From positions 12,124 to 76,123 of the forward strand of contig JAHIPV010000001.1 of NCBI GenBank assembly GCA_018902845.1: a stretch of 64,000 nt of DNA. Direction: 5' to 3'. Both the position numbers and the translations under genes were made by a program. The stretch is from Patescibacteria group bacterium. Lineage in GTDB: Bacteria; Patescibacteriota; Microgenomatia; UBA12405. This document shows positions 1-64,000 of this stretch, piece after piece. The notes below the pieces were generated by a model that was not told the DNA's origin, made no database searches, and worked only from the letters and a program-made list of their open reading frames with translations. Position 1 is the first letter of the stretch, and every line of letters starts with the position of its first letter.

Positions 1-1
1 A

Positions 2-181
2 ACAGAAATATCAAAAGAAAAGAAACCAAAAACATTTCCTGCCAACCGTCAAATTGCCAAACAAGGAGGTAAAATCGCCGGTAATACTAGGAAAGAAATA
101 GAAAAACAAACAGGAAAAAAAATTGTTTCCTCTAAAAACATCAAACAATTAAGAAGTCAGAAATTAAAAAAATTAAATTAA
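2..181 (+). CDS. C-terminal fragment of a DinD-like (DNA-damage-inducible protein D family) paralog, truncated by the window edge
   Basis: Frame-2 translation ...KKPKTFPANRQIAKQGGKIAGNTRKEIEKQTGKKIVSS... aligns to the C-terminus of ORF 8167..9009 (KKPETFKQNRQIAKKGGQIAGQARRGIEAQTG). Stop TAA at 179-181. Confidence 0.4.
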   Translation, partial: TEISKEKKPKTFPANRQIAKQGGKIAGNTRKEIEKQTGKKIVSSKNIKQLRSQKLKKLN

Positions 182-185
182 CACT

Positions 186-893
186 ATGAAGACAAAAATA
201 ATTGCCACCATTGGCCCAGCTACTTTAAACAAAGACATTTTTAACCGACTCATTGACGCCGGCGTTGATTACATCAGAATCAACAGTGCTTATGGAGACT
301 ATAATCAATACGACCAAATTTTAAACAATCTAAAAAATCACCCCAGAGCCAAACAAATTAAAACAATTTTTGATATCAAATCACCCACTGTTTTGGATTA
401 TTTTACCAAAAACAAACTTGATATTATTGCTATTTCTTTTACAGAATCCGCCAATCAAATCAAAAAAATAAAACAATTGGCTCCAAAATCTCAAATTATT
501 TCCAAAATAGAATCCAAAAATGGTCTAAAAAACTTTTGCCAAATTTTACCTGAAACTTGGGGAGTAATGGTAGCTAGGGGGGATTTGGAAAAAGCAGTTT
601 CTTTGGAAAAAGTTCCTTGTCTTCAAAAAGGTATTTGTCAACAGGCCATAGCTCAAAATAAATTTTTAGTTGTTGCCACCGAAATGCTTTTAACCATGGT
701 CAACGAAGATAATCCCACTTTAGCCGAAGCTTCTGATATTGCCAATGCTATTTTTGATAAAGTTTCGGCCGTCATGCTTTCAGAAGAAACGGCCATAGGC
801 AAATATCCGACTAAATCGGTTCAATGGATGAAAAAAATCGTCAAAAGCACCGAAGAATGCGTTTACGATTCCTGCAGTCTCATTTCTTGGTAA
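186..893 (+). CDS. Mini pyruvate kinase-like protein with the A/barrel domain only, lacking the B-lid and C-terminal domains
   Basis: N-terminus KIIATIGPAT and MVARGDLEKAV...VVATEMLLTMVNEDNPTLAEASDIANAIFDKVSAVMLSEETAIGKYP match the pyruvate kinase barrel core (IVATIGPAS, MVARGDLG, ATQMLESM, PTRAE.SDVANAV, MLSGETAKG). Only 235 aa. Confidence 0.6.
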   Translation: MKTKIIATIGPATLNKDIFNRLIDAGVDYIRINSAYGDYNQYDQILNNLKNHPRAKQIKTIFDIKSPTVLDYFTKNKLDIIAISFTESANQIKKIKQLAPKSQIISKIESKNGLKNFCQILPETWGVMVARGDLEKAVSLEKVPCLQKGICQQAIAQNKFLVVATEMLLTMVNEDNPTLAEASDIANAIFDKVSAVMLSEETAIGKYPTKSVQWMKKIVKSTEECVYDSCSLISW

Positions 894-958
894 ACAAAAA
901 CTTCCGCTTGACAACTCCATCAACTTGATTTACAATTAGTACATAAAACATACTAATT

Positions 959-1600
959 ATGAATCAAGTACAAAATCTAAAAAAACTAGAAAATCTCAGT
1001 TATTTCGATAAAAACACTCTGTCGCAATATACTGATCTTTCTGATAATTCTCTCTATACAAATATCAATCGATGGATAAAAAATGAAAAAATTATCCAAC
1101 TCAAAAAAGGTTTATATGTCACCGGTTCTTATTTCAATAAACTTGCCGACAAAGATATTTATATTGAATTTATCGCCAACAAACTCAAAACCCCTTCTTA
1201 TCTTAGTTTAGAATATGTGCTCAACAAATATAGTATTTTGACCCAAGCTATTTTTTCTCACACCTCCATTACTCTTAAATCAAAAAAAACTTTTTCAAAT
1301 AAATTTGGAACTTTTCTTTACAAAAACATAAAAGACGATCTTTTTACTGGATATCAAATAATAAAAAAGGGCCAATTTGAAATTAAACAAGCTACAAAAG
1401 CAAAAGCTCTATTTGATTATCTTTATCAAAAAACCTGTAAAACTAAAGACATTACCAAAGGTCTTTTATTATCATATAGACTAAACCTTGACGAATTTAC
1501 CAATAAAAACATAAAAGAATTTTCAATTTATTGCCAAAAAGCAAAAATCAAAAAATACGAAACTTTACCCAATTTAATAAAAGAGCTACATGATTATTAA
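959..1600 (+). CDS. AbiEi-like antitoxin (type IV TA), putative
   Basis: ~210-aa protein immediately upstream of, and overlapping by 11 nt, an AbiEii-type nucleotidyltransferase toxin gene. Call rests mainly on operon architecture. Confidence 0.45.
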   Translation: MNQVQNLKKLENLSYFDKNTLSQYTDLSDNSLYTNINRWIKNEKIIQLKKGLYVTGSYFNKLADKDIYIEFIANKLKTPSYLSLEYVLNKYSILTQAIFSHTSITLKSKKTFSNKFGTFLYKNIKDDLFTGYQIIKKGQFEIKQATKAKALFDYLYQKTCKTKDITKGLLLSYRLNLDEFTNKNIKEFSIYCQKAKIKKYETLPNLIKELHDY

Positions 1601-2402
1601 AGAACTGGAAAAGATAGTCCAAGAAGAAAAAGCAAAAAACTCACTTGGTTTATATATACGCAACCTGCTTAAAGAATATCTTCAGGTTTACATACTCTAT
1701 TATATTTACACTTCAAAAGAGTATCAAAAGAACTTAATTTTTACCGGAGGAACATGTTTACGCCATTTTTATAATCTTGAGCGTCTTTCCGAAGATCTTG
1801 ATTTTGACTATATAAAAGAATTTGACACAAAAATACTGCAACAAAGCATAACTGATTTTTTTGCCAAAAAATACAAATACAAAATCCTAAGTTCCTTAAA
1901 ACAGCAAGGTAGACAACTCCTTTTAAAATTTCCTGTTTTGCATAGTTTGGGTCTAGCAACAAAAGAAGAGAGTGATTTACTTTATGTCAAAATTGATTTA
2001 TCAAAGAACCCATCAAAACATTACAAAAGTATAGTTAGTTCAAAAAGCAAATTTGGATTTAATTTTGTTGCCATACATTATGATTTAAGTAATTTAATGA
2101 CAGGTAAAATTCATGCTATTTTAACTCGCCAATTTCTAAAAGGCAGAGATTATTTTGATTTGCTTTTTTTCTTAAAAAATTCAACTCAGCCAAATCTCAA
2201 AAGATTATCTGATATCTTAAACCAAAAGATAACAAAGAAAAAGTTAGAAAAAATTCTGGACAAAAAAGTAGAAGAATTAACCACAAAATACAAAAATCAA
2301 TTTCAATCCGATCTAGCCCCTCTTATCAAAAACCCAGATACTTTAGATCTATACATCAACAACTACAAAAACGAATACCTCCGTAATAAAAAATACACTT
2401 AA
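1590..2402 (+). CDS. AbiEii/AbiGii-family nucleotidyltransferase toxin
   Basis: Motif IFTGGTCLRHFYNLERLSEDLDFDY matches the GGTAL...R.SEDIDF signature of AbiEii toxins. Confidence 0.65.
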   Translation: MIIKELEKIVQEEKAKNSLGLYIRNLLKEYLQVYILYYIYTSKEYQKNLIFTGGTCLRHFYNLERLSEDLDFDYIKEFDTKILQQSITDFFAKKYKYKILSSLKQQGRQLLLKFPVLHSLGLATKEESDLLYVKIDLSKNPSKHYKSIVSSKSKFGFNFVAIHYDLSNLMTGKIHAILTRQFLKGRDYFDLLFFLKNSTQPNLKRLSDILNQKITKKKLEKILDKKVEELTTKYKNQFQSDLAPLIKNPDTLDLYINNYKNEYLRNKKYT

Positions 2403-2408
2403 AAATTT

Positions 2409-3572
2409 CTAAAACAACCCGCCCAATTTTTCCCAGCCAACAACTGTCCCTAGTGACCTTTTTTGCCCCTCATTTCCTCCATAAACAACAAAAGAATTTT
2501 TTGGATCAGTTTTACTTAAATTTTGCCAATAGGAAAGATTTTTAAAAAAATTAGATGAAATAGTTTGTCCTGACTTTATTTCAACAGCTTTAATTTTTCC
2601 ACCTTCTTCAATTAAGCAATCTATTTCATGTCCGCTTTTATCCCTAAAATAACTAAGATTCATTATTTTCCCTCTATTAAAACGATTTTTAACCAATTCC
2701 GATATTACAAATGTTTCAAACAAGGATCCACGCAAAGGGTGGGTAATTAATTGTCTTTTGTTTTCTATTCCCAAAAGCGAACAAGCCAAGCCGGTATCAT
2801 AAAAATATAATTTTGGTGATTTAATCAATCTTTTATTAAAGTTTTTTCTATAAGGCGGTAGTAAATAAATAATATAACTGGCCTCAAGTATCGAAAGCCA
2901 TGAATTTGCCGTATTGTGACTAATACCACAGTCATTTGCAAAAGAAGAAAGACTCAAAATTTGTCCTGTTCTGCCGGCGCAAAGTCGTAAAAACCGTTGA
3001 AATAGTCGCAAATTATTTACATTTTTAATTTGTCGCACATCGCGCTCAAGGTAAGTCTGAACATAGTTAATATACCAATCGAAAGCATTAAGTTTTTTAT
3101 CCCAAATTCGAGGATAAAAACCGGTAAATAAAACAGAATCAAGATTATTACCAAAAACAATTTTACTGTTTTTAAGTTCTTCAAATCCAAAAGGGAGAAG
3201 CGATAAAATGCCAACACGACCAGCCAGACTTTGAGAAATTTTTTCCATAAGCAAAAAATTCTGCGATCCGGAAAGAACATACATCCCGTTTTTGCCTATT
3301 TCATCTGTAAGTGTTTGTAGATACGAAAAAAGTCGAGGTACTTTTTGTATTTCATCAAAAATTACAGGTGCTGGAAAAGTAGCCAAGAATCTTTTTGGAT
3401 CTTCCTCTGCAAAAGCTCTTTTATCTGGATCTTCCAAAGAAACATAAGTTCGTTTTGGAAATAAATGTTTTAAAAGTGTTGTTTTCCCGGATTGACGCGG
3501 ACCTGTAATAGTTACAATCGGAAAAGATTTTAAATAACCTTTAATTTTTTTGCTTAATTCTCTTTTAATCAT
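2409..3572 (-). CDS. AAA-family ATPase (AAA_14 + DUF4143 type)
   Basis: Walker A TGPRQSGKTTLLK near the N-terminus. 387 aa with a typical DUF4143 C-terminal half. Confidence 0.7.
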   Translation of the reverse strand: MIKRELSKKIKGYLKSFPIVTITGPRQSGKTTLLKHLFPKRTYVSLEDPDKRAFAEEDPKRFLATFPAPVIFDEIQKVPRLFSYLQTLTDEIGKNGMYVLSGSQNFLLMEKISQSLAGRVGILSLLPFGFEELKNSKIVFGNNLDSVLFTGFYPRIWDKKLNAFDWYINYVQTYLERDVRQIKNVNNLRLFQRFLRLCAGRTGQILSLSSFANDCGISHNTANSWLSILEASYIIYLLPPYRKNFNKRLIKSPKLYFYDTGLACSLLGIENKRQLITHPLRGSLFETFVISELVKNRFNRGKIMNLSYFRDKSGHEIDCLIEEGGKIKAVEIKSGQTISSNFFKNLSYWQNLSKTDPKNSFVVYGGNEGQKRSLGTVVGWEKLGGLF

Positions 3573-3852
3573 ATAAAACGAGTATAAGCCATACTGGACA
3601 AATTGTCAATCTAATTCTCAATTTGTCCAAAACTCCAATCACAAATTTATTGCTGATAGTTTATTTGATTTATAATTACTATAAACATGAATTTAAACAA
3701 TATAAAAATCAGAATTCTAAAACAAACCAAAAAATATTTCTTTTATCGATTGTGCCAACCTTGTCGCTATAAAACATTACAACCTAGACAAAATCTTCTC
3801 CTTCGACAAATTTTATCCAAAAACCCTCCATTTTTGTTAAAATACATTCACT

Positions 3853-3923
3853 GACACGGTGGCCGAGCGGTTAGGCAATGGTCTGCAAAACCATGTAGGC
3901 GGGTTCAACTCCCGCTCGTGTCT
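3853..3923 (+). tRNA. tRNA-Cys (anticodon GCA)
   Basis: Cloverleaf with acceptor GACACGG/TCGTGTC, D arm GCC-AGCGGTTAG-GGC, anticodon arm ATGGT-CTGCAAA-ACCAT, T arm GCGGG-TTCAACT-CCCGC, discriminator T. Confidence 0.8.
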
Positions 3924-3945
3924 CATTTTTACTGTAAAATAGGCA

Positions 3946-4938
3946 ATGGTTGTTACTCCAAAAATTACCATTGGAATTGTTACCCATAATTGTCTCAAGT
4001 ACACCAAGCTGTTTCTAAAATACCTAAGACTTAATGCCGATATTCCCTACCAGCTTATTGTTATTGATAACCACTCCACTGACGGCACTGTTGATTACCT
4101 GTCCAAGCAAAAGGATCTATTGTTAGTAGCTAATAAAAGAAACTATGGTTTTGCTTATGCCAATAATCAGGCATTTAGCAGAAGCAAAACTCCTCTTTTT
4201 TTAGGGGTTAACAACGATACAGTAATTTTCCCCAGATTTTTAAGTCGATTAGTTACTTATGTTAAGAAATATCCAAGATATTCTCAATTCGGTGTCTACT
4301 CTAACTGCATTGCCGCTCTCAACCCCTATACTCGACAACCAATAGACAAAGAAATCAAACAGAGTTTTGAAGAATCTGTTTCTCCTGCAAATATTGTTAA
4401 GCAATATTACGGCGATATGAATCAATTTTCACAAAAATTTGCTCAATCTAATCCTGGTATTCAAATACTTGAGACTCCTCCACACTTTACCGGTGGCTGG
4501 TGTTTTTTGGTTCGTGCTCAAGAAGTCAAACAAGTTGGAGGTCTTTTTGATACTCGTTTTAAAATTGGTTTTTGGGAAGATGTTGATTTAAGCTGGCGTT
4601 TAGCCAAAATTGGCAAAATCGTTCATCTTAATAATCTTTATATTCATCACTTTGCTAACATCTCTTTTAAAAACAATAAACTTAAAAAATCAAATCATGC
4701 CATCAGTCGGGCTAATGCCCTCCGTTTTGCCGAAAAATGGAGCCAAGATATCAGGTCGTTTTTTAAATCAAAGTTTAGCCAAGGACTTACTCTCAAAGAC
4801 ATTACCAAGAAATATTTTATTTTTAAAGCATATTTTGGATCCGAAGACGACTTGGGTGACAAAGAAAGCAAATTAAAATCGGAATTTATCAATAGCAAGA
4901 TCGGTTTTAAAGACTTTTTGCTAAGCAGTAAGAAATAA
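3946..4938 (+). CDS. Glycosyltransferase family 2 protein
   Basis: N-terminal ITIGIVTHNCLKYTKLFLKYL...LIVIDNHSTDGT is a typical GT2 Rossmann/DXD region. Confidence 0.65.
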   Translation: MVVTPKITIGIVTHNCLKYTKLFLKYLRLNADIPYQLIVIDNHSTDGTVDYLSKQKDLLLVANKRNYGFAYANNQAFSRSKTPLFLGVNNDTVIFPRFLSRLVTYVKKYPRYSQFGVYSNCIAALNPYTRQPIDKEIKQSFEESVSPANIVKQYYGDMNQFSQKFAQSNPGIQILETPPHFTGGWCFLVRAQEVKQVGGLFDTRFKIGFWEDVDLSWRLAKIGKIVHLNNLYIHHFANISFKNNKLKKSNHAISRANALRFAEKWSQDIRSFFKSKFSQGLTLKDITKKYFIFKAYFGSEDDLGDKESKLKSEFINSKIGFKDFLLSSKK

Positions 4939-4947
4939 AGCGTCTCA

Positions 4948-5139
4948 CTATTTTCCTGTTCTCACTTTTACATTTTCCGGTCTTATTAACATTTCTCTTA
5001 ACGATTCCGCCCCAGTATTAGTGCCTCTGCATTGCGGACACACATCTCTTGGTGGAAAAATTTTTATCCCACAATCTTCACATACCTCACCAGCCAATCT
5101 GTATCTTTGTTGTTGTAATCTCCAATCCCCGATAATCAT
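4948..5139 (-). CDS. Small zinc-ribbon protein (CxxC...CxxC)
   Basis: 63 aa with CEDCG...CPQCRG. Terminal gene of the ECF sigma operon; possible anti-sigma or Zn-binding partner. Confidence 0.4.
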   Translation of the reverse strand: MIIGDWRLQQQRYRLAGEVCEDCGIKIFPPRDVCPQCRGTNTGAESLREMLIRPENVKVRTGK

Positions 5140-5145
5140 TTTTTC

Positions 5146-5499
5146 TCAAACCCCATCTACAAACAAATCAATCTGATTCCCCCCCAAAACTTTTACTGTC
5201 CAAAAAAGCAAATAAGCAAAAATCAAAACTTCAATTACCATAGTCAATCCAAAAATCATTCCCACCGAACTCAAAATTTGCCCATAAAACCAATAATCGG
5301 TTACTACTCTGGCGCTTATATACATCAACACCGGAAATAGGGCTGTAGCGCTAATCAACAAAAACTGAGATTTATCTCTTTTTGCTTTTATGGTTCTTAA
5401 GGTCAAAAAAGGTTGATAACTCAAAAGATATAAATTACAACACCAACCCCAAACCTGTCTAATTATCAACAAAACACTTAATTTAATTATTTTCTTCAT
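5146..5499 (-). CDS. Membrane protein, putative anti-sigma factor
   Basis: Multi-TM 117-aa protein. Its start overlaps the stop of the ECF sigma factor gene by 17 nt. Confidence 0.35.
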   Translation of the reverse strand: MKKIIKLSVLLIIRQVWGWCCNLYLLSYQPFLTLRTIKAKRDKSQFLLISATALFPVLMYISARVVTDYWFYGQILSSVGMIFGLTMVIEVLIFAYLLFWTVKVLGGNQIDLFVDGV

Positions 5500-5995
5500 G
5501 TATTTTTTTAAACTTTCTTCTGGCTCTTAACAACCTTGACTCCACCGCCTTAACGCTGATTTCTAATTTTTTTGCAATTTCTTTAACCTTTAACCCGTCT
5601 ATATATTTAAGTCGCAATATTTTTCTATATCCTTCGCTTACTCTTCTAAAAGTTTCTTTTATTTCTTCCTTTAACTCATTTTTAAGGCTATTTCCTTCCG
5701 GTCCTAAAGCCTTTTGTGCCACCCCCTCAATTCCGGGCATAGCCGAAAACAAAACGGTTTTTAATTTCTTTTTTCTGTAATAATCAATAATTTTATGTTT
5801 GGCAATACCACAAAGCCAGCTAAATTCGCTTGATTTTCTCGAAAAACTTGGTAGAGAATTCCATCCTGCCAAAAGTATCGTGTTTACCAATTCTTCTACA
5901 TCTTCGTCCTTGTCAACCTTTTTCCTTACAAATCCATTAATACTTTTGTAGTATTTCTCGTAAAATTCCTTCATCCCCTTGATTTTACCAACCAT
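5483..5995 (-). CDS. ECF-type RNA polymerase sigma factor (sigma-70 family)
   Basis: Region 2 (ILLAGWNSLPSF...YYRKKK) and region 4 HTH (LKYIDGLKVKEIAKKLEISVKAVESRLLRARRKFKK). Confidence 0.75.
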   Translation of the reverse strand: MVGKIKGMKEFYEKYYKSINGFVRKKVDKDEDVEELVNTILLAGWNSLPSFSRKSSEFSWLCGIAKHKIIDYYRKKKLKTVLFSAMPGIEGVAQKALGPEGNSLKNELKEEIKETFRRVSEGYRKILRLKYIDGLKVKEIAKKLEISVKAVESRLLRARRKFKKIHEENN

Positions 5996-6027
5996 TCAAT
6001 GCTTTAATTACTAAGAAAGGGAATATT

Positions 6028-6303
6028 ATGGGAAACTTAATGAGTATAAGCAGTAATTTTGATATCGCTTTTTTTTCTCGCACTCTTCTTTTGGGTTTCA
6101 TCATATTTGGCCTCATGCTCATCATAATGACTATTCTTTTTGGCCTTTCTATTAAAGAAATCAACAACAAAAAAAACAGAATAATAGTTTCAATTATTCT
6201 TTGTCTCTCTCTTTCCTTTTTGATTAACCGTTTAAACAGTCCAAATCACTTTTCCTCTAAAGCCACTGATCAGCCACCAATTCCTGACATACAGACACCT
6301 TAA
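6028..6303 (+). CDS. Small hypothetical membrane protein
   Basis: 91-aa ORF with two predicted TM segments in the divergent intergenic position. No recognisable family. Confidence 0.3.
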   Translation: MGNLMSISSNFDIAFFSRTLLLGFIIFGLMLIIMTILFGLSIKEINNKKNRIIVSIILCLSLSFLINRLNSPNHFSSKATDQPPIPDIQTP

Positions 6304-6327
6304 CCTTTTTCAATGTAATATTAATTA

Positions 6328-7194
6328 ATGAATCTCTTTTTTTCTCCGCAAACCAAAAAACTCCAAAAGTTATCATGGCAATTAAGACAAGATCTTATAG
6401 ACATGTCCTATTATGCCGGCCATATTCATATTGGCGGATCTCTCTCCGCTCTTGATCTTATTCTTTCGGTATATCTTTCGGATATTTTCAATTTTTCCCA
6501 AAACAAGCGAATGCGAAGTCCGCCTGTGGTGGACGCATCAAAGAGAACAGACGATAATTTTATTCTCTCTCCGGGCCACACTTGCCCCGCTCTTTATGTA
6601 GTTTTAGCTTATCTCAAATATTTCTCAAAAGTAGAATTAAAAAATTACAATAAAATGGGATCTATCCTACAAGGTCATGTATCAAAAGATGTCCCTGGTG
6701 TTCTTTATTCTTCCGGTTCTTTGGGGCAGGGTCTTTCTTTTGCCTCTGGTTTAGCTCTTGCCGATAAACTAGACAAGAAAAGCCGATACACCATATGTTT
6801 AACTTCTGACGGTGAACACCAAGAAGGTCAAATATGGGAAGCCCTTATGTTTGCCAATAAATATAAACTCAATAAACTAATCAACATTGTTGATTGCAAC
6901 AAATATCAAATAAATGGCTCTACCCAAGATATTATGCCCCTTGACGATCTGGCCGCCAAATATATCCATTTTGGCTGGACTGTAAAAGAAGTAAATGGTC
7001 ACGATTTTAATCAAATTACAAAAATGCTAAAACTAGCCAAACAATCAGATCGCCCCGTTTGTATTATCGCTCATACAACTTTTGGCAAAGGAATTTCTTT
7101 TATGCAGTACGATTACAACTTTCACAGTCTTGACCGTTTAACCGATTTTCAATACAAAAAAGCCCAAAAAGAAATTAAAAACCACCTTAAATAA
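6328..7194 (+). CDS. tkt: Transketolase, N-terminal (TPP-binding) subunit
   Basis: HIHIGGSLSALDLILSVY plus GHTCPALY and GSLGQGL motifs of the transketolase PP domain. Split-gene arrangement. Confidence 0.85.
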   Translation: MNLFFSPQTKKLQKLSWQLRQDLIDMSYYAGHIHIGGSLSALDLILSVYLSDIFNFSQNKRMRSPPVVDASKRTDDNFILSPGHTCPALYVVLAYLKYFSKVELKNYNKMGSILQGHVSKDVPGVLYSSGSLGQGLSFASGLALADKLDKKSRYTICLTSDGEHQEGQIWEALMFANKYKLNKLINIVDCNKYQINGSTQDIMPLDDLAAKYIHFGWTVKEVNGHDFNQITKMLKLAKQSDRPVCIIAHTTFGKGISFMQYDYNFHSLDRLTDFQYKKAQKEIKNHLK

Positions 7195-7195
7195 T

Positions 7196-8143
7196 ATGTC
7201 AAATAAAAAACCAACACTATCATCCACCCGCCAAGCTTTTGGTGACACTCTTAACCTTATGGCTTCCAAAAATAAAAACATTTTTGTTGTTTCGGTCGAT
7301 CTTAAATCATCTCTCAAATTATCGAAATTTGCCAAAAAATATCCAAACAGATTTATTGAATGTGGAGTAGCCGAACAAAACGCCACTGCTATAGCCGCAG
7401 GTCTGGCTAAATCAGGCAAAACTGTTTTTTTGTGTTCTTATTCTTCCTTCTCTCCGGCCATAAATTGGGCCGTTATCAAGCAATCAATTTGTTACAACAA
7501 TTGCAATGTAAAAATAATTAGTGCTCATTCTGGTCTGTTGACTTCAGCCTATGGTGCTACCCATCAAATGTTGGAAGATATTGCTCTAGTACGGGTTTTG
7601 CCAAACATGGAAGTTTTTTCTCCCTGTGATGCCATAGAGACAAAAAAAATTATCAGTGTCGTGGCCAACAGTAAAACCCCTGCTTATGTCCGTCTCGTCC
7701 GTCCCGACACTCCCTTGTTTTTTGACAAAAAACTATCTTTCACTATTGGTAAATCTCATGTATTAAAAAAAGGCAAAGACATAACTATTTTGGGCCACGG
7801 TCCAATTTTGCATTCTGCTTTTCAAATCCATAATCAATCATTAGCCAAACTTTCCTTAGAAATTATCAACTGTTCCTCCATAAAACCGCTTGATTCAAAA
7901 ACTATCCTAAAAAGTGTTAAAAAAACCGGCAGGTTGATTGTAATAGAAGATCACCAAAAAATTGGTGGATTGGGCGAGGCTATTGCACACTTGTTGCTGG
8001 AAAACAATTTATCGCCAAAATTTATTCATCTTGCCGTTGATAATCAGTTTGGTCAATCAGCCCGCCACTGTCAAGAACTTTACGATTACTATAATATTGG
8101 TATTAAAGCTTTAACATCCGCAATCAAAAAAATTATTTCTTAA
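7196..8143 (+). CDS. tkt: Transketolase, C-terminal (pyrimidine-binding) subunit
   Basis: Immediately follows the N-terminal subunit (1-nt gap). Transketolase Pyr/C-terminal domain pattern (ECGVAEQNATAIAAGLA). Confidence 0.85.
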   Translation: MSNKKPTLSSTRQAFGDTLNLMASKNKNIFVVSVDLKSSLKLSKFAKKYPNRFIECGVAEQNATAIAAGLAKSGKTVFLCSYSSFSPAINWAVIKQSICYNNCNVKIISAHSGLLTSAYGATHQMLEDIALVRVLPNMEVFSPCDAIETKKIISVVANSKTPAYVRLVRPDTPLFFDKKLSFTIGKSHVLKKGKDITILGHGPILHSAFQIHNQSLAKLSLEIINCSSIKPLDSKTILKSVKKTGRLIVIEDHQKIGGLGEAIAHLLLENNLSPKFIHLAVDNQFGQSARHCQELYDYYNIGIKALTSAIKKIIS

Positions 8144-8166
8144 TTCTTAATTTTTCATAAAACATC

Positions 8167-9009
8167 ATGAGCAAAAAAGACAACTCAGCCATTTTTTTCA
8201 ATCAAAAACACATTCGTCGTCATTGGGATCAAAACAAAGAATTATGGTATTTTTCGATTATAGATATAATTGAAATTTTGACAGACAGCCCAAGACCAAG
8301 GAAATACTGGCACGCTTTGAAAATCAAATTAAAGGGAGAAGGAAGTCAACTGTCCCAAAAAATGGGACAGTTGAAAATGAAAGCCCAAGATGGAAAAATG
8401 AGGCCAACTGATGTTTTGGACACCGAAAATCTTTTAAGACTTATCCAGTCCATTCCTTCTCCTAAGGTCGAACCGTTTAAACTCTGGCTAGCCAAGGTTG
8501 GTTATCAAAGAATTGAAGAAACCGAAGACCCAGAACTAGCCATTAATAGGGCTATGCAAACTTACCTCAAAAAAGGCTATTCCAAAGACTGGATTAATCA
8601 AAGATTAAAGACAATTGAAGTTAGAAAAGAATTGACCAATGAATGGCAAAACAGAGGCGTCAATCAAGGAATGGAATTTGCTATTTTAACTGATGAAATC
8701 ACCAAGGCATGGTCAGGTAAATCAGTTAAGCAGTATAAACAATTTAAAAAACTCAAAAAACAAAATCTTAGAGATAATATGACCAATTTAGAGTTAATTT
8801 TAAACATGTTGGCCGAAGCTACGACAACAGAAATTTCCAAAAAAAAGAAACCTGAAACCTTTAAACAAAATCGTCAAATAGCTAAAAAAGGAGGCCAAAT
8901 AGCCGGACAAGCCAGACGGGGTATTGAAGCCCAAACTGGACATAGTTTAATCTCTCCCAAAAACACTAATCATTTACAGCTTTCAAATTTAAAAAAAATT
9001 AACCCTTAA
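8167..9009 (+). CDS. DinD-like (DNA-damage-inducible protein D family) protein
   Basis: Bro-N/DinD-like N-terminus and conserved central block KTIEVRKELTNEWQNRG...EFAILTDEITKAWSG. Has a partial paralog at window start. Confidence 0.5.
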   Translation: MSKKDNSAIFFNQKHIRRHWDQNKELWYFSIIDIIEILTDSPRPRKYWHALKIKLKGEGSQLSQKMGQLKMKAQDGKMRPTDVLDTENLLRLIQSIPSPKVEPFKLWLAKVGYQRIEETEDPELAINRAMQTYLKKGYSKDWINQRLKTIEVRKELTNEWQNRGVNQGMEFAILTDEITKAWSGKSVKQYKQFKKLKKQNLRDNMTNLELILNMLAEATTTEISKKKKPETFKQNRQIAKKGGQIAGQARRGIEAQTGHSLISPKNTNHLQLSNLKKINP

Positions 9010-9040
9010 CCCTTATTTTTTTAATTCTTAATTAATCACT

Positions 9041-9874
9041 ATGCTTTCTCTAAATCAACTCTTAAACCAATATAAACAAGAAAAAAAAGCCATATCTGCT
9101 TTTAACATCGATTGTTTTGAAATTTATCAAGCAATCGAAGAAGTTGTTGCCGAAACAAATCTTCCCTGCATAGTCCAACTGTCTCCCAATCAGGATCAAT
9201 TTATCCAAGCCGAACGCCTTTTTTTACTTGTCAAAAAAGCCAACATCGAAGGTTTGCCTATTTATCTTAATATGGATCACGGTAAAGACCCGGCTAGATT
9301 GGAAAAATTAGCCAAGCTTGGTTTTGATATGATTCACTTTGATGGTTCAATTTTTGATTATGACAAAAATTTAGATCTTGCCAAAACCTTAATAGATAAA
9401 ATTAAAAGTTTGTCTTTAAACACAATCGTTGAAGTCGAATTTAATAGGATAAAAGCCATAGATAATTCAACTTCTCAAGATATATTTACCAAACCTGATC
9501 AGGCCAAAGATTTTATTTTAAAATCAAAGGCCAATCTTTTGGCAGTTTCCATTGGCAATCTTCATGGTGTAAATATAAATCGACCGGAACAGCTAGATAT
9601 TTCTCTTTTATCAAAAATTGCCACCAATTTTCCAACAAATTCTTTTTTTACTCTTCATGGCGGTTCCGGCATTCCCCAAGATCAAATTAAACAAGCCATA
9701 AACTTAGGGGTTGTAAAAGTAAACATCAATACCGATCTTCGGCTTAAATTTAGAGACTCACTTCGCAATTCCATAAACAACACTAACTCCGAAAAAATTT
9801 ATGAATACATGACTCCAGTAATAAACGATCTTAAAGAAATCATTAAGGAAAAATTAATACAACTGTCATCGTGA
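9041..9874 (+). CDS. fba: Class II fructose-bisphosphate aldolase family protein
   Basis: LNMDHGKD, IHFDGS, GNLHG and TLHGGSGIP motifs of class II (metal-dependent) FBA/tagatose-bisphosphate aldolases. Confidence 0.8.
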   Translation: MLSLNQLLNQYKQEKKAISAFNIDCFEIYQAIEEVVAETNLPCIVQLSPNQDQFIQAERLFLLVKKANIEGLPIYLNMDHGKDPARLEKLAKLGFDMIHFDGSIFDYDKNLDLAKTLIDKIKSLSLNTIVEVEFNRIKAIDNSTSQDIFTKPDQAKDFILKSKANLLAVSIGNLHGVNINRPEQLDISLLSKIATNFPTNSFFTLHGGSGIPQDQIKQAINLGVVKVNINTDLRLKFRDSLRNSINNTNSEKIYEYMTPVINDLKEIIKEKLIQLSS

Positions 9875-9985
9875 GCATAGCATGGCGATCTAATCGGGAA
9901 ACAGCTGTCATTGCGAGGAAATCACGTTTAAATTTCTTAATTTATTACGTGACGACGTGGCAATCCCGTCGGAATCGAAAACTAT
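9863..9985. repeat. GC-rich palindromic element (family A), intergenic; supplies the fba stop codon
   Basis: ctgtcatcgtgagca...ggcgatctaatcggg and ctgtcattgcgaggaa...cgtgacgacgtggcaatcccgtcgg. Same core as the elements at 17245, 57280 and 28930. Confidence 0.7.
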
Positions 9986-10025
9986 ATTATTAATTTATAT
10001 TTTAGATTTGTGATTTAATTACATT

Positions 10026-11006
10026 ATGCTCGACACAATCTCCATCGGCGCCGCCACTGTCGATATTTTTATAAAATCCGAAAGTTTCTCTGTTCAGGAT
10101 AATTCATCCTGCTCAAATAACCTGTCTCTTGTTTTACCTTATGCTTCAAAGGAGGAGATAAACCAAAGCCTGATTTGTTCCGGTGGTGGTGCCACTAACT
10201 CATCAGTTGCTTTTTCTCGTCTAGGCCTAAAGTCAGCCTGTGTCTCTCTTTTTGGTCAAGATAACTTAAGTAATTATGTTTTAACAGATTTAAAAAACGA
10301 AAAAGTAAATTACAAACATTCAATTCGTTTGAAAAAAGATAATACTGATTTTTCTGTTATTATTATCGCTCCGGATGGCGCCCGTACCATTCTTGTTAAC
10401 AGGGGTAGTTCTTGCTTGGAAAAACAGCACATAGACTGGGATTTTTTAAAAAAAACTAAATGGCTTTATATTACATCCCTAGAAGGCAATCTTGATCTTT
10501 TGGAAAACTTAATTGGTTTTGGCACAGAGAACAATATCAAAATTTCTCTTAATCCGGGTTCCCGCGAATTAGCTCAAAAAAAACTTCTCAAAAGCTTTTT
10601 GCCTTATATAGATTTTCTTTTACTAAACAAAGAAGAATCGGAAACACTTGCTGGTCTCAAATCAGATCATCGGGATTTTTGGTCGGAATTAAAGTCAACT
10701 GGTTCAAAAATCACAGCGGTTACAAAAGGGCGTAACGGGGCCTATATTATCTCAGATTCTCAAACTATTTTTTCTCCTATCATTAGTACTGTTCCGCAAG
10801 ATGAAACAGGAGCGGGGGATTCCTTTGGCTCCGCCTTTGTTGCCGGATTAATTCACCAGCAAGACATTCAAACCTGTCTTAATTGGGCTATCCACAATTC
10901 TGCTTCTGTGGTTTCTCATTTGGGCGCCAAAACCGGCCTTCTCACCCTTTCCAAAATCAAAAAACAAACTAAACTAAACCGCCCCCAAGTCTCATTTCCC
11001 GAATAG
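10026..11006 (+). CDS. PfkB-family carbohydrate kinase (ribokinase-like)
   Basis: N-terminal ISIGAATVDIF, GGGATNS and the C-terminal GAGDSFGSAFVAGL PfkB signature. Confidence 0.75.
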   Translation: MLDTISIGAATVDIFIKSESFSVQDNSSCSNNLSLVLPYASKEEINQSLICSGGGATNSSVAFSRLGLKSACVSLFGQDNLSNYVLTDLKNEKVNYKHSIRLKKDNTDFSVIIIAPDGARTILVNRGSSCLEKQHIDWDFLKKTKWLYITSLEGNLDLLENLIGFGTENNIKISLNPGSRELAQKKLLKSFLPYIDFLLLNKEESETLAGLKSDHRDFWSELKSTGSKITAVTKGRNGAYIISDSQTIFSPIISTVPQDETGAGDSFGSAFVAGLIHQQDIQTCLNWAIHNSASVVSHLGAKTGLLTLSKIKKQTKLNRPQVSFPE

Positions 11007-11330
11007 TAAATCATTGTGCTCTTCCTACTACTCTCGTCATATCATTCCCTGTCGGTAGCACCTTTTTAGGTGAAGCACTTTCTACCGGTTGTGGCCTTCT
11101 TAGCTCCGTACCCCCTCTATCTCCTACATCAGTCTCTACTCTCCCAAGCCTAAACGGCGGAAGAAAAGCTTCACATCTTCCCACTACTCCTTTCATCATA
11201 GCCATAAGTAATTATACATTATCTTTTATCTTTTTTCTCTTTTCTTCACCCCACTCCAAATTAATCAAAAACTTATCAATCTTCCTATCTTGCTTGAAAG
11301 AGTAGAGCTTTTAATTGATAATCAATTAAA

Positions 11331-12044
11331 ATGCTTCTCACCAAAGAAAAAATCAATCAAAAAAAGGGAATAAAAGCCGAACAGACGGATCTTGTCGAAA
11401 CTATTTCAAAAGTCGATAAAACCAGCAAAAACCGTCGTTTTGTTATCATCGCTCTTTTAGTTACCATTGGCTTGTCCGCCATTTTTGCAATTTATGACCT
11501 AGTTAAAAAAACAACCCAAAACGGTAAATATACTGATTTTTTGTCAAAAATTTCCCTCTCTAAACCTCAAACCGATATACCAACAAAAGATATCTCAACA
11601 CCAAACATTGACATATCTAGCCTTATTGAAGAAAAAATTATCAATCATCAGGGTGTTTGGTCTTTTTACATCAAATATTATTCCTTCGCCTCGCCACAGC
11701 CTTCAGCGTCGGCGGGTTCTGATTCGGAAAAAATTATTTACACCAGAAACGAATCTGTTTTTTTCTCTAAAAACAATCCAAGCGAAATTTTAAAATCTCT
11801 AAAAGACCCAGATGATAAACAGGCAAAAATATTTACAAAAAACTTACCGGACGGTTTAGAAATCTATGAAAAAAATCAATCAACAGAAAATTCAATCGAA
11901 TCGCATCTTCTTATCATTCTTCCAAACAATAAACAAATCTTTATTCTTATTAAGACTACCGAAGTTAAAGACAATTCTCAGCTCCCATCCCTTATATCTC
12001 AACTCGTATCTGATATCTACTGGTCCCTCCTTCAATCAGACTAA
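11331..12044 (+). CDS. Hypothetical membrane-anchored protein
   Basis: 237-aa ORF with a single N-terminal TM (FVIIALLVTIGLSAIFAIY). No family recognised. Confidence 0.4.
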   Translation: MLLTKEKINQKKGIKAEQTDLVETISKVDKTSKNRRFVIIALLVTIGLSAIFAIYDLVKKTTQNGKYTDFLSKISLSKPQTDIPTKDISTPNIDISSLIEEKIINHQGVWSFYIKYYSFASPQPSASAGSDSEKIIYTRNESVFFSKNNPSEILKSLKDPDDKQAKIFTKNLPDGLEIYEKNQSTENSIESHLLIILPNNKQIFILIKTTEVKDNSQLPSLISQLVSDIYWSLLQSD

Positions 12045-14284
12045 TTTATTGTTGGTGTCGGGGTTGTTTTGGGCAAACATCTGACTCCATTCTCTGTTCC
12101 CTTAACAAAATAACCTTCTTTTCCACAAACCGTTGTCTTAACTATTCCCTCGGGCATTTGCCACTTCTCTTCTTCACGATTTTCTAGTATTTCCGTCATT
12201 ATTCTATTCCAAATCGGTGTTGCTCCCGAAATTCCCGAAGCTACCCAGCTCATCGGGCTACCATCGTTATTGCCTACCCAGCTGGCTACTAGCACTGACG
12301 GTGTCCATCCTATACACCAATTGTCTTTTAAATTATTAGTTGTACCGGTTTTTACCGCCACAGTCCTTTCCGGAATTTTTAACTTGGAATTAAAACCAAA
12401 AATAGGAGCCCTGGCCGTATCGTCACTCAAGGCTTCATTTATCAAAAAAGCTAATTCACTGGAAACAACCCTATTTTTGTCCGTCTCCTTTTCGTAAATT
12501 CTTTCGCCTAAATAATTTTCAACTCTTAAGATGGGATTAACTTCATTTTTTTTTCCTTCATTGGCAAAAATGCTATACGCCTCAGCCAGTTCAGTCATTT
12601 TTACTTCTCCCGCTCCCAGTGCCAAAGACAATCCAAATCTACTTCTATCTTTCCAGCTAGTGATCCCCATTTCTTCGGCCAAATCTATCATATCCATTAC
12701 TCCGTTTTTTTCTAGTAATTTTACCGACGGAATATTTAAAGACGAAGCTAGGGCGATTTTTAAAGTAACAGTTCCCATGTATTTCCCGTTGTAATTTTGT
12801 GGAGAATAGGGATCTTGTCCGGCAATTTGGTAAGTGATACGGTCATCGTCTATCAGTGAAGATAGTGTCCATCCTTTTTTCAAAGCTAAAAGGTAATTAA
12901 TCGGCTTAATTGAAGACCCCGGTTGTCTCAATGCCACTGTTACGTTGAATTTTCCGTCAACATCGTTCGTATAATAATCTTTTGATCCCACCATTGACAA
13001 TATATCTCCGTTTTTTGTGTCTATGATTAATACTGCTCCGTTGCTGATTTTCAATTTTAAGACTTTTGCTATTTCCTCTTTCACAATTTTTTCTGCCATT
13101 AATTGTTTTTCTCTGTCTAAGCTTGTAACAATTCTAAGTCCTGATTTTTCAATATTTTCAAAATTTAGTTTTTCTTCTAGATACTTTTTGACATAAAAAA
13201 CAAAATGTGGAAATTCTATATTTTTAATATTATTTTTTATTTTTATTTCTTCTCCTGACACCTTTTTTGCTATCTCTTCATTTATAAAACCGGCCTTCAC
13301 CATTTCATCTAACACTCTTTTTTGTCTTAACAATGCAAATTCCGGATTTTTTCCATAAGGAGAATAAGAGCTTGGCGCCGCTGGTAATCCTGCCAAAAAA
13401 GCTGCTTCAGCCAAATTTATTTCCCAAACGTTCTTATCAAAATATTTAAGAGATGCTTCTTGCACTCCGTAACTTTCTCCTCCATAAGCCACTTGGTTAA
13501 AATATCGTTCTAGTATTTCATTTTTTGGCAGTTTCCATTCCAAAGCTATCGCCAAAACTGCTTCTTTCAATTTTCTCTTCCATGTTTTTTCACTACCCAA
13601 AAATACATTTTTAACTACCTGTTGGGTTATGGTAGATCCTCCTCTTGGTGGGAACTGGTCTTTTCTTAAGTTGTAAAGTATCGCCTGAAAAACCCCTTTT
13701 AAAGAAAATCCCGAATGGCGGTAAAAATCTTTGTCTTCAATAGAAATTGTTGCCCATACTAAAGTTTGTGGAATTTTAGACAGGGGAATCCAAGTTCTAT
13801 TTTCATCTTCATAAAATTTGTAAAGTAAACTCCCGTCTCTATCCACTATTTTGCTTGACATTGGTGGGGGAGTATAAATTTTTTCAATATCGGGTAAATC
13901 AATCAAAATTTCTTTATAGAATATATAAATTCCAAAACTAAAAACTCCCATCAACAGCGACCCCAGTAACCAAACAATCCACATCCAATTTGCTTTTTTC
14001 TTTGCCTCGCCATTAATCCTTTTCTTTAATCTTTTCTCTTTGCCTCGCCAAAGTTTCCAACGACGGCGGGTTTTCCTCTTCTTCATTTTTCTTTTAAAAC
14101 AATTTTCCCAATTATTAAATTTCTTTATTCGTTTACTTATCTTGTTTTTCTTTGTTTTTTTATAATTCTTAATTCTTAACTCGTAATTCTTAATTAATAT
14201 CATTAACAGTCCAACAATAAGTTTTATTATCCTGTAAATCGGCCTTCCCATCCTTATCAAAAAACTTCTTATCCAAACAAACAT
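12041..14284 (-). CDS. Class A penicillin-binding protein (PBP1A-type transglycosylase/transpeptidase)
   Basis: GT51 motifs EDKDFYRHSGF, GGSTITQQ and RKLKEA; transpeptidase SSIKP...SLN...KTGT. Start uncertain: a basic N-terminal extension suggests an alternative start near 14086. Confidence 0.8.
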   Translation of the reverse strand: MFVWIRSFLIRMGRPIYRIIKLIVGLLMILIKNYELRIKNYKKTKKNKISKRIKKFNNWENCFKRKMKKRKTRRRWKLWRGKEKRLKKRINGEAKKKANWMWIVWLLGSLLMGVFSFGIYIFYKEILIDLPDIEKIYTPPPMSSKIVDRDGSLLYKFYEDENRTWIPLSKIPQTLVWATISIEDKDFYRHSGFSLKGVFQAILYNLRKDQFPPRGGSTITQQVVKNVFLGSEKTWKRKLKEAVLAIALEWKLPKNEILERYFNQVAYGGESYGVQEASLKYFDKNVWEINLAEAAFLAGLPAAPSSYSPYGKNPEFALLRQKRVLDEMVKAGFINEEIAKKVSGEEIKIKNNIKNIEFPHFVFYVKKYLEEKLNFENIEKSGLRIVTSLDREKQLMAEKIVKEEIAKVLKLKISNGAVLIIDTKNGDILSMVGSKDYYTNDVDGKFNVTVALRQPGSSIKPINYLLALKKGWTLSSLIDDDRITYQIAGQDPYSPQNYNGKYMGTVTLKIALASSLNIPSVKLLEKNGVMDMIDLAEEMGITSWKDRSRFGLSLALGAGEVKMTELAEAYSIFANEGKKNEVNPILRVENYLGERIYEKETDKNRVVSSELAFLINEALSDDTARAPIFGFNSKLKIPERTVAVKTGTTNNLKDNWCIGWTPSVLVASWVGNNDGSPMSWVASGISGATPIWNRIMTEILENREEEKWQMPEGIVKTTVCGKEGYFVKGTENGVRCLPKTTPTPTIN

Positions 14285-14333
14285 CTATCTTATTTTAACT
14301 CACTCACACTACCCTTTAAATACCCAAAAGCAA

Positions 14334-16439
14334 TCAATCTGTTTTTTCTACAACTGGACAATCTAAGCAAATAAAATAGCCTCCCGCATCTTCTATTACT
14401 GTTCTTTCTTGCCATTCTGCGTTGGGAATATCTTCTCCCTCTTTAACAATTTGACCGGTATCTTTATTAACCACCACTGTTCTTTTTGTAGGCATACTTT
14501 TTGTAGGCAAAAATTCTTGTTTAAAATATTCATATCTCGAATCACATCCTTCTTCCGGAATCAGTCCTCCGGTTAAGTTACAGATATGCATACCAACTAT
14601 ACTAGCGGGCATTACCGGCTTTTTAACCAACTTATCTTCCAGTATTTTTGTCATAACATCATTCCAAATCGGTGAAGCTCCAGTTATTCCGGATACCACC
14701 CATCCCATTTTTGAATTATCATTATTTCCTACCCAGCTAGATACTACATAATCAGCAGTAAAACCTATTGTCCAGTTATCTCTCATATCGTTAGTTGTAC
14801 CCGTTTTCACTGCCACTTCCGGATGGTCTTTTATGTTCAACAATGATCCTCTACCAAATACCATTGATCTGGCGCCATCATCAGATAAGATATGTTGAAT
14901 CAAAAAAGCCGTTTCTCTAGACAAAACTCTTTCTCCTGGTATATATTCATACTCGTCAATCACCTCTCCGTTCCTATCCCTTACTTCCAAGACATAATTT
15001 AAGTCTTGCTTGATTCCCATGTTAGCAAAAACACCAAAAGCGGTATTCATATCTATCATCTGCACTTCTCCTCCTCCTAAAGTTAACGACAAACCATAAT
15101 TAGAGGCATCTTTAAAGGTACTGATTCCCATGCTTCTAGCAAAATCTACAAAAGTTTCTACTCCGTTTATTTCTAGCATTTTTACTGCCGGAATATTTAA
15201 TGAATTTCCCAAACAATTTCTCAAAGATTGTATTCCATAATAAGACCAACCGTAATTAGTCGGGCAATAATCTTTTTGGTTTATCATCTTAAAACAAGTC
15301 TCTTTATCACCAAAAACCGATGCCGCCGTTACATTTCCAAGTTCCAATCCCAAAGCATAATTCAGTGGTTTGATCGAGGAACCGGGTTGTCTTAATGCTG
15401 TTGTCACATTAAACTGCCCATTAATATCATTGGCAAAATAATCTTTTGACCCCACCATTGCCAGCACTTGTCCGGTTTTAGCCTCTGTCACCAACACTGC
15501 CCCGTTCGTTACATCGTATTTTTCGATTTTAGCAATTTCAGAGGCTACACTTGTTTGTACATAATCCTGCAATTCCATATCTAAGGTAGTTGTCACTTTC
15601 AAGCCTCCTTCCTGGATTTTTTTTAGTCCATATTTTTCAGTCAATTTTTCTCGCACCAAAAGTACAAAATGAGGAGCCAATATTCCTTTTTTCGAGACGA
15701 AGTATTTAAGTTCCCCTGTTTTGGCATTTTCCATTTCTTCTTTGCTTATAAATCCTTCTTCGTTCATTCTTTGCAAAACCAATTCTTGTCTTTTTTTTGC
15801 CGCTTCAGGATGAGCAAAAGGGGAGTATTGTGTCGGTGATGCCGGCAATCCGGCAATCAAAGCTGACTCGGCTAAATTTAATTCTGATACGTTTTTGTCA
15901 AAAATACCTTTTGCCGCCGCTTGTGCTCCCCAAAGAGTTCCGCCATATGGAGTTTGGTTGAAATACATTTCAAGAATTTGATTTTTCGAATACAAAATCT
16001 CCACCATCCCGGTTAACAGCGCCTCTTTGATTTTTCGCTTTATTGTTCTTTCTGGAGTTAGTAAGGCATTTTTTACTAATTGCTGGGTTATGGTCGATCC
16101 CCCTTGCAATCTTTTTTTAAAAATCGTTCTATATAATCCTCTGGCAATTCCTTTCAGATCGAATCCAAAATGTTTGTAAAATTTAGTGTCCTCAATCGCC
16201 AGAGTTGCGTTTTTTAAATCTTTTGGTATCTGGTCCAAATCTACCGGAACCCTATTCTTGTCAGAGAATATCTCATACAAAAGTTTTCCTTTTCTGTCAA
16301 AAATTAGGGATGACTCAGGGTATTCGTGTGTAGATAATTTTCTCGGACTTGGTAAATCTCTAAGCAAAAAAACAACCAACAAAAAAACCAACCCCAATAC
16401 TCCCAAATATATCCACCTCTTTTTTTTACTCTTCTTCAT
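14334..16439 (-). CDS. Class A penicillin-binding protein (PBP1A-type), second tandem copy
   Basis: EDTKFYKHFGF, GGSTITQQ, SSIKP, SLN and KTGTT motifs. N-terminal TM anchor. Confidence 0.85.
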   Translation of the reverse strand: MKKSKKKRWIYLGVLGLVFLLVVFLLRDLPSPRKLSTHEYPESSLIFDRKGKLLYEIFSDKNRVPVDLDQIPKDLKNATLAIEDTKFYKHFGFDLKGIARGLYRTIFKKRLQGGSTITQQLVKNALLTPERTIKRKIKEALLTGMVEILYSKNQILEMYFNQTPYGGTLWGAQAAAKGIFDKNVSELNLAESALIAGLPASPTQYSPFAHPEAAKKRQELVLQRMNEEGFISKEEMENAKTGELKYFVSKKGILAPHFVLLVREKLTEKYGLKKIQEGGLKVTTTLDMELQDYVQTSVASEIAKIEKYDVTNGAVLVTEAKTGQVLAMVGSKDYFANDINGQFNVTTALRQPGSSIKPLNYALGLELGNVTAASVFGDKETCFKMINQKDYCPTNYGWSYYGIQSLRNCLGNSLNIPAVKMLEINGVETFVDFARSMGISTFKDASNYGLSLTLGGGEVQMIDMNTAFGVFANMGIKQDLNYVLEVRDRNGEVIDEYEYIPGERVLSRETAFLIQHILSDDGARSMVFGRGSLLNIKDHPEVAVKTGTTNDMRDNWTIGFTADYVVSSWVGNNDNSKMGWVVSGITGASPIWNDVMTKILEDKLVKKPVMPASIVGMHICNLTGGLIPEEGCDSRYEYFKQEFLPTKSMPTKRTVVVNKDTGQIVKEGEDIPNAEWQERTVIEDAGGYFICLDCPVVEKTD

Positions 16440-17067
16440 GCCACTCTTCCAATTCTACAATCAATTCCTCTAATTCACTTTTTTGATTTTTTGTACTGGT
16501 TGCCATACTTCTCAAAACCTCTTCATTCTCAAGATCCTCTAAATTTCTTTTAAATACTTCTCTATAAACCAAACGGGCATCGTCTAGCTGGGAATCTATT
16601 AATTTTTTTTCACTCTCCTCTATCTTTAGCGACCATTCTTTTGATTTTTTTAATTTTTTAACAGCATCTCGTGCTGATTTCAAGGACAAGCTTGTTTTAT
16701 TTTTTTCCATCAGTAACAAGCTCTCTGATATCCTTTTATCGGCCAAAAATAATAGCAATTTTGATTTATCCACCGGCTCTCTGGCTAGTTTTAACCATAG
16801 ATAATTCCTTATTTCTTTAAAACCATAAAAAAAATTGTCCGGCAGGGTTTTTATCTCTGGTAGTTTGTAATTTATTTTTACCCTCCTTCCTTCTTTGTTT
16901 ACCTTTTCTACACTTATTGGTTTAACTCGGTAACTATCATAATTTTTTTCACTAGCCAACACTTCCCATGACGTTGCCACCAGAGAAACGAATAAAATCC
17001 CTAAAGATACAAAAAAACACATCAATACATAATAAACATACCCACTTCCTAGATTAATCTTTTTCAT
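16426..17067 (-). CDS. Hypothetical membrane-anchored coiled-coil protein
   Basis: N-terminal TM then a charged coiled-coil region. Overlaps the PBP start by 14 nt, suggesting an operon. Confidence 0.4.
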   Translation of the reverse strand: MKKINLGSGYVYYVLMCFFVSLGILFVSLVATSWEVLASEKNYDSYRVKPISVEKVNKEGRRVKINYKLPEIKTLPDNFFYGFKEIRNYLWLKLAREPVDKSKLLLFLADKRISESLLLMEKNKTSLSLKSARDAVKKLKKSKEWSLKIEESEKKLIDSQLDDARLVYREVFKRNLEDLENEEVLRSMATSTKNQKSELEELIVELEEWHEEE

Positions 17068-17101
17068 TGGTCTCTTATTCTATCAAATTACACAAACTAT
17101 C

Positions 17102-17764
17102 TCACAATTTTCCACTTTCCCTTTTTCCATGAAAAAAAGCATATCCTAATCCCACTTTTTCCCCTTTCATTTTTGGCTTCATATATAAATATTGCCCCCC
17201 GAAAGCCACCAGGTTCACCAACCACCAGAACAAATTAAACCGTTTGTCATCCCGAGCACGGTCGAGGGATCCAGTTGGAAATGTAAAAAGATCTAATTTA
17301 TGCCTCCATCGGGATTGCCACGTCACTTCGTTCCTCGCAATGACGGTTTGGTCTACCCATCTTTTATTTTCCCCCACAAACTTTTCATAAATATTTTCTT
17401 TATTTAAAACTGCTTTCAAAAACATTAAATCACTCGCACTTATTTTTGTCTGCTTAAACTTTGGTAGTTCCAAACTACTTTCATCCAGCCACATATTAAA
17501 ACAAAACTCATCTTTTCTTTCTTTTTTTCCAACTCTTCGGTGGGGGATTTTCTTAAACCTTATATAAAAGTTCAAAAACAATCTAGTCATCCACAGCCTA
17601 TTTTTCTTCGTTATTACTAATATGTCTATATCATCATTTTTCTTTGCCCCGCCGGCTCCAACCGACCCGCTCACACCCACAAACAAAATATTTTTAAATC
17701 CCAACAAATGCTTTTTTACTAGATTCTCTGTCTTTTTTAGTTTATTTTTACTATATTTATTCAC
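17102..17764 (-). CDS. Nucleotidyltransferase-domain protein (Pol-beta superfamily) with an in-frame repeat insertion
   Basis: GVSGSVGAGGAKKNDDIDILVI minimal nucleotidyltransferase motif. Segment ...DLFTFPTGSLDRARDDKR... is encoded by the GC-rich element at 17245-17347. Confidence 0.5.
   Translation of the reverse strand: MNKYSKNKLKKTENLVKKHLLGFKNILFVGVSGSVGAGGAKKNDDIDILVITKKNRLWMTRLFLNFYIRFKKIPHRRVGKKERKDEFCFNMWLDESSLELPKFKQTKISASDLMFLKAVLNKENIYEKFVGENKRWVDQTVIARNEVTWQSRWRHKLDLFTFPTGSLDRARDDKRFNLFWWLVNLVAFGGQYLYMKPKMKGEKVGLGYAFFHGKRESGKL
17245..17347. repeat. GC-rich palindromic element (family A) inside a CDS, in-frame
   Basis: tgtcatcccgagcacggtcgagggatccagttggaaatgtaaaaag joined to the reverse complement of tgtcattgcgaggaacgaagtgacgtggcaatcccgatgg. 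Ends are inverted copies of TGTCATYSCGAG. Confidence 0.75.
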
Positions 17765-17846
17765 CCAATCTATTCTAAATCATCTTTTCACCTCGTACGT
17801 CTATTCCCATCAAACACATACTATAATATCTAACTAGCATATTTCT

Positions 17847-19346
17847 ATGAACAAAAACAGCAAAATTTATCGTCTTTGGGAAATGATTCCAGGCTTTTTT
17901 GCCTGGGTAGTAATTCTTTTTCCTATTGTCGGTTCTTTTATTATGCCAAAAGCCGTTGCTTATTTTGTTATCGCTTTTTTAATTTATTGGATTTATCAAT
18001 CCTTTAAATCTGCCATATTAGCCGTTATCGGTTATTTTAAGATTAAAAAATTTACCCAAATCAATTGGAAAAAAAGATTTTTTAAAAACAAGGACAAAAA
18101 CTTTTTACCATATGACAAAATAAATCACGTAATAATAATTCCATCATACAAAGAACCTATAGATATCATTGATATGGCTTTCGGCAGTTTGGCCAAACAA
18201 ACCGACATTAGTTTAAAAAAACTTCATGTAATTTTGGCCCAAGAAAGTCGAGCCGGTAAAGAAAATAACCAGAAAACCAAAAAATATTTCAAACAAAAAT
18301 ATAAAGACACTTTTGGAAATCTTGTTTTTACAGAACATCCACCCGGCTTACCAGGTGAAACCATAGGTAAGCACAGTAACGAAGCTTGGGCCGCCAAATA
18401 TTTCAAAAAAAATTACATAGACAAAAGAAAAGATTTAAATTTTAACTGCACCACTCTTACTACTTGCGACGTCGATACTATATTTAACCCAAAATATTTT
18501 TCAGCCCTAACTTATTTTTTTGCCTCAACCGAGAACAGATATTACAAATTTTGGCAATCACCAATTTTTTGGCATCACAATATAGACAAAGTTCCAGCGC
18601 CTATAAGAATAGTTGGTACCATGGGAAACATAATTCATATTGCTAACATTCAGGAGCCGGATGGTCTGTTTTTTAATTATTCTTGCTATTCCTCGTCATA
18701 TAGGCAAATTCATCTGGTCGGTTATTGGGATTTAGATGTTATTCCGGAAGATTGGCATATTTTTTTACAGTCATTTTTTGGCACTGGAGGCAGAAGTTCG
18801 GTGGACCCAATTTTTCTTCCAACCATAGTTGACGCTCCCAGCGGAACAAATTATTTCAATGCTCTAAAAAATCGTTACAATCAATGTCTTCGTCATGCTT
18901 GGGGAGCTACAGATATTGCTTATGCCATCGAACAAGCTCGCATTCACAAAGAAATTCCTTTACTCACTCGTATTTTAAGAATTTACAAACTTATAAAAAC
19001 CCATCTGATTTGGTCCAGTAATTGGTTTATTTTGACTCTGGGAACCAGTCTTCCTTCTATTTTAAATCCCAGGTTTTTCCAAACCTCTTTTGGTTACAAC
19101 TTACCCAAAATAGCCAATATAATCCTAACTATTTGTTTATTACCGCTTCTCGTCCTTATAATTTTGGATTGGAAATTAAGACCAAGGGATACAAAAAAAA
19201 CTTTTACTGATTGGTTCAAAAATTTGATTCAATGGCCGTTGATGCCAATTGCCACCCTAACCATGTCAGTTCTTCCCGGACTTCATTCCCATACCCGTCT
19301 TTTTTTTAACAAACGTCTTGAATATCAAACCACCAAGAAAAGCTAA
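17847..19346 (+). CDS. Putative membrane glycosyltransferase (GT2-like catalytic core flanked by TM helices)
   Basis: IIIPSYKEPIDII (GT2-like), CDVDTI (DXD) and QSPIFW (QxxRW-like), with N- and C-terminal TM segments. Confidence 0.45.
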   Translation: MNKNSKIYRLWEMIPGFFAWVVILFPIVGSFIMPKAVAYFVIAFLIYWIYQSFKSAILAVIGYFKIKKFTQINWKKRFFKNKDKNFLPYDKINHVIIIPSYKEPIDIIDMAFGSLAKQTDISLKKLHVILAQESRAGKENNQKTKKYFKQKYKDTFGNLVFTEHPPGLPGETIGKHSNEAWAAKYFKKNYIDKRKDLNFNCTTLTTCDVDTIFNPKYFSALTYFFASTENRYYKFWQSPIFWHHNIDKVPAPIRIVGTMGNIIHIANIQEPDGLFFNYSCYSSSYRQIHLVGYWDLDVIPEDWHIFLQSFFGTGGRSSVDPIFLPTIVDAPSGTNYFNALKNRYNQCLRHAWGATDIAYAIEQARIHKEIPLLTRILRIYKLIKTHLIWSSNWFILTLGTSLPSILNPRFFQTSFGYNLPKIANIILTICLLPLLVLIILDWKLRPRDTKKTFTDWFKNLIQWPLMPIATLTMSVLPGLHSHTRLFFNKRLEYQTTKKS

Positions 19347-19387
19347 TAAATCTACAATCCGACACAAAAATAATCTATAATAAATTT

Positions 19388-20695
19388 GTGAACCAACTAA
19401 ATGTTAGTCTATGGGGAGATGAAGCTTGGGCCGCCACCTTAATCAACAAAACTCCACTCAATATTATCAAATTTGTTTCTCACGATACTTCTCCTCCTTT
19501 TTATTACCTTTTCACTCATTTTTGGACACGAATTTTTGGCATGAGCGAAATCGGCCTAAGAACCTCAAGTCTCTTTTTTTGGTTTCTTACCGCTGTTTTT
19601 ACTGCTCTGATTGCTCATCAACTTTGGAAAAATAAAAAAACAACCTTTTTAGCTTTTTTGTTGGTTTTACTTAATCCCTTTCTTTTTCAATATGCCTTTG
19701 AGGCTAGAATGTATGCAATTTTAGCCTTAATGTCTACAATGGCTACCTATTTTTTTGTAGCCAAAAAATGGCCTGCTTATGTTATTTCGGCCACTGTGTC
19801 GCTTTATTGTCATCATTTTTCCTTGTTTATCATTTTTATACATTTTCTTTGGACAATTCTGGAATTTATCAAAAAACCCCAAAAACAGAACTTTTGGAAA
19901 AAAATCAGGCCTTTTATATTTATAGGATTCCTTTATCTTCCTTGGATTCCGGCTATGTATAAACAAACAAAGATGGTAACCGATAAGGGTTTTTGGTTGG
20001 GCAAGCCTGTACCAAAAGATTTAATTGAGCTCATCTTGAAATTTATTAAAGGTTTAAACAAGCACGTCTATCAAAAATATTTAGTAATAATAGCTGTTTT
20101 TATACTCTTGCTAAGAAAGTGGAAACTAAAAGATTCAAAAACTAATTTTCTGCTCCTTTCCTTATTTCTTCCGATTTTTATTGTTTACATAATCAGTCAT
20201 GTTGCTCAGTCGATTTTTTACGACCGTTACATGATTAATTTAATTCCGGTTTTTGTTTTAATCTTGGTCAGCAACAGAAGAAAAACTTTTTCTTTTCCCT
20301 TTTTTTTAGTTTTTATTTTCTTTCTCCTTAGGCTTAATTTTTGGTTTTTTACTAATCCCGATAAAAGACCGTTTAAACAACTTGCGTCTTACGTCAAGCA
20401 AACTCGCCAGCAGGGAGATACTCTTATTAACTGGAGCGGTAAGGCACATCACCTTTTCGAAAGCAAATATTATGGTGTTTATGCCCCAATCTATACTCCC
20501 GATGGCCCTCTGCCTTTTTATACCGGTACTGCCCTTATGGAAAGCTTTGATCAAATTGAAGAATTGCCCGACTCCGAAAGAATTGGTGTCATGACTAGTG
20601 AGCCGATAGAAACAATAAATCTTGAGTCGTATATTAAGACAGACCGGCAACAATTTGGTTCCTTATCATTTTCTTGGTGGGAAAGGAAAAAATGA
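19388..20695 (+). CDS. Glycosyltransferase family 39 / PMT_2 (ArnT-like) membrane protein
   Basis: N-terminal LWGDEAW...FYYLFTHFW pattern of PMT_2/ArnT-type GT-C enzymes. Polytopic. Confidence 0.6.
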   Translation: MNQLNVSLWGDEAWAATLINKTPLNIIKFVSHDTSPPFYYLFTHFWTRIFGMSEIGLRTSSLFFWFLTAVFTALIAHQLWKNKKTTFLAFLLVLLNPFLFQYAFEARMYAILALMSTMATYFFVAKKWPAYVISATVSLYCHHFSLFIIFIHFLWTILEFIKKPQKQNFWKKIRPFIFIGFLYLPWIPAMYKQTKMVTDKGFWLGKPVPKDLIELILKFIKGLNKHVYQKYLVIIAVFILLLRKWKLKDSKTNFLLLSLFLPIFIVYIISHVAQSIFYDRYMINLIPVFVLILVSNRRKTFSFPFFLVFIFFLLRLNFWFFTNPDKRPFKQLASYVKQTRQQGDTLINWSGKAHHLFESKYYGVYAPIYTPDGPLPFYTGTALMESFDQIEELPDSERIGVMTSEPIETINLESYIKTDRQQFGSLSFSWWERKK

Positions 20696-22161
20696 TAAAA
20701 AATAATTTTATTTTTAAATTTTTTTGCAAAAACAAATTCTTACTTTGTATTTTGCTTTTAAATCTCATCTTAAGAATCCCTTCATTTTTTGAACCCAATC
20801 GCTATGCTGATGAGGACATATATTTAAGCCTAGGGCAAAGCTTAAGAAAAGGACAAGTCTTTTACCGCGATATTCACGACAACAAACCCCCGCTTTTATA
20901 TGTCATCGCCGCCATGGCTGGATCTGTCTCGGCTTTTAGGTTTATTCTCTTTCTTTGGCATTCAGTTAACATTTATTTCTTTTGGCTTTTGGCCAAAAAA
21001 TTATTCAGTTCATCTTTCTTTTATAATTTTTCTACTTTATTTTTTACCGTTCTTTCAACCATTCCGATGATGGAGGGTAACATAGCCAATGGTGAAATTT
21101 TTATGATCATGCCAGCTACTATAGCGGTCTTTCTCATTTTTACCAAACAAAAAAACTTTGCCTTGGCTGGTCTTCTTTTTGCCATTGCTTTTCTTTTAAA
21201 AATTCCAATTATTTTTGATTTTTTTGCCATCTTTCTTTTTTTTCTAGTTTTTAAACCAAAAAACATAAAAACCTCGATACAAACCCTTTTTTCACCAAAA
21301 ATAATTTTCATGCTTTTAGCATTCGCATTTCCCATAGTTTTGAGTATTGTTTATTACTATCTCCTTGGGGCAGGTGAGCCTTATGTAAAAGCCGCTTTGA
21401 TGCAAAACGTTGGTTATTTATCTTCTTGGGAGGGGGGTGTCTCTAGGCCGATTTATCAATCTGGGCTCTTTCAAAGGTTAGTTATTTTTATCGTTTCTAT
21501 TGTTCTTCTTTTTAGTTTCAAAAAAAGACTTAACCAAAAATTCCTTCCAATATCATTGTGGTTTCTTGGCGCTCTTTTTGGTTCTTTTCTGTCTGGCCGG
21601 CCTTATCCTCACTATCTTATAGAAGTTTTGCCACCCTTTTGTCTTCTATTTTTCTTCTTATTGTCGGCAAAAAGCAAGATAACTGACAGGTTGATAATTG
21701 TCTTTTTATTTTCACTTATGGCCCTTGGTATTCACCAATACAAGTTTTGGAATTATCAAAACTGGCCATATTACAAAAATTTTATTCAATATGTCTTAAA
21801 GACCAAAAACAAACAAGAATATTGGAACTTTTGGGGTGATTATGTCACCAATAATTTCCAGACAGCTCAATACATCAAAAAAAATACCAGTAAAAACGAC
21901 AAAATTTTTGTTTGGGGAACAGAGCCTTCCATTTATGTTATGTCGCAAAAATCTCCGGTTGGTAGATATACCGTTGCATACCACGTAGCTGATTTTAATG
22001 GTTTTGATGAAACAATACGAAAAATAAAAATCAGTTTGCCTAAATTTATTGTTTACTGTCAAAACAACAAAATTCCCTTCCCTCAGCTGGACTCTGTTCT
22101 GTCGGACTATTATTATCTAAATCAAATTTTTGGAAATAATCTAGTTTTTAGGTTAAGATAA
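20674..22161 (+). CDS. GT-C fold glycosyltransferase (GT39/PMT-like), second copy
   Basis: N-terminal loop NRYADEDIYLSLGQSL (DE motif) followed by >10 TM helices. Confidence 0.5.
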   Translation: MVGKEKMIKNNFIFKFFCKNKFLLCILLLNLILRIPSFFEPNRYADEDIYLSLGQSLRKGQVFYRDIHDNKPPLLYVIAAMAGSVSAFRFILFLWHSVNIYFFWLLAKKLFSSSFFYNFSTLFFTVLSTIPMMEGNIANGEIFMIMPATIAVFLIFTKQKNFALAGLLFAIAFLLKIPIIFDFFAIFLFFLVFKPKNIKTSIQTLFSPKIIFMLLAFAFPIVLSIVYYYLLGAGEPYVKAALMQNVGYLSSWEGGVSRPIYQSGLFQRLVIFIVSIVLLFSFKKRLNQKFLPISLWFLGALFGSFLSGRPYPHYLIEVLPPFCLLFFFLLSAKSKITDRLIIVFLFSLMALGIHQYKFWNYQNWPYYKNFIQYVLKTKNKQEYWNFWGDYVTNNFQTAQYIKKNTSKNDKIFVWGTEPSIYVMSQKSPVGRYTVAYHVADFNGFDETIRKIKISLPKFIVYCQNNKIPFPQLDSVLSDYYYLNQIFGNNLVFRLR

Positions 22162-22167
22162 CTTTCA

Positions 22168-22551
22168 GTGCCTCTATCAAGACAGATAATAATAAGCTCT
22201 ATCTCACGCTTTGGTGCCTATTGGCAAAAAAAAAGCAACCGTCAAATTTTAAGATGGAACATTTTACTAATACTAGTACAATTTATTTTGTTGATTTATC
22301 GGTTTAACAGTCTTCCTCCGCAAGTTCCCTTTTTTTATAGTCTTCCTTGGGGTTCAGCTCAGTTAACTTCTGCTTCTTATCTTTTTCTTCTGCCTGTTTT
22401 TTCTTTCCTTGTTCTTTTGCTAAATAGTTTTTTGGCTACAGTTTTTGATTCTGGTTCCGTATTGCTTTCATATTTGCTAAATATTTCTTCTCTTCTTTTT
22501 TCATTGTTTGCTTTAACTACCTTGTCAAAAATTATTCTTCTTATTTCTTGA
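22168..22551 (+). CDS. Small hypothetical membrane protein
   Basis: 127 aa with 3-4 TM segments, located between the GT39 and WecA-like genes. Confidence 0.3.
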   Translation: MPLSRQIIISSISRFGAYWQKKSNRQILRWNILLILVQFILLIYRFNSLPPQVPFFYSLPWGSAQLTSASYLFLLPVFSFLVLLLNSFLATVFDSGSVLLSYLLNISSLLFSLFALTTLSKIILLIS

Positions 22552-22561
22552 TATTACAAAA

Positions 22562-23653
22562 ATGCTTTTAAATTTTTTACTCTCAATTATAGTTTCCTTT
22601 TTTATAAGTTTTATCATTACTCCCTTGGTAAAAAATTTTTTTATCAAAAAAGCCTGGGTCGAAGATATTGTTGCCAAACAAAAAAAAACACATAACGTAA
22701 CTTCTCTTGTTCCAATTCCTCGCGGTGGAGGTATCCCGATTTTTATTGCCGTTGCACTAACGACACTTTTTTTTCTCACCATAGACAAACATCTTGTTGG
22801 TATTCTCTTGGCTGCTTTTTTCGCCCTAGTTATTGGTCTTTGGGATGATATAAAAGACATTAGCCCTCGTTTTCGTCTCCTCACTAACATTATTACAGCC
22901 TTAATCGTTATTTTTTCGGGTATTGGTATTAGTTTTTTATCTAATCCTTTTGGTGGAATAATTGACTTGTCACATTTTCAAATAAACTTTACTTTTTTCG
23001 GATCTCATTCAATTTGGATATTTTCGGATCTTCTAGCTCTTGTTTGGATTGTTTCTTGTATGAACATAGTTGGCTGGTCGGCCGGAATAGAGGGGCAACT
23101 TCCCGGTTTTGTGTCTATTTCTGCCATTTTTATAAGCGTCTTAGCCCTAAAACATTCGGCAGATATTACCCAGTGGCCTGTTATTATTTTAGCCGGTGCC
23201 ATAACCGGTGCCTATCTTGGTTTTCTACCCTTTAATTTTTTTCCTCAAAAAATTCAACCGGGCTATAGTGGAAAAAGTCTTGCCGGCTTTTTTTTAGCTA
23301 TTCTAGCCATCCTTTCCGGAGCCAAGCTTGCCACCGTTATCTTTCTTTTGGGAGTACCCATCTTAGACGCAGTCTTTACCATTATCAGAAGAATCTTAAA
23401 CAAAAAATCTCTACTCTTGTCAGACGGTCAGCATCTTCATCATCAATTGCTCAAACTCGGTTGGTCTCGCAAAAAAATAGCCATAACCTATTGGTTTTTT
23501 TCTTTACTCTTGGGGTCTATTACCCTTTTTCTTAATAGCCGTCAAAAATTCTATGTTTTCATCGGATTGTCATTGATATTTTTCTTTTTTCTCACTCAAA
23601 TTTATCAACATACATCTCCGAAACCCAACCGGTCTCATCGTCATCAAGTTTAA
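22562..23653 (+). CDS. Polyprenyl-phosphate N-acetylhexosamine-1-phosphate transferase (WecA/MraY family, GT4)
   Basis: Polytopic protein with GLWDDIKDISPRFRL (DDxxD motif) and the WecA/MraY family topology. Confidence 0.7.
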   Translation: MLLNFLLSIIVSFFISFIITPLVKNFFIKKAWVEDIVAKQKKTHNVTSLVPIPRGGGIPIFIAVALTTLFFLTIDKHLVGILLAAFFALVIGLWDDIKDISPRFRLLTNIITALIVIFSGIGISFLSNPFGGIIDLSHFQINFTFFGSHSIWIFSDLLALVWIVSCMNIVGWSAGIEGQLPGFVSISAIFISVLALKHSADITQWPVIILAGAITGAYLGFLPFNFFPQKIQPGYSGKSLAGFFLAILAILSGAKLATVIFLLGVPILDAVFTIIRRILNKKSLLLSDGQHLHHQLLKLGWSRKKIAITYWFFSLLLGSITLFLNSRQKFYVFIGLSLIFFFFLTQIYQHTSPKPNRSHRHQV

Positions 23654-24437
23654 TTTCACACCAACCGGCTTCTTCACTTACTAGTTTGTATTCTTCACCC
23701 GGATTAGCTTTTTTAATTTCTTCAAAATCACTTCCGGCTCCTTTTCTGACTCGTAACCAGCCTGTTTCAGTTTCTTTTATTTTTACATAAGGTCTGGCGG
23801 ATTCTGTTGATTCAGTTGTTTTTTCCATCACTAATTCTTTTTCAATTTCTAGTTCTATGTCATCGGTAATTTCACTTTTAGCCAATTTTGCATCTACTAC
23901 TAATTGAAAACCGTCGGTAAATTTAACAAATAAACTTTTGTTTTTATAGGCAGGAAAAGATAAATCAATTTGTTTATCTCCGCTTTCTATTCTTTGTATT
24001 TGTGTCGGAGAAAACCCCTTTACTTCTCCGTCAATCTTAATAGCAGAATCGGCCGGATCTACATTTACAATCAACGAAGATTCCTCTTTATTTCCCGCTT
24101 CTTCCATAAACAAAACGTAACCGGAAGACTCATCTTCTTTTTCACCGAATTCCCAGTCGACCACTGTTGTACTAAGATTGTGCAAGCTTACTTTTCTTGA
24201 CCATTCTTTGAGTTTTTCGTCTTCGGGAACCAGCTTAAGAGATATTTCTCCGGGTTTTAGTGAGTTGTTTTTATAGGGAGTCATACCGGCTTCCCTGTTA
24301 TCAATAAAAACCCTTACACTAGGATAAGTTACTATCTCAATCGCTGCCTTTTGCGGTTTTAAATTGCATCCTCCCATCATTACGGCAAACAAAATCAATA
24401 CCAATATTCTCTTAATCATTTCCTTAATTATATACAA
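23592..24437 (-). CDS. Lipoprotein with PEGA-like and C-terminal SH3b domains
   Basis: Lipobox LFAVMMGGC. C-terminal GWLRVRKGAGSDFEEI...GWCEIKLDD.TGWVSEMYV bacterial SH3 pattern. Confidence 0.5.
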   Translation of the reverse strand: MYIIKEMIKRILVLILFAVMMGGCNLKPQKAAIEIVTYPSVRVFIDNREAGMTPYKNNSLKPGEISLKLVPEDEKLKEWSRKVSLHNLSTTVVDWEFGEKEDESSGYVLFMEEAGNKEESSLIVNVDPADSAIKIDGEVKGFSPTQIQRIESGDKQIDLSFPAYKNKSLFVKFTDGFQLVVDAKLAKSEITDDIELEIEKELVMEKTTESTESARPYVKIKETETGWLRVRKGAGSDFEEIKKANPGEEYKLVSEEAGWCEIKLDDDETGWVSEMYVDKFE

Positions 24438-24448
24438 TCCATTCTTTA

Positions 24449-25018
24449 CTAAACCTTCTTCAACACATCCAGTACTTTTTTTGGACTATCGGCAATTTCG
24501 TAAACCATCTTTTCTTTGCTGGTAATCACCAGTTTTTCGACAATACTATTAATTATTTTTCTCCAGAAATTTCCATAAAAAACTATCGGTTCGTGGTAAC
24601 CATAATTCAATTTGGCCAGCCCCCACACCATTCCCAGCTCAGAAATAGTGCCGGTTCCACCTTTAAAAATCACATAAGCATCTGCAATATCAATCAATTT
24701 TTCTACTCTGTCCTCATAGCTTTTTTCTACGTATTTTTTATCCGATAGGGAAGTGTTGTCTATCAATTCTCCCTCAAACTCTGTTGTTGTTTTCTTTTTT
24801 TCCCAAATCACTGTTTCTACTTTACCTCCCGCGCTTTTAGCCCCTAGTGTGCTAGCCAGCATCACTCCGGGCCCGCCACCATTAACAATTATGTAACCAT
24901 TTTCTGCCAATAATAGTGCTACCTCAAAGGCATCTTTAAAATGCCTGCTTTTTTTTCCGGCCTCTGCATCTCCAAAAAAAGCCACCCTTTTTATTTTTTT
25001 TGTCGTTTTCCCAATCAT
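24449..25018 (-). CDS. LOG-family protein (TIGR00730 Rossmann-fold, cytokinin riboside 5'-monophosphate phosphoribohydrolase-like)
   Basis: IVNGGGPGVM and KGGTGTISELG motifs. Confidence 0.7.
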   Translation of the reverse strand: MIGKTTKKIKRVAFFGDAEAGKKSRHFKDAFEVALLLAENGYIIVNGGGPGVMLASTLGAKSAGGKVETVIWEKKKTTTEFEGELIDNTSLSDKKYVEKSYEDRVEKLIDIADAYVIFKGGTGTISELGMVWGLAKLNYGYHEPIVFYGNFWRKIINSIVEKLVITSKEKMVYEIADSPKKVLDVLKKV

Positions 25019-25719
25019 TTTATTAATTCTTCAAAATATTTTCCACTATAAACAATATCCACTCCGGCTTCCTCTAGTAATTTTATATTATCAGTATTCA
25101 CTCCGCCATCAACAGCAATTTTAAATCTTATTTTTTCGTCATCCCGAATTTGTTTCAATAACTTTATCTTCCCCAAAACTTTTTCATTAAACTCATATTC
25201 TCCGAATCCTGCCTTTCTTCCCATTAACAAAACCACATCAGTTTCTGTTGGTATGTCTCTGTCAATTTTGGTATCAATATCATAAGCCAAGCCAGCTTCC
25301 ATTTCTCCATCCTTAACCATTTTTACAAACTCTTCTCTGTCACTCATCATTTCCACCTGTCCGATAATGCGCGATGCATTTACAAATTTGCATTTGTTAA
25401 TCCACCTGGCGGGCTGATTAACAAGCAAATGGATATCCAGTAAATTTTCCTTGATATCTACATCCATTCTTTTTACCAGTTCCAATTCAAAGCTTTTACC
25501 ATAAACAAACTTTCCGTCAATCACATCAATCTGAATCCAGCTAGTCAAATCCTTGACTGTCTCTAATCTTTCTTCTGCCTTTTCAAAGCTCTTTTCAAGT
25601 ATCGTTGGTATTATCTGTATTTTTTTTAAACCATATTTTTCTGCCAATAATATCCCTGCTTTTTCTCTTACAACCTCAATGGGTACATATTTTACTTTCC
25701 CTGTTTTTCCATTTTTCAT
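25015..25719 (-). CDS. rpe: Ribulose-phosphate 3-epimerase
   Basis: IIPTILEKSF...IQIDVIDGKFV and the C-terminal VDGGVN...AGVDIVYSG pattern of Rpe. Confidence 0.8.
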   Translation of the reverse strand: MKNGKTGKVKYVPIEVVREKAGILLAEKYGLKKIQIIPTILEKSFEKAEERLETVKDLTSWIQIDVIDGKFVYGKSFELELVKRMDVDIKENLLDIHLLVNQPARWINKCKFVNASRIIGQVEMMSDREEFVKMVKDGEMEAGLAYDIDTKIDRDIPTETDVVLLMGRKAGFGEYEFNEKVLGKIKLLKQIRDDEKIRFKIAVDGGVNTDNIKLLEEAGVDIVYSGKYFEELIK

Positions 25720-25823
25720 TTTTTCAACTTTCTTTTTATTTACAAATCTTATTTTTCAATTTGTTTATAATTTGCAATATTGGTTATGTTTATTGAAAAT
25801 TGAATTTTGAAAATTAATCTTGC

Positions 25824-26867
25824 TTATTGGCTATTATTACCTATATACATTGCCATTTCGATCAGTCTACAGGCATATCCATATTCATTGTCGTACCAAG
25901 CTCCAATTGAAACCATATCGTCGCTAACAACTTTTGTCATCCGGCTATCGATAATGCAGGAAGCAGAGTTACCAATAATATCACTGGAAACCAAAGATTC
26001 ATAAGAAACCCGCAACTTTCCCACCAATTCACTTGATACAGCCGCTTCTTCAAAAATCTGGTTTACCTCCTCAACAGTACTTTTTCGTACTAATTTAAAG
26101 GTCAAATCGGAGTAACTGCCACATATCACCGGCACTCTAATGGCAGTTCCGGCAAACCGACCAGAAGCTTCTGGATAAACACCAATAACTGATTTAGCCG
26201 CACCTGTAGTAGTCGGTACTATATTAACTGCTCCGGCTCTGGCTCTTCTTAAATCAGAATGACTTCCATCTACTATGTTTTGGTCGGCGGTGTAAGCGTG
26301 GATTGTTGTCAATACTCCTTCCTGAAAACCAATTTTTTCATCTATTAATTTCACAATCGGGGCTACACAATTAGTGGTACAAGAACCATTAGAAATTAAT
26401 TTTTCCCCTTTGTAATTATTCTCGTTAACCCCCAACACAAACAGTGGTATTTTTGCATCTTTGGCTGGTGCGCTCAACACTACTTTTTTGGCTCCAGCCT
26501 TAACATGATCCAGTGCTTTTGCGTCTCTAAACACACCGGTACATTCCAATACCACGTCAACTCCGTACCTTTTCCAGGCAATATTTTTTGGCTCTCTTTC
26601 AGCCAAAACTGGATACTCCATCTCCCCAACCATCATCCTTCCAATTTCTCCAGCTCCACCGGCCTCCTTGGCCCCAACAGAATAGGGGATACGGCCGTAT
26701 ACTGAGTCATACTTAAACAGGTGGGCGATTCCGTTAATATCCATTTTTCCGCTGGTGTTTATCGCCACAACCTCAACGTCATATTTTTCCATTAACACCG
26801 ATCTCAAAACTACCGACCCAATTCTCCCAAATCCATTTATTCCGATTCTTAATTTTTTCTTATTCAT
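25824..26867 (-). CDS. gap: Glyceraldehyde-3-phosphate dehydrogenase, type I
   Basis: IGINGFGRIG NAD-binding motif and the SCTTNC active site. Confidence 0.9.
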   Translation of the reverse strand: MNKKKLRIGINGFGRIGSVVLRSVLMEKYDVEVVAINTSGKMDINGIAHLFKYDSVYGRIPYSVGAKEAGGAGEIGRMMVGEMEYPVLAEREPKNIAWKRYGVDVVLECTGVFRDAKALDHVKAGAKKVVLSAPAKDAKIPLFVLGVNENNYKGEKLISNGSCTTNCVAPIVKLIDEKIGFQEGVLTTIHAYTADQNIVDGSHSDLRRARAGAVNIVPTTTGAAKSVIGVYPEASGRFAGTAIRVPVICGSYSDLTFKLVRKSTVEEVNQIFEEAAVSSELVGKLRVSYESLVSSDIIGNSASCIIDSRMTKVVSDDMVSIGAWYDNEYGYACRLIEMAMYIGNNSQ

Positions 26868-26888
26868 AAATTAATAATAGACCATTAC

Positions 26889-27929
26889 TTATTCCCATGC
26901 TGGTAATGTTCTTTTTGTCAAAAACTCCAAAAGTACCCCGCCTCCCGAACAAACAAAATCCATATTTTCCACTAGTTCTAGCAAGGAAAGGGAAGATTCC
27001 GTGTCTCCTCCGCCGATTACTTTATAAGCAGAACTCTTTGCCATTGCCTCGGCAATTTCTTTTGTTCCCTTCCTGTTTTCTTCGTTTTCAAATTTTCCTA
27101 TTGCTCCCACCCATATTATTGTTCCAGCCGTACCAATCATTTCTTTGAATTTTTCAATCGTTTCATCGCTAATATCCATTCCGCTAATATCTAGTTTGCC
27201 TATCATTATTTTATCCATCTTGCCGGCAATTTCTTCTGTAAACATTTCATCAATAAAATTAGGTAATTTTCCTCCTATCAATACATTATCGGCAATATCA
27301 GTCAATTTTTCCAAATAATTTAATTTATCTTTTTTACTTCCCCCCAATATAATCAATACCGGCTTTGAAGGATTATCCAAAAGCGTCCTCATTTTTTCGA
27401 TTTCTTCAATAAAACTCAAACCATAATAGGTGTCCATACTCTTGTGAAGCATTACCGAAGCAGTTTTCCGATGTGCGGTTGCTATTGAATCATTGACAAA
27501 GGCCTGACAGATAAAACTTAGGCTGGATAAGAATTCAGGATCACAGTTATCTTCTCCGGGCCAAAATCTCAAATTTTCCAAAAAAACAATTTGATTATTT
27601 CTCAAAGCATCTTTAATTTTTTCACTGTCTGTTACATCATCAACAAACACGCTACTTATATCAAATTCTTCGTTTCCATTCCTTAACAAGGACATTAGCT
27701 CAGCGTAAACCGGTCTCAGGGATAAGTTTAAATCCATCCCTTGGGGGCGATCTCTATATCCCAATATGATCAATTTACAATTTTTGCTCAACAATAAATT
27801 TATGGTAGAAACCGATTTGACCAATCTACTATTATCAAGAATTTTTCCTTCTTCTATTGGCAAGTCACTATCAATTCTCAAAATAACGTTCAAATCTCGG
27901 TCAATTTTTTCAACTCCTCTCAAGTTCAT
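26889..27929 (-). CDS. pgk: Phosphoglycerate kinase
   Basis: N-terminal LNVILRIDSDLPIEEGKILDNSRL (the PGK VRVDFNVP..G.I.D..RI pattern) and C-terminal GGGDT...GGGVLLEF. Confidence 0.8.
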   Translation of the reverse strand: MNLRGVEKIDRDLNVILRIDSDLPIEEGKILDNSRLVKSVSTINLLLSKNCKLIILGYRDRPQGMDLNLSLRPVYAELMSLLRNGNEEFDISSVFVDDVTDSEKIKDALRNNQIVFLENLRFWPGEDNCDPEFLSSLSFICQAFVNDSIATAHRKTASVMLHKSMDTYYGLSFIEEIEKMRTLLDNPSKPVLIILGGSKKDKLNYLEKLTDIADNVLIGGKLPNFIDEMFTEEIAGKMDKIMIGKLDISGMDISDETIEKFKEMIGTAGTIIWVGAIGKFENEENRKGTKEIAEAMAKSSAYKVIGGGDTESSLSLLELVENMDFVCSGGGVLLEFLTKRTLPAWE

Positions 27930-28422
27930 ATTTTTTTATTTTTCCAATTCTTCTTATGTGTCGTTCACTGCTGGAAAAAACAGTGTTTAAAAACATTTTA
28001 ACAATTTTTTTATTCATTTTTTCGTCTACCGAATACGCCGACAGGCACAACACATTAGCATCCTCATCTTCACGCGATTTTCTTGCTTGTTTTTCAGTAG
28101 TACACAATGCCGCCCTTACCCCTTTTACTTTATTTGCTACGATGCTTACTCCAACCCCCGATCCGCACAACAAAATACCAATACCTTTTTCTATCACTAC
28201 TTTTCCAGCCACCTTTAGGGCAAAACCCACATAATCATCACCTTTGTCGTATTTATCATTTCCCAAATCCCTATACTCCACCTCCCATTCTTCTAACCAT
28301 TCCTTAATCACTTCTTTTAGTTTGTATCCTCTGTGATCCGCTCCTAAATAAATCATATCCACTATTATCTTATACAATAAGTCATCCATGAAGCAAATAA
28401 ACATAAATAACAAACCTTTCAC
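27910..28422 (-). CDS. rpiB: Ribose-5-phosphate isomerase B (RpiB/LacAB family)
   Basis: IYLGADHRGYKLK...GILLCGSGVGVSIVANKVKGVRAA...ANVLCL. True start probably the internal Met (MIYLGADH). Confidence 0.8.
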   Translation of the reverse strand: MKGLLFMFICFMDDLLYKIIVDMIYLGADHRGYKLKEVIKEWLEEWEVEYRDLGNDKYDKGDDYVGFALKVAGKVVIEKGIGILLCGSGVGVSIVANKVKGVRAALCTTEKQARKSREDEDANVLCLSAYSVDEKMNKKIVKMFLNTVFSSSERHIRRIGKIKKYELERS

Positions 28423-29245
28423 TTATCAAATCAAGCGCAAGTCGATTCATTCCATTCACCTCCATATTAAGGGCAAAAATTCTTTCTATATTTCTTGCCC
28501 ATACCTCACCCCCAATTTTGTCATAAATAGATTTATTATAAAAAATTCTACCTGGATATTAAAAAACTCAAAAAAAATCTTTAGCTGCCCTAAACTCTCG
28601 CAACTCAAAAATCTAGGTATTTTAGGCAAAAAATATAAAATAAATATCACTAAATCCCCCAAAAATAGTTTTAGTATTAATCACAATACCAGCGTCATTC
28701 AGGTAACTGCCAATACGCTTTATCAACACCATCTCAAAAAACTTTTTGAAAAAAATCTCCGCCCTCTGGCTCTAGATTTAATCAAAAAAGAAATTAATGC
28801 TGTCATTCCCAATTCTTTTGTAGGGGCGACCCTTGCGGTCGCCCGCAGACATGGCAACCTGTCCGCCGTCAAAGAATCCCCCGCCTGCAACGTTGTAGCA
28901 ACTGCGGGCAGGCGTCGGAAAAAACCTGTCATCCCGAGCGTAGTCGAGGGATCCCGTCGGAACTGTAAAAGCTCACTCCTTCGTCCCACCAAAATTTCCG
29001 TTCGTAATCAAAAAACTCGTTTTGGATCCTGTTCAGCCAAGGGCAGTCTTTCCTTCAATTGGCAAATAATTTTTTTTCCGTCCGACAAATTCCGCCACAT
29101 TGTTCTTCATGAACTGGTTCATCTAAAAATAAAAAATCATTCCAAAAATTACTGGCACGCTCTCTCCCTTCTGGATCCCAACTGCAAAATCAACAATAAA
29201 TGGCTAAAAACTCACGGCAACCACCACTTTCTCATCAAGCCCTAA
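28388..29245 (+). CDS. YgjP-like (DUF45/SprT-like) metal-dependent hydrolase with a ~55-aa in-frame repeat insertion
   Basis: RFGSCSAKGSLSFNW...HIVLHELVHLKIKNHSKNYW (the WGSCS / HEL.H..NHS motifs of the YgjP family). Central segment ...GATLAVARRHGNLSAVKESPACNVVATAGRRRKKPVIPSVVEGSRRNCKSS... is encoded by the GC-rich element at 28799-28972. Confidence 0.6.
   Translation: MKQININNKPFTYQIKRKSIHSIHLHIKGKNSFYISCPYLTPNFVINRFIIKNSTWILKNSKKIFSCPKLSQLKNLGILGKKYKINITKSPKNSFSINHNTSVIQVTANTLYQHHLKKLFEKNLRPLALDLIKKEINAVIPNSFVGATLAVARRHGNLSAVKESPACNVVATAGRRRKKPVIPSVVEGSRRNCKSSLLRPTKISVRNQKTRFGSCSAKGSLSFNWQIIFFPSDKFRHIVLHELVHLKIKNHSKNYWHALSLLDPNCKINNKWLKTHGNHHFLIKP
28799..28972. repeat. Composite GC-rich palindromic element (family A) inside a CDS, in-frame
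   Basis: Hairpins ggcgacccttgcggtcgcc and cgcctgcaacgttgtagcaactgcgggcaggcg, followed by the core cctgtcatcccgagcgtagtcgagggatcccgtcggaactgtaaaag. Confidence 0.75.
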
Positions 29246-30041
29246 TTTCAATTCCAACCGGACAATGATCCGATCCTAATACTTCCGGCATTATAAAAGC
29301 CTTTTTAATCTTATTTTTTAAACTTTTATCAATAAAAAAATAATCTATCCGCCAGCCCACATTTCTCCCCCTAGCCCCACTTCTTTGACTCCACCACGAA
29401 TATTGCCCTGCTTCTTTACAAAACAATCTAAAACTATCCAAGTATCCATTTTTAATTACTTTATCAATCCATTTTCTTTCTATTTCCAAAAAACCGGAAG
29501 TATTTACATTATCTTTTGGTCTAGCCAGATCAATCTCTTTGTGTGCTGTGTTTACATCCCCGCAAAAAATTATCTTTTCTCCATTTTTCCGCAATTCGTT
29601 AATATATTTCAAAAAATGTTCATAAAAATCCAATTTATACTTCAATCTACCCTTATCTCGTTTTCCGTTGGGGAAGTAAACATTAAGTAGCGTAAAATTA
29701 TCAAATTTCGTTACCACCATTCTACCTTCTTTATCATAAAAATCACTATTTTCAGGGTCATTGATAATCATTCTTGGTTCTAATTTAGTGAAAGTAGCTA
29801 CTCCTGAATATCCGGCTTTTTCAGCCTCATTCCAATATGAAAAATAATCATTAGGCGATCCTTCGGCTTGCTCTGCCTTAGCCCTAGTTTCTTGAAAACA
29901 ATATATATCAGCTTTATCCTTTTTTGCAAATTCCCACAATCCCTTTCTCACTGCCGCTCGTATCCCGTTCACATTCCAAGAAATGATACGAATAGTTTTG
30001 GTCATAAATTTATTATAGCCTCTTGCAAGTATAAACTTCAT
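29235..30041 (-). CDS. xth: Exodeoxyribonuclease III (AP endonuclease, Xth family)
   Basis: IRIISWNVNGIRA...YCFQETR...FYDKEGRMV...SDHCPV. Probable true start at the internal Met (MTKTIRIISWNVNG, ~30005). Confidence 0.85.
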   Translation of the reverse strand: MKFILARGYNKFMTKTIRIISWNVNGIRAAVRKGLWEFAKKDKADIYCFQETRAKAEQAEGSPNDYFSYWNEAEKAGYSGVATFTKLEPRMIINDPENSDFYDKEGRMVVTKFDNFTLLNVYFPNGKRDKGRLKYKLDFYEHFLKYINELRKNGEKIIFCGDVNTAHKEIDLARPKDNVNTSGFLEIERKWIDKVIKNGYLDSFRLFCKEAGQYSWWSQRSGARGRNVGWRIDYFFIDKSLKNKIKKAFIMPEVLGSDHCPVGIEIRA

Positions 30042-30087
30042 GTTTAAACAACTTGACTAAACATAAAATAATTTTTATAATCAAAAC

Positions 30088-30381
30088 ATGCACACACAAA
30101 CAGTAAAATTACAAAAAATAGGCAATTCTTTTATGGCTACCATCCCCATAGATTTGGTTAGGGCTAGTAAATTATCAATCGGAGACGATCTTGTTTTTAG
30201 TAAAGCCAAAAAATACAGTGATAAGTTATTGGGTTTCAATATCAAAATAAAAAAAGTTCGCAAAAAGAAACCAAAACTCAAAAGCTTTGCACAAGCAAAC
30301 AGCAAGCCAACTCTTTCAATTCCAAATTTTAGTATGAAACAAGTTCTAAAATGGAAACATGAGGCGCGCTATGATCGATAA
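30088..30381 (+). CDS. AbrB/MazE/SpoVT-family antitoxin (VapB-like)
   Basis: TVKLQKIGNSFMATIPIDLVRASKLSIGDDLVF looped-hinge-helix (swapped-hairpin) motif. Overlaps the downstream PIN gene. Confidence 0.55.
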   Translation: MHTQTVKLQKIGNSFMATIPIDLVRASKLSIGDDLVFSKAKKYSDKLLGFNIKIKKVRKKKPKLKSFAQANSKPTLSIPNFSMKQVLKWKHEARYDR

Positions 30382-30787
30382 AATTTATCTTGACGCTAGT
30401 TTTTTTGTCGCTCTTCAAATAAAAGAACACATTTTTTATCAGAAAGCTTGGAAGAAAATTAACAAAAGCCAATCTATAAAAATTTATTTTTCCTTATTCA
30501 CCCTAGATGAAGCAATTCATGTTTTAAAAAAATATAAGCTAAGTAAAAGTAAAATTATAAAAATCGTAAAAGATAAGTTAATAAACACAAACAAAAGCAT
30601 ACTTATCTCTTATAAAGATGACAAAAAAACATCGCTAAAATACTTAAATCTGTGGCAAAAATATAATCTAAGACCAATAGATTCGGTTCATCTCTTTTTA
30701 ATGAAACAACACAAAATAAAAACCATTGCCACCTTCGACAATGACTTCATAAAAAACAAAAAACAACTAGGTATCAAAGTTTTATAA
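30359..30787 (+). CDS. PIN-domain toxin (VapC-like)
   Basis: IYLDASFFVAL N-terminal PIN acidic motif and C-terminal TFDNDF. Confidence 0.65.
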   Translation: MRRAMIDKIYLDASFFVALQIKEHIFYQKAWKKINKSQSIKIYFSLFTLDEAIHVLKKYKLSKSKIIKIVKDKLINTNKSILISYKDDKKTSLKYLNLWQKYNLRPIDSVHLFLMKQHKIKTIATFDNDFIKNKKQLGIKVL

Positions 30788-30836
30788 ACAAAAACCCTGT
30801 CTTCTTCATCCTTTTTCTGTTATAATTTTTCCCAAT

Positions 30837-30908
30837 CCAGCGGTAGCAAAGCGGTTATGCAATGGTCTGTAAAACCATCCTAGGTAGGTTCGACTCCTAC
30901 CCGCTGGA
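30837..30908 (+). tRNA. tRNA with anticodon GUA (Tyr), class I (short variable loop)
   Basis: Acceptor CCAGCGG/CCGCTGG, anticodon arm ATGGT-CTGTAAA-ACCAT, variable loop CCTAG, T arm GTAGG-TTCGACT-CCTAC. The anticodon arm differs from the tRNA-Cys at 3853 by a single C->T. Confidence 0.6.
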
Positions 30909-30951
30909 CAAAAGTCATTTTTCTCTTTTTTTCTGTATAATTAACTCCACT

Positions 30952-31788
30952 ATGTCTCCTGCCATAATCCCAAAAAAATATTGTCAAATAGGTAAATCTC
31001 GTATCGCTTATATCGAAGCAGGTGACCAAAACTTACCTCATCTTTTGTTTATCCACGCTTGGCCTTCCTCCTCCGATATGTTTATCCCTGTTATTCATAA
31101 GCTTTCAAGAAAATTTAATATTCTTGCTCCGGATTTACCGGGTTTTGGCCGTTCTCAGGGTTTCAAAAAAAAATACACTTACAAATCATTTGTCGTTTTT
31201 ATAAAAAAATTCTTAAAAGCAAAAAACATCGAAAAAACCCACCTTTGTGGCTCTTCTCTTGGTGGTGCAATAGCTTTGGAATTTGCCTATCGCTACCCCA
31301 AAAAAGTAAACAAGTTAATTTTAAACGCCCCGCCTCTTTATCTTTATCCATTTCACAAAAACAAAAGTGAAATAGTTAGTTTCATCAGCAAAAAATTTCC
31401 ATCCTTGACCAATAATTTTTTAAACAAAATCAAAAAAAACAAACTTACTTATGTCTATTTCCTTCTTCGGGATCATTATCAGGGTATCGACAGAAATTTT
31501 ATTAAATACATTTTTGAGGAAGCTGTCAAAAGCAAAAATAAGGCGGTTCTAGATATTCTTAAAGAAATAGTAAACAGGGATTTGCGTCCTCATGTTTCCA
31601 AAATTAAAGCCAAAACATTAATAATTACAGGCAAAGATGATTATCCGGAACTTGTAAAAGATACTATGTACCTAAAAAAACACATTTCAAATTCCAAGTT
31701 ATTTTTGATAAAAAACAGCAACCATCGCTTGTCTGTCTGTAAGTCAGATATTTTCTCTCAAACCATATTCGGCTTCCTCCAAAAATAA
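30952..31788 (+). CDS. Alpha/beta-fold hydrolase
   Basis: LLFIHAWPSSS...GFGRS...HLCGSSLGGAIALEFA (nucleophile elbow GxSxG). Start placed at MSPAII; upstream ORF residues overlap the tRNA. Confidence 0.6.
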   Translation: MSPAIIPKKYCQIGKSRIAYIEAGDQNLPHLLFIHAWPSSSDMFIPVIHKLSRKFNILAPDLPGFGRSQGFKKKYTYKSFVVFIKKFLKAKNIEKTHLCGSSLGGAIALEFAYRYPKKVNKLILNAPPLYLYPFHKNKSEIVSFISKKFPSLTNNFLNKIKKNKLTYVYFLLRDHYQGIDRNFIKYIFEEAVKSKNKAVLDILKEIVNRDLRPHVSKIKAKTLIITGKDDYPELVKDTMYLKKHISNSKLFLIKNSNHRLSVCKSDIFSQTIFGFLQK

Positions 31789-31809
31789 TACCTTTGTTAC
31801 AATACTTTT

Positions 31810-32874
31810 GTGTTTCTAAATTCCCTAAATTTACAAAATTTCCGTTCCTACTCATCAAAGTCTGTTGATTTTCTTTCCAATGTCAACCTAATATTTGGCC
31901 CCAACGGTTCGGGGAAAACTAATATTTTAGAAGCCATATTTCTTCTTTCGGGGGCAAATTCATTTCGGGCTTCAAGATTGGCTCAGATGATTTCTTGGCA
32001 AAAAAACTTCGCTTCAATCCAAGGAAAATTAAATAAAAATAATGAAAACAATGACCTGGAAGTCCAATTAATAAAACAAGATGCTAATAGAATTTCCGTA
32101 TCGCATCGTTTTTTGGTTCAAAAAGTTCAAAAAACCAGAAAATTTTTTTTGAGCCATCTTAAAGCCGTTCTCTTTCACCCTGGCGATATTCGTTTAGTTT
32201 CTGGTTCTCCATCTCGTCGTCGTGATTTTATAGACTCTTTTCTCTCTCGTCTAGAGTGGTCCTATGCTTCCGCCTTGTCTCAATATAATAAATCCATCAA
32301 ACACAGAAACGAGTTGTTAGATTTAATTTTTCAAAAACAAGCATCTGTAAACGAATTATTTTTTTGGGATCAATCTTTAATAAAAAATGGCAACATTTTA
32401 TATCAATATCGTAAAAAATTTTTTGAATCTGCCAATAGTTTTTTCAAACAAAACAAAAACATACAAATACAGCAAATATCACTTCAATATTTAACTTCAA
32501 TTATCAGTAAGGAAAAATTAGATTCCAATCTTAATTTTGATATTAAAAACAAAAACACTGGATTTGGTCCGCATCGTGATGATTATCAGTTTGATAATAT
32601 TTCTTTTCCTTCAGAAGACAAAAATTTAGCCAATTGGGGGAGTGGTGGACAGCAAAGATTAGCCGTTTTAGCCTTAAAACTCGCCCAAGTTAATTATATT
32701 GAAAGCAATTACAACCAAACACCTATCCTTCTTCTCGATGACATTTTTTCAGAATTAGACCAAGACCATCGCCATCTGGTTGTAAGTCTTTGCAAAAATC
32801 ATCAGGTCTTTATCACTACCTCCAGTCCTCGAGTCCAAAAACTTTTGCCTAGTGCAAAAGCATTTTATTTATAA
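31810..32874 (+). CDS. recF: DNA replication and repair protein RecF
   Basis: LNLQNFRSYSS...NLIFGPNGSGKTNILEAIFLLS Walker A, and the C-terminal LLLDDIFSELD signature. Confidence 0.8.
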   Translation: MFLNSLNLQNFRSYSSKSVDFLSNVNLIFGPNGSGKTNILEAIFLLSGANSFRASRLAQMISWQKNFASIQGKLNKNNENNDLEVQLIKQDANRISVSHRFLVQKVQKTRKFFLSHLKAVLFHPGDIRLVSGSPSRRRDFIDSFLSRLEWSYASALSQYNKSIKHRNELLDLIFQKQASVNELFFWDQSLIKNGNILYQYRKKFFESANSFFKQNKNIQIQQISLQYLTSIISKEKLDSNLNFDIKNKNTGFGPHRDDYQFDNISFPSEDKNLANWGSGGQQRLAVLALKLAQVNYIESNYNQTPILLLDDIFSELDQDHRHLVVSLCKNHQVFITTSSPRVQKLLPSAKAFYL

Positions 32875-33532
32875 TATAATACCTCCACACTTAACTTACT
32901 GTTGCCTAATTGCAAAAAACCTCCAAAAGATTTCCAAATCCGAGGAGTTTTTAATTTGTCTAAAGCAACTAAGTTAAAAGTACCTTAACATCAATCAATG
33001 TGCGTTTTCATTAGTCATGATTGTTAGTATCAGAGGATGAAATCCTGATGATTTTGTTTACAAAATCTATTAGGATATTTTTTCAAAACTTTTTTCAGTT
33101 TATTTAAAACTGAACCCCTTGCAGATTAAAACCTGTCAAGGGTTGATACTAAGAGTTTGATCGTGGCTCAGGGTGAACGCTGGCGACGTGCCTAAGACAT
33201 GCAAGTCGAACGAGATTCGTATTTTACATAAGGAAATTACATAATAATTTTCTTGTGTAGAATACGATGACAGTGGCGAACGGGTGAGTAATAAGTACGA
33301 ACGTACCTCTAAGTGGAGCATAGCCTCGAGAAATCGTGGATAATACTCCATAGTCCTCGTATTTCATACAAGGAAATTCAAAGCACTAATATCTAAACTC
33401 AAAACTTTTTTGTTTTGGATTTTGAATATTTAGATTTTAAATTTATTTAGGATTTCGATATTAGAATTTAGGATTTTCTCGCATGGAATGCGAGGTAAAG
33501 ATTTATCGCTTAGAGAGCGGCGTACTCGCTAC

Positions 33533-33565
<33 letters not shown>

Positions 33566-34750
33566 GATGACGGCTACCGGCTCTTAGCGGAGGGTCCGGC
33601 ACAATGGGACTGAGACACGGCCCATACACCTACGGGTGGCAGCAGTTAGGAATATTGCGCAATGGACGAAAGTCTGACGCAGCGACGTCGCGTGTGGGAT
33701 GACGGCCTTCGGGTTGTAAACCACTTTTATTTCGTCATCATGGCGAGATGAATAAACAGCTACTAATTACGTGCCAGCAGTCGCGGTAATACGTAAGCTG
33801 TAAGCGTTACCCGGTTTTATTGGGCGTAAAGGGTCTGTAGGTGGTTTTTTAAGTCCTATTTCAAAGACTCCGACTTAATCGGAGAAAGGGGTAGGATACT
33901 GAAAGACTAGAGTTATATCGGGGTTACTGGAATTTATAGCGTAGGGGTAAAATCCGTGGATACTATAAAGAACACCAAGGGCGAAGGCGGGTAACTAGGT
34001 ATACACTGACACTGAAAGACGAAAGCTAGGGGAGCAAATCAGATTAGAGACCTGAGTAGTCCTAGCTGTAAACGATGTCTGTTAGTTCTACGAGCTTATG
34101 CTTGTGGGATGTAAGCTAACGCGTTAAACAGACCGCCTGGGGAGTATAGCCGCAAGGCCGAAACTCAAACGAATTGGCGGGGAGGCGCACAACCAGTGGA
34201 GCATGTGGTTTAATTCGATACGAAGCGATGAACCTTACCTGGGCTTGAAATCCTGTTTATGTTTTTCCCGAAAAGGAAAAACTCAGTGGCAGGACAGCTG
34301 TTGCATGGCTGTCGTCAGCTCGTGACGTGAGTTGTTCTCTTAAGTGAGGTAACGAGCGCAACCCCTATTCTGTGTTATTTTTTCACAGAAGACTGCTCAG
34401 CATTATTTTTGTTGGGAGGAAGGAGGGGACGACGTCAAGTCAGCATGATGCTTATGTCCAGGGCGACACACATCCTACAATGGGAAGTACAATGAGTTGC
34501 AATACCGCGAGGTGGAGCTAATCTATAAAACTTCCCTCAGTTGGGATTGCAGGCTGAAATTCGCCTGCATGAACTTGGAATTGGTAGTAATCGCAGATCA
34601 GCAGACTGCGGTGAATACGTTCTCGCCTCTTGCACACACAGCCCGTCAAATCAGCAAAGTTGAGGGTGCCCGAAGGACTCCGATCAATCGGAGGACTAAG
34701 GTAAATTCAGCGATGAGGGTTAAGTCGTAAATTGTTGCGACTCATGGAAG

Positions 34751-35471
34751 TAATTCCATGAACAAATCTGGCTGTATCGGGGAAATCTAAGTCCTAGTGT
34801 TAAAATTAGGATATGACAACCGCGAGGGAACCCGACCGTTTTTCTAAAAAACAACCGGGACTCCGTAGAGACTATACGCCAGCGCCTCAAATCAGTAAAT
34901 CTTATTTACTTGGAATTTTGCACGACGCCACAGAAAGAAAAACAACTTTTAGAATTAGTCAAAAAAGTGAAATTTTTGTCAAATTTATTGCCAAAGAAAT
35001 CAAAAGACTTGGTTCTGGAGCTTGGGTCTATAAAGAAGGGAAAAACAGAAATGTCTACGTTGTAGAATTTTCAAAAAGTTTTCTTAAAGGATTCAAGATA
35101 AAAACCAGACAAGACAAAATTGACTACATTCGAGGTTATTTTGATTCTGAGGGAGGTATTGCACATCATCCAAAAGTTCGTTTTTATATTTATTTTTCTC
35201 AAAAAGATATAAATGATCTTAAGGAAGTTAAGCAATGTCTCAAAGAATTAAATATTTCTTGTGGAAAAACGCATAATCCAAGCAAAAAAGTAGATCCTGA
35301 TTATTGGCGATTTTATATTTTAAGCAAATCTTACAAAGATTTTGCTAAAATTATTGGGTCCTTCCACCCAATCAAGAATCGTCTTTTGAGGATGAAGAGA
35401 TAGTCCGTACCCTTGGAAACAAGGGAATCGATTTTATTAGTTTTTTTAATAATTAAGTAAAATCAAATGAA
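34751..35471 (+). mobile_element. Intervening sequence (probable group I intron) in 16S rRNA at the E. coli ~1506 site, carrying a homing endonuclease ORF
   Basis: Insertion between conserved ...GGTTAAGTCGTAA and CAAGGTATCCGTACTGGAAGGTGCGGATGGATCACCTCCTT. Contains ORF 34813..35403. Confidence 0.6.
34813..35403 (+). CDS. LAGLIDADG-family homing endonuclease (intron-encoded)
   Basis: LLGILHDATE and IRGYFDSEGG are the two LAGLIDADG motifs of a single-chain homing endonuclease. The ORF lies wholly within the 16S insertion. Confidence 0.65.
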   Translation: MTTAREPDRFSKKQPGLRRDYTPAPQISKSYLLGILHDATERKTTFRISQKSEIFVKFIAKEIKRLGSGAWVYKEGKNRNVYVVEFSKSFLKGFKIKTRQDKIDYIRGYFDSEGGIAHHPKVRFYIYFSQKDINDLKEVKQCLKELNISCGKTHNPSKKVDPDYWRFYILSKSYKDFAKIIGSFHPIKNRLLRMKR

Positions 35472-35583
35472 CAAGGTATCCGTACTGGAAGGTGCGGATG
35501 GATCACCTCCTTTGAGGTTAACTCAAAATCCCTCTGATACTAACAATTTTGACTAATAGCACATTGATTGATAACAAAAAATT

Positions 35584-35613
35584 TTAAATCCCGATATTTT
35601 ATCGGGATTTTTT
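35584..35613 (+). terminator. Rho-independent terminator downstream of 16S
   Basis: aaatcccgatattttatcgggattttttg: 10-bp stem, 4-5 nt loop, T-run. Confidence 0.5.
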
Positions 35614-35652
35614 GTTTGACATTTATACATACGTCAAATATACTATGTATAT

Positions 35653-35937
35653 ATGTCCACTGCAGTAATAAATATCAGAACCAACACTCATCTTAAACAA
35701 GAAGCAAAAAAAATTCTTGAGGAATTTGGTTTAACGCTAACATCGTTCATAAACGCTAAACTAAAAAAACTTGTTCGTAGCAGATCTATAGTTTTTTCCC
35801 TTAACAAAGAAGAAACCCTAACTCCTTGGGCGATTAAACAACTTAAAGAATCAGAAACAGATTACAAAAAAGGTAGAATTTCTCCGTCTTTTACCTCAGC
35901 CAAAGATGCGATAAAATGGCTTGAGCCAGATGAATAA
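35653..35937 (+). CDS. RelB/DinJ-family antitoxin
   Basis: AVINIRTNTHLKQEAKKILEEFGLTLTSFINAKLKKLV matches the DinJ N-terminal RHH-like region. Overlaps the toxin gene. Confidence 0.65.
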   Translation: MSTAVINIRTNTHLKQEAKKILEEFGLTLTSFINAKLKKLVRSRSIVFSLNKEETLTPWAIKQLKESETDYKKGRISPSFTSAKDAIKWLEPDE

Positions 35938-36208
35938 ACTTAAACTAAATTTTTCCAAAAAATTTCGCAAAAGTTATCAAAAATCTCCGACAAAAATCAA
36001 AAAACAATTCCAAAAAAGACTTAAAATTTTTGTTAAAAATCCACTTAATCCATCGCTCAAAAACCACCGTCTTACAGGAAAATATAAAGTTTATCGAAGT
36101 ATTAATATAACTGGTGATTGGAGAGCTTTATTTTCAACACAAAACCTCAAAAAAAGTTTAATCATTGAATTTAAATTTTTCGGAACACATAGTCAGCTGT
36201 ATGGATAA
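35921..36208 (+). CDS. YafQ/RelE-family mRNA interferase toxin
   Basis: KNHRLTGKYKVYRSINITGDWRALF (H.L.G....R...I..DwR). Probable true start MNKLKLNF at ~35933. Confidence 0.65.
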   Translation: MSQMNKLKLNFSKKFRKSYQKSPTKIKKQFQKRLKIFVKNPLNPSLKNHRLTGKYKVYRSINITGDWRALFSTQNLKKSLIIEFKFFGTHSQLYG

Positions 36209-36247
36209 TTTCAGAATGAATTTGTAATATAATTCGACTAAATAAGT

Positions 36248-36982
36248 ATGAATAAAAAAATCTCACCATTTCTAACCAAATTAAAAATAGATCCAAAAGA
36301 ACTTCCTAAGCATATCGGCATAATTATGGATGGCAATCGCCGTTGGGCTAAAGCCAGAGGGTTAAATGCCATAGACGGCCATACTGCCGGAGCTAAAAAT
36401 TTAGAAGCAATCATCGAGCATTGCGGAAAAATAGGTATCAAGCATTTAACTATTTATGCCTTGTCTACCGAAAATTGGCGCAAGAGATCAAAAGAAGAGG
36501 TCAAGGGTATTTTTAATCTACTCCTAGAAATTTTTAAAAGATGGAAAAAAGATTATAAAACTAAAGGTGTCAAATTTTTTGTTTTAGGTAACTTTCAGGC
36601 TCTCCCTCTTAGAGTACGTGACGCTATCAAAAACACGCTAAAAATAGTTTTAGACAAAGAAAGAATTAAGTTTAATGTAGCTCTCAACTATGGTGGCAGA
36701 GATGAAATAGTCATGGCTATAAAAAATATCATTAAAGATGGTGTCCCTGCCAGCAAAGTTAACGAAAAACTGGTTTCAAATTATCTTTATACCAAAGGAC
36801 AACCAGATCCGGACATGATTATTCGACCAGGTGGAGAATTTAGACTTTCAAATTTTTTACTTTGGCAAATGTCATATGCTGAACTCTATTTTACCGATGT
36901 TCTTTGGCCCGATTTCGGACCTAAAAAACTAGAAAAAGCTATTTACTGGTATCAGCAAAGAGACAGAAGAAAAGGAAAGTAA
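36248..36982 (+). CDS. uppS: Isoprenyl transferase (undecaprenyl-diphosphate synthase)
   Basis: HIGIIMDGNRRWAK, TIYALSTENWRR and RPGGEFRLSNFLLWQ UppS motifs. Confidence 0.9.
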   Translation: MNKKISPFLTKLKIDPKELPKHIGIIMDGNRRWAKARGLNAIDGHTAGAKNLEAIIEHCGKIGIKHLTIYALSTENWRKRSKEEVKGIFNLLLEIFKRWKKDYKTKGVKFFVLGNFQALPLRVRDAIKNTLKIVLDKERIKFNVALNYGGRDEIVMAIKNIIKDGVPASKVNEKLVSNYLYTKGQPDPDMIIRPGGEFRLSNFLLWQMSYAELYFTDVLWPDFGPKKLEKAIYWYQQRDRRKGK

Positions 36983-36984
36983 AA

Positions 36985-37275
36985 TCACAACACGCTTACT
37001 CCAAACATTGTTTCTACTACTTGCATAATTATATAACTCAAAAATATCAACAAAAACCCAACTACACCTGCTGTAATTTTCCCGTATCCTGCTTTAGTTC
37101 TAGCCGGATCGCCGGCCGCAGTCATCAGTTGTATTCCACCAGCAATCAACATCACAAACATTGACAATCCTGCTATAACGTAAACATACGGCAAGGCATC
37201 GCTAATTACATCACCCAGATCTCGGTTTGAAAATTTAAAAGCAGTACCTTGATAGCCTGGTAATGTTACTGCCAT
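36985..37275 (-). CDS. VirB2/TrbC-like pilin, second tandem paralog (start uncertain)
   Basis: AGGIQLMTAAGDPARTKAGYGKITAGVVGFLLIFLSYII parallels LATSGGDPKKVQGAKETLTSAVTGLLLSIFALFI of the upstream gene. The listed ORF extends into the upstream gene in another frame, so the start was placed at the internal Met. Confidence 0.4.
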   Translation of the reverse strand: MAVTLPGYQGTAFKFSNRDLGDVISDALPYVYVIAGLSMFVMLIAGGIQLMTAAGDPARTKAGYGKITAGVVGFLLIFLSYIIMQVVETMFGVSVL

Positions 37276-37277
37276 AC

Positions 37278-37700
37278 TTAGTTTAATCCTGGAATTTTTA
37301 ATATATCGACCGCAATTAACTTTAGTATAAACAAAGCAAAAATCGACAGCAATAAGCCGGTTACTGCCGATGTTAAAGTTTCCTTTGCCCCTTGGACTTT
37401 TTTTGGATCTCCGCCGGATGTAGCTAACAAGATAAAACTGTATACCATCAACAAAAAAGAAATTCCACCTATAATACCAAACAAATATGGCAAAAGCCAA
37501 GCAACTAATCCATCAATTTGTACCGGTATGCATCCAAGGGCAGTATTAACTTGTGGATCAGTGCTGTCAGCTCCGTGTCCCGTCGAATCACAAAACTCCT
37601 TGTCTTGAGCAAGCACTTTTTGTGGTAAAAATTTATTTAAAGTTACTCCTACCAACAAAAATCCCACCAGAAATACCAAAAAACTTTGCCACAATTTCAT
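37278..37700 (-). CDS. TrbC/VirB2-family pilin-like protein
   Basis: Signal peptide plus two hydrophobic helices around a G-rich SGGDPKK loop, typical of the T4SS-type pilins common in CPR genomes. Confidence 0.5.
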   Translation of the reverse strand: MKLWQSFLVFLVGFLLVGVTLNKFLPQKVLAQDKEFCDSTGHGADSTDPQVNTALGCIPVQIDGLVAWLLPYLFGIIGGISFLLMVYSFILLATSGGDPKKVQGAKETLTSAVTGLLLSIFALFILKLIAVDILKIPGLN

Positions 37701-37736
37701 AAATTTAAGTATAACACAAAATGCTAGAATGAATTT

Positions 37737-39476
37737 GTGATTAAAAAAATTTTTTCTCTTTTTTCTTTTTTATTTTTTTTACTAATCACGGTTTACAGTT
37801 TTTTCATTGCTAATTTTGCATTTGCCACTACCATCGATCAAGAAATTGCAGAAATCACCAAAAGAATATCAGAACTAGAAACAGCCATAGGGCCTCTCAA
37901 AGAAGAATCAGTTGATATTCAAAAAAAGATTAAATCGGCCAAAGATCAAATCTATCTAACCGAAGAACAAATAAAAAACACCGATCAAAAACTTATTGAC
38001 AAAGAAGCTGACTTGGAAGTTCAAAAACTGCTTCTTTCAGAAAGGGTCAAAAGGCTTTACAAAAACACCAAAAAATTCAACCCTTTACTGATATTTTTTT
38101 CAACTTCGCAAGGATCCAGTCTAATCCGCCAGTATTCCTGGTACCAATCCATAATCAACCAAGACACAAAACTTATCACCAGTTTCAATAAGGAAATTTT
38201 TGATCTTAACAACAACAAGGCAGAATTAAAAAAACAAAAAATCAAAATAGACGCCATCAAAAAAACTCTTGAAGACCGTTTTGGTTTTCTGTCGGGAGAA
38301 ATAAAAAAAGCTGAAGATTACAAAGCCGAGTTAACCAAAAAGCAACAATCTCTTATTGCCGAAAAAACAGCCATGTTTAATACCTCGGTTGGTGATGTTT
38401 CTTCATCTCAAGATCCAGCTTCCCGCGCTGATTATAATCCGGGTTTTGCTCCCGCCTTTGCTGTCTTTTCCTTTGGTGCTCCTCATCGCAAGGGCATGAG
38501 TCAATTTGGTGCTTTTGGTAGAAGTAAGCAAGGACAAGGTTATGAAAATATACTAAAAGCCTATTATGGCAATATCAGAATTGAAACGGTTGATACCCCC
38601 GGGTCAATTAGCACTTCTGTTGGAAGTTTGCCTTTTGAAGACAATTATCTTATTGGAATTGCCGAAATGCCAGCCAAATGGGGAGGGGAAGGGGGTATGG
38701 AGGCTCTAAGAGCTCAAGCAATTGCCGCCAGAACCTACGCCCTGTCTTATATTGGTTGGCGAATGGCAAATCGCAATGCCATCGGTTCTATTTGCACTAC
38801 CGAAGCCTGTCAGGTCTATTCGTCTTCTCGTCTTAATAATCCTGGTCTTTGGAAGCAGGCAGTCCAGGAAACTAGAGGCAAAATAATAGTCAGCAATGCT
38901 ACCAATGATGTTTTCTCTACTATGTATGCCTCTACTGCCGGTGGCGCTCTTTATTCTTATTCGTCCCTCGGTCATTCCACTCCTCAAGTTTGGGACACCA
39001 GTTGCAATAATCAATCTTGTTGGCCAAATGATGCTTATGAAAAAGTCTCTGATTCTCCCTGGTATTACAAAGGTTGGTACAAAACCAGAAGTAATCTCTC
39101 ATGTGGTCGTTCTCATCCCTGGCTTAATCAAAACGAGTTTACCGATGTTCTAAATGCTGTTTTGTATTACTCACAAACGTCTGATTCCTCCCATCTTTCC
39201 CAAACAAATTCCGGTGGTTGCTTCGGTGGCGATGATCCTAATGCCTGGAATTATGACGAACTTCGTCGTCAAACCGAAAGCCACGGTGGTCCGATTTCAG
39301 CCATCAATTCTATTCATGTCGATTATTCTACTGGTGGTTATACTCACAAAGTTAGGGTTGAAACAGACAAGGGTGGCTTTACCTTCGACGGTGAAGATTT
39401 CAAAAAAATCTTTATCCTCCGCGCCCCCGGAGCCATAACCATCAAATCCGGTCTATTTAACATAGAAAAAAAATAA
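37737..39476 (+). CDS. SpoIID/LytB-domain protein with an N-terminal coiled coil
   Basis: N-terminal TM then EnvC-like coiled coil. Then AEMPAKWGGEGGMEALRAQAIAARTYA SpoIID/LytB signature. Confidence 0.65.
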   Translation: MIKKIFSLFSFLFFLLITVYSFFIANFAFATTIDQEIAEITKRISELETAIGPLKEESVDIQKKIKSAKDQIYLTEEQIKNTDQKLIDKEADLEVQKLLLSERVKRLYKNTKKFNPLLIFFSTSQGSSLIRQYSWYQSIINQDTKLITSFNKEIFDLNNNKAELKKQKIKIDAIKKTLEDRFGFLSGEIKKAEDYKAELTKKQQSLIAEKTAMFNTSVGDVSSSQDPASRADYNPGFAPAFAVFSFGAPHRKGMSQFGAFGRSKQGQGYENILKAYYGNIRIETVDTPGSISTSVGSLPFEDNYLIGIAEMPAKWGGEGGMEALRAQAIAARTYALSYIGWRMANRNAIGSICTTEACQVYSSSRLNNPGLWKQAVQETRGKIIVSNATNDVFSTMYASTAGGALYSYSSLGHSTPQVWDTSCNNQSCWPNDAYEKVSDSPWYYKGWYKTRSNLSCGRSHPWLNQNEFTDVLNAVLYYSQTSDSSHLSQTNSGGCFGGDDPNAWNYDELRRQTESHGGPISAINSIHVDYSTGGYTHKVRVETDKGGFTFDGEDFKKIFILRAPGAITIKSGLFNIEKK

Positions 39477-39480
39477 AACA

Positions 39481-39990
39481 GTGATCTTAGTCTATGCTTT
39501 TTCAAACAGGTGGTCAACCAACATTTCATCAAGAACACTTCTTGATCTTCAAAGATCGTCAGACCAATCCAAAAATATCACTTTTCAAAAAATTTTTTTC
39601 CATCCAAATCAATTTTTTCAAAGACATATCAAAAACAAAAATTATTCTTTAATAATCGGGCTGGGTGATTTTTTTGGCCAATTGCAAAGAATAAAGATAG
39701 AAACACAGGCAAAAAACCAATACGGCAAAAAAAATATTTCTCCCTCCTCGCCCTTTTCATTAAAACTAAGCTTGCCATTATTAACAGATGTTGACAAAAG
39801 TAAATTTTTGCTCAGTTCAAATATGGGTATCTACAACTGTAATTGGATAGCTTATCAGACCCAACTATATTTAAATCAAAAACATCCCCAAACAAAACAC
39901 ATCTTTTTCCATCTTCCAAAAAAACAAAAACCACTTTTTTTATCAAAAAGCATTTTTGATTTATTAACAACCAATCAAATGTTAAAATAA
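39481..39990 (+). CDS. Low-complexity hypothetical ORF (possibly a decayed gene) whose 3' end is duplicated downstream of the MNT-HEPN cassette
   Basis: No family match. Its C-terminus NQMLK* (aatcaaatgttaaaataa) recurs at 40703-40720. Confidence 0.25.
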   Translation: MILVYAFSNRWSTNISSRTLLDLQRSSDQSKNITFQKIFFHPNQFFQRHIKNKNYSLIIGLGDFFGQLQRIKIETQAKNQYGKKNISPSSPFSLKLSLPLLTDVDKSKFLLSSNMGIYNCNWIAYQTQLYLNQKHPQTKHIFFHLPKKQKPLFLSKSIFDLLTTNQMLK

Positions 39991-39993
39991 CCT

Positions 39994-40314
39994 GTGGACA
40001 AAGCCAGCAAATCACGCATTATTTTGACAGACAAAGAACTCAAGCAGGTTACTGGAATTGTTAAAAAGCACATCAACCTAAAAAAGTATAAAGCCTTTAT
40101 TTTTGGATCCAGAGTAATCGGCAACGCTCAAAAATATTCAGACATAGATATTGGCATTAAAGGCCATAGTCCTTTGCCTGTTATTACCAAGTTTAATCTT
40201 GAAGATGACTTTGAAAATTCAAAATTACCTTATTTGGTTGATGTTGTAGATTTTTTTTCTGTTTCAAAAGATTTTGAAAAATTAGCCAAATCAAGTATGA
40301 TTCAAATAGAATAA
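39994..40314 (+). CDS. Minimal nucleotidyltransferase (MNT) antitoxin-like protein
   Basis: FIFGSRVIGNAQKYSDIDIGI (GS..G...SDID). Confidence 0.7.
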   Translation: MDKASKSRIILTDKELKQVTGIVKKHINLKKYKAFIFGSRVIGNAQKYSDIDIGIKGHSPLPVITKFNLEDDFENSKLPYLVDVVDFFSVSKDFEKLAKSSMIQIE

Positions 40315-40703
40315 TGACAAAAAAAGATATTCTACTCCAGCAACTTGTCGCAGCAAAAAACAAGCTCAAAGAAGCGTTAAATCTAGAGCCTACAGAGTTC
40401 CACAAATTAGCTACTATACAAATTTTTGAAATTACTTTTGAATTATCATGGAAATATATTCAGCAGATCTTGCAATTTTCTGGAGTAATACCATTCAATA
40501 GCCCTAGAAAAATTATAAGGCAAGCAGGCAAGGTCGGTTTAGTCGATGATGTTACTGCATGGCTTAATTTAGTAGATGCTCGAAATATTACTGTCCATAC
40601 TTACGACGAATATTCGGCTAATCAGGTCTACAAAAAACTAAACTCAGTACCAGAGCTGGTTGACAAATTACTACAAAAAGCAAAAGAATTTAATCAATCC
40701 TAA
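40314..40703 (+). CDS. HEPN-domain protein (HI0074-family nucleotidyltransferase substrate-binding protein)
   Basis: DARNITVHTY HEPN Rx4-6H motif. Immediately follows the MNT gene with start/stop overlap. Confidence 0.7.
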   Translation: MTKKDILLQQLVAAKNKLKEALNLEPTEFHKLATIQIFEITFELSWKYIQQILQFSGVIPFNSPRKIIRQAGKVGLVDDVTAWLNLVDARNITVHTYDEYSANQVYKKLNSVPELVDKLLQKAKEFNQS

Positions 40704-40722
40704 TCAAATGTTAAAATAAGTC

Positions 40723-41457
40723 ATGCCTCGTACAAAAGATCTCGATACAGTTGCCCCAGATGATCTAATTTCTGCCTCTCCCCGTAAGCCAAACAAGCCA
40801 AAGCGCAGTCACCCGCAAGGGGGGAAACCAAAAAAACAAACATCAAAATCTGCCGATCAGCAATATCGCCAAAAAGTTTACAAACTAATCGGGCACACCA
40901 AGCATCCCTTGTCTTCATTCTTGGCTCGGCCTAAAGTCTTTGATTTTGATGATCGCGACGGAGAAGAAGAAATCATACTCGTTTTACGTCGTCACTGGTT
41001 TACTAATTTAAACTGGATCTTGGTTTTCACTCTTATGCTGATTTTTCCATCTTTTCTTGATTTTGTCCCTCTCTTGGAATCATTTCCACCTCGCTATAAT
41101 CTGCTTTTTGTAATTTTTTGGTATTTAATTTCTTTCGCCGTTGCTTTCGAAAATTTTTTATCTTGGTATTTTAATGTTTTTATAGTCACGGAAGAAAGAG
41201 TGGTAGATATAGATTTTAATAATCTTCTTAACAAAGAAATTTCCGATGCCAAAATATCCATGATTCAAGACGTTACCTACACTGTCACCGGCGTCAGTCA
41301 AACCATTTTTAACTATGGTGATGTTTTCATTCAAACCGCCGCAGAAATACCCGTTATCGAGATAAGCCAGATTCCTAATCCAAACACTGTTGCCAAAATA
41401 TTACAGCAAATGAGATTAGAAGAAGAGCAGGAAGCATTGGAAGGGAGGATAAAATGA
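40723..41457 (+). CDS. Membrane protein with a bacterial PH-like (DUF304/YdbT-like) domain, putative
   Basis: Basic N-terminal tail, two TM helices, then a beta-rich segment (VTEERVVDIDF...VTYTVTGVSQTIFNYGDVFIQT) reminiscent of bPH_2. Confidence 0.4.
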   Translation: MPRTKDLDTVAPDDLISASPRKPNKPKRSHPQGGKPKKQTSKSADQQYRQKVYKLIGHTKHPLSSFLARPKVFDFDDRDGEEEIILVLRRHWFTNLNWILVFTLMLIFPSFLDFVPLLESFPPRYNLLFVIFWYLISFAVAFENFLSWYFNVFIVTEERVVDIDFNNLLNKEISDAKISMIQDVTYTVTGVSQTIFNYGDVFIQTAAEIPVIEISQIPNPNTVAKILQQMRLEEEQEALEGRIK

Positions 41458-41672
41458 CGAACTTGTTTGGTGCTTATATCTTAACAACAGCCAAGTTTTT
41501 ATCTATCTTTGGGTCTGTCTTGTATTCTATTTTTGCTTTTGTTGTTGTTCGCCAGGTTACCCTTATGTGTAAAAATGTTTACGACAAATTCAACTCTATA
41601 CTAATTACCTTTTCTTACATCCATTTTTTCACCGCCCTTCTCCTCATCCCTCTTACTCTCATTTTCCTATAG
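41454..41672 (+). CDS. Small hypothetical membrane protein
   Basis: 72 aa, two TM helices. Translationally coupled (4-nt overlap) to the upstream gene. Confidence 0.3.
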   Translation: MTNLFGAYILTTAKFLSIFGSVLYSIFAFVVVRQVTLMCKNVYDKFNSILITFSYIHFFTALLLIPLTLIFL

Positions 41673-41698
41673 TTCCTTTCTTGTTGTAATATTAATTA

Positions 41699-43528
41699 AT
41701 GTACTATACCTGCCGTTCGTTTATTGGAGCAGTTTCTGACAACAATTGGTCCCGCTATTGGGAAAACGAACCCGACGATCCTTTAATCGCTTCGTCAAAA
41801 GGACATCTTTTTGCTCTGCTTTCTTTAAGCAACAAATCAGCCCTAATTCCACAAGACAACATTGCCTCAATTGGCCATAAATTAACGGAAAAACTTAACC
41901 AAATATATTTTTTCGATTCCGAAACAAATATAGAAGTATGTCTCAAGCAAGCTGTTACTGATCTTTGTAATCAATCTTCAGGCGATTTTGACATAAGCTT
42001 AATCGTAGCCGTAGTTCATCAAAACACTTTTTATGCCTGTACTTACAATTCAGGCAATATCTCTATAATTCGCCAAAATCAAATCAGCCAGATTCTTGCC
42101 TCAAAAGATCAAGACATTACTTTCGTATCCGGACCGCTTCAGGACAAAGATAAATTTTTCTTTTATAACAACGATATTATTGATCTAATAACATGGCCAA
42201 AAATAAAAAAAATTCTATCACTCAACAAGCTTGAACTTATAGAGGAAAATCTTCTTCCTTCCCTCTATTCGGACAAAAACGAATTTTTCCCTGCCGCCGC
42301 CATTATAGAAATACACCAGCCGGAAGAAGAAAGTAAAAAACAAGAAATAGAAATTCCGCTTAAAAGTCACCCCAAAACACCTTTTTTCAAAAAAATTTTT
42401 AAACCAAAAAACATTATTGTATCTCCTCACCAATTAACCCAGATCAGTAAAAGGCGCCGGCTTAACTTGATCATTGTTTTTCTTTCTCTTTTAGGCCTTG
42501 CCGCCAGTACTTACTTTGGTTATCAAAAAAACTCTCAGAACAAAACAGAATCCAGTTTCCAGTCTTTAAAAGGGGACTTAGAGAAAAAAATCACCGACAT
42601 TCTAGCTATAAAAACTATTAATTTAGATACAGCCTCCCAGCTTTCACTTCAAGCTCAGTTAGTTCTGGACAAAATGAAAGAGCTAGAAATTCATCAAGAC
42701 GAAGTAAGCAAATATCAGCAAACGATTACTTCTCTGCTTTCTCAAACCGGCTCTTCCAATGCATTTCAACCGGACTCATTTTTCGACCTTTCTCTGATCG
42801 TAAGTCAGCCGTCCTTTTCAAAAATGATCTTACATCAGGACAAAATTTATTTATTGGATAATCAAAAAGCTCGTATAGATTCAGTAGATATTTTTCAAAA
42901 ATCAATCGATAACATTTCCATGGATGACAAAATCAAACAAACTCAAAATATTTTTATAAACAACAACAAAGTTTTTGCTCAAAATCCAGATACTATTTAT
43001 CAGCTTTCCAAAAATAATTGGCAGGCAAAAATTAACCTAAAAGAAAGCCAGCCGGATCTAAATATTATTGATATTCAGTCCTGGAACAATGCTATTTATC
43101 TATTGGATTCAAACACTCCTTCTGTTTGGAAATTTAATCCCAGCGCAGACTCCTTTGGGTCAATTCAAAACTGGATAAAAGAAGATAATTTTTCCAATCA
43201 AGCAACCTCAATAGCTATAAACGGAAAAATTTGGATTCTAAAAAAAGACGGAACCATTCTTTCATATTTAAGAGGAGAAGAGGATCCATACAAACAGAAC
43301 AAGGAAGGGGATTTCAAAGATACCTCTAATTTGCTTACCACTCCTGACACTAATCTCTTGGTTTTTACAGATGACTCGGTCATTATTTATGTCTACGACA
43401 AAGAAGGCCAATCAATTGCTAAATACAATCTGGGAGATAAAAAAATCCACGATATCTGTATTCACCAAAGCAGTAATATCCTTTTTGTTCTATGTCACGA
43501 CCAAAAAATCTACAAAATTGCGCTATAA
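41699..43528 (+). CDS. Large hypothetical protein: N-terminal PP2C-like (possibly degenerate) domain, one TM helix, C-terminal beta-rich (propeller-like) region
   Basis: GHLFALLSLS...ISLIVAVVHQNTFYACTYNSGNISIIRQNQ resembles PPM phosphatase motifs. TM LNLIIVFLSLLGLAASTYFGY. C-terminal repeated WxxxIYLLD / IWILKKDGTI blocks. Confidence 0.4.
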   Translation: MYYTCRSFIGAVSDNNWSRYWENEPDDPLIASSKGHLFALLSLSNKSALIPQDNIASIGHKLTEKLNQIYFFDSETNIEVCLKQAVTDLCNQSSGDFDISLIVAVVHQNTFYACTYNSGNISIIRQNQISQILASKDQDITFVSGPLQDKDKFFFYNNDIIDLITWPKIKKILSLNKLELIEENLLPSLYSDKNEFFPAAAIIEIHQPEEESKKQEIEIPLKSHPKTPFFKKIFKPKNIIVSPHQLTQISKRRRLNLIIVFLSLLGLAASTYFGYQKNSQNKTESSFQSLKGDLEKKITDILAIKTINLDTASQLSLQAQLVLDKMKELEIHQDEVSKYQQTITSLLSQTGSSNAFQPDSFFDLSLIVSQPSFSKMILHQDKIYLLDNQKARIDSVDIFQKSIDNISMDDKIKQTQNIFINNNKVFAQNPDTIYQLSKNNWQAKINLKESQPDLNIIDIQSWNNAIYLLDSNTPSVWKFNPSADSFGSIQNWIKEDNFSNQATSIAINGKIWILKKDGTILSYLRGEEDPYKQNKEGDFKDTSNLLTTPDTNLLVFTDDSVIIYVYDKEGQSIAKYNLGDKKIHDICIHQSSNILFVLCHDQKIYKIAL

Positions 43529-43538
43529 TTCCCCTTAA

Positions 43539-43955
43539 ATGAATTATTTCAACAAAAATTCACTAGACTATAAATTTATAGAAAAGTTCGAGGCTGGTTT
43601 AGTTTTAACCGGCTCAGACGCAAAATCATTGCGCACCCAAGGTATTCAATTTGGTGCCGTCAAAGTCGAGATAATAAACAACCGTCCTTTTTTGATTAAC
43701 TTAGATATTCCACTTTATAAATTCACCTCAAAAAATACTCTCTACGATACTACCCGCAATCGCGCCTTGCTCTTAAATTACAAACAAATCGCCAAACTAA
43801 TTTCCTACCGCAAGCAAAAATATATGATTATACCCATCTCAATTTACATCAAAAACAATTTCTTCAAAGCCGAAATTGGCATTGGCCGCAAAATGCGTAA
43901 ATACGAAAAACGCCAAAAAATAAAAGACAAAGAAATGAAGAAAAAACTTGGTTAA
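43539..43955 (+). CDS. smpB: SsrA-binding protein SmpB
   Basis: FEAGLVLTGSDAKSLR...TTRNRALLLNYKQI...KAEIGIGRKMRKYEKRQ SmpB signature blocks. Confidence 0.8.
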   Translation: MNYFNKNSLDYKFIEKFEAGLVLTGSDAKSLRTQGIQFGAVKVEIINNRPFLINLDIPLYKFTSKNTLYDTTRNRALLLNYKQIAKLISYRKQKYMIIPISIYIKNNFFKAEIGIGRKMRKYEKRQKIKDKEMKKKLG

Positions 43956-44057
43956 TCCAATAATTCATGTTTCTTCAAAAAAGCTTTCCCGGAACCCGTT
44001 TTTAAGTACTTCTCAAATTTAATAGCAACTTTTCTGTCCGCTCCCAGTCTATCAAAA

Positions 44058-44132
44058 AAAAAGAGGACCTGTCCTGTAGTTAAAAACGAAAAGAGGACCT
44101 GTCCTCCGTAGCTCCAGTTCACTGGAGCGAAG
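44058..44132 (-). terminator. Tandem intrinsic terminators for the minus-strand transcript
   Basis: Two copies of AAAGAGGACCTGTCCT. On the minus strand each forms a GAGGA-CAGG-TCCTC hairpin followed by a T-run; a CTCCAGTGAACTGGAG hairpin lies just upstream. Confidence 0.45.
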
Positions 44133-44464
44133 GAGGAGATGCTCAGGTATGACCCGAGGTCCAAAAAACGATTTAAAAAACTTACTACAAGCTTAACTTG
44201 CTTAAAACTTAATCTTTGAAAAACAAAACAAGTCAATTTTTCCAAAGTGTCGATTGTTTGTGATTCTACTCACTCTTAAATAATTCAAGAATCGAGACTC
44301 AAATTATCGTGTTCCAGTTTAGTTGACACCCTTACTTATTCCCTCTGGAATAGAAAATAAAAGGATGACTCTCTCGCTTAAGCCTAAGCTACAGCAAGAT
44401 TTAAATTGAAATTGCTACCGGTAGAATAACCGACACCACTTTCAACTCTCGAAAGATTAGCCCC
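44085..44464 (-). ncRNA. ssrA: Candidate tmRNA (ssrA), tentative
   Basis: Minus-strand 5' end GGGGCTAATCTTTCGAGAGTTG resembles the tmRNA 5' tRNA-like end. It is followed ~50 nt later by a short reading frame AAT TTC AAT TTA AAT CTT GCT GTA GCT TAG GCT TAA (tag ...NFNLNLAVA with tandem stops). Convergent with smpB. The 3' tRNA-like end could not be identified. Confidence 0.25.
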
Positions 44465-44633
44465 AGCAAGAGCTAGGACATTTCTTAAAGCACTGCCGAA
44501 TGTATTGGCATGTTTTTTTTGATTTTGTTTTACGGCTGTTAATCAAAGCCGGCTTGCAGTTTTTTAAAGTGCATTTTCTGTCGATGCAATTACATCTCCT
44601 TGAGCACAAATTATACCAAAAATTTCGCCAAAG

Positions 44634-45683
44634 TCAATCCTTTATGTCTCTTTCCATTCTATCCAGTCCTATCCATATTATTATATTAAAAATCAGTCCA
44701 AACACAGCTGAAAATTGCTCAAAATAAAATCTAAAAATAGACGATAAAAATATACTTACCAACAATCCTCTCTGAAAAAACCCTAATCCTTCTCTTTTTT
44801 GTTTTCTCCAAATCAACACTAATCCAGCCACAAACATCCCCGCAATCAAAGTATCAGAAAATATCTTCATCGTTAGCATCAAGCCATGTGTTTTTGAAAA
44901 CATAAAAGTATTTTTATAGATATTTACCGCTTCTCCCGGGTCAAAATGAAGAAATATTCCAACAGTGCTAAATAATCCTTCTAAGATATATCCGGCAGAC
45001 AAAAGCAGTAACAAACTCGTTATTGTCTTTCTTTTAAAAATTTTATGATATCCGAAGAATTTTAATTTTTTCCACAATAGATTTGAAGATCTAATTTTTT
45101 TATTTTTTTTACTTGGCAGTTCCACTATCATTTTTCTCAAAGCTATAGAAAGATTATTTATTTTTCCACTTGTTTTTCTCTCCAGTTCTCCCAGCTTTTC
45201 TAATATTTCCTTTTTTTCTCTATTTTCAAAATCTCTTTCTGCAATTTCTTCTAACCCGTTAATTATTTGATAAAGCAGGCTTTTTACGTCTTTTGTCTGT
45301 ATTTTTTCAAAATATCTATATAGCAAAAACATCAATATAAAAAATACATACATAAACACAATTGCAGGTTGAAAAAAATAATCATTATCATGTGATAAAA
45401 ATTTACCTATTTCATCAATAAACCATCCCAAACCAACCCCAAAAATTATCGACGCTTTTTTTCTGGTTTTTTCTCCATGAAAAACCAAAGTCAATATCAT
45501 TCCAACAACCATTGCTAATCCTCCCCACAAAACATGGGCAACGTGCCATTTTTCATTACTGATTTCCGGATATCCGGTTAATTCCAAAAATAATCGTGTT
45601 CCCAGTAAACTGCCAACGGCCGAGATCATTATTATCAACAACATTTTGCTTCCGCTTTCTCTCTTTACCAATTTCAACTTCAT
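44634..45683 (-). CDS. Hypothetical polytopic membrane protein
   Basis: 349 aa, >6 predicted TM helices plus a central charged cytoplasmic segment. No family recognised. Confidence 0.45.
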   Translation of the reverse strand: MKLKLVKRESGSKMLLIIMISAVGSLLGTRLFLELTGYPEISNEKWHVAHVLWGGLAMVVGMILTLVFHGEKTRKKASIIFGVGLGWFIDEIGKFLSHDNDYFFQPAIVFMYVFFILMFLLYRYFEKIQTKDVKSLLYQIINGLEEIAERDFENREKKEILEKLGELERKTSGKINNLSIALRKMIVELPSKKNKKIRSSNLLWKKLKFFGYHKIFKRKTITSLLLLLSAGYILEGLFSTVGIFLHFDPGEAVNIYKNTFMFSKTHGLMLTMKIFSDTLIAGMFVAGLVLIWRKQKREGLGFFQRGLLVSIFLSSIFRFYFEQFSAVFGLIFNIIIWIGLDRMERDIKD

Positions 45684-45738
45684 ACCTTCATTCTAACTGC
45701 TTATTGAAAATTGTAAATTGAAAATTGAAAATTAACTC

Positions 45739-46425
45739 ATGTCTTTTTTTCTGGATTTTTTATTTCCGTCTCGCTGTTATTCCTGTCAAAAAATCGGTCA
45801 GTATATTTGTCCAAAATGTCGGGTAAAACTAATTAACAAAGGCATTGATCCTTTTTTATCAAAAAAACTAGAAGCCTCTCTGTCTCTTTTTAAATATCAC
45901 CCGCCTCTAATCAAAGTTCTTCAAGATTTAAAATATCATTTTATTACCCATTTGGCCGATGAATTAGTTGAAATCGCAGTCAAAGAAATAGAAACAAGAT
46001 ATCCTTCCCTGCTCAAATACTGGCAAGCAAATAACTACCTATTAATTCCAATTCCATTACATCAAAAACGTCTAAACTGGCGCGGTTTTAATCAATCAGC
46101 CTTGCTGGCAAAAAAACTTGCTTACAATCTCAAGCTCCAATACTCAGACCAAATCCTTTTTAGGCTTAAATATACTCAACCACAAGCAAAAATCAAAAAT
46201 AAAAGTTTTCGCGCCACTAATATTTCCAATTCCTTTTCAGTTAGCACACTTGTCACCCCGCCGTGGCGGGGTCCCGTCGGAAATGTAAAAATTACATTTT
46301 CTCAATTTACTAACATAATTCTTTTTGACGATATTATCACCACCGGTTCCACCATAAAATCTGCCGTAGATACTCTAACAAAACACAATTTTAAATCAAT
46401 TTGGGCTCTTTCTTTGGCTGGTTAA
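45739..46425 (+). CDS. comFC: ComF-family protein (ComFC-like phosphoribosyltransferase with N-terminal zinc ribbon) carrying an in-frame repeat insertion
   Basis: CYSCQKIGQYICPKCR zinc ribbon and C-terminal PRTase motif ILFDDIITTGSTIKSA. Segment VSTLVTPPWRGPVGNVKITFSQF is encoded by the GC-rich element at 46250-46293. Confidence 0.65.
   Translation: MSFFLDFLFPSRCYSCQKIGQYICPKCRVKLINKGIDPFLSKKLEASLSLFKYHPPLIKVLQDLKYHFITHLADELVEIAVKEIETRYPSLLKYWQANNYLLIPIPLHQKRLNWRGFNQSALLAKKLAYNLKLQYSDQILFRLKYTQPQAKIKNKSFRATNISNSFSVSTLVTPPWRGPVGNVKITFSQFTNIILFDDIITTGSTIKSAVDTLTKHNFKSIWALSLAG
46250..46293. repeat. GC-rich palindromic element (family A) inside comFC, in-frame
   Basis: ttgtcaccccgccgtggcggggtcccgtcggaaatgtaaaaa. 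Compare gtcatcccgagcg..gtcgagggatcccgtcggaactgtaaaag at 28930. Confidence 0.7.
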
Positions 46426-47090
46426 AGCAAATTTCCACTCAAACCTCTTTGGCTCCTTATCTCTTCAGCATTTTTTGGCATTCCTGTTTCCATTTTTAAT
46501 TCACTTCCACTTTCCACCACTTCTCCGTCAATCGGTGTAAGCGAGCTTAAATAAAAATTATCTACAAAAAGTCCATGTGGTTGCAGTGATTCTCTCAGTT
46601 CTTCCTTGACTTCGTCTTCTATCTTGCTTCTACTGGTTGCCAAGGCATTATTTAGAGTGTAATTAGTTAGCACCTTTCTAATTCTGCTTCTTGTCACCGG
46701 TCTTACTACTTTAGACACAAAATTTTCACCAATATTTTGCCATATCTCAGGTAATCTCTCTGTATCTAGTTTAATCAAGACGGTTGCTTCTACGTTTACA
46801 AACTTATTGTCAGCAGTAACGGCATTAATTACCTCATCGCCCATAATTTCCTTATTGTCTTTCAAGCTCACGTCTTTAGAAATCGTATATTCAATCAGTT
46901 GAGCGTTAAACAGTTTGGCTCTGTGTATCAAGGGTATCTTAAAATGCATTCCCGGATACCACACATTTTTCAAAACTCCTCTAAAAATACTATAAATACA
47001 ACCAACATGTCCGGGAGGAACAGTTACCAAAAATCCGCCCACAACCTCGTCAACAAAAAGCGACACTAGTAAATTATCTATCGATGCCAT
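46422..47090 (-). CDS. SPFH/band-7 (prohibitin/HflKC-like) domain protein
   Basis: N-terminal hydrophobic anchor then a band-7 core (YTISKDVSLKDNKEIMGDEVINAVTADNKFVNVEATVLIKL...). Confidence 0.6.
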   Translation of the reverse strand: MASIDNLLVSLFVDEVVGGFLVTVPPGHVGCIYSIFRGVLKNVWYPGMHFKIPLIHRAKLFNAQLIEYTISKDVSLKDNKEIMGDEVINAVTADNKFVNVEATVLIKLDTERLPEIWQNIGENFVSKVVRPVTRSRIRKVLTNYTLNNALATSRSKIEDEVKEELRESLQPHGLFVDNFYLSSLTPIDGEVVESGSELKMETGMPKNAEEIRSQRGLSGNLL

Positions 47091-47114
47091 ATTTTTCTAA
47101 ATTATAACAAAATC

Positions 47115-47795
47115 TCAACAAACTTTCTTAAATCCTTCAATCATTTCTTTTAATTCTTTTTCCGGATCATCGGCGCAAACTATATCACTTGCCACCAAAA
47201 CTCCCTTAGCTCCCAATTTTAAGGCAATTTCGACATCTTTCTTGTTTTTTACACCAGCCCCAACTAAAACCGGTATCTTGCCACACATTTTAACCAATCT
47301 TTTTACCGCCTCAGGTTTTTCGCTGGATACGGATCTGTCTTTGCTGGCAATCAAATACGAGGGTTCATAGGCAATAAAATCCGGTTTTGTTTTTAATGCC
47401 CATTTTTCTGCTTGACCAATCGATCGTACACACAAAACAATTTCAAAACCCTTCCTCTTGTTTTTCAAAATTTTTTTTACTTTCCCGGGTGGAATTTTAT
47501 GCTCTGAATGATTCAAAAGGGTTCCGCTTGCTCCGGCCTTTTTCATTTGATTTGCCGAAATCCAACCAGTCCATCTACCGTCTTCGTATTCGTCTATGTT
47601 TTGACAATACAGTTTTAATCCGGTTTCCTTCTTGATTTTATAAATATCAACAGGGGAAACAGCCAAAACAACCTCAATCTTGCTTTCATCCATCACTTTC
47701 TTACAGATTTTTGCCAATTTTAAGGCCCCTTTCCCAAAAGTGTTTTTATAAAGTTTAAAATTTATAATTATCATATTTTTTGTCATTCCGACCAA
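47115..47795 (-). CDS. tpiA: Triosephosphate isomerase (short archaeal-type)
   Basis: IIINFKLYKN, LAVSP, LLNHSEHK (catalytic His), AYEPSYLI (catalytic Glu) and VLVGAGV phosphate loop. ~220 aa. True start probably the internal Met at ~47774. Confidence 0.75.
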   Translation of the reverse strand: MVGMTKNMIIINFKLYKNTFGKGALKLAKICKKVMDESKIEVVLAVSPVDIYKIKKETGLKLYCQNIDEYEDGRWTGWISANQMKKAGASGTLLNHSEHKIPPGKVKKILKNKRKGFEIVLCVRSIGQAEKWALKTKPDFIAYEPSYLIASKDRSVSSEKPEAVKRLVKMCGKIPVLVGAGVKNKKDVEIALKLGAKGVLVASDIVCADDPEKELKEMIEGFKKVC

Positions 47796-47879
47796 AGTGG
47801 AGGAATCTCTGAACTTGTTTCAGAAATCCTGCTACCGCAGAATACCTCAGACAAGCTGAGAGATCTCTCGGCTTTGCTC
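47770..47879. repeat. GC-rich palindromic element (family A), intergenic
   Basis: tttgtcattccgaccaaagtggaggaatctc...gagagatctctcggctttgctcgagatgacatt with inverted termini TGTCAT/ATGACA. Confidence 0.7.
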
Positions 47880-47890
47880 GAGATGACATT

Positions 47891-49492
47891 TTAATCATCT
47901 AATCGATACATTTCGATAACCCTGTTAATTCCGTTTTGTAAATCTGGCATTATTCCCTGAACAGAAGCATTACTAACTACTATTTTATTAACTGCATCTT
48001 TAAAATACTTATTCATTTGGTCATTTAAGCCATTGTCCCACGTATAAGAAGACAGATAACCGGATTCTGACCAATCAGCCACTGCCACAAAAGGAGCTAT
48101 TTTTTCATTTTCACTCATTGAAGACATCATACTTTTTCGCGGACTAATTTCGCCAAAACTTCTGATTTGAGTTGCTGTCAAAAACATTTTTTCCATCCCT
48201 TCTTTTGAGGCCAAAAAAGATAAAAATTCAAAAGCCTCTTTCTGTTTTAAGCTTTTTTTGTTTACTCCTTCCACCCAATAAGTTGCCCAATTTATTTTTG
48301 TCAAATTAGCTTCAATCTCCCCATCTTCAATTTGTTTGGGATCCAACCCTTCTAGTGTGGGCATTTGTGGAACAACGCCAATGCCAAAATTTAAATTAGG
48401 ATTAAGCATTTCAATATCAAAGACTCTCCACGATGGTGCAAAACAAAGGGCCAGTTTGCCATTAGCAAAATATACGATAGAAGGAGGCAAGGTTTCGTCC
48501 CATGTTTCATATTTTGTTCTAAAAAGAGTATAAAAAGTTAATATATCCTCTATTTTTTTTAAATTATCAGAACTCCCGTCTGTTAAGTTGACGCCATTTT
48601 GCATCATCATCAAACCCAGTATGTCACTCCAATGATCAATATTTTCCGCCAAACCCATTGCCACACCTGCTACTTTAATTTTGTTGTCTATTCCTCTGAC
48701 AGTTAAGTCTTTTGCTAAATCACTCAATCCCCACCAGGTTTTTGGTAATCTTTTTCCGGCTGAATCCAAAATATCCTTGTTATAAAAAAGAGAAAGCCCG
48801 TCATACATCAAAGGAATAGCCAGATAAGAGCCATCTACCTTCAAATCTTTTTTATAAACATCATAAAAATCTTCATCCAATTGCAAACTCGTACTAATTT
48901 CTTTTGGAACCCTTGCTAAATTTTCTTCAAGCATTGGTATCCAGCTGGAATGAATTCTAAAAATATCAGGAACATCAGTTCCTTCCTCTCCTTTTTCTAG
49001 CTTGGCCTGAAGTCGACTTCGATAATCATCCTTCTGATGTTTTCTATATTCTATTTTTATTCCGGGGTTTTTACTCTCAAAATCCATTATCAAACCTTCT
49101 ATAACAGTTGGTTCTTCCCACAAACCCCAATAATTCACTACCACCTTCTCACTATTCGCATCTTTCTTTCTCAATCTGGGTAAAATTACCTTAAAAATTA
49201 ACAAAAACAATAAAAATACAACTACAATTATTCCGATTATTTTTAATAAATTACCACTCACCTTTTTTGATTCAGTCGGTCTGGATACCAAGTTACCGGA
49301 AACATTATCTGTTGCGCTGTCTTTTTGGTCTACCCGTGATATTACCGGTTCTGCCCTCCCTTTAAATTCTCTTGCCGGCAATGGAGATTTAATATTGTCT
49401 AAGTTTGAATCTTCTTCACCCATATCTCTATCATACCTTAAATTTTCAAATATTCGCCATAAAATAACTTTTTTTTGATAATATAAAGTCAT
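47891..49492 (-). CDS. Extracellular solute-binding protein (ABC transporter SBP family 1-like)
   Basis: N-terminal TM/signal anchor, then VNYWGLWEE...IEYRKHQKDDYRSRLQAKL...DIFRIHSSWIPML typical of sugar-type SBPs. Confidence 0.6.
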   Translation of the reverse strand: MTLYYQKKVILWRIFENLRYDRDMGEEDSNLDNIKSPLPAREFKGRAEPVISRVDQKDSATDNVSGNLVSRPTESKKVSGNLLKIIGIIVVVFLLFLLIFKVILPRLRKKDANSEKVVVNYWGLWEEPTVIEGLIMDFESKNPGIKIEYRKHQKDDYRSRLQAKLEKGEEGTDVPDIFRIHSSWIPMLEENLARVPKEISTSLQLDEDFYDVYKKDLKVDGSYLAIPLMYDGLSLFYNKDILDSAGKRLPKTWWGLSDLAKDLTVRGIDNKIKVAGVAMGLAENIDHWSDILGLMMMQNGVNLTDGSSDNLKKIEDILTFYTLFRTKYETWDETLPPSIVYFANGKLALCFAPSWRVFDIEMLNPNLNFGIGVVPQMPTLEGLDPKQIEDGEIEANLTKINWATYWVEGVNKKSLKQKEAFEFLSFLASKEGMEKMFLTATQIRSFGEISPRKSMMSSMSENEKIAPFVAVADWSESGYLSSYTWDNGLNDQMNKYFKDAVNKIVVSNASVQGIMPDLQNGINRVIEMYRLDD

Positions 49493-49904
49493 GAAACTAT
49501 CTATCTACACCGACGGTGGAGCCAGAGGCAATCCGGGCCCTGCCGGTTGTGGTTTTGTTTGTATTGACGAAAACGGCCTTCAAATCCATCAGTATTCTGA
49601 ATTTTTAGGAACAAAAACAAACAACGAAGCCGAATATATTGGTCTTATAACCGCTCTTAAATGGTTAATAAACAACCAAACCATCCACAAAATTACAAAA
49701 ACCACAATATTTATGGACTCCCAATTGATTGTTCGTCAAATGCAGGGTAAGTACAAAGTTAAAGCTCCCAATCTCAAAATCTATTATCAACAAGCCATAA
49801 CTCTTCTGTCGAAAGTTGTATCACCGTTAAATTTTCAGGATATAACACGGGACAAAAATAACACAGCCGATGCCTTGGCCAACCAAGCCATGGATAGGGG
49901 TTAA
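49491..49904 (+). CDS. rnhA: Ribonuclease HI
   Basis: KLSIYTDGGARGNPGPAGCGFV, NNEAEY, IFMDSQLIV and NNTADALAN RNase H catalytic motifs (DEDD). Confidence 0.75.
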   Translation: MKLSIYTDGGARGNPGPAGCGFVCIDENGLQIHQYSEFLGTKTNNEAEYIGLITALKWLINNQTIHKITKTTIFMDSQLIVRQMQGKYKVKAPNLKIYYQQAITLLSKVVSPLNFQDITRDKNNTADALANQAMDRG

Positions 49905-49918
49905 GGCTTAATCTAATC

Positions 49919-51634
49919 ATGAAAAACAAATCACTTTTTTTAATTAGCATTTTACTTTCGCTTGCAATACTTTCTCCTCCGGTCTTTTTTTTTGGCAAAA
50001 TCTATTTTTCTCCCCAAACCCTACCCAAAACCTTTTTAGTAACCAGGGATTTTTCTAATTTAACCGTTCGGCAAGCCTCAGAAAAATTCGATTCCGAATT
50101 CAGACTGCCAAGTTCTCTTATCCTTTCTCACCTTCAAGCAGAAACGGAACTAAGACTATCTTCAATTTCTGCTTCTATCAACAAAAAAGAAACTCTAGAG
50201 CAATTATTTCCGCAAAGATTCCAGCCCTTATCTTCTTTTTTCAAAGACAAAAATCACTTACTAAAAATTAAATTTGATCAATCTTTGCTGGATACTTTTA
50301 TTTCCACATTTTCTGCCCAAATAGAAAAACCTTTTATTCCTACCGAAATCAGTTTAAATTCTTACTCAAAATTGGAAAGCAAAAAAGGAAGTCTGGGTTA
50401 TCAGCTAAACGAGGATGGGCTCAAGTCTAATGTCATTCACTATCTTTCATACTTCAAGCCAGACGCCCACATACCCGTTCCTGTTGAAAAAATCGGTTAT
50501 CTTCCTACTGATTTGCAAGTAGAGGATACTCTAAAAAAAGCTCAAAATTTAATCGGCAAGTCTTTGATTCTAAACAATACTGATTATTACATTGATGACA
50601 TAATAATTGATGACAAAACTTTAATTTCCTGGCTTGAATTCAACGGGTCGCTAAAAACCGAATTGCTAACCCTCTACATAGACGGAGTAAACCAAAGCAT
50701 AAAAAAAGACCCGGTCAATGCCATTTTTAGGTTTGAAGAGCAAGTGGTAAAGGAATTCAAACCAGCCAAAAACGGTTTTTTCATTGATCAAGGCAAGTTA
50801 CTCCAATTGATTGAAGAAAATTTTTCAAAAATTTCAAAAGAAAACGACAAAGATCCCGTAAAAATATTTATTCCCCTGCAGATAATCGAGCCGATCGTTC
50901 GAACTCAAGATGTCAATAATTTAGGCATAAAAGAACTTCTTGGCCGTGGTACCTCCACTTTTAACCATTCCAGTCAAATTAGAAACATGAACATAGAAAA
51001 AGGGTCTTCGGTTATCAGTGGTATCCTTGTTCCTTCGGGTGAAACTTTTTCTTTTGTAGAAAGCCTAGGAGAAGTTACTCTGGCCACCGGTTATCAAAAA
51101 GCTTATATAATTAGAGAAGGTAGAACTGAGCTTGATGTTGGAGGTGGAATTTGTCAGGTTTCCACTACTCTTTTTAGAGCCATGCTTGATGCCGGTATGG
51201 ACATTATCGAAAGACAACCTCATGCTTTCCGTGTTTCTTATTACGAAGAAGATTCTCTTCCGGGTTACGATGCAACTGTTTTTATCCCAAAGCCGGATCT
51301 AAGGTTTATAAACGATACCGCTAACCATGTTTTAATCCAAAGCACTTACGATGGTATCAACAAAAAACTAATTTACGAAATATATGGAACTAGTGATGGT
51401 CGCCAAGTAGAGATTGGTAATTACAAAAAATGGGGACACTCAGCCCCACCGCCGACAAAATATATAGACGATTCCACTCTTCCGCCGGGAGAATTAGTTA
51501 GGGAGGAATATGCTGTCGCTGGTCTAAAAACTGCTTTTGACTGGAAAGTTACACGAGGCGATCAGGTTATTCACCAAAAAACTTTTTCATCTTCCTATGT
51601 TCCTTGGCCCGCCGTCTTTAGACGTGGAATCTAA
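49919..51634 (+). CDS. VanW-family protein
   Basis: N-terminal TM plus C-terminal VanW domain (STFNHSSQIRNMNIEKGSSVISGILVPSGETFSF...DVGGGICQVSTTLFRAM). Confidence 0.7.
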   Translation: MKNKSLFLISILLSLAILSPPVFFFGKIYFSPQTLPKTFLVTRDFSNLTVRQASEKFDSEFRLPSSLILSHLQAETELRLSSISASINKKETLEQLFPQRFQPLSSFFKDKNHLLKIKFDQSLLDTFISTFSAQIEKPFIPTEISLNSYSKLESKKGSLGYQLNEDGLKSNVIHYLSYFKPDAHIPVPVEKIGYLPTDLQVEDTLKKAQNLIGKSLILNNTDYYIDDIIIDDKTLISWLEFNGSLKTELLTLYIDGVNQSIKKDPVNAIFRFEEQVVKEFKPAKNGFFIDQGKLLQLIEENFSKISKENDKDPVKIFIPLQIIEPIVRTQDVNNLGIKELLGRGTSTFNHSSQIRNMNIEKGSSVISGILVPSGETFSFVESLGEVTLATGYQKAYIIREGRTELDVGGGICQVSTTLFRAMLDAGMDIIERQPHAFRVSYYEEDSLPGYDATVFIPKPDLRFINDTANHVLIQSTYDGINKKLIYEIYGTSDGRQVEIGNYKKWGHSAPPPTKYIDDSTLPPGELVREEYAVAGLKTAFDWKVTRGDQVIHQKTFSSSYVPWPAVFRRGI

Positions 51635-51636
51635 AA

Positions 51637-52113
51637 TTAAAACGGTTTTATCACTTTTATTTTTCTTTCCAATCCTTCAAAATCTTTTATATTCAAACTA
51701 AAGAGATTTGAAATTCCATTATCATTTAATACAGCTACCAAATAAATATCAAAAACATCCCTTCTTTTGGCTTTCAAAAAAAAGTCATGATAAGTATTTA
51801 AACTGGAAGGAAATGGACAAATTATTTTTATATTGAAACCTTCTAAAATATCTTCAATCGCACTTATAACACTTTTTTTATTTTGTTTATACAAGCTTAT
51901 CAATACTTTTTCTGCTTCTACTACATTTTGCTGAGCAACTACTAGATGGGTTTTTTTCTCATCCATTTTTCTAAAAAACTCAATAGTTTTTCCATAAAAT
52001 GGTGATTTCTTATCCAAAAAATACACCAGAAAATGGGAATCAATTGCCCATTGTTTTTTCCAGTCTATTTTCATACAATTCAGATCTTTTTTTATAAATT
52101 TTACCAATGCCAA
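51637..52113 (-). CDS. PIN-domain toxin (VapC-like)
   Basis: AIDSHFLVYFLD N-terminal PIN motif and C-terminal LNIKDF. Start probably internal (MKIDWKK) to reduce overlap with the upstream antitoxin. Confidence 0.55.
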   Translation of the reverse strand: MALVKFIKKDLNCMKIDWKKQWAIDSHFLVYFLDKKSPFYGKTIEFFRKMDEKKTHLVVAQQNVVEAEKVLISLYKQNKKSVISAIEDILEGFNIKIICPFPSSLNTYHDFFLKAKRRDVFDIYLVAVLNDNGISNLFSLNIKDFEGLERKIKVIKPF

Positions 52114-52300
52114 TACTAAATTTACCTGCTACCAAAAAAGGATCTTGTAGCTTTTTTTTCTTTTTACTAACTTTTACTTTCTCTTGCAACACACCGCTTA
52201 GGTAACTACTAAAACTTTTTTTGTTGTAAGCAGCCAAAATTCTTGTTTGCATATAAATATCTTCTGGTATTGTTACTGTCGTTCTCATCAAATTACTCAT
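52040..52300 (-). CDS. Ribbon-helix-helix (CopG/VapB-like) antitoxin
   Basis: TTVTIPEDIYMQTRILAA RHH beta-strand/helix motif. Directly upstream of the PIN gene. Confidence 0.5.
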   Translation of the reverse strand: MSNLMRTTVTIPEDIYMQTRILAAYNKKSFSSYLSGVLQEKVKVSKKKKKLQDPFLVAGKFSIGIGKIYKKRSELYENRLEKTMGN

Positions 52301-52320
52301 ACTATATGATAATCATACTA

Positions 52321-53472
52321 TCATACTTTGTCAAGAACCAACTCCAATCTTGCCTCTCTTTCCAATTTATCAATATTTTTCACAAATTCACCTTTTTTGG
52401 CTTTACAATATCCTGCAATTCCAACCATGGCCGCATTATCGGTATTTAATTCTTTTTTAAACGGCATAAAAATCTGTAAATCATTTTTTCTTGCTAATTT
52501 TCTCAAATCCTTTCTTAATCTCAAATTCGCCATCACTCCACCCGCCCCCATCAAGCTTTTCGGCTTAGTCATATCAATAGCCCTTTGAAGTTTTATTAGC
52601 AAACAATCAAAAACCGCCCTCTGATAACTTGACGCCAAATCATAAATTTTTTCTGCCACTCTCTCTTCTTTCCACTTTCTGATTTTGTAATAAAAACTGG
52701 TTTTTAATCCGGAAAATGAAAAATTGCAATTTTTGAATTTGCTCATTGGTCTTGGTAAATCCAAAAAATTTTCATCTCCATCTTCAGCTAACTTTTCTAT
52801 TATTGGTCCTCCCGGATATCCTAACCCCAACATTTTTGCCGCCTTATCCAAAGCCTCTCCGGCCGCATCATCTAGCGTTTCTCCAATAATTTCATATTTT
52901 CCAATCCCTTTCATCAAAACAAGTTTTGTATGTCCGCCAGAAACTGTTAATACCAAGGAGGGGAATTTTATTTTTCTTTCTGGTTTTCCTCTACTGTTTT
53001 TCAAAAAATTAGACAAAATATGTCCTTCGACATGGTTAACGGCTACTATTTTTTTACCGTATTTTTTAGCTAATTCTTTTGCTACCTCAATTCCCACCCC
53101 CAAAGCAATAGCCAGCCCCGGTCCTTGTGTCACTGCCACCACATCAATTTTTTCCATTCTCTCGTCAATTATTTTTCTTATTTTTTCATTTGCTTGCCCG
53201 CCGTAGCCTTTGGCGAAGGAGGGTAAATTAGAATTTGTTTGTAATTTGAGATTTGGTGCTTGTGATTTACAGGATATGGCCAGTTTTAAGGCTTGTCCTA
53301 AAACTGGCCATATCCTGTCCCTGTGCGCTCTTTTGGCAATATCCGGCACCACTCCTCCCCATTTTTTGTACAAATCTACTTGTGATGAAATCACATTAGA
53401 CAAAATTCTGTCATTTTCCAAGACTGCCACACAAGTATCATCGCAACTGGTTTCAATGGCCAATATTCTCAT
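52321..53472 (-). CDS. tsaD: tRNA N6-adenosine threonylcarbamoyltransferase TsaD (Kae1/YgjD family), with an in-frame ~35-aa insertion
   Basis: MRILAIETSCDDTCVAVLE, VAVNHVEGH and GGVMAN motifs. Extra segment ...KLQTNSNLPSFAKGYGGQANEK... coincides with the repeat element at 53205-53340. Confidence 0.85.
   Translation of the reverse strand: MRILAIETSCDDTCVAVLENDRILSNVISSQVDLYKKWGGVVPDIAKRAHRDRIWPVLGQALKLAISCKSQAPNLKLQTNSNLPSFAKGYGGQANEKIRKIIDERMEKIDVVAVTQGPGLAIALGVGIEVAKELAKKYGKKIVAVNHVEGHILSNFLKNSRGKPERKIKFPSLVLTVSGGHTKLVLMKGIGKYEIIGETLDDAAGEALDKAAKMLGLGYPGGPIIEKLAEDGDENFLDLPRPMSKFKNCNFSFSGLKTSFYYKIRKWKEERVAEKIYDLASSYQRAVFDCLLIKLQRAIDMTKPKSLMGAGGVMANLRLRKDLRKLARKNDLQIFMPFKKELNTDNAAMVGIAGYCKAKKGEFVKNIDKLEREARLELVLDKV
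53205..53340. repeat. Family B element (GCGAAGGAGG + AT-rich tail + 20-bp inverted repeat) inside tsaD, in-frame
   Basis: gcctttggcgaaggagggtaaattagaatttgtttgtaatttgagatttgg followed by the perfect inverted repeat acaggatatggccagtttta / taaaactggccatatcctgt. Related copy at 54300-54400. Confidence 0.6.
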
Positions 53473-53509
53473 GTTGGAAATTATACTACTTATGGTTTAT
53501 TATTAATCT

Positions 53510-54082
53510 ATGCCTGTTCAAAAAAACAAACAATCTTTTTTCTTTCTTTTTCTAATTGCCCTTTTTTTTATTCTTTCTTCTATTTATGTCTATTCCTATC
53601 TTTCTTCAAAAATATCAAAAGAAATGGTTGTTGATAACAGTTCAAGTTTTTATATCCCAACTGTCACCAACATTCCGGAGCCATCCATCTTTCCGTCTAT
53701 TACGCCAGCCGGTATAACCGGACCATATCTAAAAACTTTTTATTCAGATATTGACAATTTTGAAATCACATATTTTTCTACTCGCCAATTATATGAAGAC
53801 AAAGATGGCACCTCTAACCGCTATGTTTTTGCCAAAACCGGAGGTACAAACTTTGTAGTTCATGTTGGTGAAAGTTGGTCATGGATTCATCCGGACAGGC
53901 AATTTACCAATGATTTAAAAATTGCCGGCTTTGACACTTTCAGATACGATACAACTTCTCAGACAATTTTTGATTTACAAAAAGACGATACAAAATATAC
54001 TCTTCAATGCATTCACAATGGTATTGAGTCTCTCAAATCCGAATGCCTCGATTTTGTCCAAAGCTTCAAGCTAACAAACTAA
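53510..54082 (+). CDS. Hypothetical membrane-anchored protein
   Basis: N-terminal TM (FFFLFLIALFFILSSIYVYSYL) and ~150-aa extracytoplasmic domain. No family recognised. Confidence 0.4.
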   Translation: MPVQKNKQSFFFLFLIALFFILSSIYVYSYLSSKISKEMVVDNSSSFYIPTVTNIPEPSIFPSITPAGITGPYLKTFYSDIDNFEITYFSTRQLYEDKDGTSNRYVFAKTGGTNFVVHVGESWSWIHPDRQFTNDLKIAGFDTFRYDTTSQTIFDLQKDDTKYTLQCIHNGIESLKSECLDFVQSFKLTN

Positions 54083-55301
54083 ACCCAATCTCTCTTTTTC
54101 TTTTTCCTTTATACTCAAACTCAACTTTCACAATTCTTGCTTTTTTCTTTAATTTTCTAAAATTTTTATCTCCCATATTCTCCGGCCATTCAACACAGGC
54201 AATCACGCCGGTTTTAAATAAATCCAAAAATCCAATCTCATCAAACTCAAATTCCTTACTTAATCTATACAAATCCATATGCAAAAATCTTTTATAGTTT
54301 TGCTTGTCCTCCATAGCTTTAGCGAAGGAGGAAATTTTAATATTTGAATTTTGAAGTTGTTTTGAATTTGAGATTTTAGATTTTAGATTTAATTTGTATT
54401 CATTACAAATAGTAAAAGTAGGGGACACAATCCTTTTTTTTATCCCCAAAATTTTTCCAATCGCTCTGCTAAAAACTGTTTTTCCTGCTCCTAGCTCTCC
54501 ACTCAAACAAAACACAACCAGCCGACTGTCATTCCGACCGAATCCGCCAGCTGGCAAAAAAGGATCACCCTGAGCCCCCCCAGCGTCATCCTGAGCGTAG
54601 CGAAGGATCCCCCCGGACAACATCTTCTTAAAAATAAACCTCGCAATTCTCCCTGTTTCTTTTTCTGAATTCGATATAAATTTTTTGGCCGAGCCAATTA
54701 CCATGTCTCCTTTTCTCAAAACTTTCACTTCCGCTTCGGTTGCATCAATCACCGTTGACGGTTTATTCCTTGGTAATCTTCCTGCATCCGCTACTAGATC
54801 AACCATATTTTTTTTCTTTTTTGACAAAATATTCAAAAACGATTTAACCGAATAATGCGGTGATCTCCCCGAAAGATTAGCCGATGTTGCCGTAATTGGT
54901 TTTTTTAAAATATTTACTAAATCCAAAATATATTTACTCTCGGGGATTCTTATTCCCAAAGTCCCATCTTCCGCCTCTATTCCCTTTGCAACTTTTCGTT
55001 TTCCTTTATTCACCACCGTAAAAGGCCCGGGTAATAAATTCTTATAAATTCTTTTAGCCATTTCTGATAAATCCACATATTCTTCGGCCATTTTTTGGCT
55101 AGTTACTGCTATCGAAATTGCCTTTCCTGTCCATCTATTCTTAAAAGCCAGTAATTTATCTACGGCTTTTTGGTTACAAGCATCCACGGCCAAAATATAA
55201 ACAGTATCCGAAGGAAACAGCACCAATCCTCCGTTTTTTATCACTCTAATCGTTTCTTTCAAAACACTTTTATGGTTTTTTGCTATATCCAAAATTTTCA
55301 C
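54066..55301 (-). CDS. Fused L-threonylcarbamoyladenylate synthase (TsaC/YrdC domain) - TsaE (YjeE P-loop ATPase) protein, with two in-frame repeat insertions
   Basis: N-terminal YrdC domain (NGGLVLFPSDTVYILAVDACNQKAVDKL...GIRIP...ATSANLSG). C-terminal TsaE domain (LSGELGAGKTVFSRAIGK...SPTFTI). The linker ...RYAQDDAGGAQGDPFLPAGGFGRNDSRL... is encoded by element 54536-54618, and ...NSNIKISSFAKAMEDKQ... by the AT-tailed element 54300-54400. Confidence 0.7.
   Translation of the reverse strand: MKILDIAKNHKSVLKETIRVIKNGGLVLFPSDTVYILAVDACNQKAVDKLLAFKNRWTGKAISIAVTSQKMAEEYVDLSEMAKRIYKNLLPGPFTVVNKGKRKVAKGIEAEDGTLGIRIPESKYILDLVNILKKPITATSANLSGRSPHYSVKSFLNILSKKKKNMVDLVADAGRLPRNKPSTVIDATEAEVKVLRKGDMVIGSAKKFISNSEKETGRIARFIFKKMLSGGILRYAQDDAGGAQGDPFLPAGGFGRNDSRLVVFCLSGELGAGKTVFSRAIGKILGIKKRIVSPTFTICNEYKLNLKSKISNSKQLQNSNIKISSFAKAMEDKQNYKRFLHMDLYRLSKEFEFDEIGFLDLFKTGVIACVEWPENMGDKNFRKLKKKARIVKVEFEYKGKRKREIGFSLLA
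54300..54400. repeat. Family B element (GCGAAGGAGG + tandem gattttagattt tail) inside tsaC-tsaE, in-frame
   Basis: gctttagcgaaggaggaaattttaatatttgaattttgaagttgttttgaatttgagattttagattttagattt. Compare 53205-53260 and the 16S V2 expansion 33395-33470. Confidence 0.6.
54536..54618. repeat. GC-rich palindromic element (family A) inside tsaC-tsaE, in-frame
   Basis: ctgtcattccgaccgaatccgccagctggc...caccctgagcccccccagcgtcatcctgagcgtagcgaaggatccccccgg. Confidence 0.75.
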
Positions 55302-55325
55302 AAAAGAATTTTACCATTTATCCCC

Positions 55326-55334
55326 GCTTTTCCA
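55326..55334 (+). promoter_or_regulatory. Extended -10 promoter element (TGcTAAAAT) for valS, implying a very short or leaderless 5' UTR
   Basis: catgctaaaat lies 17 nt upstream of the valS ATG. No Shine-Dalgarno sequence. Confidence 0.35.
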
Positions 55335-55350
55335 TGCTAAAATAAAGGCT

Positions 55351-57645
55351 ATGGACAAGCGATACGATCCCGGTTCCGAACAAAAAATTTACCGGCTTTG
55401 GGAAAAATCGGGCGCATTCACTCCCACGGTACCAAAAAACAAGGCAAGGCAAAGCCCTCCTTTTACCATAATCCTTCCCTTACCAAACGCCAGCGATCCA
55501 ATGCACATGGGTCATGCTATGTTTGTTATCCAAGATATACTTTGTCGTTGGCATCGCATGATGGGTGAGCCGGTTTTGTGGCTTCCGGGTGCAGACCATG
55601 CCGGTATCGAAACCCAATATATTTTTGAAAAAAGATTATCGGAAACAGGCAAATCCAGATTCGATTATGATAGAAAAACTCTTTATAAGCTGATTTGGGA
55701 TTATGTTGAAGAAAACCGAAAAATTAATCAGTTTCAGTTAAAGGAACTTGGTTTTTCTTTGGACTGGACTCGTTATCATTACAGTTTAGAACCAAACATT
55801 GTCAATCAAGTCTTAAAAACTTTTAGGAAACTTTACCAAGACGACTTGCTTTATAGGGCCGAAAGAATCGTTAATTATTGCACTCATTGCGGTACTGCTT
55901 TTTCCGATTTGGAAATTGACCACGTCGAAAGAGATGATTTTCTCTATTATCTTGATTACGGTCCTATAAAAATTGCCACCACTAGGCCCGAGACTATTTT
56001 TGTCGACGTAGCGGTGGCTGTCAATCCAAAAGACAAAAGATACAAAAACTTGATTGGCAAAAAAGCTATCATTCCCCTGATAAACAAAGAAATTCCCATT
56101 ATAGCCGATGATCTGGTTGAGATTGATTTTGGCACCGGTGCCCTAAAAATTACTCCGGCTCATGACTCTACCGATTTTGAAATCGGTCAAAAACACCAGC
56201 TACCAACTATTTCCTGCATAAAACTTTCGGGAAAGATGGTAAACACTATTCCTGAAATTGACGAACTCTATCCCTCCCAAGCCCGAAAAAAAACAATCGA
56301 AATGCTGGAAAAACAAGCCAAGCTAGTCAAAACCGAACCCTTGCATCACACCATTGGTATTTGTTATCGCTGTAAAAACGTTATAGAATCTTTACCGGTT
56401 CCTCAATGGTATGTAAAAACAAAACCCTTAGCCAAGCCGGCCATAGAGTCAGTCAAAAAGGGAGAAACCAAAATTTTTCCGCCAAGATTCAAAAAAACTT
56501 ATCTCGATTGGATGGAAAACATCCGAGATTGGAACATTAGCCGTCAAATTGTTTGGGGTCCACAAATTCCGGCCTATTATTGTCTTGATTGTAATCCGAC
56601 TATCCAGATCAATTTCATCGACAAAAAAGGAAAAATTATTTCCGGTTTATATCAGGATCTAAAAAATAAATATCAATTCCAGCAAATCAAAAAAGGCCTA
56701 CAAACCCTAAATGCTCCTATTACGGCGGATTATTTCTTAAAAAATTCAAAAAACATTTGTCCCAAATGCAAGGTTAGTCACGTTTTGCAAGAAACCGACA
56801 CCTTTGACACTTGGTTTTTATCCGGACAATGGCCCCTAACTACCTTAGGATTCAACGTCGACAATCCGGCCAACAGCTCGCCAGATTTTGACTATTTTTA
56901 CCCCACCAGTGTTTTAGACACTCTTTGGGATATTTTATTTTTTTGGGTTGGCAGAATGATGATTTTTGGTTTTTATTTAGCAAAAAAAACACCTTTCAAA
57001 ACCGTTCACCTGCACGCCAAAGTAACAGATGAAAAAGGTCAAAAAATGAGCAAGTCAAAAGGCAATGTTATTAATCCCAGTAGTACGGTTCAAAAATACG
57101 GCGCCGATGCTTTGCGTTTGGCCTTAGTTTATGGCACGGCTCCAGCTAGCAATATCTCTCTTTCAGACAAAAAAATCGAAGCTATGAGGAATTTTACTAA
57201 CAAAATTTGGAATGCTTCCCGTTTTGTCAAAATCATTATCAACCGCTTCAAAGAGCAAAACCCAAACTTAGAAATCAATCTGTCATTGCGAGGACTCCGA
57301 CTTCACGTCGGAGGACGTGGCAATCCCGATGATGATGAAATCCTGTCTAATCTAAACCAAATCATCAAATCAACTACTGCCAATCTAGAAAAATACCGTT
57401 TTGGTCAAGCCTCAGAAGACTTATATCAATTTTTTTGGCATCAATTTTGTGATGTTTACATAGAAAAAATCAAAGACAGAAAAGAAGATGTAATTCCAGT
57501 TTTGATGCATGTCCTAATAACCAGTCTCAAACTTCTTCATCCCTTTATTCCTTTTGTCACCGAAACTATTTATCAGGATTTCAAACAAGAATTTAGTTTA
57601 AAAAAGGATTTATTAATCACTTCTCTGTGGCCAAAAGCAAAATGA
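55351..57645 (+). CDS. valS: Valine--tRNA ligase (compact form) with an in-frame repeat insertion
   Basis: HMGHA (HIGH), PGADHAGIETQ and KMSKSKGNVI motifs. Segment EINLSLRGLRLHVGGRGNPDDDEIL is encoded by element 57280-57327. Confidence 0.8.
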   Translation: MDKRYDPGSEQKIYRLWEKSGAFTPTVPKNKARQSPPFTIILPLPNASDPMHMGHAMFVIQDILCRWHRMMGEPVLWLPGADHAGIETQYIFEKRLSETGKSRFDYDRKTLYKLIWDYVEENRKINQFQLKELGFSLDWTRYHYSLEPNIVNQVLKTFRKLYQDDLLYRAERIVNYCTHCGTAFSDLEIDHVERDDFLYYLDYGPIKIATTRPETIFVDVAVAVNPKDKRYKNLIGKKAIIPLINKEIPIIADDLVEIDFGTGALKITPAHDSTDFEIGQKHQLPTISCIKLSGKMVNTIPEIDELYPSQARKKTIEMLEKQAKLVKTEPLHHTIGICYRCKNVIESLPVPQWYVKTKPLAKPAIESVKKGETKIFPPRFKKTYLDWMENIRDWNISRQIVWGPQIPAYYCLDCNPTIQINFIDKKGKIISGLYQDLKNKYQFQQIKKGLQTLNAPITADYFLKNSKNICPKCKVSHVLQETDTFDTWFLSGQWPLTTLGFNVDNPANSSPDFDYFYPTSVLDTLWDILFFWVGRMMIFGFYLAKKTPFKTVHLHAKVTDEKGQKMSKSKGNVINPSSTVQKYGADALRLALVYGTAPASNISLSDKKIEAMRNFTNKIWNASRFVKIIINRFKEQNPNLEINLSLRGLRLHVGGRGNPDDDEILSNLNQIIKSTTANLEKYRFGQASEDLYQFFWHQFCDVYIEKIKDRKEDVIPVLMHVLITSLKLLHPFIPFVTETIYQDFKQEFSLKKDLLITSLWPKAK
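57280..57327. repeat. GC-rich palindromic element (family A) inside valS, in-frame
   Basis: tgtcattgcgaggactccgacttcacgtcggaggacgtggcaatcccg. Near-identical core to 9905-9975 and 17300-17345. Confidence 0.8.
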
Positions 57646-58100
57646 AATTTAAGTATTTTTTTTCAAAAAACACACCGCAAATAACCATACTGTTAATCAT
57701 CGGCGCATTTGTTGTTGTTTTGCTTCAAAATCAGCTTTTTAAAATCAATATCAAACTTTTTTCTCTTTCATCTGGAGACAGATACGTAAACAAGCTTGCC
57801 CTGTGGCGCTATTACGCCAGTAACGATCTTTGGGATCAAGCCCTTAACCTTGAATCTGCCATTGACCCTATTGATATAGTCAATCAAAAAAACAGCAACT
57901 ATCCGCCCATAATCAAACAAGAAATTAACAAGCTCATTTTCAAAAACGATAAGTCCGTCGATGATTTCATCGAAATAGCCAAGTTTTATTCCAAGTTAAA
58001 TCGTCCCGATGAAACAAAATACTATCTTCTAGAAGCAAAAAAAAACGACCCGATTAGAGATGATATTCAATCTCTCTTAAACAGTCTTAACTCAAATTAG
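57627..58100 (+). CDS. Hypothetical membrane-anchored protein
   Basis: 157 aa, N-terminal TM (ITILLIIGAFVVVLL). Overlaps the valS stop. Confidence 0.35.
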   Translation: MAKSKMKFKYFFSKNTPQITILLIIGAFVVVLLQNQLFKINIKLFSLSSGDRYVNKLALWRYYASNDLWDQALNLESAIDPIDIVNQKNSNYPPIIKQEINKLIFKNDKSVDDFIEIAKFYSKLNRPDETKYYLLEAKKNDPIRDDIQSLLNSLNSN

Positions 58101-58810
58101 TCTTTCTTTTCTTCTTTTTCCTCTTCTACCTCTTCTTCTCCCTCTTTCTTCTCGCCTTCCTCGCCTTCAGTCTCGGTGGGTTCACCTTTTACTGCCTCTT
58201 CAACCGCTTCAATTACTTCTTTCTTAGCTTCCTCAACTTTAACAATGGCTTGATCCTTACTGGTTTTTATCTCTACTTTTGAATCAGTGGTTGGCAAATC
58301 GGATACGGTCAAAACATCGCCAATTTCCTTCAATCCGGAAATATCAATTTCCATTTTTTCAGGTAAATCAGCCGGTAACGCCTCAACTTCAATCGAATCA
58401 GATATTGGCACCAATACGGCTCCCAATTTTACAGCCTCTGATTCACCAATAAGCACCACAGGTATCTCGGCTACAATCTTTTGGCTCAAATCAACTTTGT
58501 GTAAATCAATATGAATCAAGATATCACTGACTGGATGATATTGCGGATTTTTAAACAATACTGGAATATTCTCGTCTCCAAGTTTTAAGTCAAACAAACC
58601 CGCAGTTCCGATATCAGAAAACAATTTTTCTACATCTGTTTGTAAAAATTTAATAGATACTGACTCAAAACCTTTTCCATAAACACTGGCGGGCAGATAA
58701 CCATCTTTTCTTAATCGTTTTACTTTTCTTCCCAGAATCTTTCTAACTTCGGCTTTTAAACTTGGTCTTTTAATTGTCATTTTTTTTGTTAAGCAGTTAT
58801 GCATAAACAA
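58097..58810 (-). CDS. rplY: 50S ribosomal protein L25 (general stress protein Ctc form) with an acidic C-terminal tail
   Basis: RKILGRKVKRLRKDGYLPASVYGKG...IPVLFKNPQYHPVSDILIHIDLHKV. Poly-Glu C-terminus. Probable start at the internal Met MTIKRP (~58780). Confidence 0.75.
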   Translation of the reverse strand: MFMHNCLTKKMTIKRPSLKAEVRKILGRKVKRLRKDGYLPASVYGKGFESVSIKFLQTDVEKLFSDIGTAGLFDLKLGDENIPVLFKNPQYHPVSDILIHIDLHKVDLSQKIVAEIPVVLIGESEAVKLGAVLVPISDSIEVEALPADLPEKMEIDISGLKEIGDVLTVSDLPTTDSKVEIKTSKDQAIVKVEEAKKEVIEAVEEAVKGEPTETEGEEGEKKEGEEEVEEEKEEKKD

Positions 58811-58866
58811 TTAACTTATCTTGCATACTAACACAAAAACCACCACACAACAATAAACTTTTATTT

Positions 58867-59124
58867 TTAATACACTTCTTCGTGTTTTCCAATTCTTAAC
58901 AAAAAAATTTTCTTTCTCCAAAAATGAATAATGATTTTAATGGACATGTCAACAGAAACAGAATAATTTTTGGAACCGCTTAATTTATGTAATCTTAACG
59001 ATGGGTAATTCAAGTCATTTTTCATCAATTTCACACATTTATTTATCCTCTTATTATATTTTGGATTCTTTTTCAGTAGTTTTTTTAACTCTCTGTCGAA
59101 CTTTTCACTTACAAACAATTTCAT
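58867..59124 (-). CDS. RelE/ParE-family toxin
   Basis: 85 aa. LRLHKLSGSKNYSVSVDMSIKIIIHF...LLRIGKHEEVY matches the RelE/ParE fold pattern. Downstream of an RHH antitoxin gene. Confidence 0.55.
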   Translation of the reverse strand: MKLFVSEKFDRELKKLLKKNPKYNKRINKCVKLMKNDLNYPSLRLHKLSGSKNYSVSVDMSIKIIIHFWRKKIFLLRIGKHEEVY

Positions 59125-59136
59125 AAGTTCCTATTC

Positions 59137-59379
59137 TTATTTTAACGAATCAAAATATTCGTCAATATCCTTATCACTCTCTAAAATCTTGCCTTTTTTC
59201 AATTTATACTCGCTTTTAGCTTCTTTAGCCCAAACATCATACTTTGATTCTGACAACAACTTTCTCAAAGCAGTTCTGACCAAATCGCTAAATGAGGCAT
59301 AAAAACCCTCATTTACAAGGTCTTTTGCTTGTACTTGTAGTTGTAATGGCAAAGAAATGTTTACAGTATTCATATACAA
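59137..59379 (-). CDS. ParD/RHH-type antitoxin
   Basis: NISLPLQLQVQAKDLVNEGFYASFSDLVRTALRKLL (ParD/COG3609-like). Confidence 0.5.
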   Translation of the reverse strand: MYMNTVNISLPLQLQVQAKDLVNEGFYASFSDLVRTALRKLLSESKYDVWAKEAKSEYKLKKGKILESDKDIDEYFDSLK

Positions 59380-59527
59380 ACATTATACAACAATTATACA
59401 ACAAATCAACAACTTGGTGGTGCTCTTGCTAACCCAAAAGCGGGCTTGTCCACCATAGCTTTATGTGAAGGTGGAAGAATGTTTTAAGGTTATAAACCTT
59501 TTCCTTTTTTGTCGCTTTCGCCTTACT

Positions 59528-59572
59528 CGTCATCCTGAGCCTGTCGAAGGATCCCCTAGGAATTGAAAAACC
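59528..59572. repeat. GC-rich palindromic element (family A), intergenic upstream of trpS
   Basis: cgtcatcctgagcctgtcgaaggatcccctaggaattgaaaaacc. Compare 62207-62246 and 54580-54618. Confidence 0.75.
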
Positions 59573-59680
59573 GAAAAATAGTTATTTAAACTCATCAACC
59601 CGCGCTAGCGAGTTTTTTAGTACCCAAAGTCCCAAGCCCATCTGCCTAAACTTAAATGTTAAAATTTAAACAACAAAACT

Positions 59681-60715
59681 ATGAACAAATTAAACAATAA
59701 AAAAAAATCATCTATCTCGAATAAACCTCGTATTCTCACTGGCGACAGGCCTACCGGCCCCATGCACTTAGGCCATTACGTTGGCTCACTAAAAAATCGC
59801 GTCAAGTTACAAGATACTTACGACTGTTTTTTTATCATTGCTGATCTTCACATGTTAACCACTACTCTTAGTAAAGAAAAAACGTCAAAAATCAACCAGT
59901 TAAGCAGGGGATTAGTTCTTGATTATTTATCTGTTGGTATTGATCCGGAAAAATGTGTAATTTATCAGCAAAGCAAAGTTCCAGAAGTAGCCTATCTTTC
60001 CCTTCTTTTTTCTATGTTAGTCACAGTTCCCCGTTGTCAGCGTGTCCCCACTCTAAAAGATGTTATGCATGATTTGAAAATCAAAAAACCATCTCTTGGC
60101 CTTTTAACTTATCCGGTTTTGCAAGCCGCCGATATTCTTATGGTCAAAGGTAATCTGGTTCCGGTAGGCAAAGATCAAGAAAGCCATGTCGAAATCAGCA
60201 GAGAAATTGCCAAAGCTTTTAATAAAATGTATGGAGAAGTTTTTCCAGTCCCAAAAGCACTCATAGGCGATACCGGCACATTGATCGGCACCGATGGTCA
60301 AGCCAAAATGAGTAAATCAATCGGTAATTGTATTTATCTTTCCGACGATCAAGAAACTGTCAACCAAAAAGTCATGGGTATGTATACCGATCCTAACCGC
60401 ATTCACCCGACAGATCCAGGAAAGGCCATAGGCAATCCCGTTTTTATTTATCACGATGCTTTTAACACTAACAAAGGTGAAGTTGAGGATCTTAAAGATA
60501 GATACAAAAAAGGTAAAGTTGGCGATGTAGAAGTTAAGCAAAAATTAGCCAAGGCTATAAACAATTTTCTTGATCCAATCAGAAAAAAACGAGCCAAATA
60601 CGAAAGAAAAACAGATCTAATTAATCAGATTATCAAACAAGGTTCCCAAAAAGCCCGCCTGGAAGCACAACAAACCTTAAACCAAGTTCTCAAGACCATG
60701 GGAATTAAAAACTAA
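59681..60715 (+). CDS. trpS: Tryptophan--tRNA ligase
   Basis: [20 protein letters not shown] (HIGH region) and KMSKSIGN (KMSKS). ~340 aa class Ic. Confidence 0.85.
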
Positions 60716-60833
60716 ACACATCTAAACAGACACCAAGAAATAAATTATTTAGAGACAAGATATTAAATTTTTTGTTATATTTTTAACAAAGAAAGGTCAA
60801 TCACTGTAAGGTGATTGGCGTGAAAAAATTAAG

Positions 60834-61826
60834 ATGAACAAAAATAAGCAAAAATCTCAAATTATTATTTACCAAACTGATGATGGAAAAACCCGGGTTG
60901 AGGTTCGTCTTGAGCATCAAAACGTCTGGTTGACGCAAAAACTTATCGCAAAACTGTTTAAGACAACAGTGGCGAATATTAATATTCATCTTAAAAACAT
61001 TTTCAAAACAGGAGAACTTCAACAAAATTCAGTTATTAAGGATTTCTTAATAACTGCCTCGGACGGAAAAAAATACAAGACTAAGATGTACGGGATAGAA
61101 GTTATCGTAGCTATTGGCTATCGGGTTAATTCGAAGCGTGGCACACTTTTCCGCCAATGGGCAACAGATCGTTTAAAGGAATATATGGTTAAGGGATTTG
61201 CGATGGATGATGTACGTTTGAAGCAGGGCGGTCATAAATCACGCTTTTTTGAGGAATTATTGGAACGTATCCGAGATATTCGATCAAGCGAGAGAATGTT
61301 ATACCAAAAAGTGACAGATATCTATGCAACCGGTATTGACTATCACAAAAATGCTAAAGAAACAGAACTTTTTTTTAAGACGGTTCAAAATAAGATACAT
61401 TTCGCAGTCAGCGGGAAAACTGCTACAGAATTAATCACAGAGCGTGCCGATAACAAAAAACCACTGATGGGACTTACAAATTTTTCAGGTCTTCGCCCAA
61501 TTCAGCGTGATATTTACATCGCGAAAAACTACTTGAACAAAAATGAGCTGAAGATGCTCAATCGTATTGTTGATGCATATTTATCGTTTGCTGAGATTCA
61601 AGCCAAAACTGAACATGCCATGACCATGAAAGATTGGATAAATAAACTTAATGAGTATTTGACCCTTTTGGGGAAAGGTGTTCTAGAAAATGCGGGTACG
61701 GTGCGAGCAAAAGAAGCTGAAGAAAAAGCTAACAGGGAATATAAAATATATAAAAAAGAACAAAATAAGAATTATATTTCCGACTTTGATAGAGTTGCTA
61801 AAAAGTATCTACGTGCCAGTAAATAA
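60834..61826 (+). CDS. RhuM-family (virulence/prophage-associated) protein
   Basis: IIIYQTDDGKTRVEVRLEHQNVWLTQKLIAKLFKTTVANINIHLKNIF... is the characteristic RhuM N-terminal block. Confidence 0.6.
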   Translation: MNKNKQKSQIIIYQTDDGKTRVEVRLEHQNVWLTQKLIAKLFKTTVANINIHLKNIFKTGELQQNSVIKDFLITASDGKKYKTKMYGIEVIVAIGYRVNSKRGTLFRQWATDRLKEYMVKGFAMDDVRLKQGGHKSRFFEELLERIRDIRSSERMLYQKVTDIYATGIDYHKNAKETELFFKTVQNKIHFAVSGKTATELITERADNKKPLMGLTNFSGLRPIQRDIYIAKNYLNKNELKMLNRIVDAYLSFAEIQAKTEHAMTMKDWINKLNEYLTLLGKGVLENAGTVRAKEAEEKANREYKIYKKEQNKNYISDFDRVAKKYLRASK

Positions 61827-62148
61827 AATAAACCATAATTAATTAAAAAACCGATCAAAAACAAGAATTTAAAGAAAAGTTTAGTAAGGAAGTAATGAAA
61901 TCGGCGGTTGCTTTTGCTAATTCTGATGGAGGAATTATTTTAATTGGCACTACTGATAATAAAAAATATTTACTAAATAAGCACTCGTGCCAAACTCGTG
62001 CCAAAAATGCTAAAATAAATTATGAACCAATATAAAATCGGAGTTTAGGATTGCCACACTTTTCTCGCGATGACGGTGGAAATTTCCGGAGTGGATGTTT
62101 AACCCACTTTATTTTTTTGCTATATTTTTAACAAAATATTGCCTTCAT

Positions 62149-64000
62149 TCATTCCTGTTCTTCATCTCCAATCTCAATAAGTTCTCCAAAAACCCAACCT
62201 TCAACTTGCCCTGAGCCTGTCGAAGGATCAAGTTGGATTTTTACCCAGCCATCTTTTTCTTCTAAAGAAGGGAAACTTTGACCATCAGTCACCTTGGCTA
62301 AAACCTCTCCTTTCAAAGACGGCTCGCTTCTTACCACAACCCAACTTCCCTCATCGGCAGTAATCGTCGCCAGAGTTTCTCCGGCAACCGCGCCTTTGAC
62401 TTTTCCCTCTTCTTTTTCCGGAGTGTTGAAAGTATAGTAAGCATCATAAACATAGTTTTTGTTTTGGGACATGACTTCAAAATAATAAAGTTTTCCGGGT
62501 TCCAAATCTTTCAGCTCCATCCGGTGTTCCTTTACCCGTTTGTCGGATTGAATTTTTTTGCCGTATGAGGTGTTAAGACCGTAGTTAACCACTGAAGTAG
62601 CGTAGTGGTTGGTTCCCCAAACAACCATTGCTGAGGTTGAGTTAACCTCTTCTATTTTTACAAAAAGAATCTTGGTTGGTTCGTTGTCAAAGACAATGGC
62701 TATAAATGTGCTGGTGGCGATCCTTAAACGGGTGGCTAAATTCTGGGCTTCTTCCGAAGCCGGCTTGCGGATTGATTCTCTACCGGTTTGCCAGGCAGTT
62801 GCCAGCCTGGATGTTTGTTGGCTGATTGTTTTTACTCCTTCTCCAACATTAGAGGCTAAAGCCTTAACTCCGTCAGTCGTCTTGTTGATGGTATTTCCTA
62901 CTGTCCTATTAACAACCTCCGCTCCATTAGCCAGAGCTAAAAGTCCATCTCTAATTACCCCCGATGTTTTTTGGGTCAGATTAAAGTAGCCCCTGGCCAA
63001 AAACAGCTTTCGTTCTTCATTTTTTTGTTTTCTTGAGGCAAGGAACTGGTTGGTTGTTTTGCCAACCGCACCAGCCACAGCACTAACGCCATTCTTTATC
63101 TGATTGCCGACAAAAGCCAGTCCCTGGCCGATTTTTCCGGCTAAGAATTTAGCGCTATCAACTGTTTTCCACCAAAGATTGGCAATTCCGGTAAAAATTT
63201 TACCAATCGCTTCGGCAATTACGGATGGTTCTTGTAACTCTTCAGGGATAACAATACCCTGTTCTTTGATAACTTCTTCTATCTTTTCTCTGGGAATCCC
63301 TTCTTTTTCCAATTCTTCAATTACTTCTTCAACTTCAGGAATTTGAGCAATCTCTTCATAAGTTTTAATGGTTAAAGTAAAAGAAGAAGAACTACCTCCA
63401 TTACTTGCTTTATCTTTGCCGGTTAAAGTTATTCTGTAAACACCCAAAGGCAAGTCGGTTGTGGGCGTGTAGGAAAAGCTGGAATATTTATTACTGGTTT
63501 GTTTGCTGTTATCAGTGATTTTTGAACCATCACTACTCCAATAAAGTTCACTGATATTAACCGTCGCCAAAGTATGGAGGTTGTAAACTCCAAGATAATT
63601 TCTTTTTTCAAATTTAATTTCTACCTCTTTAGGTCCTGAAGCAACTTTCAAACCATCCCCTGTCAGCGAGTCGGTTGTTTTTCCATAAATAGTCGGTGTT
63701 TTATCAGTGGTAGCTAGGCTATCAGCAGAAGAAGTGTCATTTATTTGTGTTGCTTCAACGCTCGGCCCGTTTCTGTCAACAAACAAAGTTCTTGATTCTT
63801 CTTTCTCATTGCCGGCGTTATCCACCGCCTTGACTTTCCAATATCTTTTGCCCTCTTTTAATTTGCCATCATTATTTCCTGAATTGGAATCAGAACTCCA
63901 ATCGTTTGAAGATTTAGTGTAAACAGAAATATAATTGTTGGTGGTATCAGAATCACTAAAGTTTTCATAATGAATTAAATATTTACTGGTTTCATAATCG
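62149..64000 (-). CDS. Large secreted/surface protein with Ig-like/FN3-like repeats and a C-terminal SH3b domain; 5'-partial, with an in-frame repeat insertion
   Basis: Listed ORF starts with GTG at 63825, but the frame stays open to 64000 (...YWKVKAVDNAGNE..., typical of Ig-like surface repeats). C-terminal GWVKIQLDP...GWVFGELI SH3b-like. STGSGQVEG is encoded by element 62207-62246. Confidence 0.55.
   Translation of the reverse strand, partial: DYETSKYLIHYENFSDSDTTNNYISVYTKSSNDWSSDSNSGNNDGKLKEGKRYWKVKAVDNAGNEKEESRTLFVDRNGPSVEATQINDTSSADSLATTDKTPTIYGKTTDSLTGDGLKVASGPKEVEIKFEKRNYLGVYNLHTLATVNISELYWSSDGSKITDNSKQTSNKYSSFSYTPTTDLPLGVYRITLTGKDKASNGGSSSSFTLTIKTYEEIAQIPEVEEVIEELEKEGIPREKIEEVIKEQGIVIPEELQEPSVIAEAIGKIFTGIANLWWKTVDSAKFLAGKIGQGLAFVGNQIKNGVSAVAGAVGKTTNQFLASRKQKNEERKLFLARGYFNLTQKTSGVIRDGLLALANGAEVVNRTVGNTINKTTDGVKALASNVGEGVKTISQQTSRLATAWQTGRESIRKPASEEAQNLATRLRIATSTFIAIVFDNEPTKILFVKIEEVNSTSAMVVWGTNHYATSVVNYGLNTSYGKKIQSDKRVKEHRMELKDLEPGKLYYFEVMSQNKNYVYDAYYTFNTPEKEEGKVKGAVAGETLATITADEGSWVVVRSEPSLKGEVLAKVTDGQSFPSLEEKDGWVKIQLDPSTGSGQVEGWVFGELIEIGDEEQE
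62207..62246. repeat. GC-rich palindromic element (family A) inside the surface-protein gene, in-frame
   Basis: cttgccctgagcctgtcgaaggatcaagttggatttttac. Confidence 0.7.

Follow-up and report, generated by a model that had tools for sequence, protein, structure and literature searches.

RPE-1, one of the Rickettsia palindromic elements (RPEs), is 100–150 bp long, is read in one preferred frame and yields a recognisable peptide domain. In fungal mitochondria, mobile GC clusters or double-hairpin elements are palindromes of high GC content that spread through an AT-rich genome and are able to lie in frame in protein genes and also in rRNA genes. The full Rickettsia series, RPE-1 to RPE-8, is reportedly that of Ogata et al. 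(2000, 2002). Di Nocera, De Gregorio and Rocco described the closest known system, the CGTC/TGTC-tagged REP superfamily (BMC Genomics 2013; PMC3733652). According to the text of that paper, its families CGTC-1 to CGTC-4 have fully paired 8–9 bp stems and 4–5 nt loops, occur in five phyla, mainly Alphaproteobacteria, and take in Rickettsia RPE-4/RPE-6 and Neisseria dRS3, with CGTC-1 of R. conorii being RPE-6 and CGTC-4 being RPE-4. The same text reports mostly inverted dimers, a tail consensus CCA, enrichment downstream of ORFs, in-frame copies in many genes, glycyl- and isoleucyl-tRNA synthetases among them, and no known transposase.

In this study, direct reading of a 64-kb window, the whole stretch of Patescibacteria DNA analysed, revealed 14 tagged hairpin units across 9–10 loci. 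These units probably belong to the CGTC/TGTC-tagged REP superfamily, as non-autonomous palindromic repeats inserted in frame into genes, and the host, a member of the Patescibacteria (candidate phyla radiation) with a tiny genome, is new for the family. As in the published text, the repeats have an unpaired CGTC/TGTC tag at one end, an A-T, T-A stem start and a C-rich tail, occur as singles or dimers mostly beside gene ends, with intragenic in-frame copies, have termini able to supply stop codons and have no associated transposase. The main subtype here differs from the four published families, as the text of that paper describes them, in having two invariant G.A mismatches in a nine-position stem with a 3–5 nt loop, a 15-nt tail extension and often nested hairpins. 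Further differences from that description are the direct orientation of three of the five dimers in the window, as opposed to mostly inverted, the Patescibacteria host, and a core found in ~18 phyla among the matches listed. The first-pass annotation of this DNA did not recognise the family, which the published superfamily now fits, and the RPE-like behaviour that it proposed is more than an analogy, since the superfamily includes RPE-4 and RPE-6 (PMC3733652, as described in its text).

Other systems resemble the units in part. Like RPEs, they are palindromes richer in GC than the AT-rich reduced genome around them, in frame in many genes including essential ones, presumably at surface loops, and with no known transposase; unlike RPEs, they are 25–45 nt modules in any open frame, and neither the host proteins nor the insert peptides matched the NCBIfam RPE domain families. 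GTAG-tagged REPs/REPINs share a tetranucleotide tag with a GC hairpin, dimers that give larger hairpins and a model of single-stranded DNA recognition, although their tag is GTAG rather than CGTC and they flank a RAYT (TnpA-REP) tyrosine transposase gene whose product cleaves them; the annotation of the 64-kb window contains neither a RAYT nor any other Y1 transposase. Neisseria Correia elements and other MITEs are likewise short and non-autonomous with inverted termini, and one element here (47781–47888) has ~30-nt imperfect inverted ends (TGTCAT...ATGACA). However, Correia elements carry terminal repeats of 26 bp, duplicate a TA target, contain an IHF site and derive from a DDE-type logic, whereas most copies here are single hairpins, not terminal-repeat pairs, and no target duplication is definable at them. 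The fungal mitochondrial clusters, being organellar, unrelated in sequence and devoid of the tag-plus-tail architecture, offer an analogy only.

Detection and structure of the units

In the window, TGTCATCCYGAGC with up to two mismatches was matched eight times against 0.92 expected, a count reached by 0 of 100 shuffles, and TGTCATTGCGAGGA three times against 0.29 expected. The covariance model R2, trained on copies from other phyla only with the window copies excluded, recovered six window copies (E 5.8e-8 to 1.2e-4). The GC-rich family noted at first pass at ten or more sites is real, and the coordinates listed for it were correct within a few bases.

Each unit combines a (T/C)GTC tag that stays unpaired, a hairpin with A-T and T-A as its first stem pairs, and a short C-rich tail (here CCC, CCA or CTC), to which the main subtype adds a lineage-specific 15-nt extension, CGTCGGAAATGTAAAA. 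The main (alpha) subtype reads GTC-AT-NNN-GA...GA-N'N'N'-AT-C: after the stem AT-NNN, in which the NNN pairs covary, come two invariant tandem G.A/A.G pairs, a 1–2 bp G-C clamp and a 3–5 nt loop, often GNNA or GNA. Some units stand alone, while others form inverted or direct dimers or are nested within one another; no two copies in the window are more than 86% alike.

The pairing was evaluated by covariation and by folding. Of 561 GTCAY-NNN-GA anchors, 176 close with GA-N'N'N'-RT versus 21.7 in the permuted control, with 13 different stems. Alignment A1 has 42 cells changed on both sides versus 9.8 in shuffles (none of the 500 reached that count), and its inner G-C pair, which lies outside the sequence-selection criteria, covaries too. 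The hairpin potential suggested at first pass was borne out by DNA folding for 47781–47888 (z = -3.44; 0 of 200 shuffles equally stable), 28801–28925 (z = -3.35) and 57281–57327 (z = -2.07), but not for single alpha units, whose folds, computed with standard DNA parameters, were no better than those of shuffled sequences (z -0.3 to -1.6). As single units are not unusually stable, the evidence for the alpha hairpin is the covariation together with the non-canonical G.A pairs.

Copies between genes and at gene ends

At the end of fba (9041–9874, Pfam), a TGTC-tagged unit of degenerate alpha type, TGTCATCGTGAGCATAGCATGGCGATCT (9864–9891, plus strand; weak R2 score, E 0.99), provides the final three codons and, as had been claimed, the stop codon TGA (9872–9874). 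In direct orientation to it, a TGTC-tagged ATTGC/GCAAT-stem unit (9906–9982, plus strand), the half-element A2 of the first-pass annotation, lies in the intergenic region 3' of fba and contains an AT-rich nested segment and the tail CCCGTCGGAATCGAAAAC. The complete 108-nt inverted dimer at 47781–47888 (no strand assigned) comprises two alpha units with outward tags (R2 E 3e-6 and 1.3e-6) and three small hairpins between them. It occupies the spacer between the stop of a solute-binding-protein gene (47891) and the start of tpiA (47774); the site earlier given as 47770 therefore does hold an element, which is intergenic and not within a gene. A TTG-started ORF entering this element was rejected as a mechanical artefact. 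Another alpha-type unit (59528–59556, plus strand; R2 E 1.2e-4) lies between divergent genes, upstream of trpS. A related hairpin, TGTC-tagged, containing a second, nested one and of uncertain family membership (44100–44138, plus strand), adjoins the tmRNA gene (44131–44599, minus strand) at its 3' end.

Copies exactly at gene ends (9864–9982, 47781–47888, 44100–44138) agree with a role as host-selected functional hairpins, such as 3'-end stabilisers, terminators, processing signals or gyrase-type DNA sites, which would be useful rather than selfish. The enrichment downstream of ORFs stated in the text of PMC3733652 and the pairing maintained by covariation point the same way. Nevertheless, at least seven copies lie within coding regions in either orientation, where a terminator would harm, orthologous sites are without units or have other cores, sister genomes differ in copy number and position, and no hairpin matched any Rfam family, so that we regard such a role as quite unlikely to explain the family.

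Copies inside genes

The six in-frame host genes named at first pass were all identified by Pfam, and the frame is kept open at six of six main intragenic sites. In the nucleotidyltransferase gene (17102–17764, minus strand), an alpha-type unit with tail, TGTCATCCCGAGCACGGTCGAGGGATCCAGTTGGAAATGTAAAAA (17245–17289, plus strand; R2 E 2.5e-6; antisense reading ...GSLDRARDDK...), and its inverted partner, a CGTC-tagged ATTGC/GCAAT-stem unit (17302–17345, minus strand), form a 101-nt element (...VIARNEVTWQSRW...). The ComF-like gene (45739–46425) contains a plus-strand TGTC-tagged unit with the fully paired stem GTCACCCCGCCGTGGCGGGGTCC and a tail (46251–46291), read as LVTPPWRGPVGNVK, a peptide resembling the CGTC-1 type peptides VTPAEAGV and VIPAKAGI given in the text of PMC3733652. 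In the linker of the TsaC–TsaE fusion (54066–55301, minus strand), a degenerate TGTC-tagged unit (54527–54583, plus strand; R2 E 0.57) is followed by an alpha-type unit (54584–54612, plus strand; R2 E 2.7e-5) with the antisense reading ILRYAQDD. The TGTC-tagged ATTGC/GCAAT-stem unit in valS (55351–57645) lies at 57281–57327 (plus strand; segment LSLRGLRLHVGGRGNP) and has a nested perfect 7-bp hairpin; ValRS has ~15 extra residues relative to T. thermophilus ValRS 1GAX, in a loop of variable length among 120 homologues. Such tolerance in essential genes, found striking at first pass, has precedents that include tRNA synthetases (text of PMC3733652). In the SH3_3 domain of the surface protein (62149–63825, minus strand; LDPSTGSGQVEG), a tagless alpha core, CCTGAGCCTGTCGAAGGATC (62210–62229, plus strand), shares an exact 20-mer with 59534–59553 and is flanked by its own inverted repeat, AACTTG/CAAGTT.

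Three hairpins had not been listed previously: the one adjoining tmRNA and two of uncertain membership that each adjoin an AT-rich repeat. These two are a GC hairpin, ..CCGTAGCC TTT GGCGAAGGAGGG, inside tsaD (53194–53223, plus strand), which contributes to the ~38 residues that this protein has beyond solved TsaD structures, and a TGTC-tagged hairpin, TGTCCTCCATAGCTTTAGCGAAGGAGGA, in the TsaE part of the fusion (54305–54332, plus strand).

The YgjP-like gene (28388–29245), whose Pfam domain match is split in two, has a loop of 73 residues versus 17–20 in 76 of 80 homologues. Its first unit (28801–28925, plus strand) contains a 39-nt GTAG-tagged REP (~28815–28853, hairpin 28820–28844) and a 33-nt hairpin (28880–28912), and nucleotide alignment with two orthologues (L178 and L179) gave nested gaps of 39 and 33 nt. 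This alignment shows that the insert has been enlarged stepwise by nested insertions. The adjacent alpha-type unit with tail, PVIPSVVEGSRRNCKS (28927–28971, plus strand), is the top R2 match (46.2 bits, E 5.8e-8). In the structure model, the insert forms a disordered loop (pLDDT <57, flanks >93).

The intragenic copies lie in various reading frames and both orientations; therefore, the conserved entity is the DNA and not a peptide. We infer translation from the kept frames, in which case the inserts would add 8–58 residues, probably disordered. Although the ORFs stay open through all intragenic copies, it is very improbable that the segments are native coding sequence, with a protein motif common to the hosts and the DNA repeat as a by-product. 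One DNA unit gives, on both strands and in several frames, the unrelated VIPSVVEGS, ILRYAQDD, SLDRARDDK and LDPSTGSGQ, intergenic copies exist, the segments matched no Pfam or NCBIfam family, and they are missing in those 76 YgjP homologues and in most ComF and nucleotidyltransferase homologues. The modelled disorder of the YgjP segment also speaks against native sequence. The homologue comparisons support the earlier proposal of lineage-specific insertion at these three genes and at valS.

The window comes from a metagenome-assembled genome, and identical strings across phyla can signal contamination. The chance of assembly or binning artefacts or frameshifted pseudogenes, the latter raised at first pass, is nonetheless negligible. 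The region is the same in assemblies from at least four samples (100%, 100%, 99.94% and 99.1% identity), which makes artefacts or hidden frameshifts unlikely, the copies are mutually different and covarying, the domains flanking each insert are intact and in frame, and the motif occurs in isolate genomes (Pedobacter, Dysgonomonas, Mucilaginibacter and Vineibacter).

Orthologous sites, movement and distribution

At orthologous sites in sister genomes, the segment is missing or different, or the tag and tail are kept with a changed hairpin core; orthologue L001, for example, is identical to 54584–54612 in tag and outer stem and differs in the core. No presence/absence difference of GC units was found between strains 99–100% identical, and with copies at most 86% alike, there is no sign of present-day movement.

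The 21-specified-base subtype pattern, expected by chance about once in 596 Gb (arithmetic estimate), was matched in at least 120 genome contigs, which by record titles represent ~18 phyla among the matches listed, and in 46 viral contigs as well. Judged from these sequence matches, the core of the main subtype is pan-bacterial, so that the family itself, in contrast to its insertions, is not lineage-specific. The cross-phylum spread of the subtype, the core change at orthologous sites and the nested growth in YgjP are new here.

The units might alternatively have formed in place, as palindromes made by template-switching (quasi-palindrome correction) and gene conversion that accumulate in variable loops without transposition. 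The kept tag and tail with a changed core go beyond point mutation, 59534 and 62210 share the 20-nt core but not the flanks, and the valS unit closes on a host-like AATCCCGATGAT segment. Moreover, no transposase or other recurrent gene was found beside the units in the 64-kb window or in 166 loci from other organisms, and de novo formation is raised in the text of PMC3733652. We consider this origin unlikely, however, as one and the same 26-nt sequence, unpaired GTC tag included, is found in ~18 phyla (among the matches listed) and in viral contigs, the discrete 39- and 33-nt nested insertions are left unexplained, and conversion requires donor copies already spread.

On the preferred reading as mobile repeats, the units probably entered intergenic spacers and variable protein loops or linkers as DNA, and in genes selection would spare only insertions of multiple-of-three length in a stop-free frame. 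Movement may have proceeded via a hairpin of single-stranded DNA that an enzyme, HUH/RAYT-like or of another type, recognises in trans and cuts at the tag, a step that we suggest only tentatively, and cores may have been exchanged among copies via that enzyme or by gene conversion. Outside the window, an ATTGC-stem variant gave a 36/36 match on a Methylosinus plasmid.

Anatomy and classification of the tagged hairpins

The window (35% G+C) is identical to contig JAHINU010000010.1 of a Patescibacteria metagenome-assembled genome (assembly GCA_018895885.1), and the sequences nearest to its ValRS are of the Microgenomates/Shapirobacteria type. The first-pass annotation proposed that related GC-rich cores recur at ten or more sites, and the two cores it named are indeed over-represented, with 8 matches where 0.92 would be expected and 3 where 0.29 would be. 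By direct reading, 13 tagged units and one tagless core were counted, and R2, a covariance model built only from copies in other phyla, recovered six window copies with filters off (E 5.8e-8 to 1.2e-4). Independent assemblies from at least four samples carry matching sequence (99.94% identity in L005, 100% in L006 and L008, and 99.1% in L007), which excludes assembly artefacts and hidden frameshifts. An assembly or binning artefact as the source of the repeats is contradicted.

All 13 tagged window units open with TGTC (10) or CGTC (3) directly 5' of the stem; across 48 aligned copies, GTC is invariant and the stem opens with A-U (47/48) followed by U-A (48/48). The stem ends are AT...AT in 12 window units and AC...GT in one (46251). 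Units of the main subtype, termed alpha, follow the layout GTC-AT-NNN-GA-GC-loop-GC-GA-N'N'N'-AT-C, with loops of 3-5 nt and nine stem positions, two of which are invariant G.A mismatches. The 48-copy alignment has little or no variation in GTCAT, in either GA dinucleotide, or in the closing AT, and the NNN pairs vary on both sides (C-G, U-A, G-C). For an unbiased covariation test, 8-kb loci were fetched around seed matches and the seeds themselves excluded: GA plus the exact complement closed 176 of 561 GTCAY-NNN-GA anchors, compared with 21.7 when NNN was permuted, and 13 different stems were represented. That the third stem position covaries with the one following the second GA favours a stem broken by tandem G.A/A.G pairs over a bulged pairing.

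The second subtype, which corresponds to half-element A2 of the first-pass annotation and has an ATTGC/GCAAT stem, encloses 17-50 nt, in some units with nested hairpins, and the unit at 46251 has a fully paired 7-bp stem and a 4-nt loop. The window tails are CCC (8), CCA (1), or CTC (2), those in other phyla being mostly CT or CC, and the tail extension CCCGTCGGAAATGTAAAA is common to both subtypes in this lineage. Two window dimers are inverted (17245/17345 and 47781/47888) and three are direct (9864/9906, 28801/28927, and 54527/54584); in other genomes, pairs are mostly inverted with the tags outward.

The expectation that the elements fold as hairpins held for the compound elements (z -3.35 for 28795-28925, -3.44 for 47778-47891, and -2.07 for 57278-57330), but single alpha units were no better than shuffles under standard DNA folding (z -0.3 to -1.6). 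Tandem sheared G.A pairs in 5'-YGAR-3', like GNA/GNNA loops with a C-G closing pair, have an unusual stability in both DNA and RNA that is poorly reflected in nearest-neighbour tables. Single-stranded d(GTCATCCTGAGCGTAGCGAAGGATC) is predicted to form such a sheared tandem G.A hairpin. A hammerhead ribozyme or kink-turn was rejected on reading the sequence, which contains no CUGAUGA core and no 3-nt bulge. The tag lies on the + strand, which is C-rich throughout the window, at all 13 tagged or related hairpin loci, whichever strand the host gene uses. A replication-strand bias was rejected, as solo units in other genomes had no link to local GC skew (52 vs 44, p 0.48).

Di Nocera, De Gregorio and Rocco (2013; PMC3733652) divide REPs into GTAG-tagged and CGTC-tagged superfamilies. 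There, the CGTC-tagged members have stems of 8-9 bp with almost invariable A-T complementary residues at the first and second positions, loops of 4-5 nt, and an unpaired 3-nt tail fitting CCA; their dimers are mainly inverted (head-to-head), with negligible head-to-tail pairs. The same authors report in-frame intragenic copies, with glycyl- and isoleucyl-tRNA synthetases among the hosts, and the absence of a dedicated transposase; in their scheme, R. conorii CGTC-1 is the same as RPE-6, R. conorii CGTC-4 the same as RPE-4, and Neisseria CGTC-1 the same as dRS3. With these, the window units share the tag, the A-T stem opening, and the lack of a transposase, and agree in part only in tail, stem and loop, and dimer arrangement. 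Judged by these sequence features, the window elements are of a known kind, CGTC-tagged REPs. The initial reading of the family as RPE-like is thus borne out, since some Rickettsia RPEs are members, and the family it did not recognise had already been described (PMC3733652).

The published peptides of intragenic CGTC units (VIPAKAGI, SFPRKRES, VIAGLDPAIH, and others) derive from fully paired stems, and three peptides of that paper (VIPAKAGI, SFPRKRES, and VIPWLDHGI) resemble only unit 46251 (VTPPWRGPV). The tandem-G.A type is absent from the listed peptides, and judged by this peptide comparison the subtype may be uncatalogued. A full-text literature search with the DNA strings and their reverse complements returned unrelated primers only, nothing relevant was found in the literature on palindromic elements and Patescibacteria, and the later REP papers contained no treatment of CGTC units or Patescibacteria.

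Other known systems were also compared. In NCBIfam, none of the six host proteins or the three insert peptides matched a Rickettsia RPE domain family at E up to 1, assuming that RPE models are present in the release. No unit matched an Rfam family, whether at gathering thresholds or with E relaxed to 5; the sole matches were generic long-hairpin miRNA models on long palindromes in other loci. The hairpin at 28820-28844, with a GTAG tag and an 8-bp stem (GTAGGGGCGACCCTTGCGGTCGCCC), is probably a GTAG-type REP; in the GTAG REP/RAYT system the units flank a RAYT gene, and no Y1 transposase was seen within the window. MITEs combine terminal inverted repeats with a direct duplication of the target site; the element at 47781-47888 has inverted ends.

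In-frame insertion and turnover in host genes

The inserts proposed at first reading were found in each host compared with homologues. ValRS is longer than T. thermophilus ValRS (1GAX) by about 15 residues where the anticodon-binding region begins, in a loop that spans 39-58 residues among 120 homologues. In the YgjP-like hydrolase, the loop I132-R206 contains 73 residues in the window and 17-20 in 76 of 80 homologues, the three closest having 51, 41, and 28, which agrees with a lineage-specific insert; in an AlphaFold model (pTM 0.77), the flanks have pLDDT >93, and residues 141-195 lie below 57 and lack secondary structure. The ComF-like and nucleotidyltransferase inserts showed the same homologue pattern, the TsaC-TsaE units sit in the linker joining the two domains, and the fba stop codon does come from a unit, which encodes the last three codons and the stop.

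One DNA unit is read in sense or antisense and in various frames, giving VIPSVVEGS, ILRYAQDD, SLDRARDDK, or LDPSTGSGQ. Therefore, the conserved object is the DNA, and the alternative that the segments represent a native protein motif is contradicted. By direct reading, two of the six frames of the alpha unit have a TGA in the tag region; no intragenic window copy uses these frames with an intact tag, and the surface-protein copy, which is read in one of them, has lost the tag. Peptides predicted from the ORFs include LSLRGLRLHVGGR for ValRS and PVIPSVVEGSR for YgjP. A homoserine-kinase-like ORF in the alphaproteobacterial MAG RFOF01000004.1 (L075 3826-4854) contains an in-frame alpha-type dimer VIPSVVEGSNGDKDPSTRKLLAQDD, so in-frame alpha copies are not confined to Patescibacteria.

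Another essential gene, tsaD (52321-53472, minus strand), was unlisted in the first-pass annotation; its product has about 38 extra residues (59-105) compared with solved TsaD structures, encoded by a GC hairpin at 53194-53223 and an AT-rich repeat. AT-rich 'GATTT'-type repeats occur at 33414-33470 (16S gene), 53225-53269 (tsaD), and 54333-54400 (TsaE part of tsaC-tsaE), each of those in tsaD and tsaE adjoining a GC hairpin, and the tsaE repeat shows a 39-nt in-frame indel (54338-54376) relative to a strain 99% identical (L007). In this lineage, several essential translation-related proteins (ValRS, TsaC-TsaE, and probably TsaD) have repeat-derived, probably disordered loops, which matter for protein annotation and alignments in the candidate phyla radiation.

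Orthologous sites were compared with those of sister genomes whose DNA is about 80% identical (loci L001 and L180 of GCA_018818375.1, L004, L178, and L179). In four genes, the tag, and the tail where present, was kept in place and the hairpin core differed. The ygjP core is CCCGAG..CGTAGTCGAGGG in the window and TGCGAGGAGTYCNACGACGTGGCA in L178 and L179; that of the tsaC-tsaE linker is CCTGAGCGTAGCGAAGG in the window and CCTGAACTCGTTTCAGG in L001; and that of comF is GTCACCCCGCCGTGGCGGGGTCC in the window and GTCATTCTGGACTTGTTTCAGGATC in L180. In valS, the window has an ATTGC/GCAAT-stem unit with a nested hairpin, L001 has GTCATCCTGAACTTGTTTCAGGATCC, and L004 has GTCATTCCGGACTTGATCCGGAACC. Such block differences are not explained by point mutation. 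Growth of the YgjP insert was also stepwise: L179 (253 aa) has a single unit, L178 (263 aa) has a second one, and the window (285 aa) has, besides two units, nested hairpins of 39 and 33 nt, both multiples of three.

The corresponding ValRS loop (window 57230-57390) of more distant homologues contains other palindrome-type peptides (KSPLLKGDLEG, PLPQGGMSEGQGG, LPCQGELSEGLKG, and PSLSREGTGVG), and the loop sequences of relatives (P0002-P0120) indicate that unrelated GC-rich hairpins were inserted repeatedly at a single site. No GC unit differed among strains 99-100% identical; turnover is therefore visible between species and not between strains.

Distribution and possible mobilisation

The exact pattern GTCATCCYGAGC-N5-CGARGGATC was found in at least 120 genome contigs, with a chance expectation, by our own calculation, of about one match in 596 Gb on both strands. 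According to record titles, the matches listed include Acidobacteriota, Bacillota, Chloroflexota, Bacteroidota, Pseudomonadota, Gemmatimonadota, Verrucomicrobiota, Cyanobacteriota, Planctomycetota, Omnitrophota, Fibrobacterota, Synergistota, Armatimonadota, Bdellovibrionota, Desulfobacterota, Actinomycetota, and Dormibacterota, as well as Saccharimonadales, Komeilibacteria, Curtissbacteria, and Gracilibacteria within Patescibacteria. Viral contigs with the pattern number 46, and one of them has five tandem copies; the lineage-specific tail was not found in viral contigs. An ATTGC-stem variant matched a Methylosinus plasmid at 36/36 positions, with near-matches, all intergenic, in Methylocystis, Novosphingobium, Legionella, and several cyanobacteria. 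CGTC elements had been reported from five phyla, Patescibacteria not among them (PMC3733652), and the range of the family is hereby widened to about 18, plus phage contigs.

In the viral contig IMGVR_UViG_3300028167_000210 (L141 8560-8980), five complete inverted dimers of about 75 nt (TGTCATCCTGAGC...CTCAGAATGACA) are arranged in tandem with an 87-nt period and centres varying from 13 to 15 nt.

No transposase family was detected among the called genes of the window and flanks, and all-against-all ORF clustering of 166 loci revealed no recurrent protein family or transposase near the units, in agreement with the lack of a dedicated transposase stated for CGTC elements (PMC3733652). In a search for an autonomous element, two loci with inverted units 1-1.6 kb apart were found to enclose ordinary genes.

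The units are dispersed, multi-copy hairpins with an unpaired conserved tag and covarying stems; their insertion is nested and stepwise, and only frame-preserving copies survive. We consider the unit identity and the in-frame-insertion account probable. RAYT acts on GTAG REPs, and TnpA acts in IS200/IS605. By analogy with these enzymes, a trans-acting enzyme would recognise the single-stranded hairpin and cut at the tag, a transposase step that we propose only tentatively (for the RAYT/GTAG REP model, see PMC3733652). Cores may be exchanged by the single-strand enzyme or by gene conversion.

Alternatively, the hairpins may have originated in place by template switching and conversion, which fits the core exchanges but not the finding that one 26-nt sequence, unpaired tag included, is identical across the bacteria. 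Some intergenic copies may have a regulatory role selected by the host; however, such a role cannot account for intragenic copies in both orientations. Returning to transposition in trans, it is possible, though doubtful, that the tandem-G.A subtype represents an undescribed CGTC member spreading horizontally through most bacterial phyla and phages by means of a trans-acting enzyme that cuts at the tag and tail. If so, this cutting would allow both core exchange at a fixed site and the nesting of new hairpins in old ones, and a few protein loops, such as that of valS with at least five palindrome types in relatives, would be renewable insertion sites.

Novel here are the host phylum, the much wider distribution of the tandem-G.A core, and, at fixed sites within essential genes, the exchange of cores and the nested growth. 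As no transposase is known, the way in which CGTC-type REPs and Rickettsia RPEs spread has been a question since 2000-2013. Patescibacteria have few genes in genomes of about 1 Mb, and gene co-occurrence profiling across thousands of them could sharply narrow the mobiliser candidates.

Other features of the window and its flank

The window also contains a 16S rRNA gene, tmRNA, and glycolytic, cell-wall, and translation genes. After the 16S rRNA gene (33145-34772) come a LAGLIDADG_3 homing-endonuclease ORF (34813-35403) and then a stretch resembling the 3' end of 16S (~35480-35510), an arrangement suggestive of an rRNA gene interrupted in the manner of an intron. The tmRNA gene (44131-44599) was matched by Rfam at 63.5 bits and not found by ARAGORN, and a tagged hairpin overlaps its 3' end.

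At 12041-16439, penicillin-binding-protein paralogues of 747 and 701 aa lie side by side, with stretches of 71-75% DNA identity at a constant offset of 2455-2461 nt, indicating a tandem duplication. A 200-nt stretch of trpS (60347-60547) holds 42 of the 64 mismatches that separate strain L007 from the window and looks like a recombination tract, and at position 59382, in the spacer upstream of trpS, L005 has one extra 11-nt tandem unit (ATTATACAACA). Just past the right end of the window (L005 20285-21793), an RVT_1 reverse transcriptase (408 aa) and a small GIY-YIG protein are encoded downstream of the surface-protein gene, and no link between these two genes and the repeats was seen.

Follow-up and report, generated by a model that had tools for sequence, protein, structure and literature searches.

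A tyrosine tRNA gene with the shape and the end of its archaeal and eukaryal counterparts lies at positions 30837-30908 of the plus strand in the 64,000-nucleotide stretch of DNA analysed here (the window). Judged from its sequence and that of its homologues, the gene is real and conserved, and it very probably encodes the functional tyrosine tRNA of a CPR bacterium that has switched to archaeal/eukaryal identity rules. An extended -10 promoter of its own would drive the gene, giving a transcript with just a few leader bases to which CCA would later be added. The resulting tRNA would offer C1-G72, A73 and the anticodon GUA without a long variable arm, would be charged by an archaeal/eukaryal-type TyrRS of about 340 amino acids that lacks a C-terminal S4-like domain and is encoded elsewhere in the genome, and would decode UAU and UAC as tyrosine. 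If so, a bacterium can decode tyrosine by archaeal/eukaryal tRNA and synthetase logic, and a further, apparently large CPR clade illustrates that the rules of tRNA identity are not tied to the domain of life.

The tRNA-Tyr gene, its promoter and its relatives

Two tRNA genes were called in the window by ARAGORN, a tRNA-Cys(gca) and a tRNA-Tyr(gta), the latter at 30837-30909(+). The interval 30837-30908 matched the Rfam tRNA family RF00005 over its full length (58.0 bits, E 6e-10). Its arms, read from the sequence, are CCAGCGG-TA-GCAA-AGCGGTT-ATGC-A-ATGGT-CTGTAAA-ACCAT-CCTAG-GTAGG-TTCGACT-CCTAC-CCGCTGG-A, which gives 72 nt up to the discriminator. An earlier note, made from the sequence alone, had described a class-I-shaped tRNA(GUA) with a 5-nt variable loop (CCTAG, or CCUAG in the RNA) and a canonical T arm, and this description was borne out by ARAGORN, Rfam and the sequence. 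The 1-72 pair and position 73 had been named there as identity elements to be checked; the acceptor stem (CCAGCGG/CCGCTGG) has C1-G72 as its first pair and A73 as the discriminator, and the tRNA-Cys gene of the window ends in G1-C72 and U73. Further, A37 and A38 are found in the anticodon loop, and G15, G48 and A13.A22 in the core. The gene does not encode CCA, A73 being followed by CAA. Thermodynamic folding gave a near-cloverleaf (z = -2.5), and the strength of the case lies in comparative data rather than in this folding.

The tyrosine identity set of archaea and eukaryotes consists of C1-G72 and A73 (PMC9976931, Table 1; PMC1934993), and bacteria combine A73 with G1-C72 and with a long variable arm (PMC9976931, Table 1 and tyrosine section; PMC1934993). 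The variable arm (V-arm) and the 1-72 pair underlie the non-cross-reactivity of the bacterial and the archaeal/eukaryal tyrosine systems (PMC1934993). The window tRNA shares A73, GUA and A37 with canonical bacterial class II tRNA-Tyr, but has C1-G72 instead of G1-C72 and a 5-nt loop in place of the long variable arm on which the S4-like domain acts in recognition. With archaeal/eukaryal tRNA-Tyr (M. jannaschii, yeast) it has in common the class I form, C1-G72, A73 and GUA, and it differs from them in its bacterial host and promoter, in A37 together with A38, and in G15:G48 rather than G15:C48. It is only 57-59% identical to the M. jannaschii and yeast tRNA-Tyr.

Upstream of the gene, an extended -10 promoter-like element, TGTTATAAT, was read from the sequence at 30818-30826 on the plus strand; it stops 10 nt short of the tRNA's mature 5' end. 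The element sits in the same place in nearly all relatives, where a TGnTATAAT-like extended -10 sequence ends 9-12 nt before the mature 5' end. A generic sigma-70 scan for -35 and -10 boxes did not report the tRNA-Tyr element, because there is no -35 box. Similar elements stand before the tRNA-Cys, the tRNA-Tyr and the tmRNA of the window (TGTTAAAAT at 3835-3843, TGTTATAAT at 30818-30826 and TGGTATAAT at 44608-44616 on the minus strand, respectively). All three stop 9-10 nt short of the mature 5' end and lack a -35 box, a placement from which the primary transcripts would carry leaders of a few nucleotides.

Nine independent assemblies (NCBI MAGs, JGI, ENA and Logan) carry the 72-nt sequence without a single difference. 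Thus, it is not an assembly artefact, and archaeal contamination or mis-assembly is excluded. Relatives were sought in JGI metagenomes with a degenerate pattern constrained only in parts of the D-arm, the anticodon loop CTGTAAA and the T-loop, with no condition on the acceptor stem or position 73. Of the 51 loci obtained, 40 have a class-I tRNA(GUA) homologue of the window gene, in 26 distinct sequences. Every one of these 26 is 72 nt long to position 73 and hence of class I. On the cloverleaf, 99.4% of the cells of these 26 sequences formed standard pairs, and this value dropped to 26-46% in slid controls. Double-sided changes occurred at nine of the 20 pairs, with covariation at pairs 3-70, 5-68 and 7-66, and none of 500 shuffles reached the observed covariation score. 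Covariation over 26 homologues makes the tRNA-Tyr more than a chance cloverleaf, and since compensatory substitutions keep the cloverleaf in the homologues, the gene is taken as a functional tRNA and not a pseudogene. C1-G72 and A73 are each present in 26 of the 26 members. These comparisons place the gene, as far as sequence can tell, under purifying selection as a tRNA of tyrosine identity. For annotators, the consequence is that class-I C1-G72 tRNA-Tyr genes are not to be flagged as pseudogenes or as mis-typed.

The family loci are syntenic with the window, the order being an Exo_endo_phos gene on the minus strand, tRNA-Tyr, recF, 16S and uppS. Orthologues across these loci are only about 45-77% identical, so the family represents a whole clade and not one species. 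Some of the relatives encode CCA, unlike the window gene. A covariance model (R1) was built from the window's tRNA-Tyr family, and the window tRNA-Tyr scored 100.5 bits against it.

Other forms of tRNA-Tyr were met in the course of these searches. Class-I tRNA(GUA) genes with G1-C72 and A73 occur at three loci (L109, 866-937; L126, 8515-8585; L131, 1250-1320) and thus combine a bacterial-style end with a short tRNA-Tyr, another departure from canonical class II. Homologues of the window ORFs at 12044-16454, 43-52% identical, are present on two of these contigs, L126 and L131. At L125 (1253-1332), a tRNA-Tyr with C1-G72 keeps a 13-nt variable arm; the V-armed C1-G72 form is the commonest among CPR bacteria according to Mukai et al. 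(PMC5370408).

Tyrosyl-tRNA synthetases and published CPR systems

The combination of C1-G72, A73 and GUA without a V-arm leads to the expectation that an archaeal/eukaryal-type TyrRS charges the tRNA. The window genome probably carries such an enzyme, and the window tRNA is presumably its only tRNA-Tyr. The proposed pairing follows from the strict conservation of C1-G72 and A73, from the homology of the tRNA and from the published pattern. An archaeal/eukaryal-style class I tRNA-Tyr implying a noncanonical TyrRS was one of the two readings offered in the earlier note, and it gains support from the 26 of 26 conservation of C1-G72 and A73 and from linked TyrRS genes in three other CPR lineages.

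In these three lineages, a class-I tRNA-Tyr bearing C1-G72 and A73 lies 2-5 kb upstream of the TyrRS genes P0160, P0146 and P0202, on contigs that also bear the bacterial genes for RF-1, L31, S2, EF-Ts and L33. The linked tRNAs have the same T arm as that of the window and reach 83-87 bits with the family model. The lineages are distant from the window's organism, with uppS 36% identical. The CPR enzymes recovered were a 343-aa Portnoybacteria-type TyrRS and a 499-aa Dojkabacteria enzyme (L017) with an N-terminal PheT-B2/tRNA-binding domain. Five proteins (P0160, P0146, P0187, P0133 and the Dojkabacteria P0132) were scanned against NCBIfam, and all matched NF006330 with 289-351 bits (cut-off 220); P0160 and P0146 scored 341-351 bits, and P0202 was outside the five scanned. 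The closest solved relatives of P0160 are the human (E 1e-103) and yeast (2e-96) cytoplasmic TyrRS, with bacterial TyrRS far behind. At 343 aa, the tRNA-linked enzymes have no room for an S4-like domain. The CPR TyrRS also keep the residues Arg174, Lys175 and Asp286 of the M. jannaschii enzyme, in which Arg174 and Lys175 contact C1 and G72 (PMC1934993); in keeping these readers of C1-G72 they resemble archaeal/eukaryal TyrRS.

In the window itself, no TyrRS was found; tblastn with the M. jannaschii and Bacillus enzymes returned only the TrpRS paralogue at 59681-60715 (+). This gene (Pfam PF00579) is of the bacterial type, its best PDB matches being bacterial TrpRS (E 1e-113), and the window has no other class Ic synthetase. 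No second PF00579 gene occurs within 10 kb beyond either end of the window, as followed in other assemblies. Proteins were further searched with three queries, namely the M. jannaschii TyrRS, a profile of the Portnoybacteria and Dojkabacteria enzymes, and P0290. Among the matches listed, none of about 360 TyrRS clusters could be tied to the window's MAGs; the member accessions of 20 clusters included none of the window MAG's series, and the contigs of six clusters included none from the window's MAGs. No TyrRS flanks any of the 51 metagenome tRNA loci, and a scan of viral contigs returned only giant-virus TyrRS. Several candidates were rejected as the window genome's enzyme. P0160, P0187 and P0146 lie on contigs of other MAGs or samples, and the TFIIE and L37ae neighbours of P0249 and the 'tail' clade mark these as DPANN. 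P0290, which an exhaustive representative search had singled out as a possible sister clade, was dismissed because its clade proved to be Iainarchaeum/Woesearchaeota, hence DPANN archaeal.

The outcome of the three protein searches, in which no archaeal/eukaryal-type TyrRS of the window genome was among the matches listed, would also fit a clade that has no such enzyme and charges its tRNA-Tyr by a bacterial-type TyrRS with relaxed or changed recognition. There is precedent for a bacterial-type enzyme that is indifferent to N1-N72 and the V-arm (PMC9976931; PMC5370408). Human mitochondrial TyrRS, in particular, accepts V-arm-less tRNA-Tyr with either orientation of the 1-72 pair (PMC9976931). 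Human mitochondrial tRNA-Tyr resembles the window tRNA as a V-arm-less tRNA-Tyr in a translation system of bacterial derivation, but its synthetase is of the bacterial type, retains the S4-like domain and does not discriminate the orientation of 1-72 (PMC9976931), whereas the window family is strictly C-G at this pair. C1-G72 is fixed in all 26 sequences while neighbouring acceptor pairs covary freely, which points to selection on that pair and not to indifference. In addition, homologous tRNAs adjoin archaeal/eukaryal-type TyrRS in three CPR lineages. An adapted bacterial enzyme is thus considered unlikely, and charging by an archaeal/eukaryal-type TyrRS is the preferred reading.

When an alignment of human and archaeal TyrRS was run against genome contigs, the matches listed came mostly from DPANN archaea and from two CPR genomes. 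The DPANN enzymes (Micrarchaeia, Woesearchaeota, Pacearchaeota and Nanoarchaeota; L007-L086) are up to 62% identical to human cytoplasmic TyrRS, and the M. jannaschii enzyme, at 37%, lies far below them. At two loci, a 198-aa ORF with a LAGLIDADG-like motif was found immediately 3' of the TyrRS gene (L087, 4113-4709; L166, 7113-7709). The ORF is 98.5% identical between the two organisms and their TyrRS only 88%, which suggests a mobile homing endonuclease at the locus.

Pairs of this kind are known. Mukai, Reynolds, Crnkovic and Soll (2017, Life 7:8) reported archaea/eukarya-type TyrRS and C1-G72 tRNA-Tyr in Parcubacteria, Microgenomates, Dojkabacteria and Katanobacteria (PMC5370408), and the remark in the earlier note that either of its readings would be unusual was therefore overstated. 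Most of the C1-G72 tRNA-Tyr of CPR bacteria keep the V-arm; a V-arm-less form was reported in Ca. Roizmanbacteria GW2011_GWC2_34_23, and both forms in a Roizmanbacteria genome (PMC5370408). The window gene has the features of the 'archaeal-identity tRNA-Tyr' of 2017, namely C1-G72, A73, GUA, class I form and a CPR host. The similarity extends to the synthetases, as related lineages studied here carry eukaryote- or DPANN-like TyrRS, including the Dojkabacteria enzyme with its N-terminal PheRS-B2-like domain. Unlike the published pairs, the V-arm-less form is spread here across a syntenic clade (26 variants) and Parcubacteria/Portnoybacteria-type lineages. The additions to the 2017 account are modest: tRNA-Tyr without a V-arm is the norm in at least one sizeable CPR clade with shared synteny, as well as in those lineages, and the tRNA body is Cys-like. 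This body, which is not discussed in that paper, is the only new angle. For the engineering of orthogonal pairs, too, it is relevant that C1-G72 class-I tRNA-Tyr has natural hosts among bacteria.

Resemblance to tRNA-Cys

The second tRNA gene of the window, a tRNA-Cys(GCA), was identified by ARAGORN (3853-3924), Rfam (56.8 bits) and sequence at 3853-3923 on the plus strand, and it has U73, G15:G48 and G13.A22. The earlier note had stated that the anticodon arm of the tRNA-Tyr equals that of this tRNA-Cys except for position 35. Reading both genes confirmed this, the arms being AUGGU CUGCAAA ACCAU in tRNA-Cys and AUGGU CUGUAAA ACCAU in tRNA-Tyr. The resemblance reaches into the core of the tRNA-Tyr family, where G15 is invariant, G48 exceeds 90%, and a purine13.A22 mismatch and the D-loop AGCGGTTA / AGCGGUUA are found, features that also occur in the window's own tRNA-Cys. 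G15:G48 is a hallmark of E. coli tRNA-Cys, and U73 is the major Cys determinant (PMC9976931). With E. coli-type tRNA-Cys the window tRNA shares G15:G48, purine13.A22, the D-loop AGCGGTTA, a short variable loop ending in AG and the T-loop TTCGACT; it differs in A73, GUA and C1-G72, and its acceptor stem is unrelated to that of tRNA-Cys. The G15:G48 and 13.22 mismatch core is a resemblance of the body only.

On such likeness, the earlier note had suggested as its other reading a tRNA-Cys-derived anticodon-shift or suppressor-like species. A tRNA with a Cys-like core and anticodon arm might, on this reading, insert cysteine at tyrosine codons as a mis-anticodon or suppressor-like form, or be a non-functional pseudogene. 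As an account of function, this proposal failed. U73 is replaced by A73, and C35 of the GCA anticodon is lost; GUA pairs with UAY, that is UAU and UAC, and with no stop codon. Compensatory evolution, together with a promoter and a synteny conserved over a clade whose proteins are only about 45-77% identical, argues against a pseudogene. A Cys-charged, suppressor-like or dead gene is thus highly improbable. What survives of the proposed derivation from tRNA-Cys is the likeness itself, which is real, gives the best non-Tyr match to the family model and may bear on origin.

With regard to origin, the clade's class-I tRNA-Tyr may be a recruited duplicate of a bacterial tRNA-Cys gene, altered from C35 to U and from U73 to A and fitted with a new C1-G72 pair after the lineage acquired an archaeal/eukaryal TyrRS. 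Import of an archaeal tRNA and loss of the V-arm from a bacterial tRNA-Tyr are the alternatives. Recruitment is regarded as possible but rather doubtful. The anticodon arm, identical to that of the genome's tRNA-Cys apart from position 35, and the Cys-type core of the family (G15, G48, purine13.A22 and the D-loop AGCGGTTA) speak in its favour. Against the family model, tRNA-Cys scored 66.1 bits, the best of the non-Tyr tRNAs in a small background of about 25 other tRNAs, few of them from the window genome; at 68% identity, it is also the tRNA outside the family most similar to the window tRNA-Tyr. The other non-Tyr tRNAs scored at most 50.9 bits, class II tRNA-Tyr 52-55 bits and class-I G1-C72 tRNA-Tyr 64-65 bits, marginally below tRNA-Cys. 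The A37 of the tRNA-Tyr is bacterial-like as well; M. jannaschii tRNA-Tyr has G37.

Several points weaken the case for recruitment. Apart from the small background, there is the CUGNAAA loop common to both, which raises the Cys score. Within the family, the two outer pairs of the anticodon stem vary, and about four of the 26 variants match Cys, so the identity of the arms may be a coincidence. The D-stems of tRNA-Tyr and tRNA-Cys differ in the window genome. Yeast tRNA-Tyr has A13.A22 and A37 too, and the comparison set was free of DPANN tRNA-Tyr sequences. If recruitment is true, it would be a natural re-assignment of tRNA identity driven by horizontal transfer of a synthetase. The Cys-like body, if it holds, would illustrate how, once a synthetase has been replaced, another isoacceptor can be made over into its cognate tRNA.

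Host contig, neighbouring genes and tmRNA

By exact look-ups, proteins of the window were found in NCBI MAGs named 'Patescibacteria group bacterium' (GCA_018897325.1, GCA_018895715.1, GCA_022013015.1 and others), the copy in GCA_018897325.1 being on JAHIKP010000026.1 (81.9 kb). They were also found in assemblies of deep groundwater from JGI, ENA and Logan. The GC content of the window is about 35%. Bacterial markers on the contig include a 16S rRNA gene, a tmRNA adjoining smpB, recF, ValRS and the bacterial TrpRS, and the host contig is bacterial (CPR/Patescibacteria).

To the left of the tRNA-Tyr, the conserved neighbour is a gene of the endonuclease/exonuclease/phosphatase family (Pfam PF03372) at 29235-30041 on the minus strand, orthologues of which, 61-70% identical, adjoin the tRNA in about 25 metagenome loci. 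A MazE-like antitoxin and PIN toxin pair (30088-30787, +; Pfam PF04014 and PF01850) is inserted between this gene and the tRNA-Tyr, and tblastn found it among the relatives only in L145. Directly 3' of the tRNA-Tyr is an alpha/beta hydrolase gene (30952-31788, +; Pfam PF00561) with a clear orthologue only in L145; weaker homologues, 33% identical, adjoin the tRNA in L135, L139 and L144. An ORF at 30862-31788 that overlaps the tRNA-Tyr is an over-extension, the hydrolase starting at the ATG at 30952. The conserved right neighbour is recF (31810-32874, +; Pfam SMC_N, NCBI name RecF), whose orthologues adjoining the tRNA in relatives are 43-77% identical. A full-length bacterial 16S rRNA gene with insertions follows at 33145-34772 on the plus strand (Rfam RF00177, 1247 bits), 2.2 kb from the tRNA-Tyr.

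The MazE/PIN and hydrolase genes that flank the tRNA, with clear orthologues only in L145 among the relatives, might suggest that the tRNA-Tyr belongs to a recently acquired mobile element or, alternatively, to an archaeal (DPANN) contaminant contig. Against this, the contig, 82 kb long, has a bacterial 16S gene 2.2 kb from the tRNA and carries tmRNA/smpB, recF, ValRS and a bacterial TrpRS. The same junctions occur in nine assemblies, and the place beside recF and 16S is kept throughout the clade. Either origin is thus extremely improbable, and a phage or mobile-element tRNA was rejected on the contig context and the clade-wide synteny. The tRNA-Tyr is accordingly read as a resident gene of the bacterial host.

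Genes for toxin-antitoxin systems, defence and mobile elements (AbiEii, DUF4143 ATPase, MazE/PIN, RhuM and Bro-N) are dense in the window at 959-3572, 30088-30787 and 60834-61826 and in its flanks, and its right edge is closely followed by a reverse transcriptase, GIY-YIG genes and an integrase. Compared with the bacterial model, the 16S rRNA gene, 1628 nt long, contains insertions of about 36 and 121 nt. Neither a 23S rRNA gene nor a spacer tRNA was found in the window, and the rRNA genes hence appear unlinked. Outside the window, about 9-10 kb right of its TrpRS, the same genome has two tRNA-Met(CAU) genes clustered with a tRNA called Ile(UAU) (L001, 19695-20224).

The tmRNA gene at 44131-44599 on the minus strand was missed by ARAGORN and recognized by Rfam (63.5 bits); it adjoins smpB (43539-43955). 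Its acceptor stem, GGAGAUG/CAUCUCC, has A-U as pair 3-70 in place of G3.U70, which is normally required by AlaRS. GUCAUAC forms the T-loop, and the 3' tail reads UCCU and not ACCA. The apparent tag frame ends in ...NLAVA*, and both ends of the tmRNA are identical in three other assemblies.

Follow-up and report, generated by a model that had tools for sequence, protein, structure and literature searches.

The locus raises the question of whether two small adjoining genes, set between uppS and the gene of a putative wall-cutting enzyme, encode pilins, which machine would assemble them and whether the enzyme belongs to the same system. It lies in a 64,000-nucleotide stretch (the window) of a contig from a Shapirobacteria-like (Microgenomatia) MAG. 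A first-pass annotation, made from the sequence alone, had placed the DNA in a CPR/Patescibacteria genome, correctly, and proposed a pilus or cell-wall remodelling module. The features to which we refer are the following.

36248 to 36982, plus strand: uppS, undecaprenyl-diphosphate synthase (244 aa; PF01255, E = 1.6e-77 over residues 26-243)
36985 to 37275, minus strand: pilin-like gene 2 (96 aa; PF18895, 34.3 bits)
37273 to 37280, minus strand: TAA-GT-ATG stop-start junction (AAC TAA GT ATG GCA GTA)
37276 to 37500, minus strand: noncoding open frame upstream of the pilin 2 ATG, overlapping pilin 1 in another frame
37278 to 37700, minus strand: pilin-like gene 1 (140 aa; PF18895, 28.4 bits)
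37708 to 37716, minus strand: extended -10 box TGTTATACT, read in the sequence, 7 nt 5′ of the pilin 1 ATG
37722 to 37730, plus strand: extended -10 box TGCTAGAAT, read in the sequence, 6 nt 5′ of the GTG of the SpoIID-type gene
37737 to 39476, plus strand: coiled-coil and SpoIID/LytB protein (579 aa; PF08486, TIGR02669, AlphaFold2 segments)

Gene order and the junction between the pilin-like genes

The gene order, with the SpoIID-type gene divergent from the pilin pair and uppS converging on the pair from the other side, is kept in ~80 species-level genomes. Pilin 2 is present behind pilin 1 in 79 of 80 related loci, the SpoIID-type gene adjoins pilin 1 in 78 of 80 and uppS adjoins the pair in 71 of 80 (median identity 71.7%), and exactly this two-gene pilin arrangement was found in 77 of 84 loci. 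Protein 1, with a median identity of 64.5% to 80 species, is conserved to the same degree as SmpB and the SpoIID-type protein. The pilin operon has a fixed core-genome position in Shapirobacteria-like genomes, within a larger housekeeping block. Because the ~12-kb neighbourhood that includes smpB and uppS is syntenic throughout the lineage, adjacency, above all that of uppS, is of little functional weight. UppS does neighbour the pilin genes, as first annotated, with 2 nt between its stop codon and that of the pilin operon, and it is a housekeeping neighbour of the pilin and SpoIID-type genes.

The second pilin gene had been described as lying partly over the first, in another frame, and as having no clean start, which suggested a frameshift or unusual initiation. 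This overlap is an artefact of ORF extension: the ORF of 171 codons that extends to 37500 consists of the true gene 2 plus the open frame ahead of its start. Gene 1 stops at 37280-37278, and a clean ATG, conserved in relatives, follows 2 nt further on at 37275; in 57 of 65 related loci the start of gene 2 falls between -7 and +7 nt from the stop of gene 1 (median 2 nt). The frame ahead of it is open for 79 codons in the window, the maximum found, compared with a median of 3 codons in the 65 relatives, 55 of which have no more than 10. An identical 140-aa protein is encoded on 16 contigs examined, and of six loci shown from NCBI, JGI, ENA and Logan assemblies, all five that continue beyond gene 2 have a 96-aa gene called directly after the 140-aa one. 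Since this call is repeated in five independent assemblies, an assembly frameshift is excluded. The 96-aa product has 43 conserved homologues (92-128 aa, N-terminus mostly MAV(T)LP), and the second ORF is coding, as the first-pass annotation had assumed. A single frameshifted gene, or a second gene whose initiation is unusual or which depends on programmed frameshifting, has the 79-codon frame as its sole support and is rejected as extremely improbable in the face of the clean ATG, the conserved product beginning MAVTLP, the short upstream frame in relatives and the identical gene calls. Read from the sequence, the stop-start gap is a translational-coupling distance, with no frameshift.

Two PF18895 proteins and their relation to VirB2

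The description of two adjoining minus-strand genes encoding small two-helix proteins with the loops SGGDPKK and AAGDPARTK proved accurate. Protein 1 begins with a Sec signal peptide predicted to span residues 1-31 and to be cleaved behind VLA31 (from hydropathy and the (-3,-1) rule), followed by an acidic extracytoplasmic segment with conserved Cys37 and Cys57 and a β-hairpin at residues 50-59, helices at residues 62-93 and 99-130 with the SGGDPKK loop between them, and a conserved C-terminal IPGxN. C57 is invariant in an alignment of 53 homologues, and A31 and C37 are nearly so. The AlphaFold2 model has an overall pLDDT of 84.6, with values of 86-96 in the two helices. Protein 2, like its homologues, is without a signal peptide and has a short N-terminal tail and two hydrophobic helices (approximately residues 28-52 and 66-88) joined by a positively charged loop, AAGDPARTKAGYGK. 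The loop charges of +3/-2 and +3/-1 and the hydropathy peaks agree with a helix-loop-helix topology for both proteins, which are paralogs with 30% identity over 60 aa (profile-profile probability 96.6%, E = 5.5e-10).

The pilin reading had been staked beforehand on T4SS-pilin HMMs, and both proteins score above the gathering cutoff of PF18895 "T4SS_pilin" (26.6 bits) and have its architecture, a small protein with two hydrophobic helices and a short charged loop; precomputed PF18895 matches are recorded for most homologues. The locus is a bicistronic operon encoding two distinct members of this Patescibacteria-rich family, both of them small membrane proteins built as a helical hairpin. Cys-rich extensions of the N-terminus, 100-330 aa long, are present in some orthologues and fit a surface-exposed N-terminus. 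In other lineages PF18895 is fused to a PKD domain. To our knowledge, no PF18895 protein has been demonstrated to build a pilus, and the family name is an annotation. A holin-like role for the two-helix proteins was set aside, because the enzyme is itself anchored in the membrane and both small proteins belong to the core genome, with conservation like that of housekeeping genes.

The designation VirB2/TrbC-like holds for architecture only, not for detectable homology. Like the Agrobacterium T-pilin family (PF04956), the locus proteins are small, with two hydrophobic helices, a short basic loop and both termini predicted outside the membrane, and protein 1 has a predicted leader that may be cleaved. 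In contrast to VirB2, protein 2 is without a leader peptide, and the genes do not lie between virB1 and virB3; VirB2 in turn has no GGDPK loop motif. Neither protein matched PF04956 at E ≤ 1, and hhalign against nine annotated plasmid VirB2/TrbC proteins, a narrow set of alphaproteobacterial MPF_T members, gave probabilities of 0.5% and 0.2%. Profile searches of PDB sequences with both pilin alignments returned nothing relevant, and fold searches returned generic helical hairpins, a non-diagnostic fold. The nearest curated family by HMM is Mbov_0395 (NF045849, a pilin-like conjugal transfer protein of Mycoplasma ICEs), a weak match to protein 2 (E = 7e-7, 28.8 bits) and to protein 1 (E = 0.0023, 17.6 bits) against a cutoff of 40 bits; this family, too, consists of small hairpin proteins and belongs to a monoderm-type conjugation system, whereas the genes here lie outside any integrative conjugative element. 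A tblastn search of 72,556 plasmids with pilin 2 gave no meaningful match and so placed no relative in a genuine conjugative cluster by that route.

The closest comparison is with the PF18895/VirB2-like pilin arrays of Patescibacteria, described in a survey of 3,035 genomes as tandem arrays that hold 2-11 genes, average 25% identity and are especially common in Microgenomatia (PMC12102498). In Southlakia epibionticum the pilin-array genes are essential (PMC10633639; PMC12857230), and PF18895 members lie inside its essential T4SS cluster (PMC10633639). The present genes, 2 nt apart and 30% identical over 60 aa, form an array in the published sense of at least two tandem PF18895 genes of low mutual identity, and they share with the S. 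epibionticum ML1 cluster (SEML1_0006-0019) the PF18895 definition, the divergence between tandem paralogs and a monoderm CPR organism. They differ in being a strict pair with no virB4 within 64 kb, in holding a fixed housekeeping position across ~80 species where published arrays are variable and virB4-linked, in the unusual conservation of protein 1 (~65%) and the missing signal peptide of protein 2, and in diverging from the gene of a SpoIID-type enzyme.

The first-pass annotation suggested a search for VirB4/VirB6/VirB11 or PilB/PilT ATPases. Scanning all genes of the window with T4SS Pfam families returned no VirB4, VirB6, VirB11, VirD4, PilB, PilT or type IV pilus gene, and the pilin pair has no virB1, virB3, virB4 or virB6 neighbour within the 64 kb. 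The 20-kb neighbourhoods of three relatives likewise contained no T4SS or type IV pilus gene, and the conserved neighbours p244, DUF5657 and p609 had no T4SS family match in an NCBIfam scan. In the published survey only 1135 of 1948 assemblies have the pilin gene in the vicinity of virB4 (PMC12102498). Its tables do not include the MAG GCA_018895715.1. Published tables have "Yes" under VirB4 for five relatives among the Shapirobacteria, and this locus is present in three of the five (L043, L048 and L077).

The divergent SpoIID-type enzyme and its promoter region

The divergent 579-aa protein does unite an EnvC/PcsB-like coiled coil, predicted to form a hairpin, and a SpoIID domain. It starts with a membrane helix (residues 1-24), after which come an antiparallel coiled-coil hairpin at residues 33-213 (nt 37833-38375; helices 33-111 and 125-213 in the AlphaFold2 secondary structure), a disordered linker and, at residues 243-405 (nt 38463-38951), the SpoIID/LytB catalytic region; residues 406-579 form a conserved C-terminal extension. 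The domain scores above both cutoffs, for PF08486 (E = 1.2e-15, 58.3 bits, cutoff 23) and TIGR02669 (98.3 bits, cutoff 83.3), and phmmer matches the protein to the SpoIID structures 5i1t and 5txu. With SpoIID/LytB of B. subtilis and C. difficile (PDB 5i1t, 4rwr) it shares the motifs GxxHxxGMSQxGA and AARTY and a conserved Glu-Met. It differs from SpoIID in segment order, with query residues 198-284 corresponding to the SpoIID C-terminus (240-328) and residues 302-404 to the N-terminal part (67-177), and in the added coiled coil and 175-residue C-terminal extension. E310-M311-P312 is invariant in 44 orthologues. The catalytic glutamate of C. difficile SpoIID we take to be E101; E310-M311 lies two residues off the HMMER-aligned GEM of 5txu, and their equivalence hinges on the placing of a 2-residue gap.

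The hairpin recalls the FtsEX-controlled PcsB and EnvC, CwlO and RipA/RipC, in which an N-terminal antiparallel hairpin of ~180 residues is likewise followed by a wall-acting domain. Here, in contrast, the C-terminal domain is of the SpoIID type rather than CHAP, LytM or NlpC/P60, and the matches are below significance: the PcsB coiled-coil model PF24568 scores 24.6-25.8 bits on orthologues (cutoff 27), the EnvC sequence match has E = 0.009 and Foldseek aligns the hairpin with the EnvC/RipA structures 8tzl_E and 6ewy at E = 0.017-0.18, all above 1e-3. No ftsEX was found in the 64-kb window. The enzyme has more than 3000 homologues.

Between the two divergent start codons, the two extended -10 boxes stand back-to-back with 5 nt between them, and a ~38-bp divergent promoter region of this form is common to most relatives. 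On the pilin side relatives retain TGnTATACT 5-7 nt ahead of the ATG, and on the SpoIID side they have the same box 5-6 nt ahead of the GTG. In its strict back-to-back form the motif is present at 49 of 78 loci, where 0.06 would be expected from shuffles. As a generic scan for promoters and terminators found no excess above shuffles, it is cross-species conservation that underlies the promoter inference. We regard TGTTATACT as the putative promoter of a leaderless pilin1-pilin2 transcript and TGCTAGAAT as that of a leaderless SpoIID transcript; both boxes have the spacing from the start codon that leaderless transcription would call for. For the proposed pilus or cell-wall remodelling module, the outcome is mixed: the promoter region common to enzyme gene and pilin operon favours a regulatory link, whereas synteny of the ~12-kb block leaves their adjacency with little weight.

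A proposed pathway and its alternatives

Taken as a whole, the explanation that best fits the locus, and in which we place about even confidence, is that the pair is a T4SS-pilin-family operon whose subunits are assembled by a VirB4-driven system encoded elsewhere. The operon would be transcribed leaderless from its extended -10 promoter, and pilin 2 would be translated by coupling to pilin 1, because its ATG lies 2 nt past the first stop. Protein 1 would be exported by Sec and cut after Ala31, leaving ~109 residues, with an acidic, disulfide-stabilised N-terminal segment outside, two membrane-spanning helices and a short basic loop inside; protein 2, which has no signal peptide, would form a hairpin of the same topology. 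On the analogy of VirB2-type pilins and of the pilin array essential to S. epibionticum, this membrane pool of subunits may be extracted into a surface filament or channel stalk. The assembling machine would be a monoderm-type VirB4-driven T4SS, encoded elsewhere on the chromosome in this lineage, and the filament may be used to contact a host or for exchange, not for conjugation. The 579-aa protein is probably a membrane-anchored SpoIID-type peptidoglycan-cleaving enzyme with a PcsB/EnvC/RipA-like hairpin, expressed from the promoter back-to-back with that of the pilins; its default role would be septal or lateral wall remodelling, and it might in addition clear a way through the wall for the filament.

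The same data allow a second reading, which we consider unlikely, in which the hairpin proteins are constitutive envelope or division membrane components independent of any T4SS, for example an anchor or regulator of the SpoIID/PcsB-like hydrolase. The core position beside a wall hydrolase in 78 of 80 species, the promoter region in common and conservation of the pair at housekeeping level all agree with such a role, as do the missing T4SS genes in the 64 kb and in the three relatives' 20-kb neighbourhoods, the undetected homology to genuine VirB2 and the non-diagnostic fold. However, both proteins pass the PF18895 threshold and the essential T4SS cluster of S. epibionticum contains members of the family (PMC10633639), the adjacency may be historical given the ~12-kb synteny, and Cys-rich extensions together with the PKD fusions of other lineages suggest surface display rather than an intramembrane regulator.

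The enzyme could instead stand in for the VirB1 hydrolase, which is missing from most Patescibacteria T4SS clusters, and form one co-regulated pilus-biogenesis module with the pilins. We think this improbable. Back-to-back promoters in 49 of 78 loci and the invariance of E310, a catalytic-type glutamate, speak for it; yet the hairpin resembles those of PcsB, EnvC and RipA, which are cell-division hydrolases or activators (all by sub-threshold matches), the >3000 homologues suggest a general wall enzyme, and co-function with the pilins is without direct evidence. More speculatively, the pilin pair and SpoIID/PcsB-like enzyme of Shapirobacteria may form a co-regulated core-genome module for a constitutive surface filament, with a Cys-rich tip or decoration in some species and SpoIID in place of VirB1, or the pair may alternatively act without any T4SS; we rate this proposal, too, as doubtful.

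Patescibacterial VirB2-like pilin arrays were already described in 2023-2025, and the locus adds detail to them rather than a new kind of system. Patescibacteria are host-dependent, and the single genetic study to date found VirB2-like pilin arrays to be essential. Here, one lineage keeps a fixed, highly conserved and virB4-unlinked pair, promoter-to-promoter with the gene of a wall-cutting enzyme, and this conserved pair with its adjoining enzyme promoter thus lends itself, being simple and well defined, to structural and expression studies.

A conserved pilin-like pair beside a SpoIID/LytB gene

Four genes occupy 36248-39476, two of them encoding small proteins that we call pilin 1 and pilin 2:

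36248-36982, plus strand: uppS (PF01255, E = 1.6e-77)
36985-37275, minus strand: pilin 2, 96 aa (PF18895, 34.3 bits; gathering cutoff 26.6)
37278-37700, minus strand: pilin 1, 140 aa (PF18895, 28.4 bits; gathering cutoff 26.6)
37737-39476, plus strand: SpoIID gene, 579 aa, GTG start (PF08486; TIGR02669, 98.3 bits; cutoff 83.3)

By these Pfam and TIGRFAM scores, the first-pass annotation was largely right to place uppS, two small two-helix genes and a SpoIID protein here. As judged from their sequences, the two pilins are paralogs, with 30% identity across a 60-residue hairpin core and a profile-profile match of 96.6% probability (E = 5.5e-10). The same annotation had the second gene overlapping the first without a clean start, which is an artefact, and suggested a frameshift, which is wrong. 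On the minus strand the junction reads ...AAC TAA GT ATG GCA GTA..., so that the pilin 1 stop (37280-37278) is followed cleanly by the pilin 2 ATG at 37275. This start position is kept in relatives: of 65 related loci, 57 have the start between -7 and +7 nt relative to the preceding stop codon (median 2 nt). The 43 pilin 2 homologues are 92-128 aa long, most with the N-terminus MAV(T)LP. Pilin 1 of 140 aa occurs with identical sequence on 16 contigs examined, and among six loci listed from NCBI, JGI, ENA and Logan assemblies, all five that reach beyond pilin 2 have the 96-aa gene called right behind it. A 171-codon ORF returned by a mechanical ORF finder is a frame merely open upstream of the real ATG, with no gene overlap; this open stretch has a median of 3 codons in relatives, and its 79 codons in the window are the most seen.

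The closest relatives of the window are Candidatus Shapirobacteria, class Microgenomatia. A search of one genome per GTDB species gave 80 loci, which were then compared with the window's proteins by tblastn.

Conservation of the arrangement (loci, median identity)
Pilin 1 (the query): 80/80, 64.5%
Pilin 2 adjoining pilin 1: 79/80 (the remaining locus is truncated by the end of its contig), 53.8%
SpoIID gene, divergent, adjoining pilin 1: 78/80, 63.7%
uppS by pilin 1: 71/80, 71.7%
smpB by pilin 1: 57/80, 61.5%

The conserved block reaches smpB and comprises SmpB, an unknown protein of ~600 aa, DUF5657 and a membrane protein of ~240 aa, with a further protein of ~169 aa in some cases. When every reading frame was scanned by HMM, 77 of 84 loci had exactly two PF18895-type members and six had three or four. 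Conservation of the pair and the block across the 80 loci indicates that the pilin pair is a core gene set of the lineage, evolving at housekeeping rates, and that adjacency to uppS and smpB reflects general synteny, not necessarily function.

Probable divergent promoters and the SpoIID enzyme

The divergent start codons of pilin 1 and the SpoIID gene are only 36 nt apart, and the interval contains two candidate promoter elements:

37716-37708, minus (pilin) strand: extended -10 TGTTATACT, 7 nt before the pilin 1 ATG
37722-37730, plus strand: extended -10 TGCTAGAAT, 6 nt before the SpoIID gene GTG

The general pattern runs from the GTG start through a 5-6 nt spacer, an extended -10, a 2-3 nt gap, a second extended -10 and another 5-6 nt spacer to the ATG. 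Of 78 related loci, 49 show it, where shuffled sequence would give 0.06. Because the -10 spacing puts each start codon at the expected transcription start, we infer that the pilin operon and the SpoIID gene are expressed as two leaderless transcripts from back-to-back promoters. Such a start would not be peculiar to the locus, since a TAnnnT box lies 5-8 nt upstream of 27 of the 64 ORF starts in the window (10 of these also preceded by TGn) and a Shine-Dalgarno-like motif at only 3 of 64; the genome appears to use leaderless initiation as a rule.

The AlphaFold2 model of the 579-aa protein (pLDDT 71.7) has four parts. Residues 2-24 form a membrane helix, and residues 33-111 and 125-213 a pair of long antiparallel helices; a disordered linker then leads to the C-terminal half, which is folded. 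The coiled coil is similar to the ones in PcsB, EnvC and RipA, in each case below significance. The PcsB coiled-coil model PF24568, whose cutoff is 27 bits, scores 24.6-25.8 bits in orthologues; the EnvC sequence 8tzk is matched at E = 0.009; and the Foldseek matches, many of them SMC-type coiled coils, include EnvC 8tzl_E (E = 0.017) and the N-terminal domain of RipA, 6ewy (TM 0.70). The catalytic half aligns with SpoIID structures in swapped order, query residues 198-284 with SpoIID 240-328 and 302-404 with 67-177; 5i1t has the GxxHxxGMSQxGA...YY motif on its C-terminal side, but here that motif precedes the PF08486 segment. This swapped order suggests that the catalytic region is circularly permuted. 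E310-M311-P312 is invariant in 44 orthologues, and probably corresponds to the catalytic Glu-Met of SpoIID, within an alignment ambiguous by a 2-residue gap. The protein also has a conserved 175-residue C-terminal extension and more than 3,000 homologues.

Genes around the locus

By gene calls, Pfam and an RNA gene scan, the 64-kb window carries housekeeping genes, including those of glycolysis and the pentose-phosphate pathway, glycosyltransferases, tRNA synthetases, two class A penicillin-binding proteins (PBPs), the 16S rRNA gene, tmRNA and smpB, together with several toxin-antitoxin pairs. No 23S gene lies near the 16S rRNA gene (33145-34772), and a LAGLIDADG homing-endonuclease ORF (34813-35403) begins 40 nt beyond the 16S gene. 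Two toxin-antitoxin pairs lie within the conserved block, RelB/YafQ (35653-36208) and a nucleotidyltransferase/HEPN-like pair (39994-40703); both look like lineage-specific insertions, since they are missing at the matching positions in two related loci (L010 and L011). Between the SpoIID gene and smpB, a trio at 40723-43528, found in 59-63 of the 80 loci, encodes a membrane protein of 244 aa in which a bacterial PH domain is weakly matched, a DUF5657 protein of 72 aa and a protein of 609 aa that has a single membrane helix near its middle; none of the three matches type IV secretion system (T4SS) families. Beyond it, smpB (43539-43955, plus strand) adjoins the convergent tmRNA gene (44131-44599, minus strand). 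Elsewhere, three consecutive large ORFs at 17847-22161 (499, 435 and 495 aa) lack a Pfam family, one having a weak mannosyltransferase-like NCBIfam match; because they adjoin a Glycos_transf_4 gene and the two class A PBPs, they may form a cell-envelope glycosylation cluster.

The pilin-like proteins and type IV secretion

Hydropathy gives pilin 1 three hydrophobic segments, the first a predicted signal peptide ending ...KVLA31|QD, with Ala31 nearly invariant in 53 homologues. The mature protein begins with an acidic segment that includes a predicted beta-hairpin and two cysteines, the invariant Cys57 and the nearly invariant Cys37, followed by helices 62-93 and 99-130 joined by the loop SGGDPKK and by a conserved C-terminal IPGxN (AlphaFold2 mean pLDDT 84.6). 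Pilin 2 has the same predicted hairpin and, like its homologues, no signal peptide. Since the loops are basic and the tails acidic, the loop of each protein is predicted to lie inside the cell and both termini outside, a topology shared with VirB2-type pilins. In some species pilin 1 carries, between signal peptide and hairpin, a Cys-rich extension of about 100-330 residues with no Pfam match (L029 8939-10324; L090 8879-10282; L091 8969-10285; L092 8852-10282; L037 2806-3801), and another lineage has family members with fused PKD domains or with up to eight hairpins per chain; these forms fit a surface-exposed N-terminus. On another Patescibacteria contig (L102, 9925-16481), an 820-aa protein of eight PF18895 hairpin units shows a faint PF04956 TrbC match. 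Behind it come a further two members of the family, of which one has a PKD domain, and a PKD-repeat protein of 718 aa; VirB4 does not adjoin this array either.

Both pilins belong to PF18895 (T4SS_pilin), and the pilin 2 profile retrieves 19,255 cluster representatives at E <= 0.001. PF04956 gives no match to either at E <= 1, which argues against membership in the classical VirB2/TrbC family. Using hhalign, we compared them with nine plasmid proteins bearing the annotation VirB2 or TrbC/VirB2; all nine have VirB3 as a neighbor, and the majority adjoin a VirB1-like lytic transglycosylase as well. The probabilities were 0.5% and 0.2%, from a set so narrow (alphaproteobacterial MPF_T only) that remote homology may escape it. 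Profile searches of PDB sequences returned nothing relevant, and the nearest curated family, the Mycoplasma ICE 'pilin-like conjugal transfer protein' NF045849, matches below its cutoff. The T4SS link thus rests on the Pfam family, the weak NF045849 match and the literature. Quinonero-Coronel et al. (2025), applying PF18895 and related profiles to 3,035 genomes, found VirB2-like proteins in 1,948 assemblies that have VirB4; in only 1,135 of these do they lie near virB4. The same survey found 441 arrays of 2-11 VirB2-like genes, particularly in Microgenomatia and Saccharimonadia, the genes within an array being 25% identical on average (PMC12102498). A 2025 review repeats these findings and stresses that no pilus has been seen so far (PMC12857230).

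VirB4, VirB6, VirD4, VirB11, PilB, PilT and PilC families are absent from gene calls and Pfam matches in the whole 64-kb window. The first-pass reading of VirB2/TrbC-like pilins stands at family level, in that a CPR bacterium here has pilin-like paralogs of a T4SS family (PF18895), but not for VirB2/TrbC homology (PF04956, hhalign) or for local machinery. It is a real alternative that the pair are T4SS-independent envelope components tied to the adjoining wall enzyme. Among the five Shapirobacteria genomes with VirB4 in Table S1 of Quinonero-Coronel et al. (PMC12102498), three carry the pilin-pair locus (L043, L048 and L077); the window's own genome does not appear in that study's tables. Most likely, the two proteins would be subunits stored in the membrane for use by a VirB4-type system that the lineage encodes at another site. 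Systems of this kind have already been described, and the locus adds to them a new, tidy and well-conserved member.

Follow-up and report, generated by a model that had tools for sequence, protein, structure and literature searches.

The G3·U70 pair of the acceptor stem is the textbook single-base-pair identity element of tRNA. In tmRNA, this third acceptor pair has been named as the AlaRS determinant and called "completely conserved as G-U" (PMC3985003). The locus described here lies in a stretch of 64,000 nucleotides from a Patescibacteria group bacterium (the window, to which all coordinates refer unless another locus is named) and carries a candidate tmRNA gene, ssrA, next to smpB. Its third acceptor pair is A3-U70. 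We asked whether this gene is a functional tmRNA, whether the altered acceptor end is peculiar to it or shared by its relatives, and which synthetase would charge such an RNA.

Identification of the ssrA gene and its homologs

We identified a full-length match to the standard tmRNA family of Rfam (RF00023, model positions 1-374) on the minus strand at 44599..44131, with 63.5 bits and an E value of 1.9e-22, exceeding the gathering score of 47 by only 16 bits. A permissive family search of 43800-44900 returned RF00023 as the sole match at E <= 10, with no permuted tmRNA family, and the parts of the gene are colinear, running from the 5' acceptor strand through the tag to the 3' acceptor strand, an order unlike that of the permuted forms (RF01849-RF01851, RF04321), whose acceptor piece precedes the coding piece. 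A sequence-only reading of this DNA had proposed a tmRNA convergent with smpB, suggested the Infernal tmRNA models as a check, and suspected a divergent or permuted gene. The convergent tmRNA is borne out by the RF00023 match above the gathering score and by more than 70 related loci with adjoining smpB, and the gene has the standard one-piece form. It is an ordinary, functional-looking one-piece tmRNA of which the variant is clade-wide, and we are highly confident that the window locus is a functional one-piece tmRNA with a non-canonical acceptor identity.

The features of the locus are collected in Table 1. The predicted promoter combines a -35 element TTGACT (44637-44632), an extended TG (44618-44617), and a -10 element TATAAT (44615-44610) with a spacer of 16 nt, and 10 nt separate the end of the -10 element from the mature 5' end. 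The RNA begins with GGAGAUGUAAUUGCAUCGAC at 44599, and its 3' part reads GGAC-CUCGG-GUCAUAC-CUGAG-CAUCUCC-U-CC to 44132; C74 and C75 (44133-44132) are encoded, and the terminal A of CCA is absent from the gene. The 7-bp acceptor stem is paired in 80/80 sequences and directly stacked on the T arm, each of whose 5 stem pairs is formed in 79-80 of the 80 sequences with 4-5 pair types apiece and compensatory changes. A canonical T arm and acceptor, which had been thought missing, are thus both present (T stem and loop 44158-44142, CAUCUCC 44141-44135). For PK1, 93% of cells were paired in a covariation test, with 25 double-compensatory cells as against 7.8 in shuffles (0/500 as high), and shifting the partner in a slide control lowered pairing to 23-45%. 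The PK2-PK4 region was aligned to RF00023 with low posterior probability. In the 3' trailer, the long hairpin is formed by 2 copies of GGACAGGUCCUC pairing with each other (predicted -30.6 kcal/mol, z = -3.8). The proposal of tandem terminators here holds insofar as 44105-44058 contains 2 copies of the 16-mer GGACAGGTCCTCTTTT with a T run after each, but what is predicted is 1 hairpin with U9 rather than 2 terminators. The smpB gene lies 180 bp from ssrA on the opposite strand and ends about 100 bp from the terminator, as had been stated.

Table 1. Coordinates of ssrA, its parts, and smpB in the window
Feature	Position	Strand	Details
smpB, SsrA-binding protein, 138 aa	43539..43955	+	PF01668; convergent with ssrA
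3' trailer, predicted intrinsic terminator	44054..44128	-	hairpin 44128-44111, long hairpin 44107-44062, U9
ssrA, one-piece tmRNA	44132..44599	-	G1 = 44599, U73 = 44134; RF00023 and 80 full-length homologs
3' acceptor strand CAUCUCC and discriminator U73	44134..44141	-	CAUCUCC 44141-44135, U70 = 44137, U73 = 44134
T arm	44142..44158	-	stem CUCGG/CUGAG, 7-nt loop GUCAUAC
Tag stops	44378..44386	-	UAG 44386-44384, GCU, in-frame UAA 44380-44378
Tag frame, 41 codons, product ANTFGSALRNVLALAGANLSRVESGVGYSTGSNFNLNLAVA	44387..44509	-	resume codon GCC 44509-44507
Pseudoknot PK1	44519..44551	-	stem 1 CGGCU/AGCCG, stem 2 UUGAUU/AAUCAA; just 5' of resume codon
5' acceptor strand GGAGAUG	44593..44599	-	A3 = 44597; 7 Watson-Crick pairs with 44141-44135
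ssrA sigma-70-type promoter (predicted)	44610..44637	-	11/12 consensus matches, TG present

Of 8 independent assemblies (JGI, ENA, Logan), 7 contain the window RNA without a single base difference, and the eighth has the same ends and tag; the unusual acceptor bases are therefore not assembly errors. The window SmpB is 100% identical to an "SsrA-binding protein" of Patescibacteria group bacterium, and its next relatives, at 60-68% identity, belong mostly to Candidatus Shapirobacteria of the Candidate Phyla Radiation (CPR). A scan of genome contigs with the SmpB sequence alone gave no match, whereas an SmpB alignment succeeded and gathered 78 loci from genomes and 80 from metagenomes. Searching with nhmmer, using the window RNA and then a profile, we found full-length matches in 79 loci, and acceptor states were counted in 80 full-length homologs. 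Homologous ssrA adjoins smpB in more than 70 loci, nearly all convergent and just downstream of smpB, and the neighboring smpB is always intact. RF00023 matched 18 of 20 sampled relatives at the gathering score, the 2 misses and the lowest scorers being long-tag forms like that of the window.

Tag reading frame

The tag frame has no start codon and ends in LAVA before its stops. In the alignments, its GCC at 44509 falls on the resume codon of the Rfam consensus and on the invariant AU followed by GCY of the relatives, the resume codon being Ala (GCY) in all aligned sequences. Starting at this aligned codon, an open frame of 27-41 codons is found in 53/53 aligned homologs, and 5 closer relatives have one of 34, 43, or 45 codons. 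The tags of relatives end in YALA, LAFA, AVC, and similar, and their length differences are multiples of 3, with conservation at the protein level. Where ARAGORN calls a relative (L091, and L004 after in silico mutation), its predicted start agrees with ours. The 41-codon tag is real and unusually long, the commonest tag length in the current tmRNA database being 10 residues (PMC11915505). The tag-like frame AAT TTC...TAG GCT TAA had been recognized before, and it is indeed there, with 2 stops and an end at 44378; the expected length of about 10 codons did not hold.

To judge from the aligned sequences, the tag diverges far more quickly than either SmpB or the tRNA-like domain. At 3 loci (L171-L173), SmpB is 93% identical to that of the window, yet the 34-codon tag, AKNTFGVNLAGDFSGYANNALAGAQTPALAVAYC, is very different. 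Further, many Shapirobacteria-type sequences have tags whose last residue is cysteine (..AVC, ..ATC, ..AYC, ..AFC) where alanine would be usual, including those of L010, L012, L014, L022, L035, L038, L040, L055, L058, L061, L065, L066, L068, L071, and L171-L174. The idea that these endings are tied to U73 through CysRS was dropped after a check by eye, in which they correlated with neither G73 nor U73.

Acceptor identity across the clade

The sequence-only reading had proposed looking for a G3-U70 pair in the tRNA-like domain. In place of G3·U70, the window has A3-U70 (44597/44137), with U73 rather than A73 as the discriminator. Across the 80 homologs, A3-U70 is present in 65, combined with U73 in 34 and with G73 in 31, and the remaining 15 have G3·U70 with A73; no other combination at 3:70 and 73 was found among the 80, and position 73 of the A3 sequences is only ever G or U. 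All 7 acceptor pairs of the A3 set are Watson-Crick, and therefore no G·U has been relocated elsewhere in the stem.

In the neighbor-joining tree of SmpB, the outgroups are all G3/A73 and the Shapirobacteria-type clade is A3, with 3 loci (L048, L091, and L026) nested inside it as G3/A73. In a neighbor-joining distance tree of concatenated SmpB and tmRNA, both short markers, built with the acceptor end masked, the A3 sequences were non-monophyletic in 100/100 bootstraps. At least 3 changes at position 3 were required, each accompanied by the matching change at position 73, and A73 was regained in every lineage that went back to G3·U70. The 2 states can be found in close relatives, the tmRNAs of L091 (G3/A73) and L020 (A3/G73) being 85% identical. 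Position 73 changed at least 19 times, and about 16 of these changes are flips between G and U within the A3 clade, seen even between tmRNAs that are 97.8% identical; in the A3 background, A or C was never found. The flips at position 73 are all transversions, a pattern unlike neutral drift, and selection on this position is visible. A covariation partner for position 73 was sought in the RNA, leader, and trailer columns, and none was found.

The bacterial alanine set comprises A73, G2-C71, G3·U70, and G4-C69, and A3-U70 abolished alanylation in tested systems (PMC9976931). According to the same source, all known prokaryotic tRNA-Ala share G1-C72, G2-C71, G3·U70, and A73. Set against this published set, the A3-U70 and U73 of the window mean that the clade tmRNAs lack both specific alanine determinants, by sequence, while the other signs of function are kept. 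In a literature search chiefly outside subscription journals, we found no report of a natural A3-U70 tmRNA or of a non-alanine tmRNA, and natural tmRNAs without G3·U70 may already sit unremarked in the tmRNA database.

Charging of the clade tmRNAs

The most likely reading, which we favor on balance, is that canonical AlaRS recognition would no longer apply to these tmRNAs. Positions 3 and 73 are strictly coupled in independent switches, which points to 2 discrete identity states rather than a relaxed AlaRS. Further, A73 appears to be selected against in the A3 background, which disfavors a relaxed AlaRS because relaxation gives no cause to lose A73. Besides AlaRS, only SerRS and LeuRS work without reading the anticodon, and LeuRS requires A73. 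Bacterial tRNA-Ser is a class II tRNA, and SerRS charges it without using the anticodon. We lean slightly towards charging by another anticodon-independent synthetase, for which SerRS would be the likeliest candidate.

The bacterial serine set consists of G73, C72, G2-C71, and R4-Y69 together with a long variable arm. Of these, G73 is not needed in vitro, its main role being to keep out LeuRS and TyrRS (PMC9976931). The A3 tmRNAs retain C72, G2-C71, and G4-C69, with position 73 being U in the window and G in 31/65. Their first 5 acceptor pairs, GGAGA/UCUCC, match tRNA-Ser genes of related CPR loci, all of them from outgroup lineages rather than the A3 clade; across the CPR loci retrieved, a 5' GGAG was present in 13/18 tRNA-Ser genes versus 0/40 other tRNAs. 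Against serine stands the U73 of 34/65 A3 tmRNAs, including that of the window, in place of the G73 of tRNA-Ser. Trans-translation has no strict requirement for alanine, according to PMC3985003, which cites Nameki 1999. That SerRS charges the clade tmRNA with serine is a tentative proposal, which we would put at somewhat less than an even chance. We hold with the same reserve that the Shapirobacteria-type tmRNA may have undergone a natural switch from Ala to Ser via G3->A and A73->G/U, with some lineages having switched back.

The tRNAs and synthetases of the clade itself were sought in several ways. ARAGORN on 1.13 Mb of loci gave no tRNA-Ala, and only 1 tRNA (Tyr) from the Shapirobacteria-type loci. 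A tblastn search for the AlaRS and SerRS of the clade with approximate E. coli queries gave no useful match, Pfam on the 10 largest window proteins found neither synthetase, extension of the contig past the window start yielded only the same tRNA-Cys, and the region 3' of the 16S gene had no spacer tRNAs. Clusters of 2-5 tRNA-Ser genes lie 1-6 kb from ssrA/smpB in outgroup CPR loci (L074, L123, L126, L127, and L145). The lineages with such clusters carry the canonical G3·U70 tmRNA, and A3-type loci had no cluster near ssrA.

The strongest competing explanation is that alanine is still loaded, by a clade AlaRS that, perhaps aided by SmpB, would not need G3·U70 to recognize the tRNA-like domain, in the manner of human mitochondrial AlaRS with its tRNA. 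Every studied tmRNA is alanylated, the clade keeps G1-C72, G2-C71, and G4-C69, the resume codon is still Ala (GCY) in all sequences, and there is mitochondrial precedent for recognition by AlaRS independent of G3·U70 (PMC6451123; PMC9976931). However, A73, a bacterial AlaRS determinant, is lost in 65/65 A3 sequences and regained in those that returned to G3·U70, and a merely relaxed AlaRS would leave the selection against A73 unexplained. Switches between relatives with tmRNAs as close as 85% identical would further need AlaRS and all tRNA-Ala to toggle together, against the conservation of G1-C72, G2-C71, G3·U70, and A73 reported for all known prokaryotic tRNA-Ala (PMC9976931). We regard continued alanylation as a substantial possibility that falls a little short of even.

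It is very improbable that ssrA is decaying or non-functional, with rescue taken over by another system or a second tmRNA. Such decay would fit a change that abolishes alanylation in tested systems (PMC9976931), the missing ARAGORN call, and the modest Rfam score of 63.5 bits, but conservation or covariation is seen in the acceptor stem, T arm, and PK1, about 70 diverged genomes retain the resume codon and an open tag frame, the adjacent smpB is always intact, a near-consensus promoter and a terminator are present, and position 73 is under visible selection.

An RNA starting from GGGGCU at 44464, divergent or permuted and with a tag of about 10 residues, is the least credible explanation and can practically be set aside: the GGGG string and the tag end are where they had been placed, but position 1 of the covariance model falls at 44599, RF00023 is the sole family match at E <= 10, GGGGCU falls within the variable middle part of the tag frame and is not conserved among relatives, and 44599-44593 pairs perfectly with 44141-44135. 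The strings quoted in the sequence-only reading all occur at their places on the minus strand, with GGGGCTAATCTTTCGAGAGTTG beginning at 44464. The 5' end it had seen there (GGGGCTAATC) is a chance GGGG within codons 16-17 (G-A) of the tag frame, and the true start, GGAGAUG at 44599, lies 135 nt upstream. Its span of 44058-44470 consequently leaves out the first 129 nt of the gene, comprising the 5' acceptor strand, helix P2, PK1, and the first 13 tag codons.

Proposed pathway

The ssrA of this Shapirobacteria-related Patescibacteria (CPR) bacterium encodes a one-piece tmRNA that very probably acts with SmpB. On the basis of known tmRNA behavior, RNase P would cut off a leader of 2-4 nt, and the 3' trailer would be removed and CCA completed. 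The tmRNA would then be aminoacylated, bind SmpB and EF-Tu, and enter stalled ribosomes, where it would donate its amino acid before the 41 codons are translated, marking the protein for degradation. The unusual step would be charging, the AlaRS determinants G3·U70 and A73 being replaced by A3-U70 and U73.

Comparison with known systems

The window gene resembles standard tmRNA (RF00023; E. coli 10Sa RNA with SmpB) in the tRNA-like domain built from its 5' and 3' ends, the T arm, the long helix P2, PK1 right before the resume codon, the Ala resume codon, the hydrophobic tag end (LAVA), the double stop, and the neighboring smpB. It differs in carrying A3-U70 and U73 where standard tmRNA has G3·U70 and A73, in its 41-codon tag, its unencoded terminal A of CCA, and its T loop GUCAUAC, and in being missed by ARAGORN.

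Engineered acceptor mutants of E. coli tmRNA offer a parallel in that a few acceptor-end nucleotides set the charged amino acid (Nameki et al. 1999, as cited in PMC3985003). According to that article, the mutants include G3·U70 changes and a switch from Ala to His, and a non-alanine tmRNA supports trans-translation in vitro. Unlike these laboratory constructs, the change in the clade is natural, fixed, and reversed more than once.

Bacterial tRNA-Ser is similar in its acceptor, with G1-C72, G2-C71, A3-U70, G4-C69, and A5-U68 of the tmRNA equal to those of tRNA-Ser(UGA/GGA/GCU/CGA) in related CPR loci, and in the G73 shared by 31/65 A3 tmRNAs; helix P2 of tmRNA has also been described as oriented like a long variable arm (PMC3985003). 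The tmRNA differs from tRNA-Ser in having neither a true variable arm nor a D arm (e.g., C11-G24).

Mitochondrial tRNA-Ala/AlaRS pairs likewise include an alanine acceptor without G3·U70 (PMC6451123). These pairs keep a relocated G·U or a co-evolved enzyme (PMC6451123), whereas the clade tmRNA has no acceptor-stem G·U, and unlike in the mitochondrial pairs, its change toggles between close relatives.

Detection by annotation tools

ARAGORN, which had also been proposed as a check, made no tmRNA call either in the window or in any A3-type relative. A3 was considered as the cause of this failure and rejected, since in silico restoration of G3 and A73 rescued only 3/65 sequences. ARAGORN also found only 6/15 G3-type sequences in isolation, and with so few rescues the failure is therefore general and not diagnostic. 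These genes escape ARAGORN, and the long-tag forms lie near or below the Rfam threshold; under-annotation of tmRNA in these genomes is therefore probable, and the RNA may have been wrongly scored as absent.

Mechanically called open reading frames at 43952-44245 (minus strand) overlap the 3' part of ssrA and the terminator, and in 1 public assembly, a 70-aa gene was called at the ssrA 3' region (L163, 2914-3126). Open reading frames overlapping the ssrA 3' part or terminator are probably spurious protein calls, made because the tmRNA was unannotated.

Other features of the window

A tRNA-Tyr(GUA) gene of 72-73 nt with a 5-nt variable loop was identified at 30837-30909 on the plus strand and at L095 676-749, its first pair being C1-G72 (CCAGCGG.../...CCGCUGG-A). 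We take this form to be the class I type of archaea and eukaryotes rather than the bacterial type with a long arm and G1-C72. The 16S rRNA gene (33145-34772, plus strand) is 1628 nt long and, compared with the bacterial model, carries insertions of about 36 and 121 nt; neither a 23S gene nor spacer tRNAs were found after it in the window. A 411-aa protein encoded at 54066-55301 (minus strand) fuses Sua5/TsaC and TsaE domains, 2 t6A-synthesis functions. Tandem genes for class A penicillin-binding proteins, each with transglycosylase and transpeptidase, are encoded at 12041-14284 and 14334-16439 (minus strand). A gene of the toxin-like AbiEii family was identified at 1590-2402 (plus strand), with a second copy about 9 kb upstream of the window start (L159 218-1063) and PIN and Bro-N genes nearby.

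Implications for tmRNA identity

A clade-wide A-U at 3:70 together with the loss of A73, in a conserved tmRNA linked to SmpB, contradicts the rule of invariance. The alternatives are that the amino acid at the start of the degradation tag has naturally changed or that the clade AlaRS has a new mode of recognition. If the serine reading is true, this would be the first natural non-alanine tmRNA, and the delivered amino acid would be evolutionarily interchangeable between 2 anticodon-independent synthetases.
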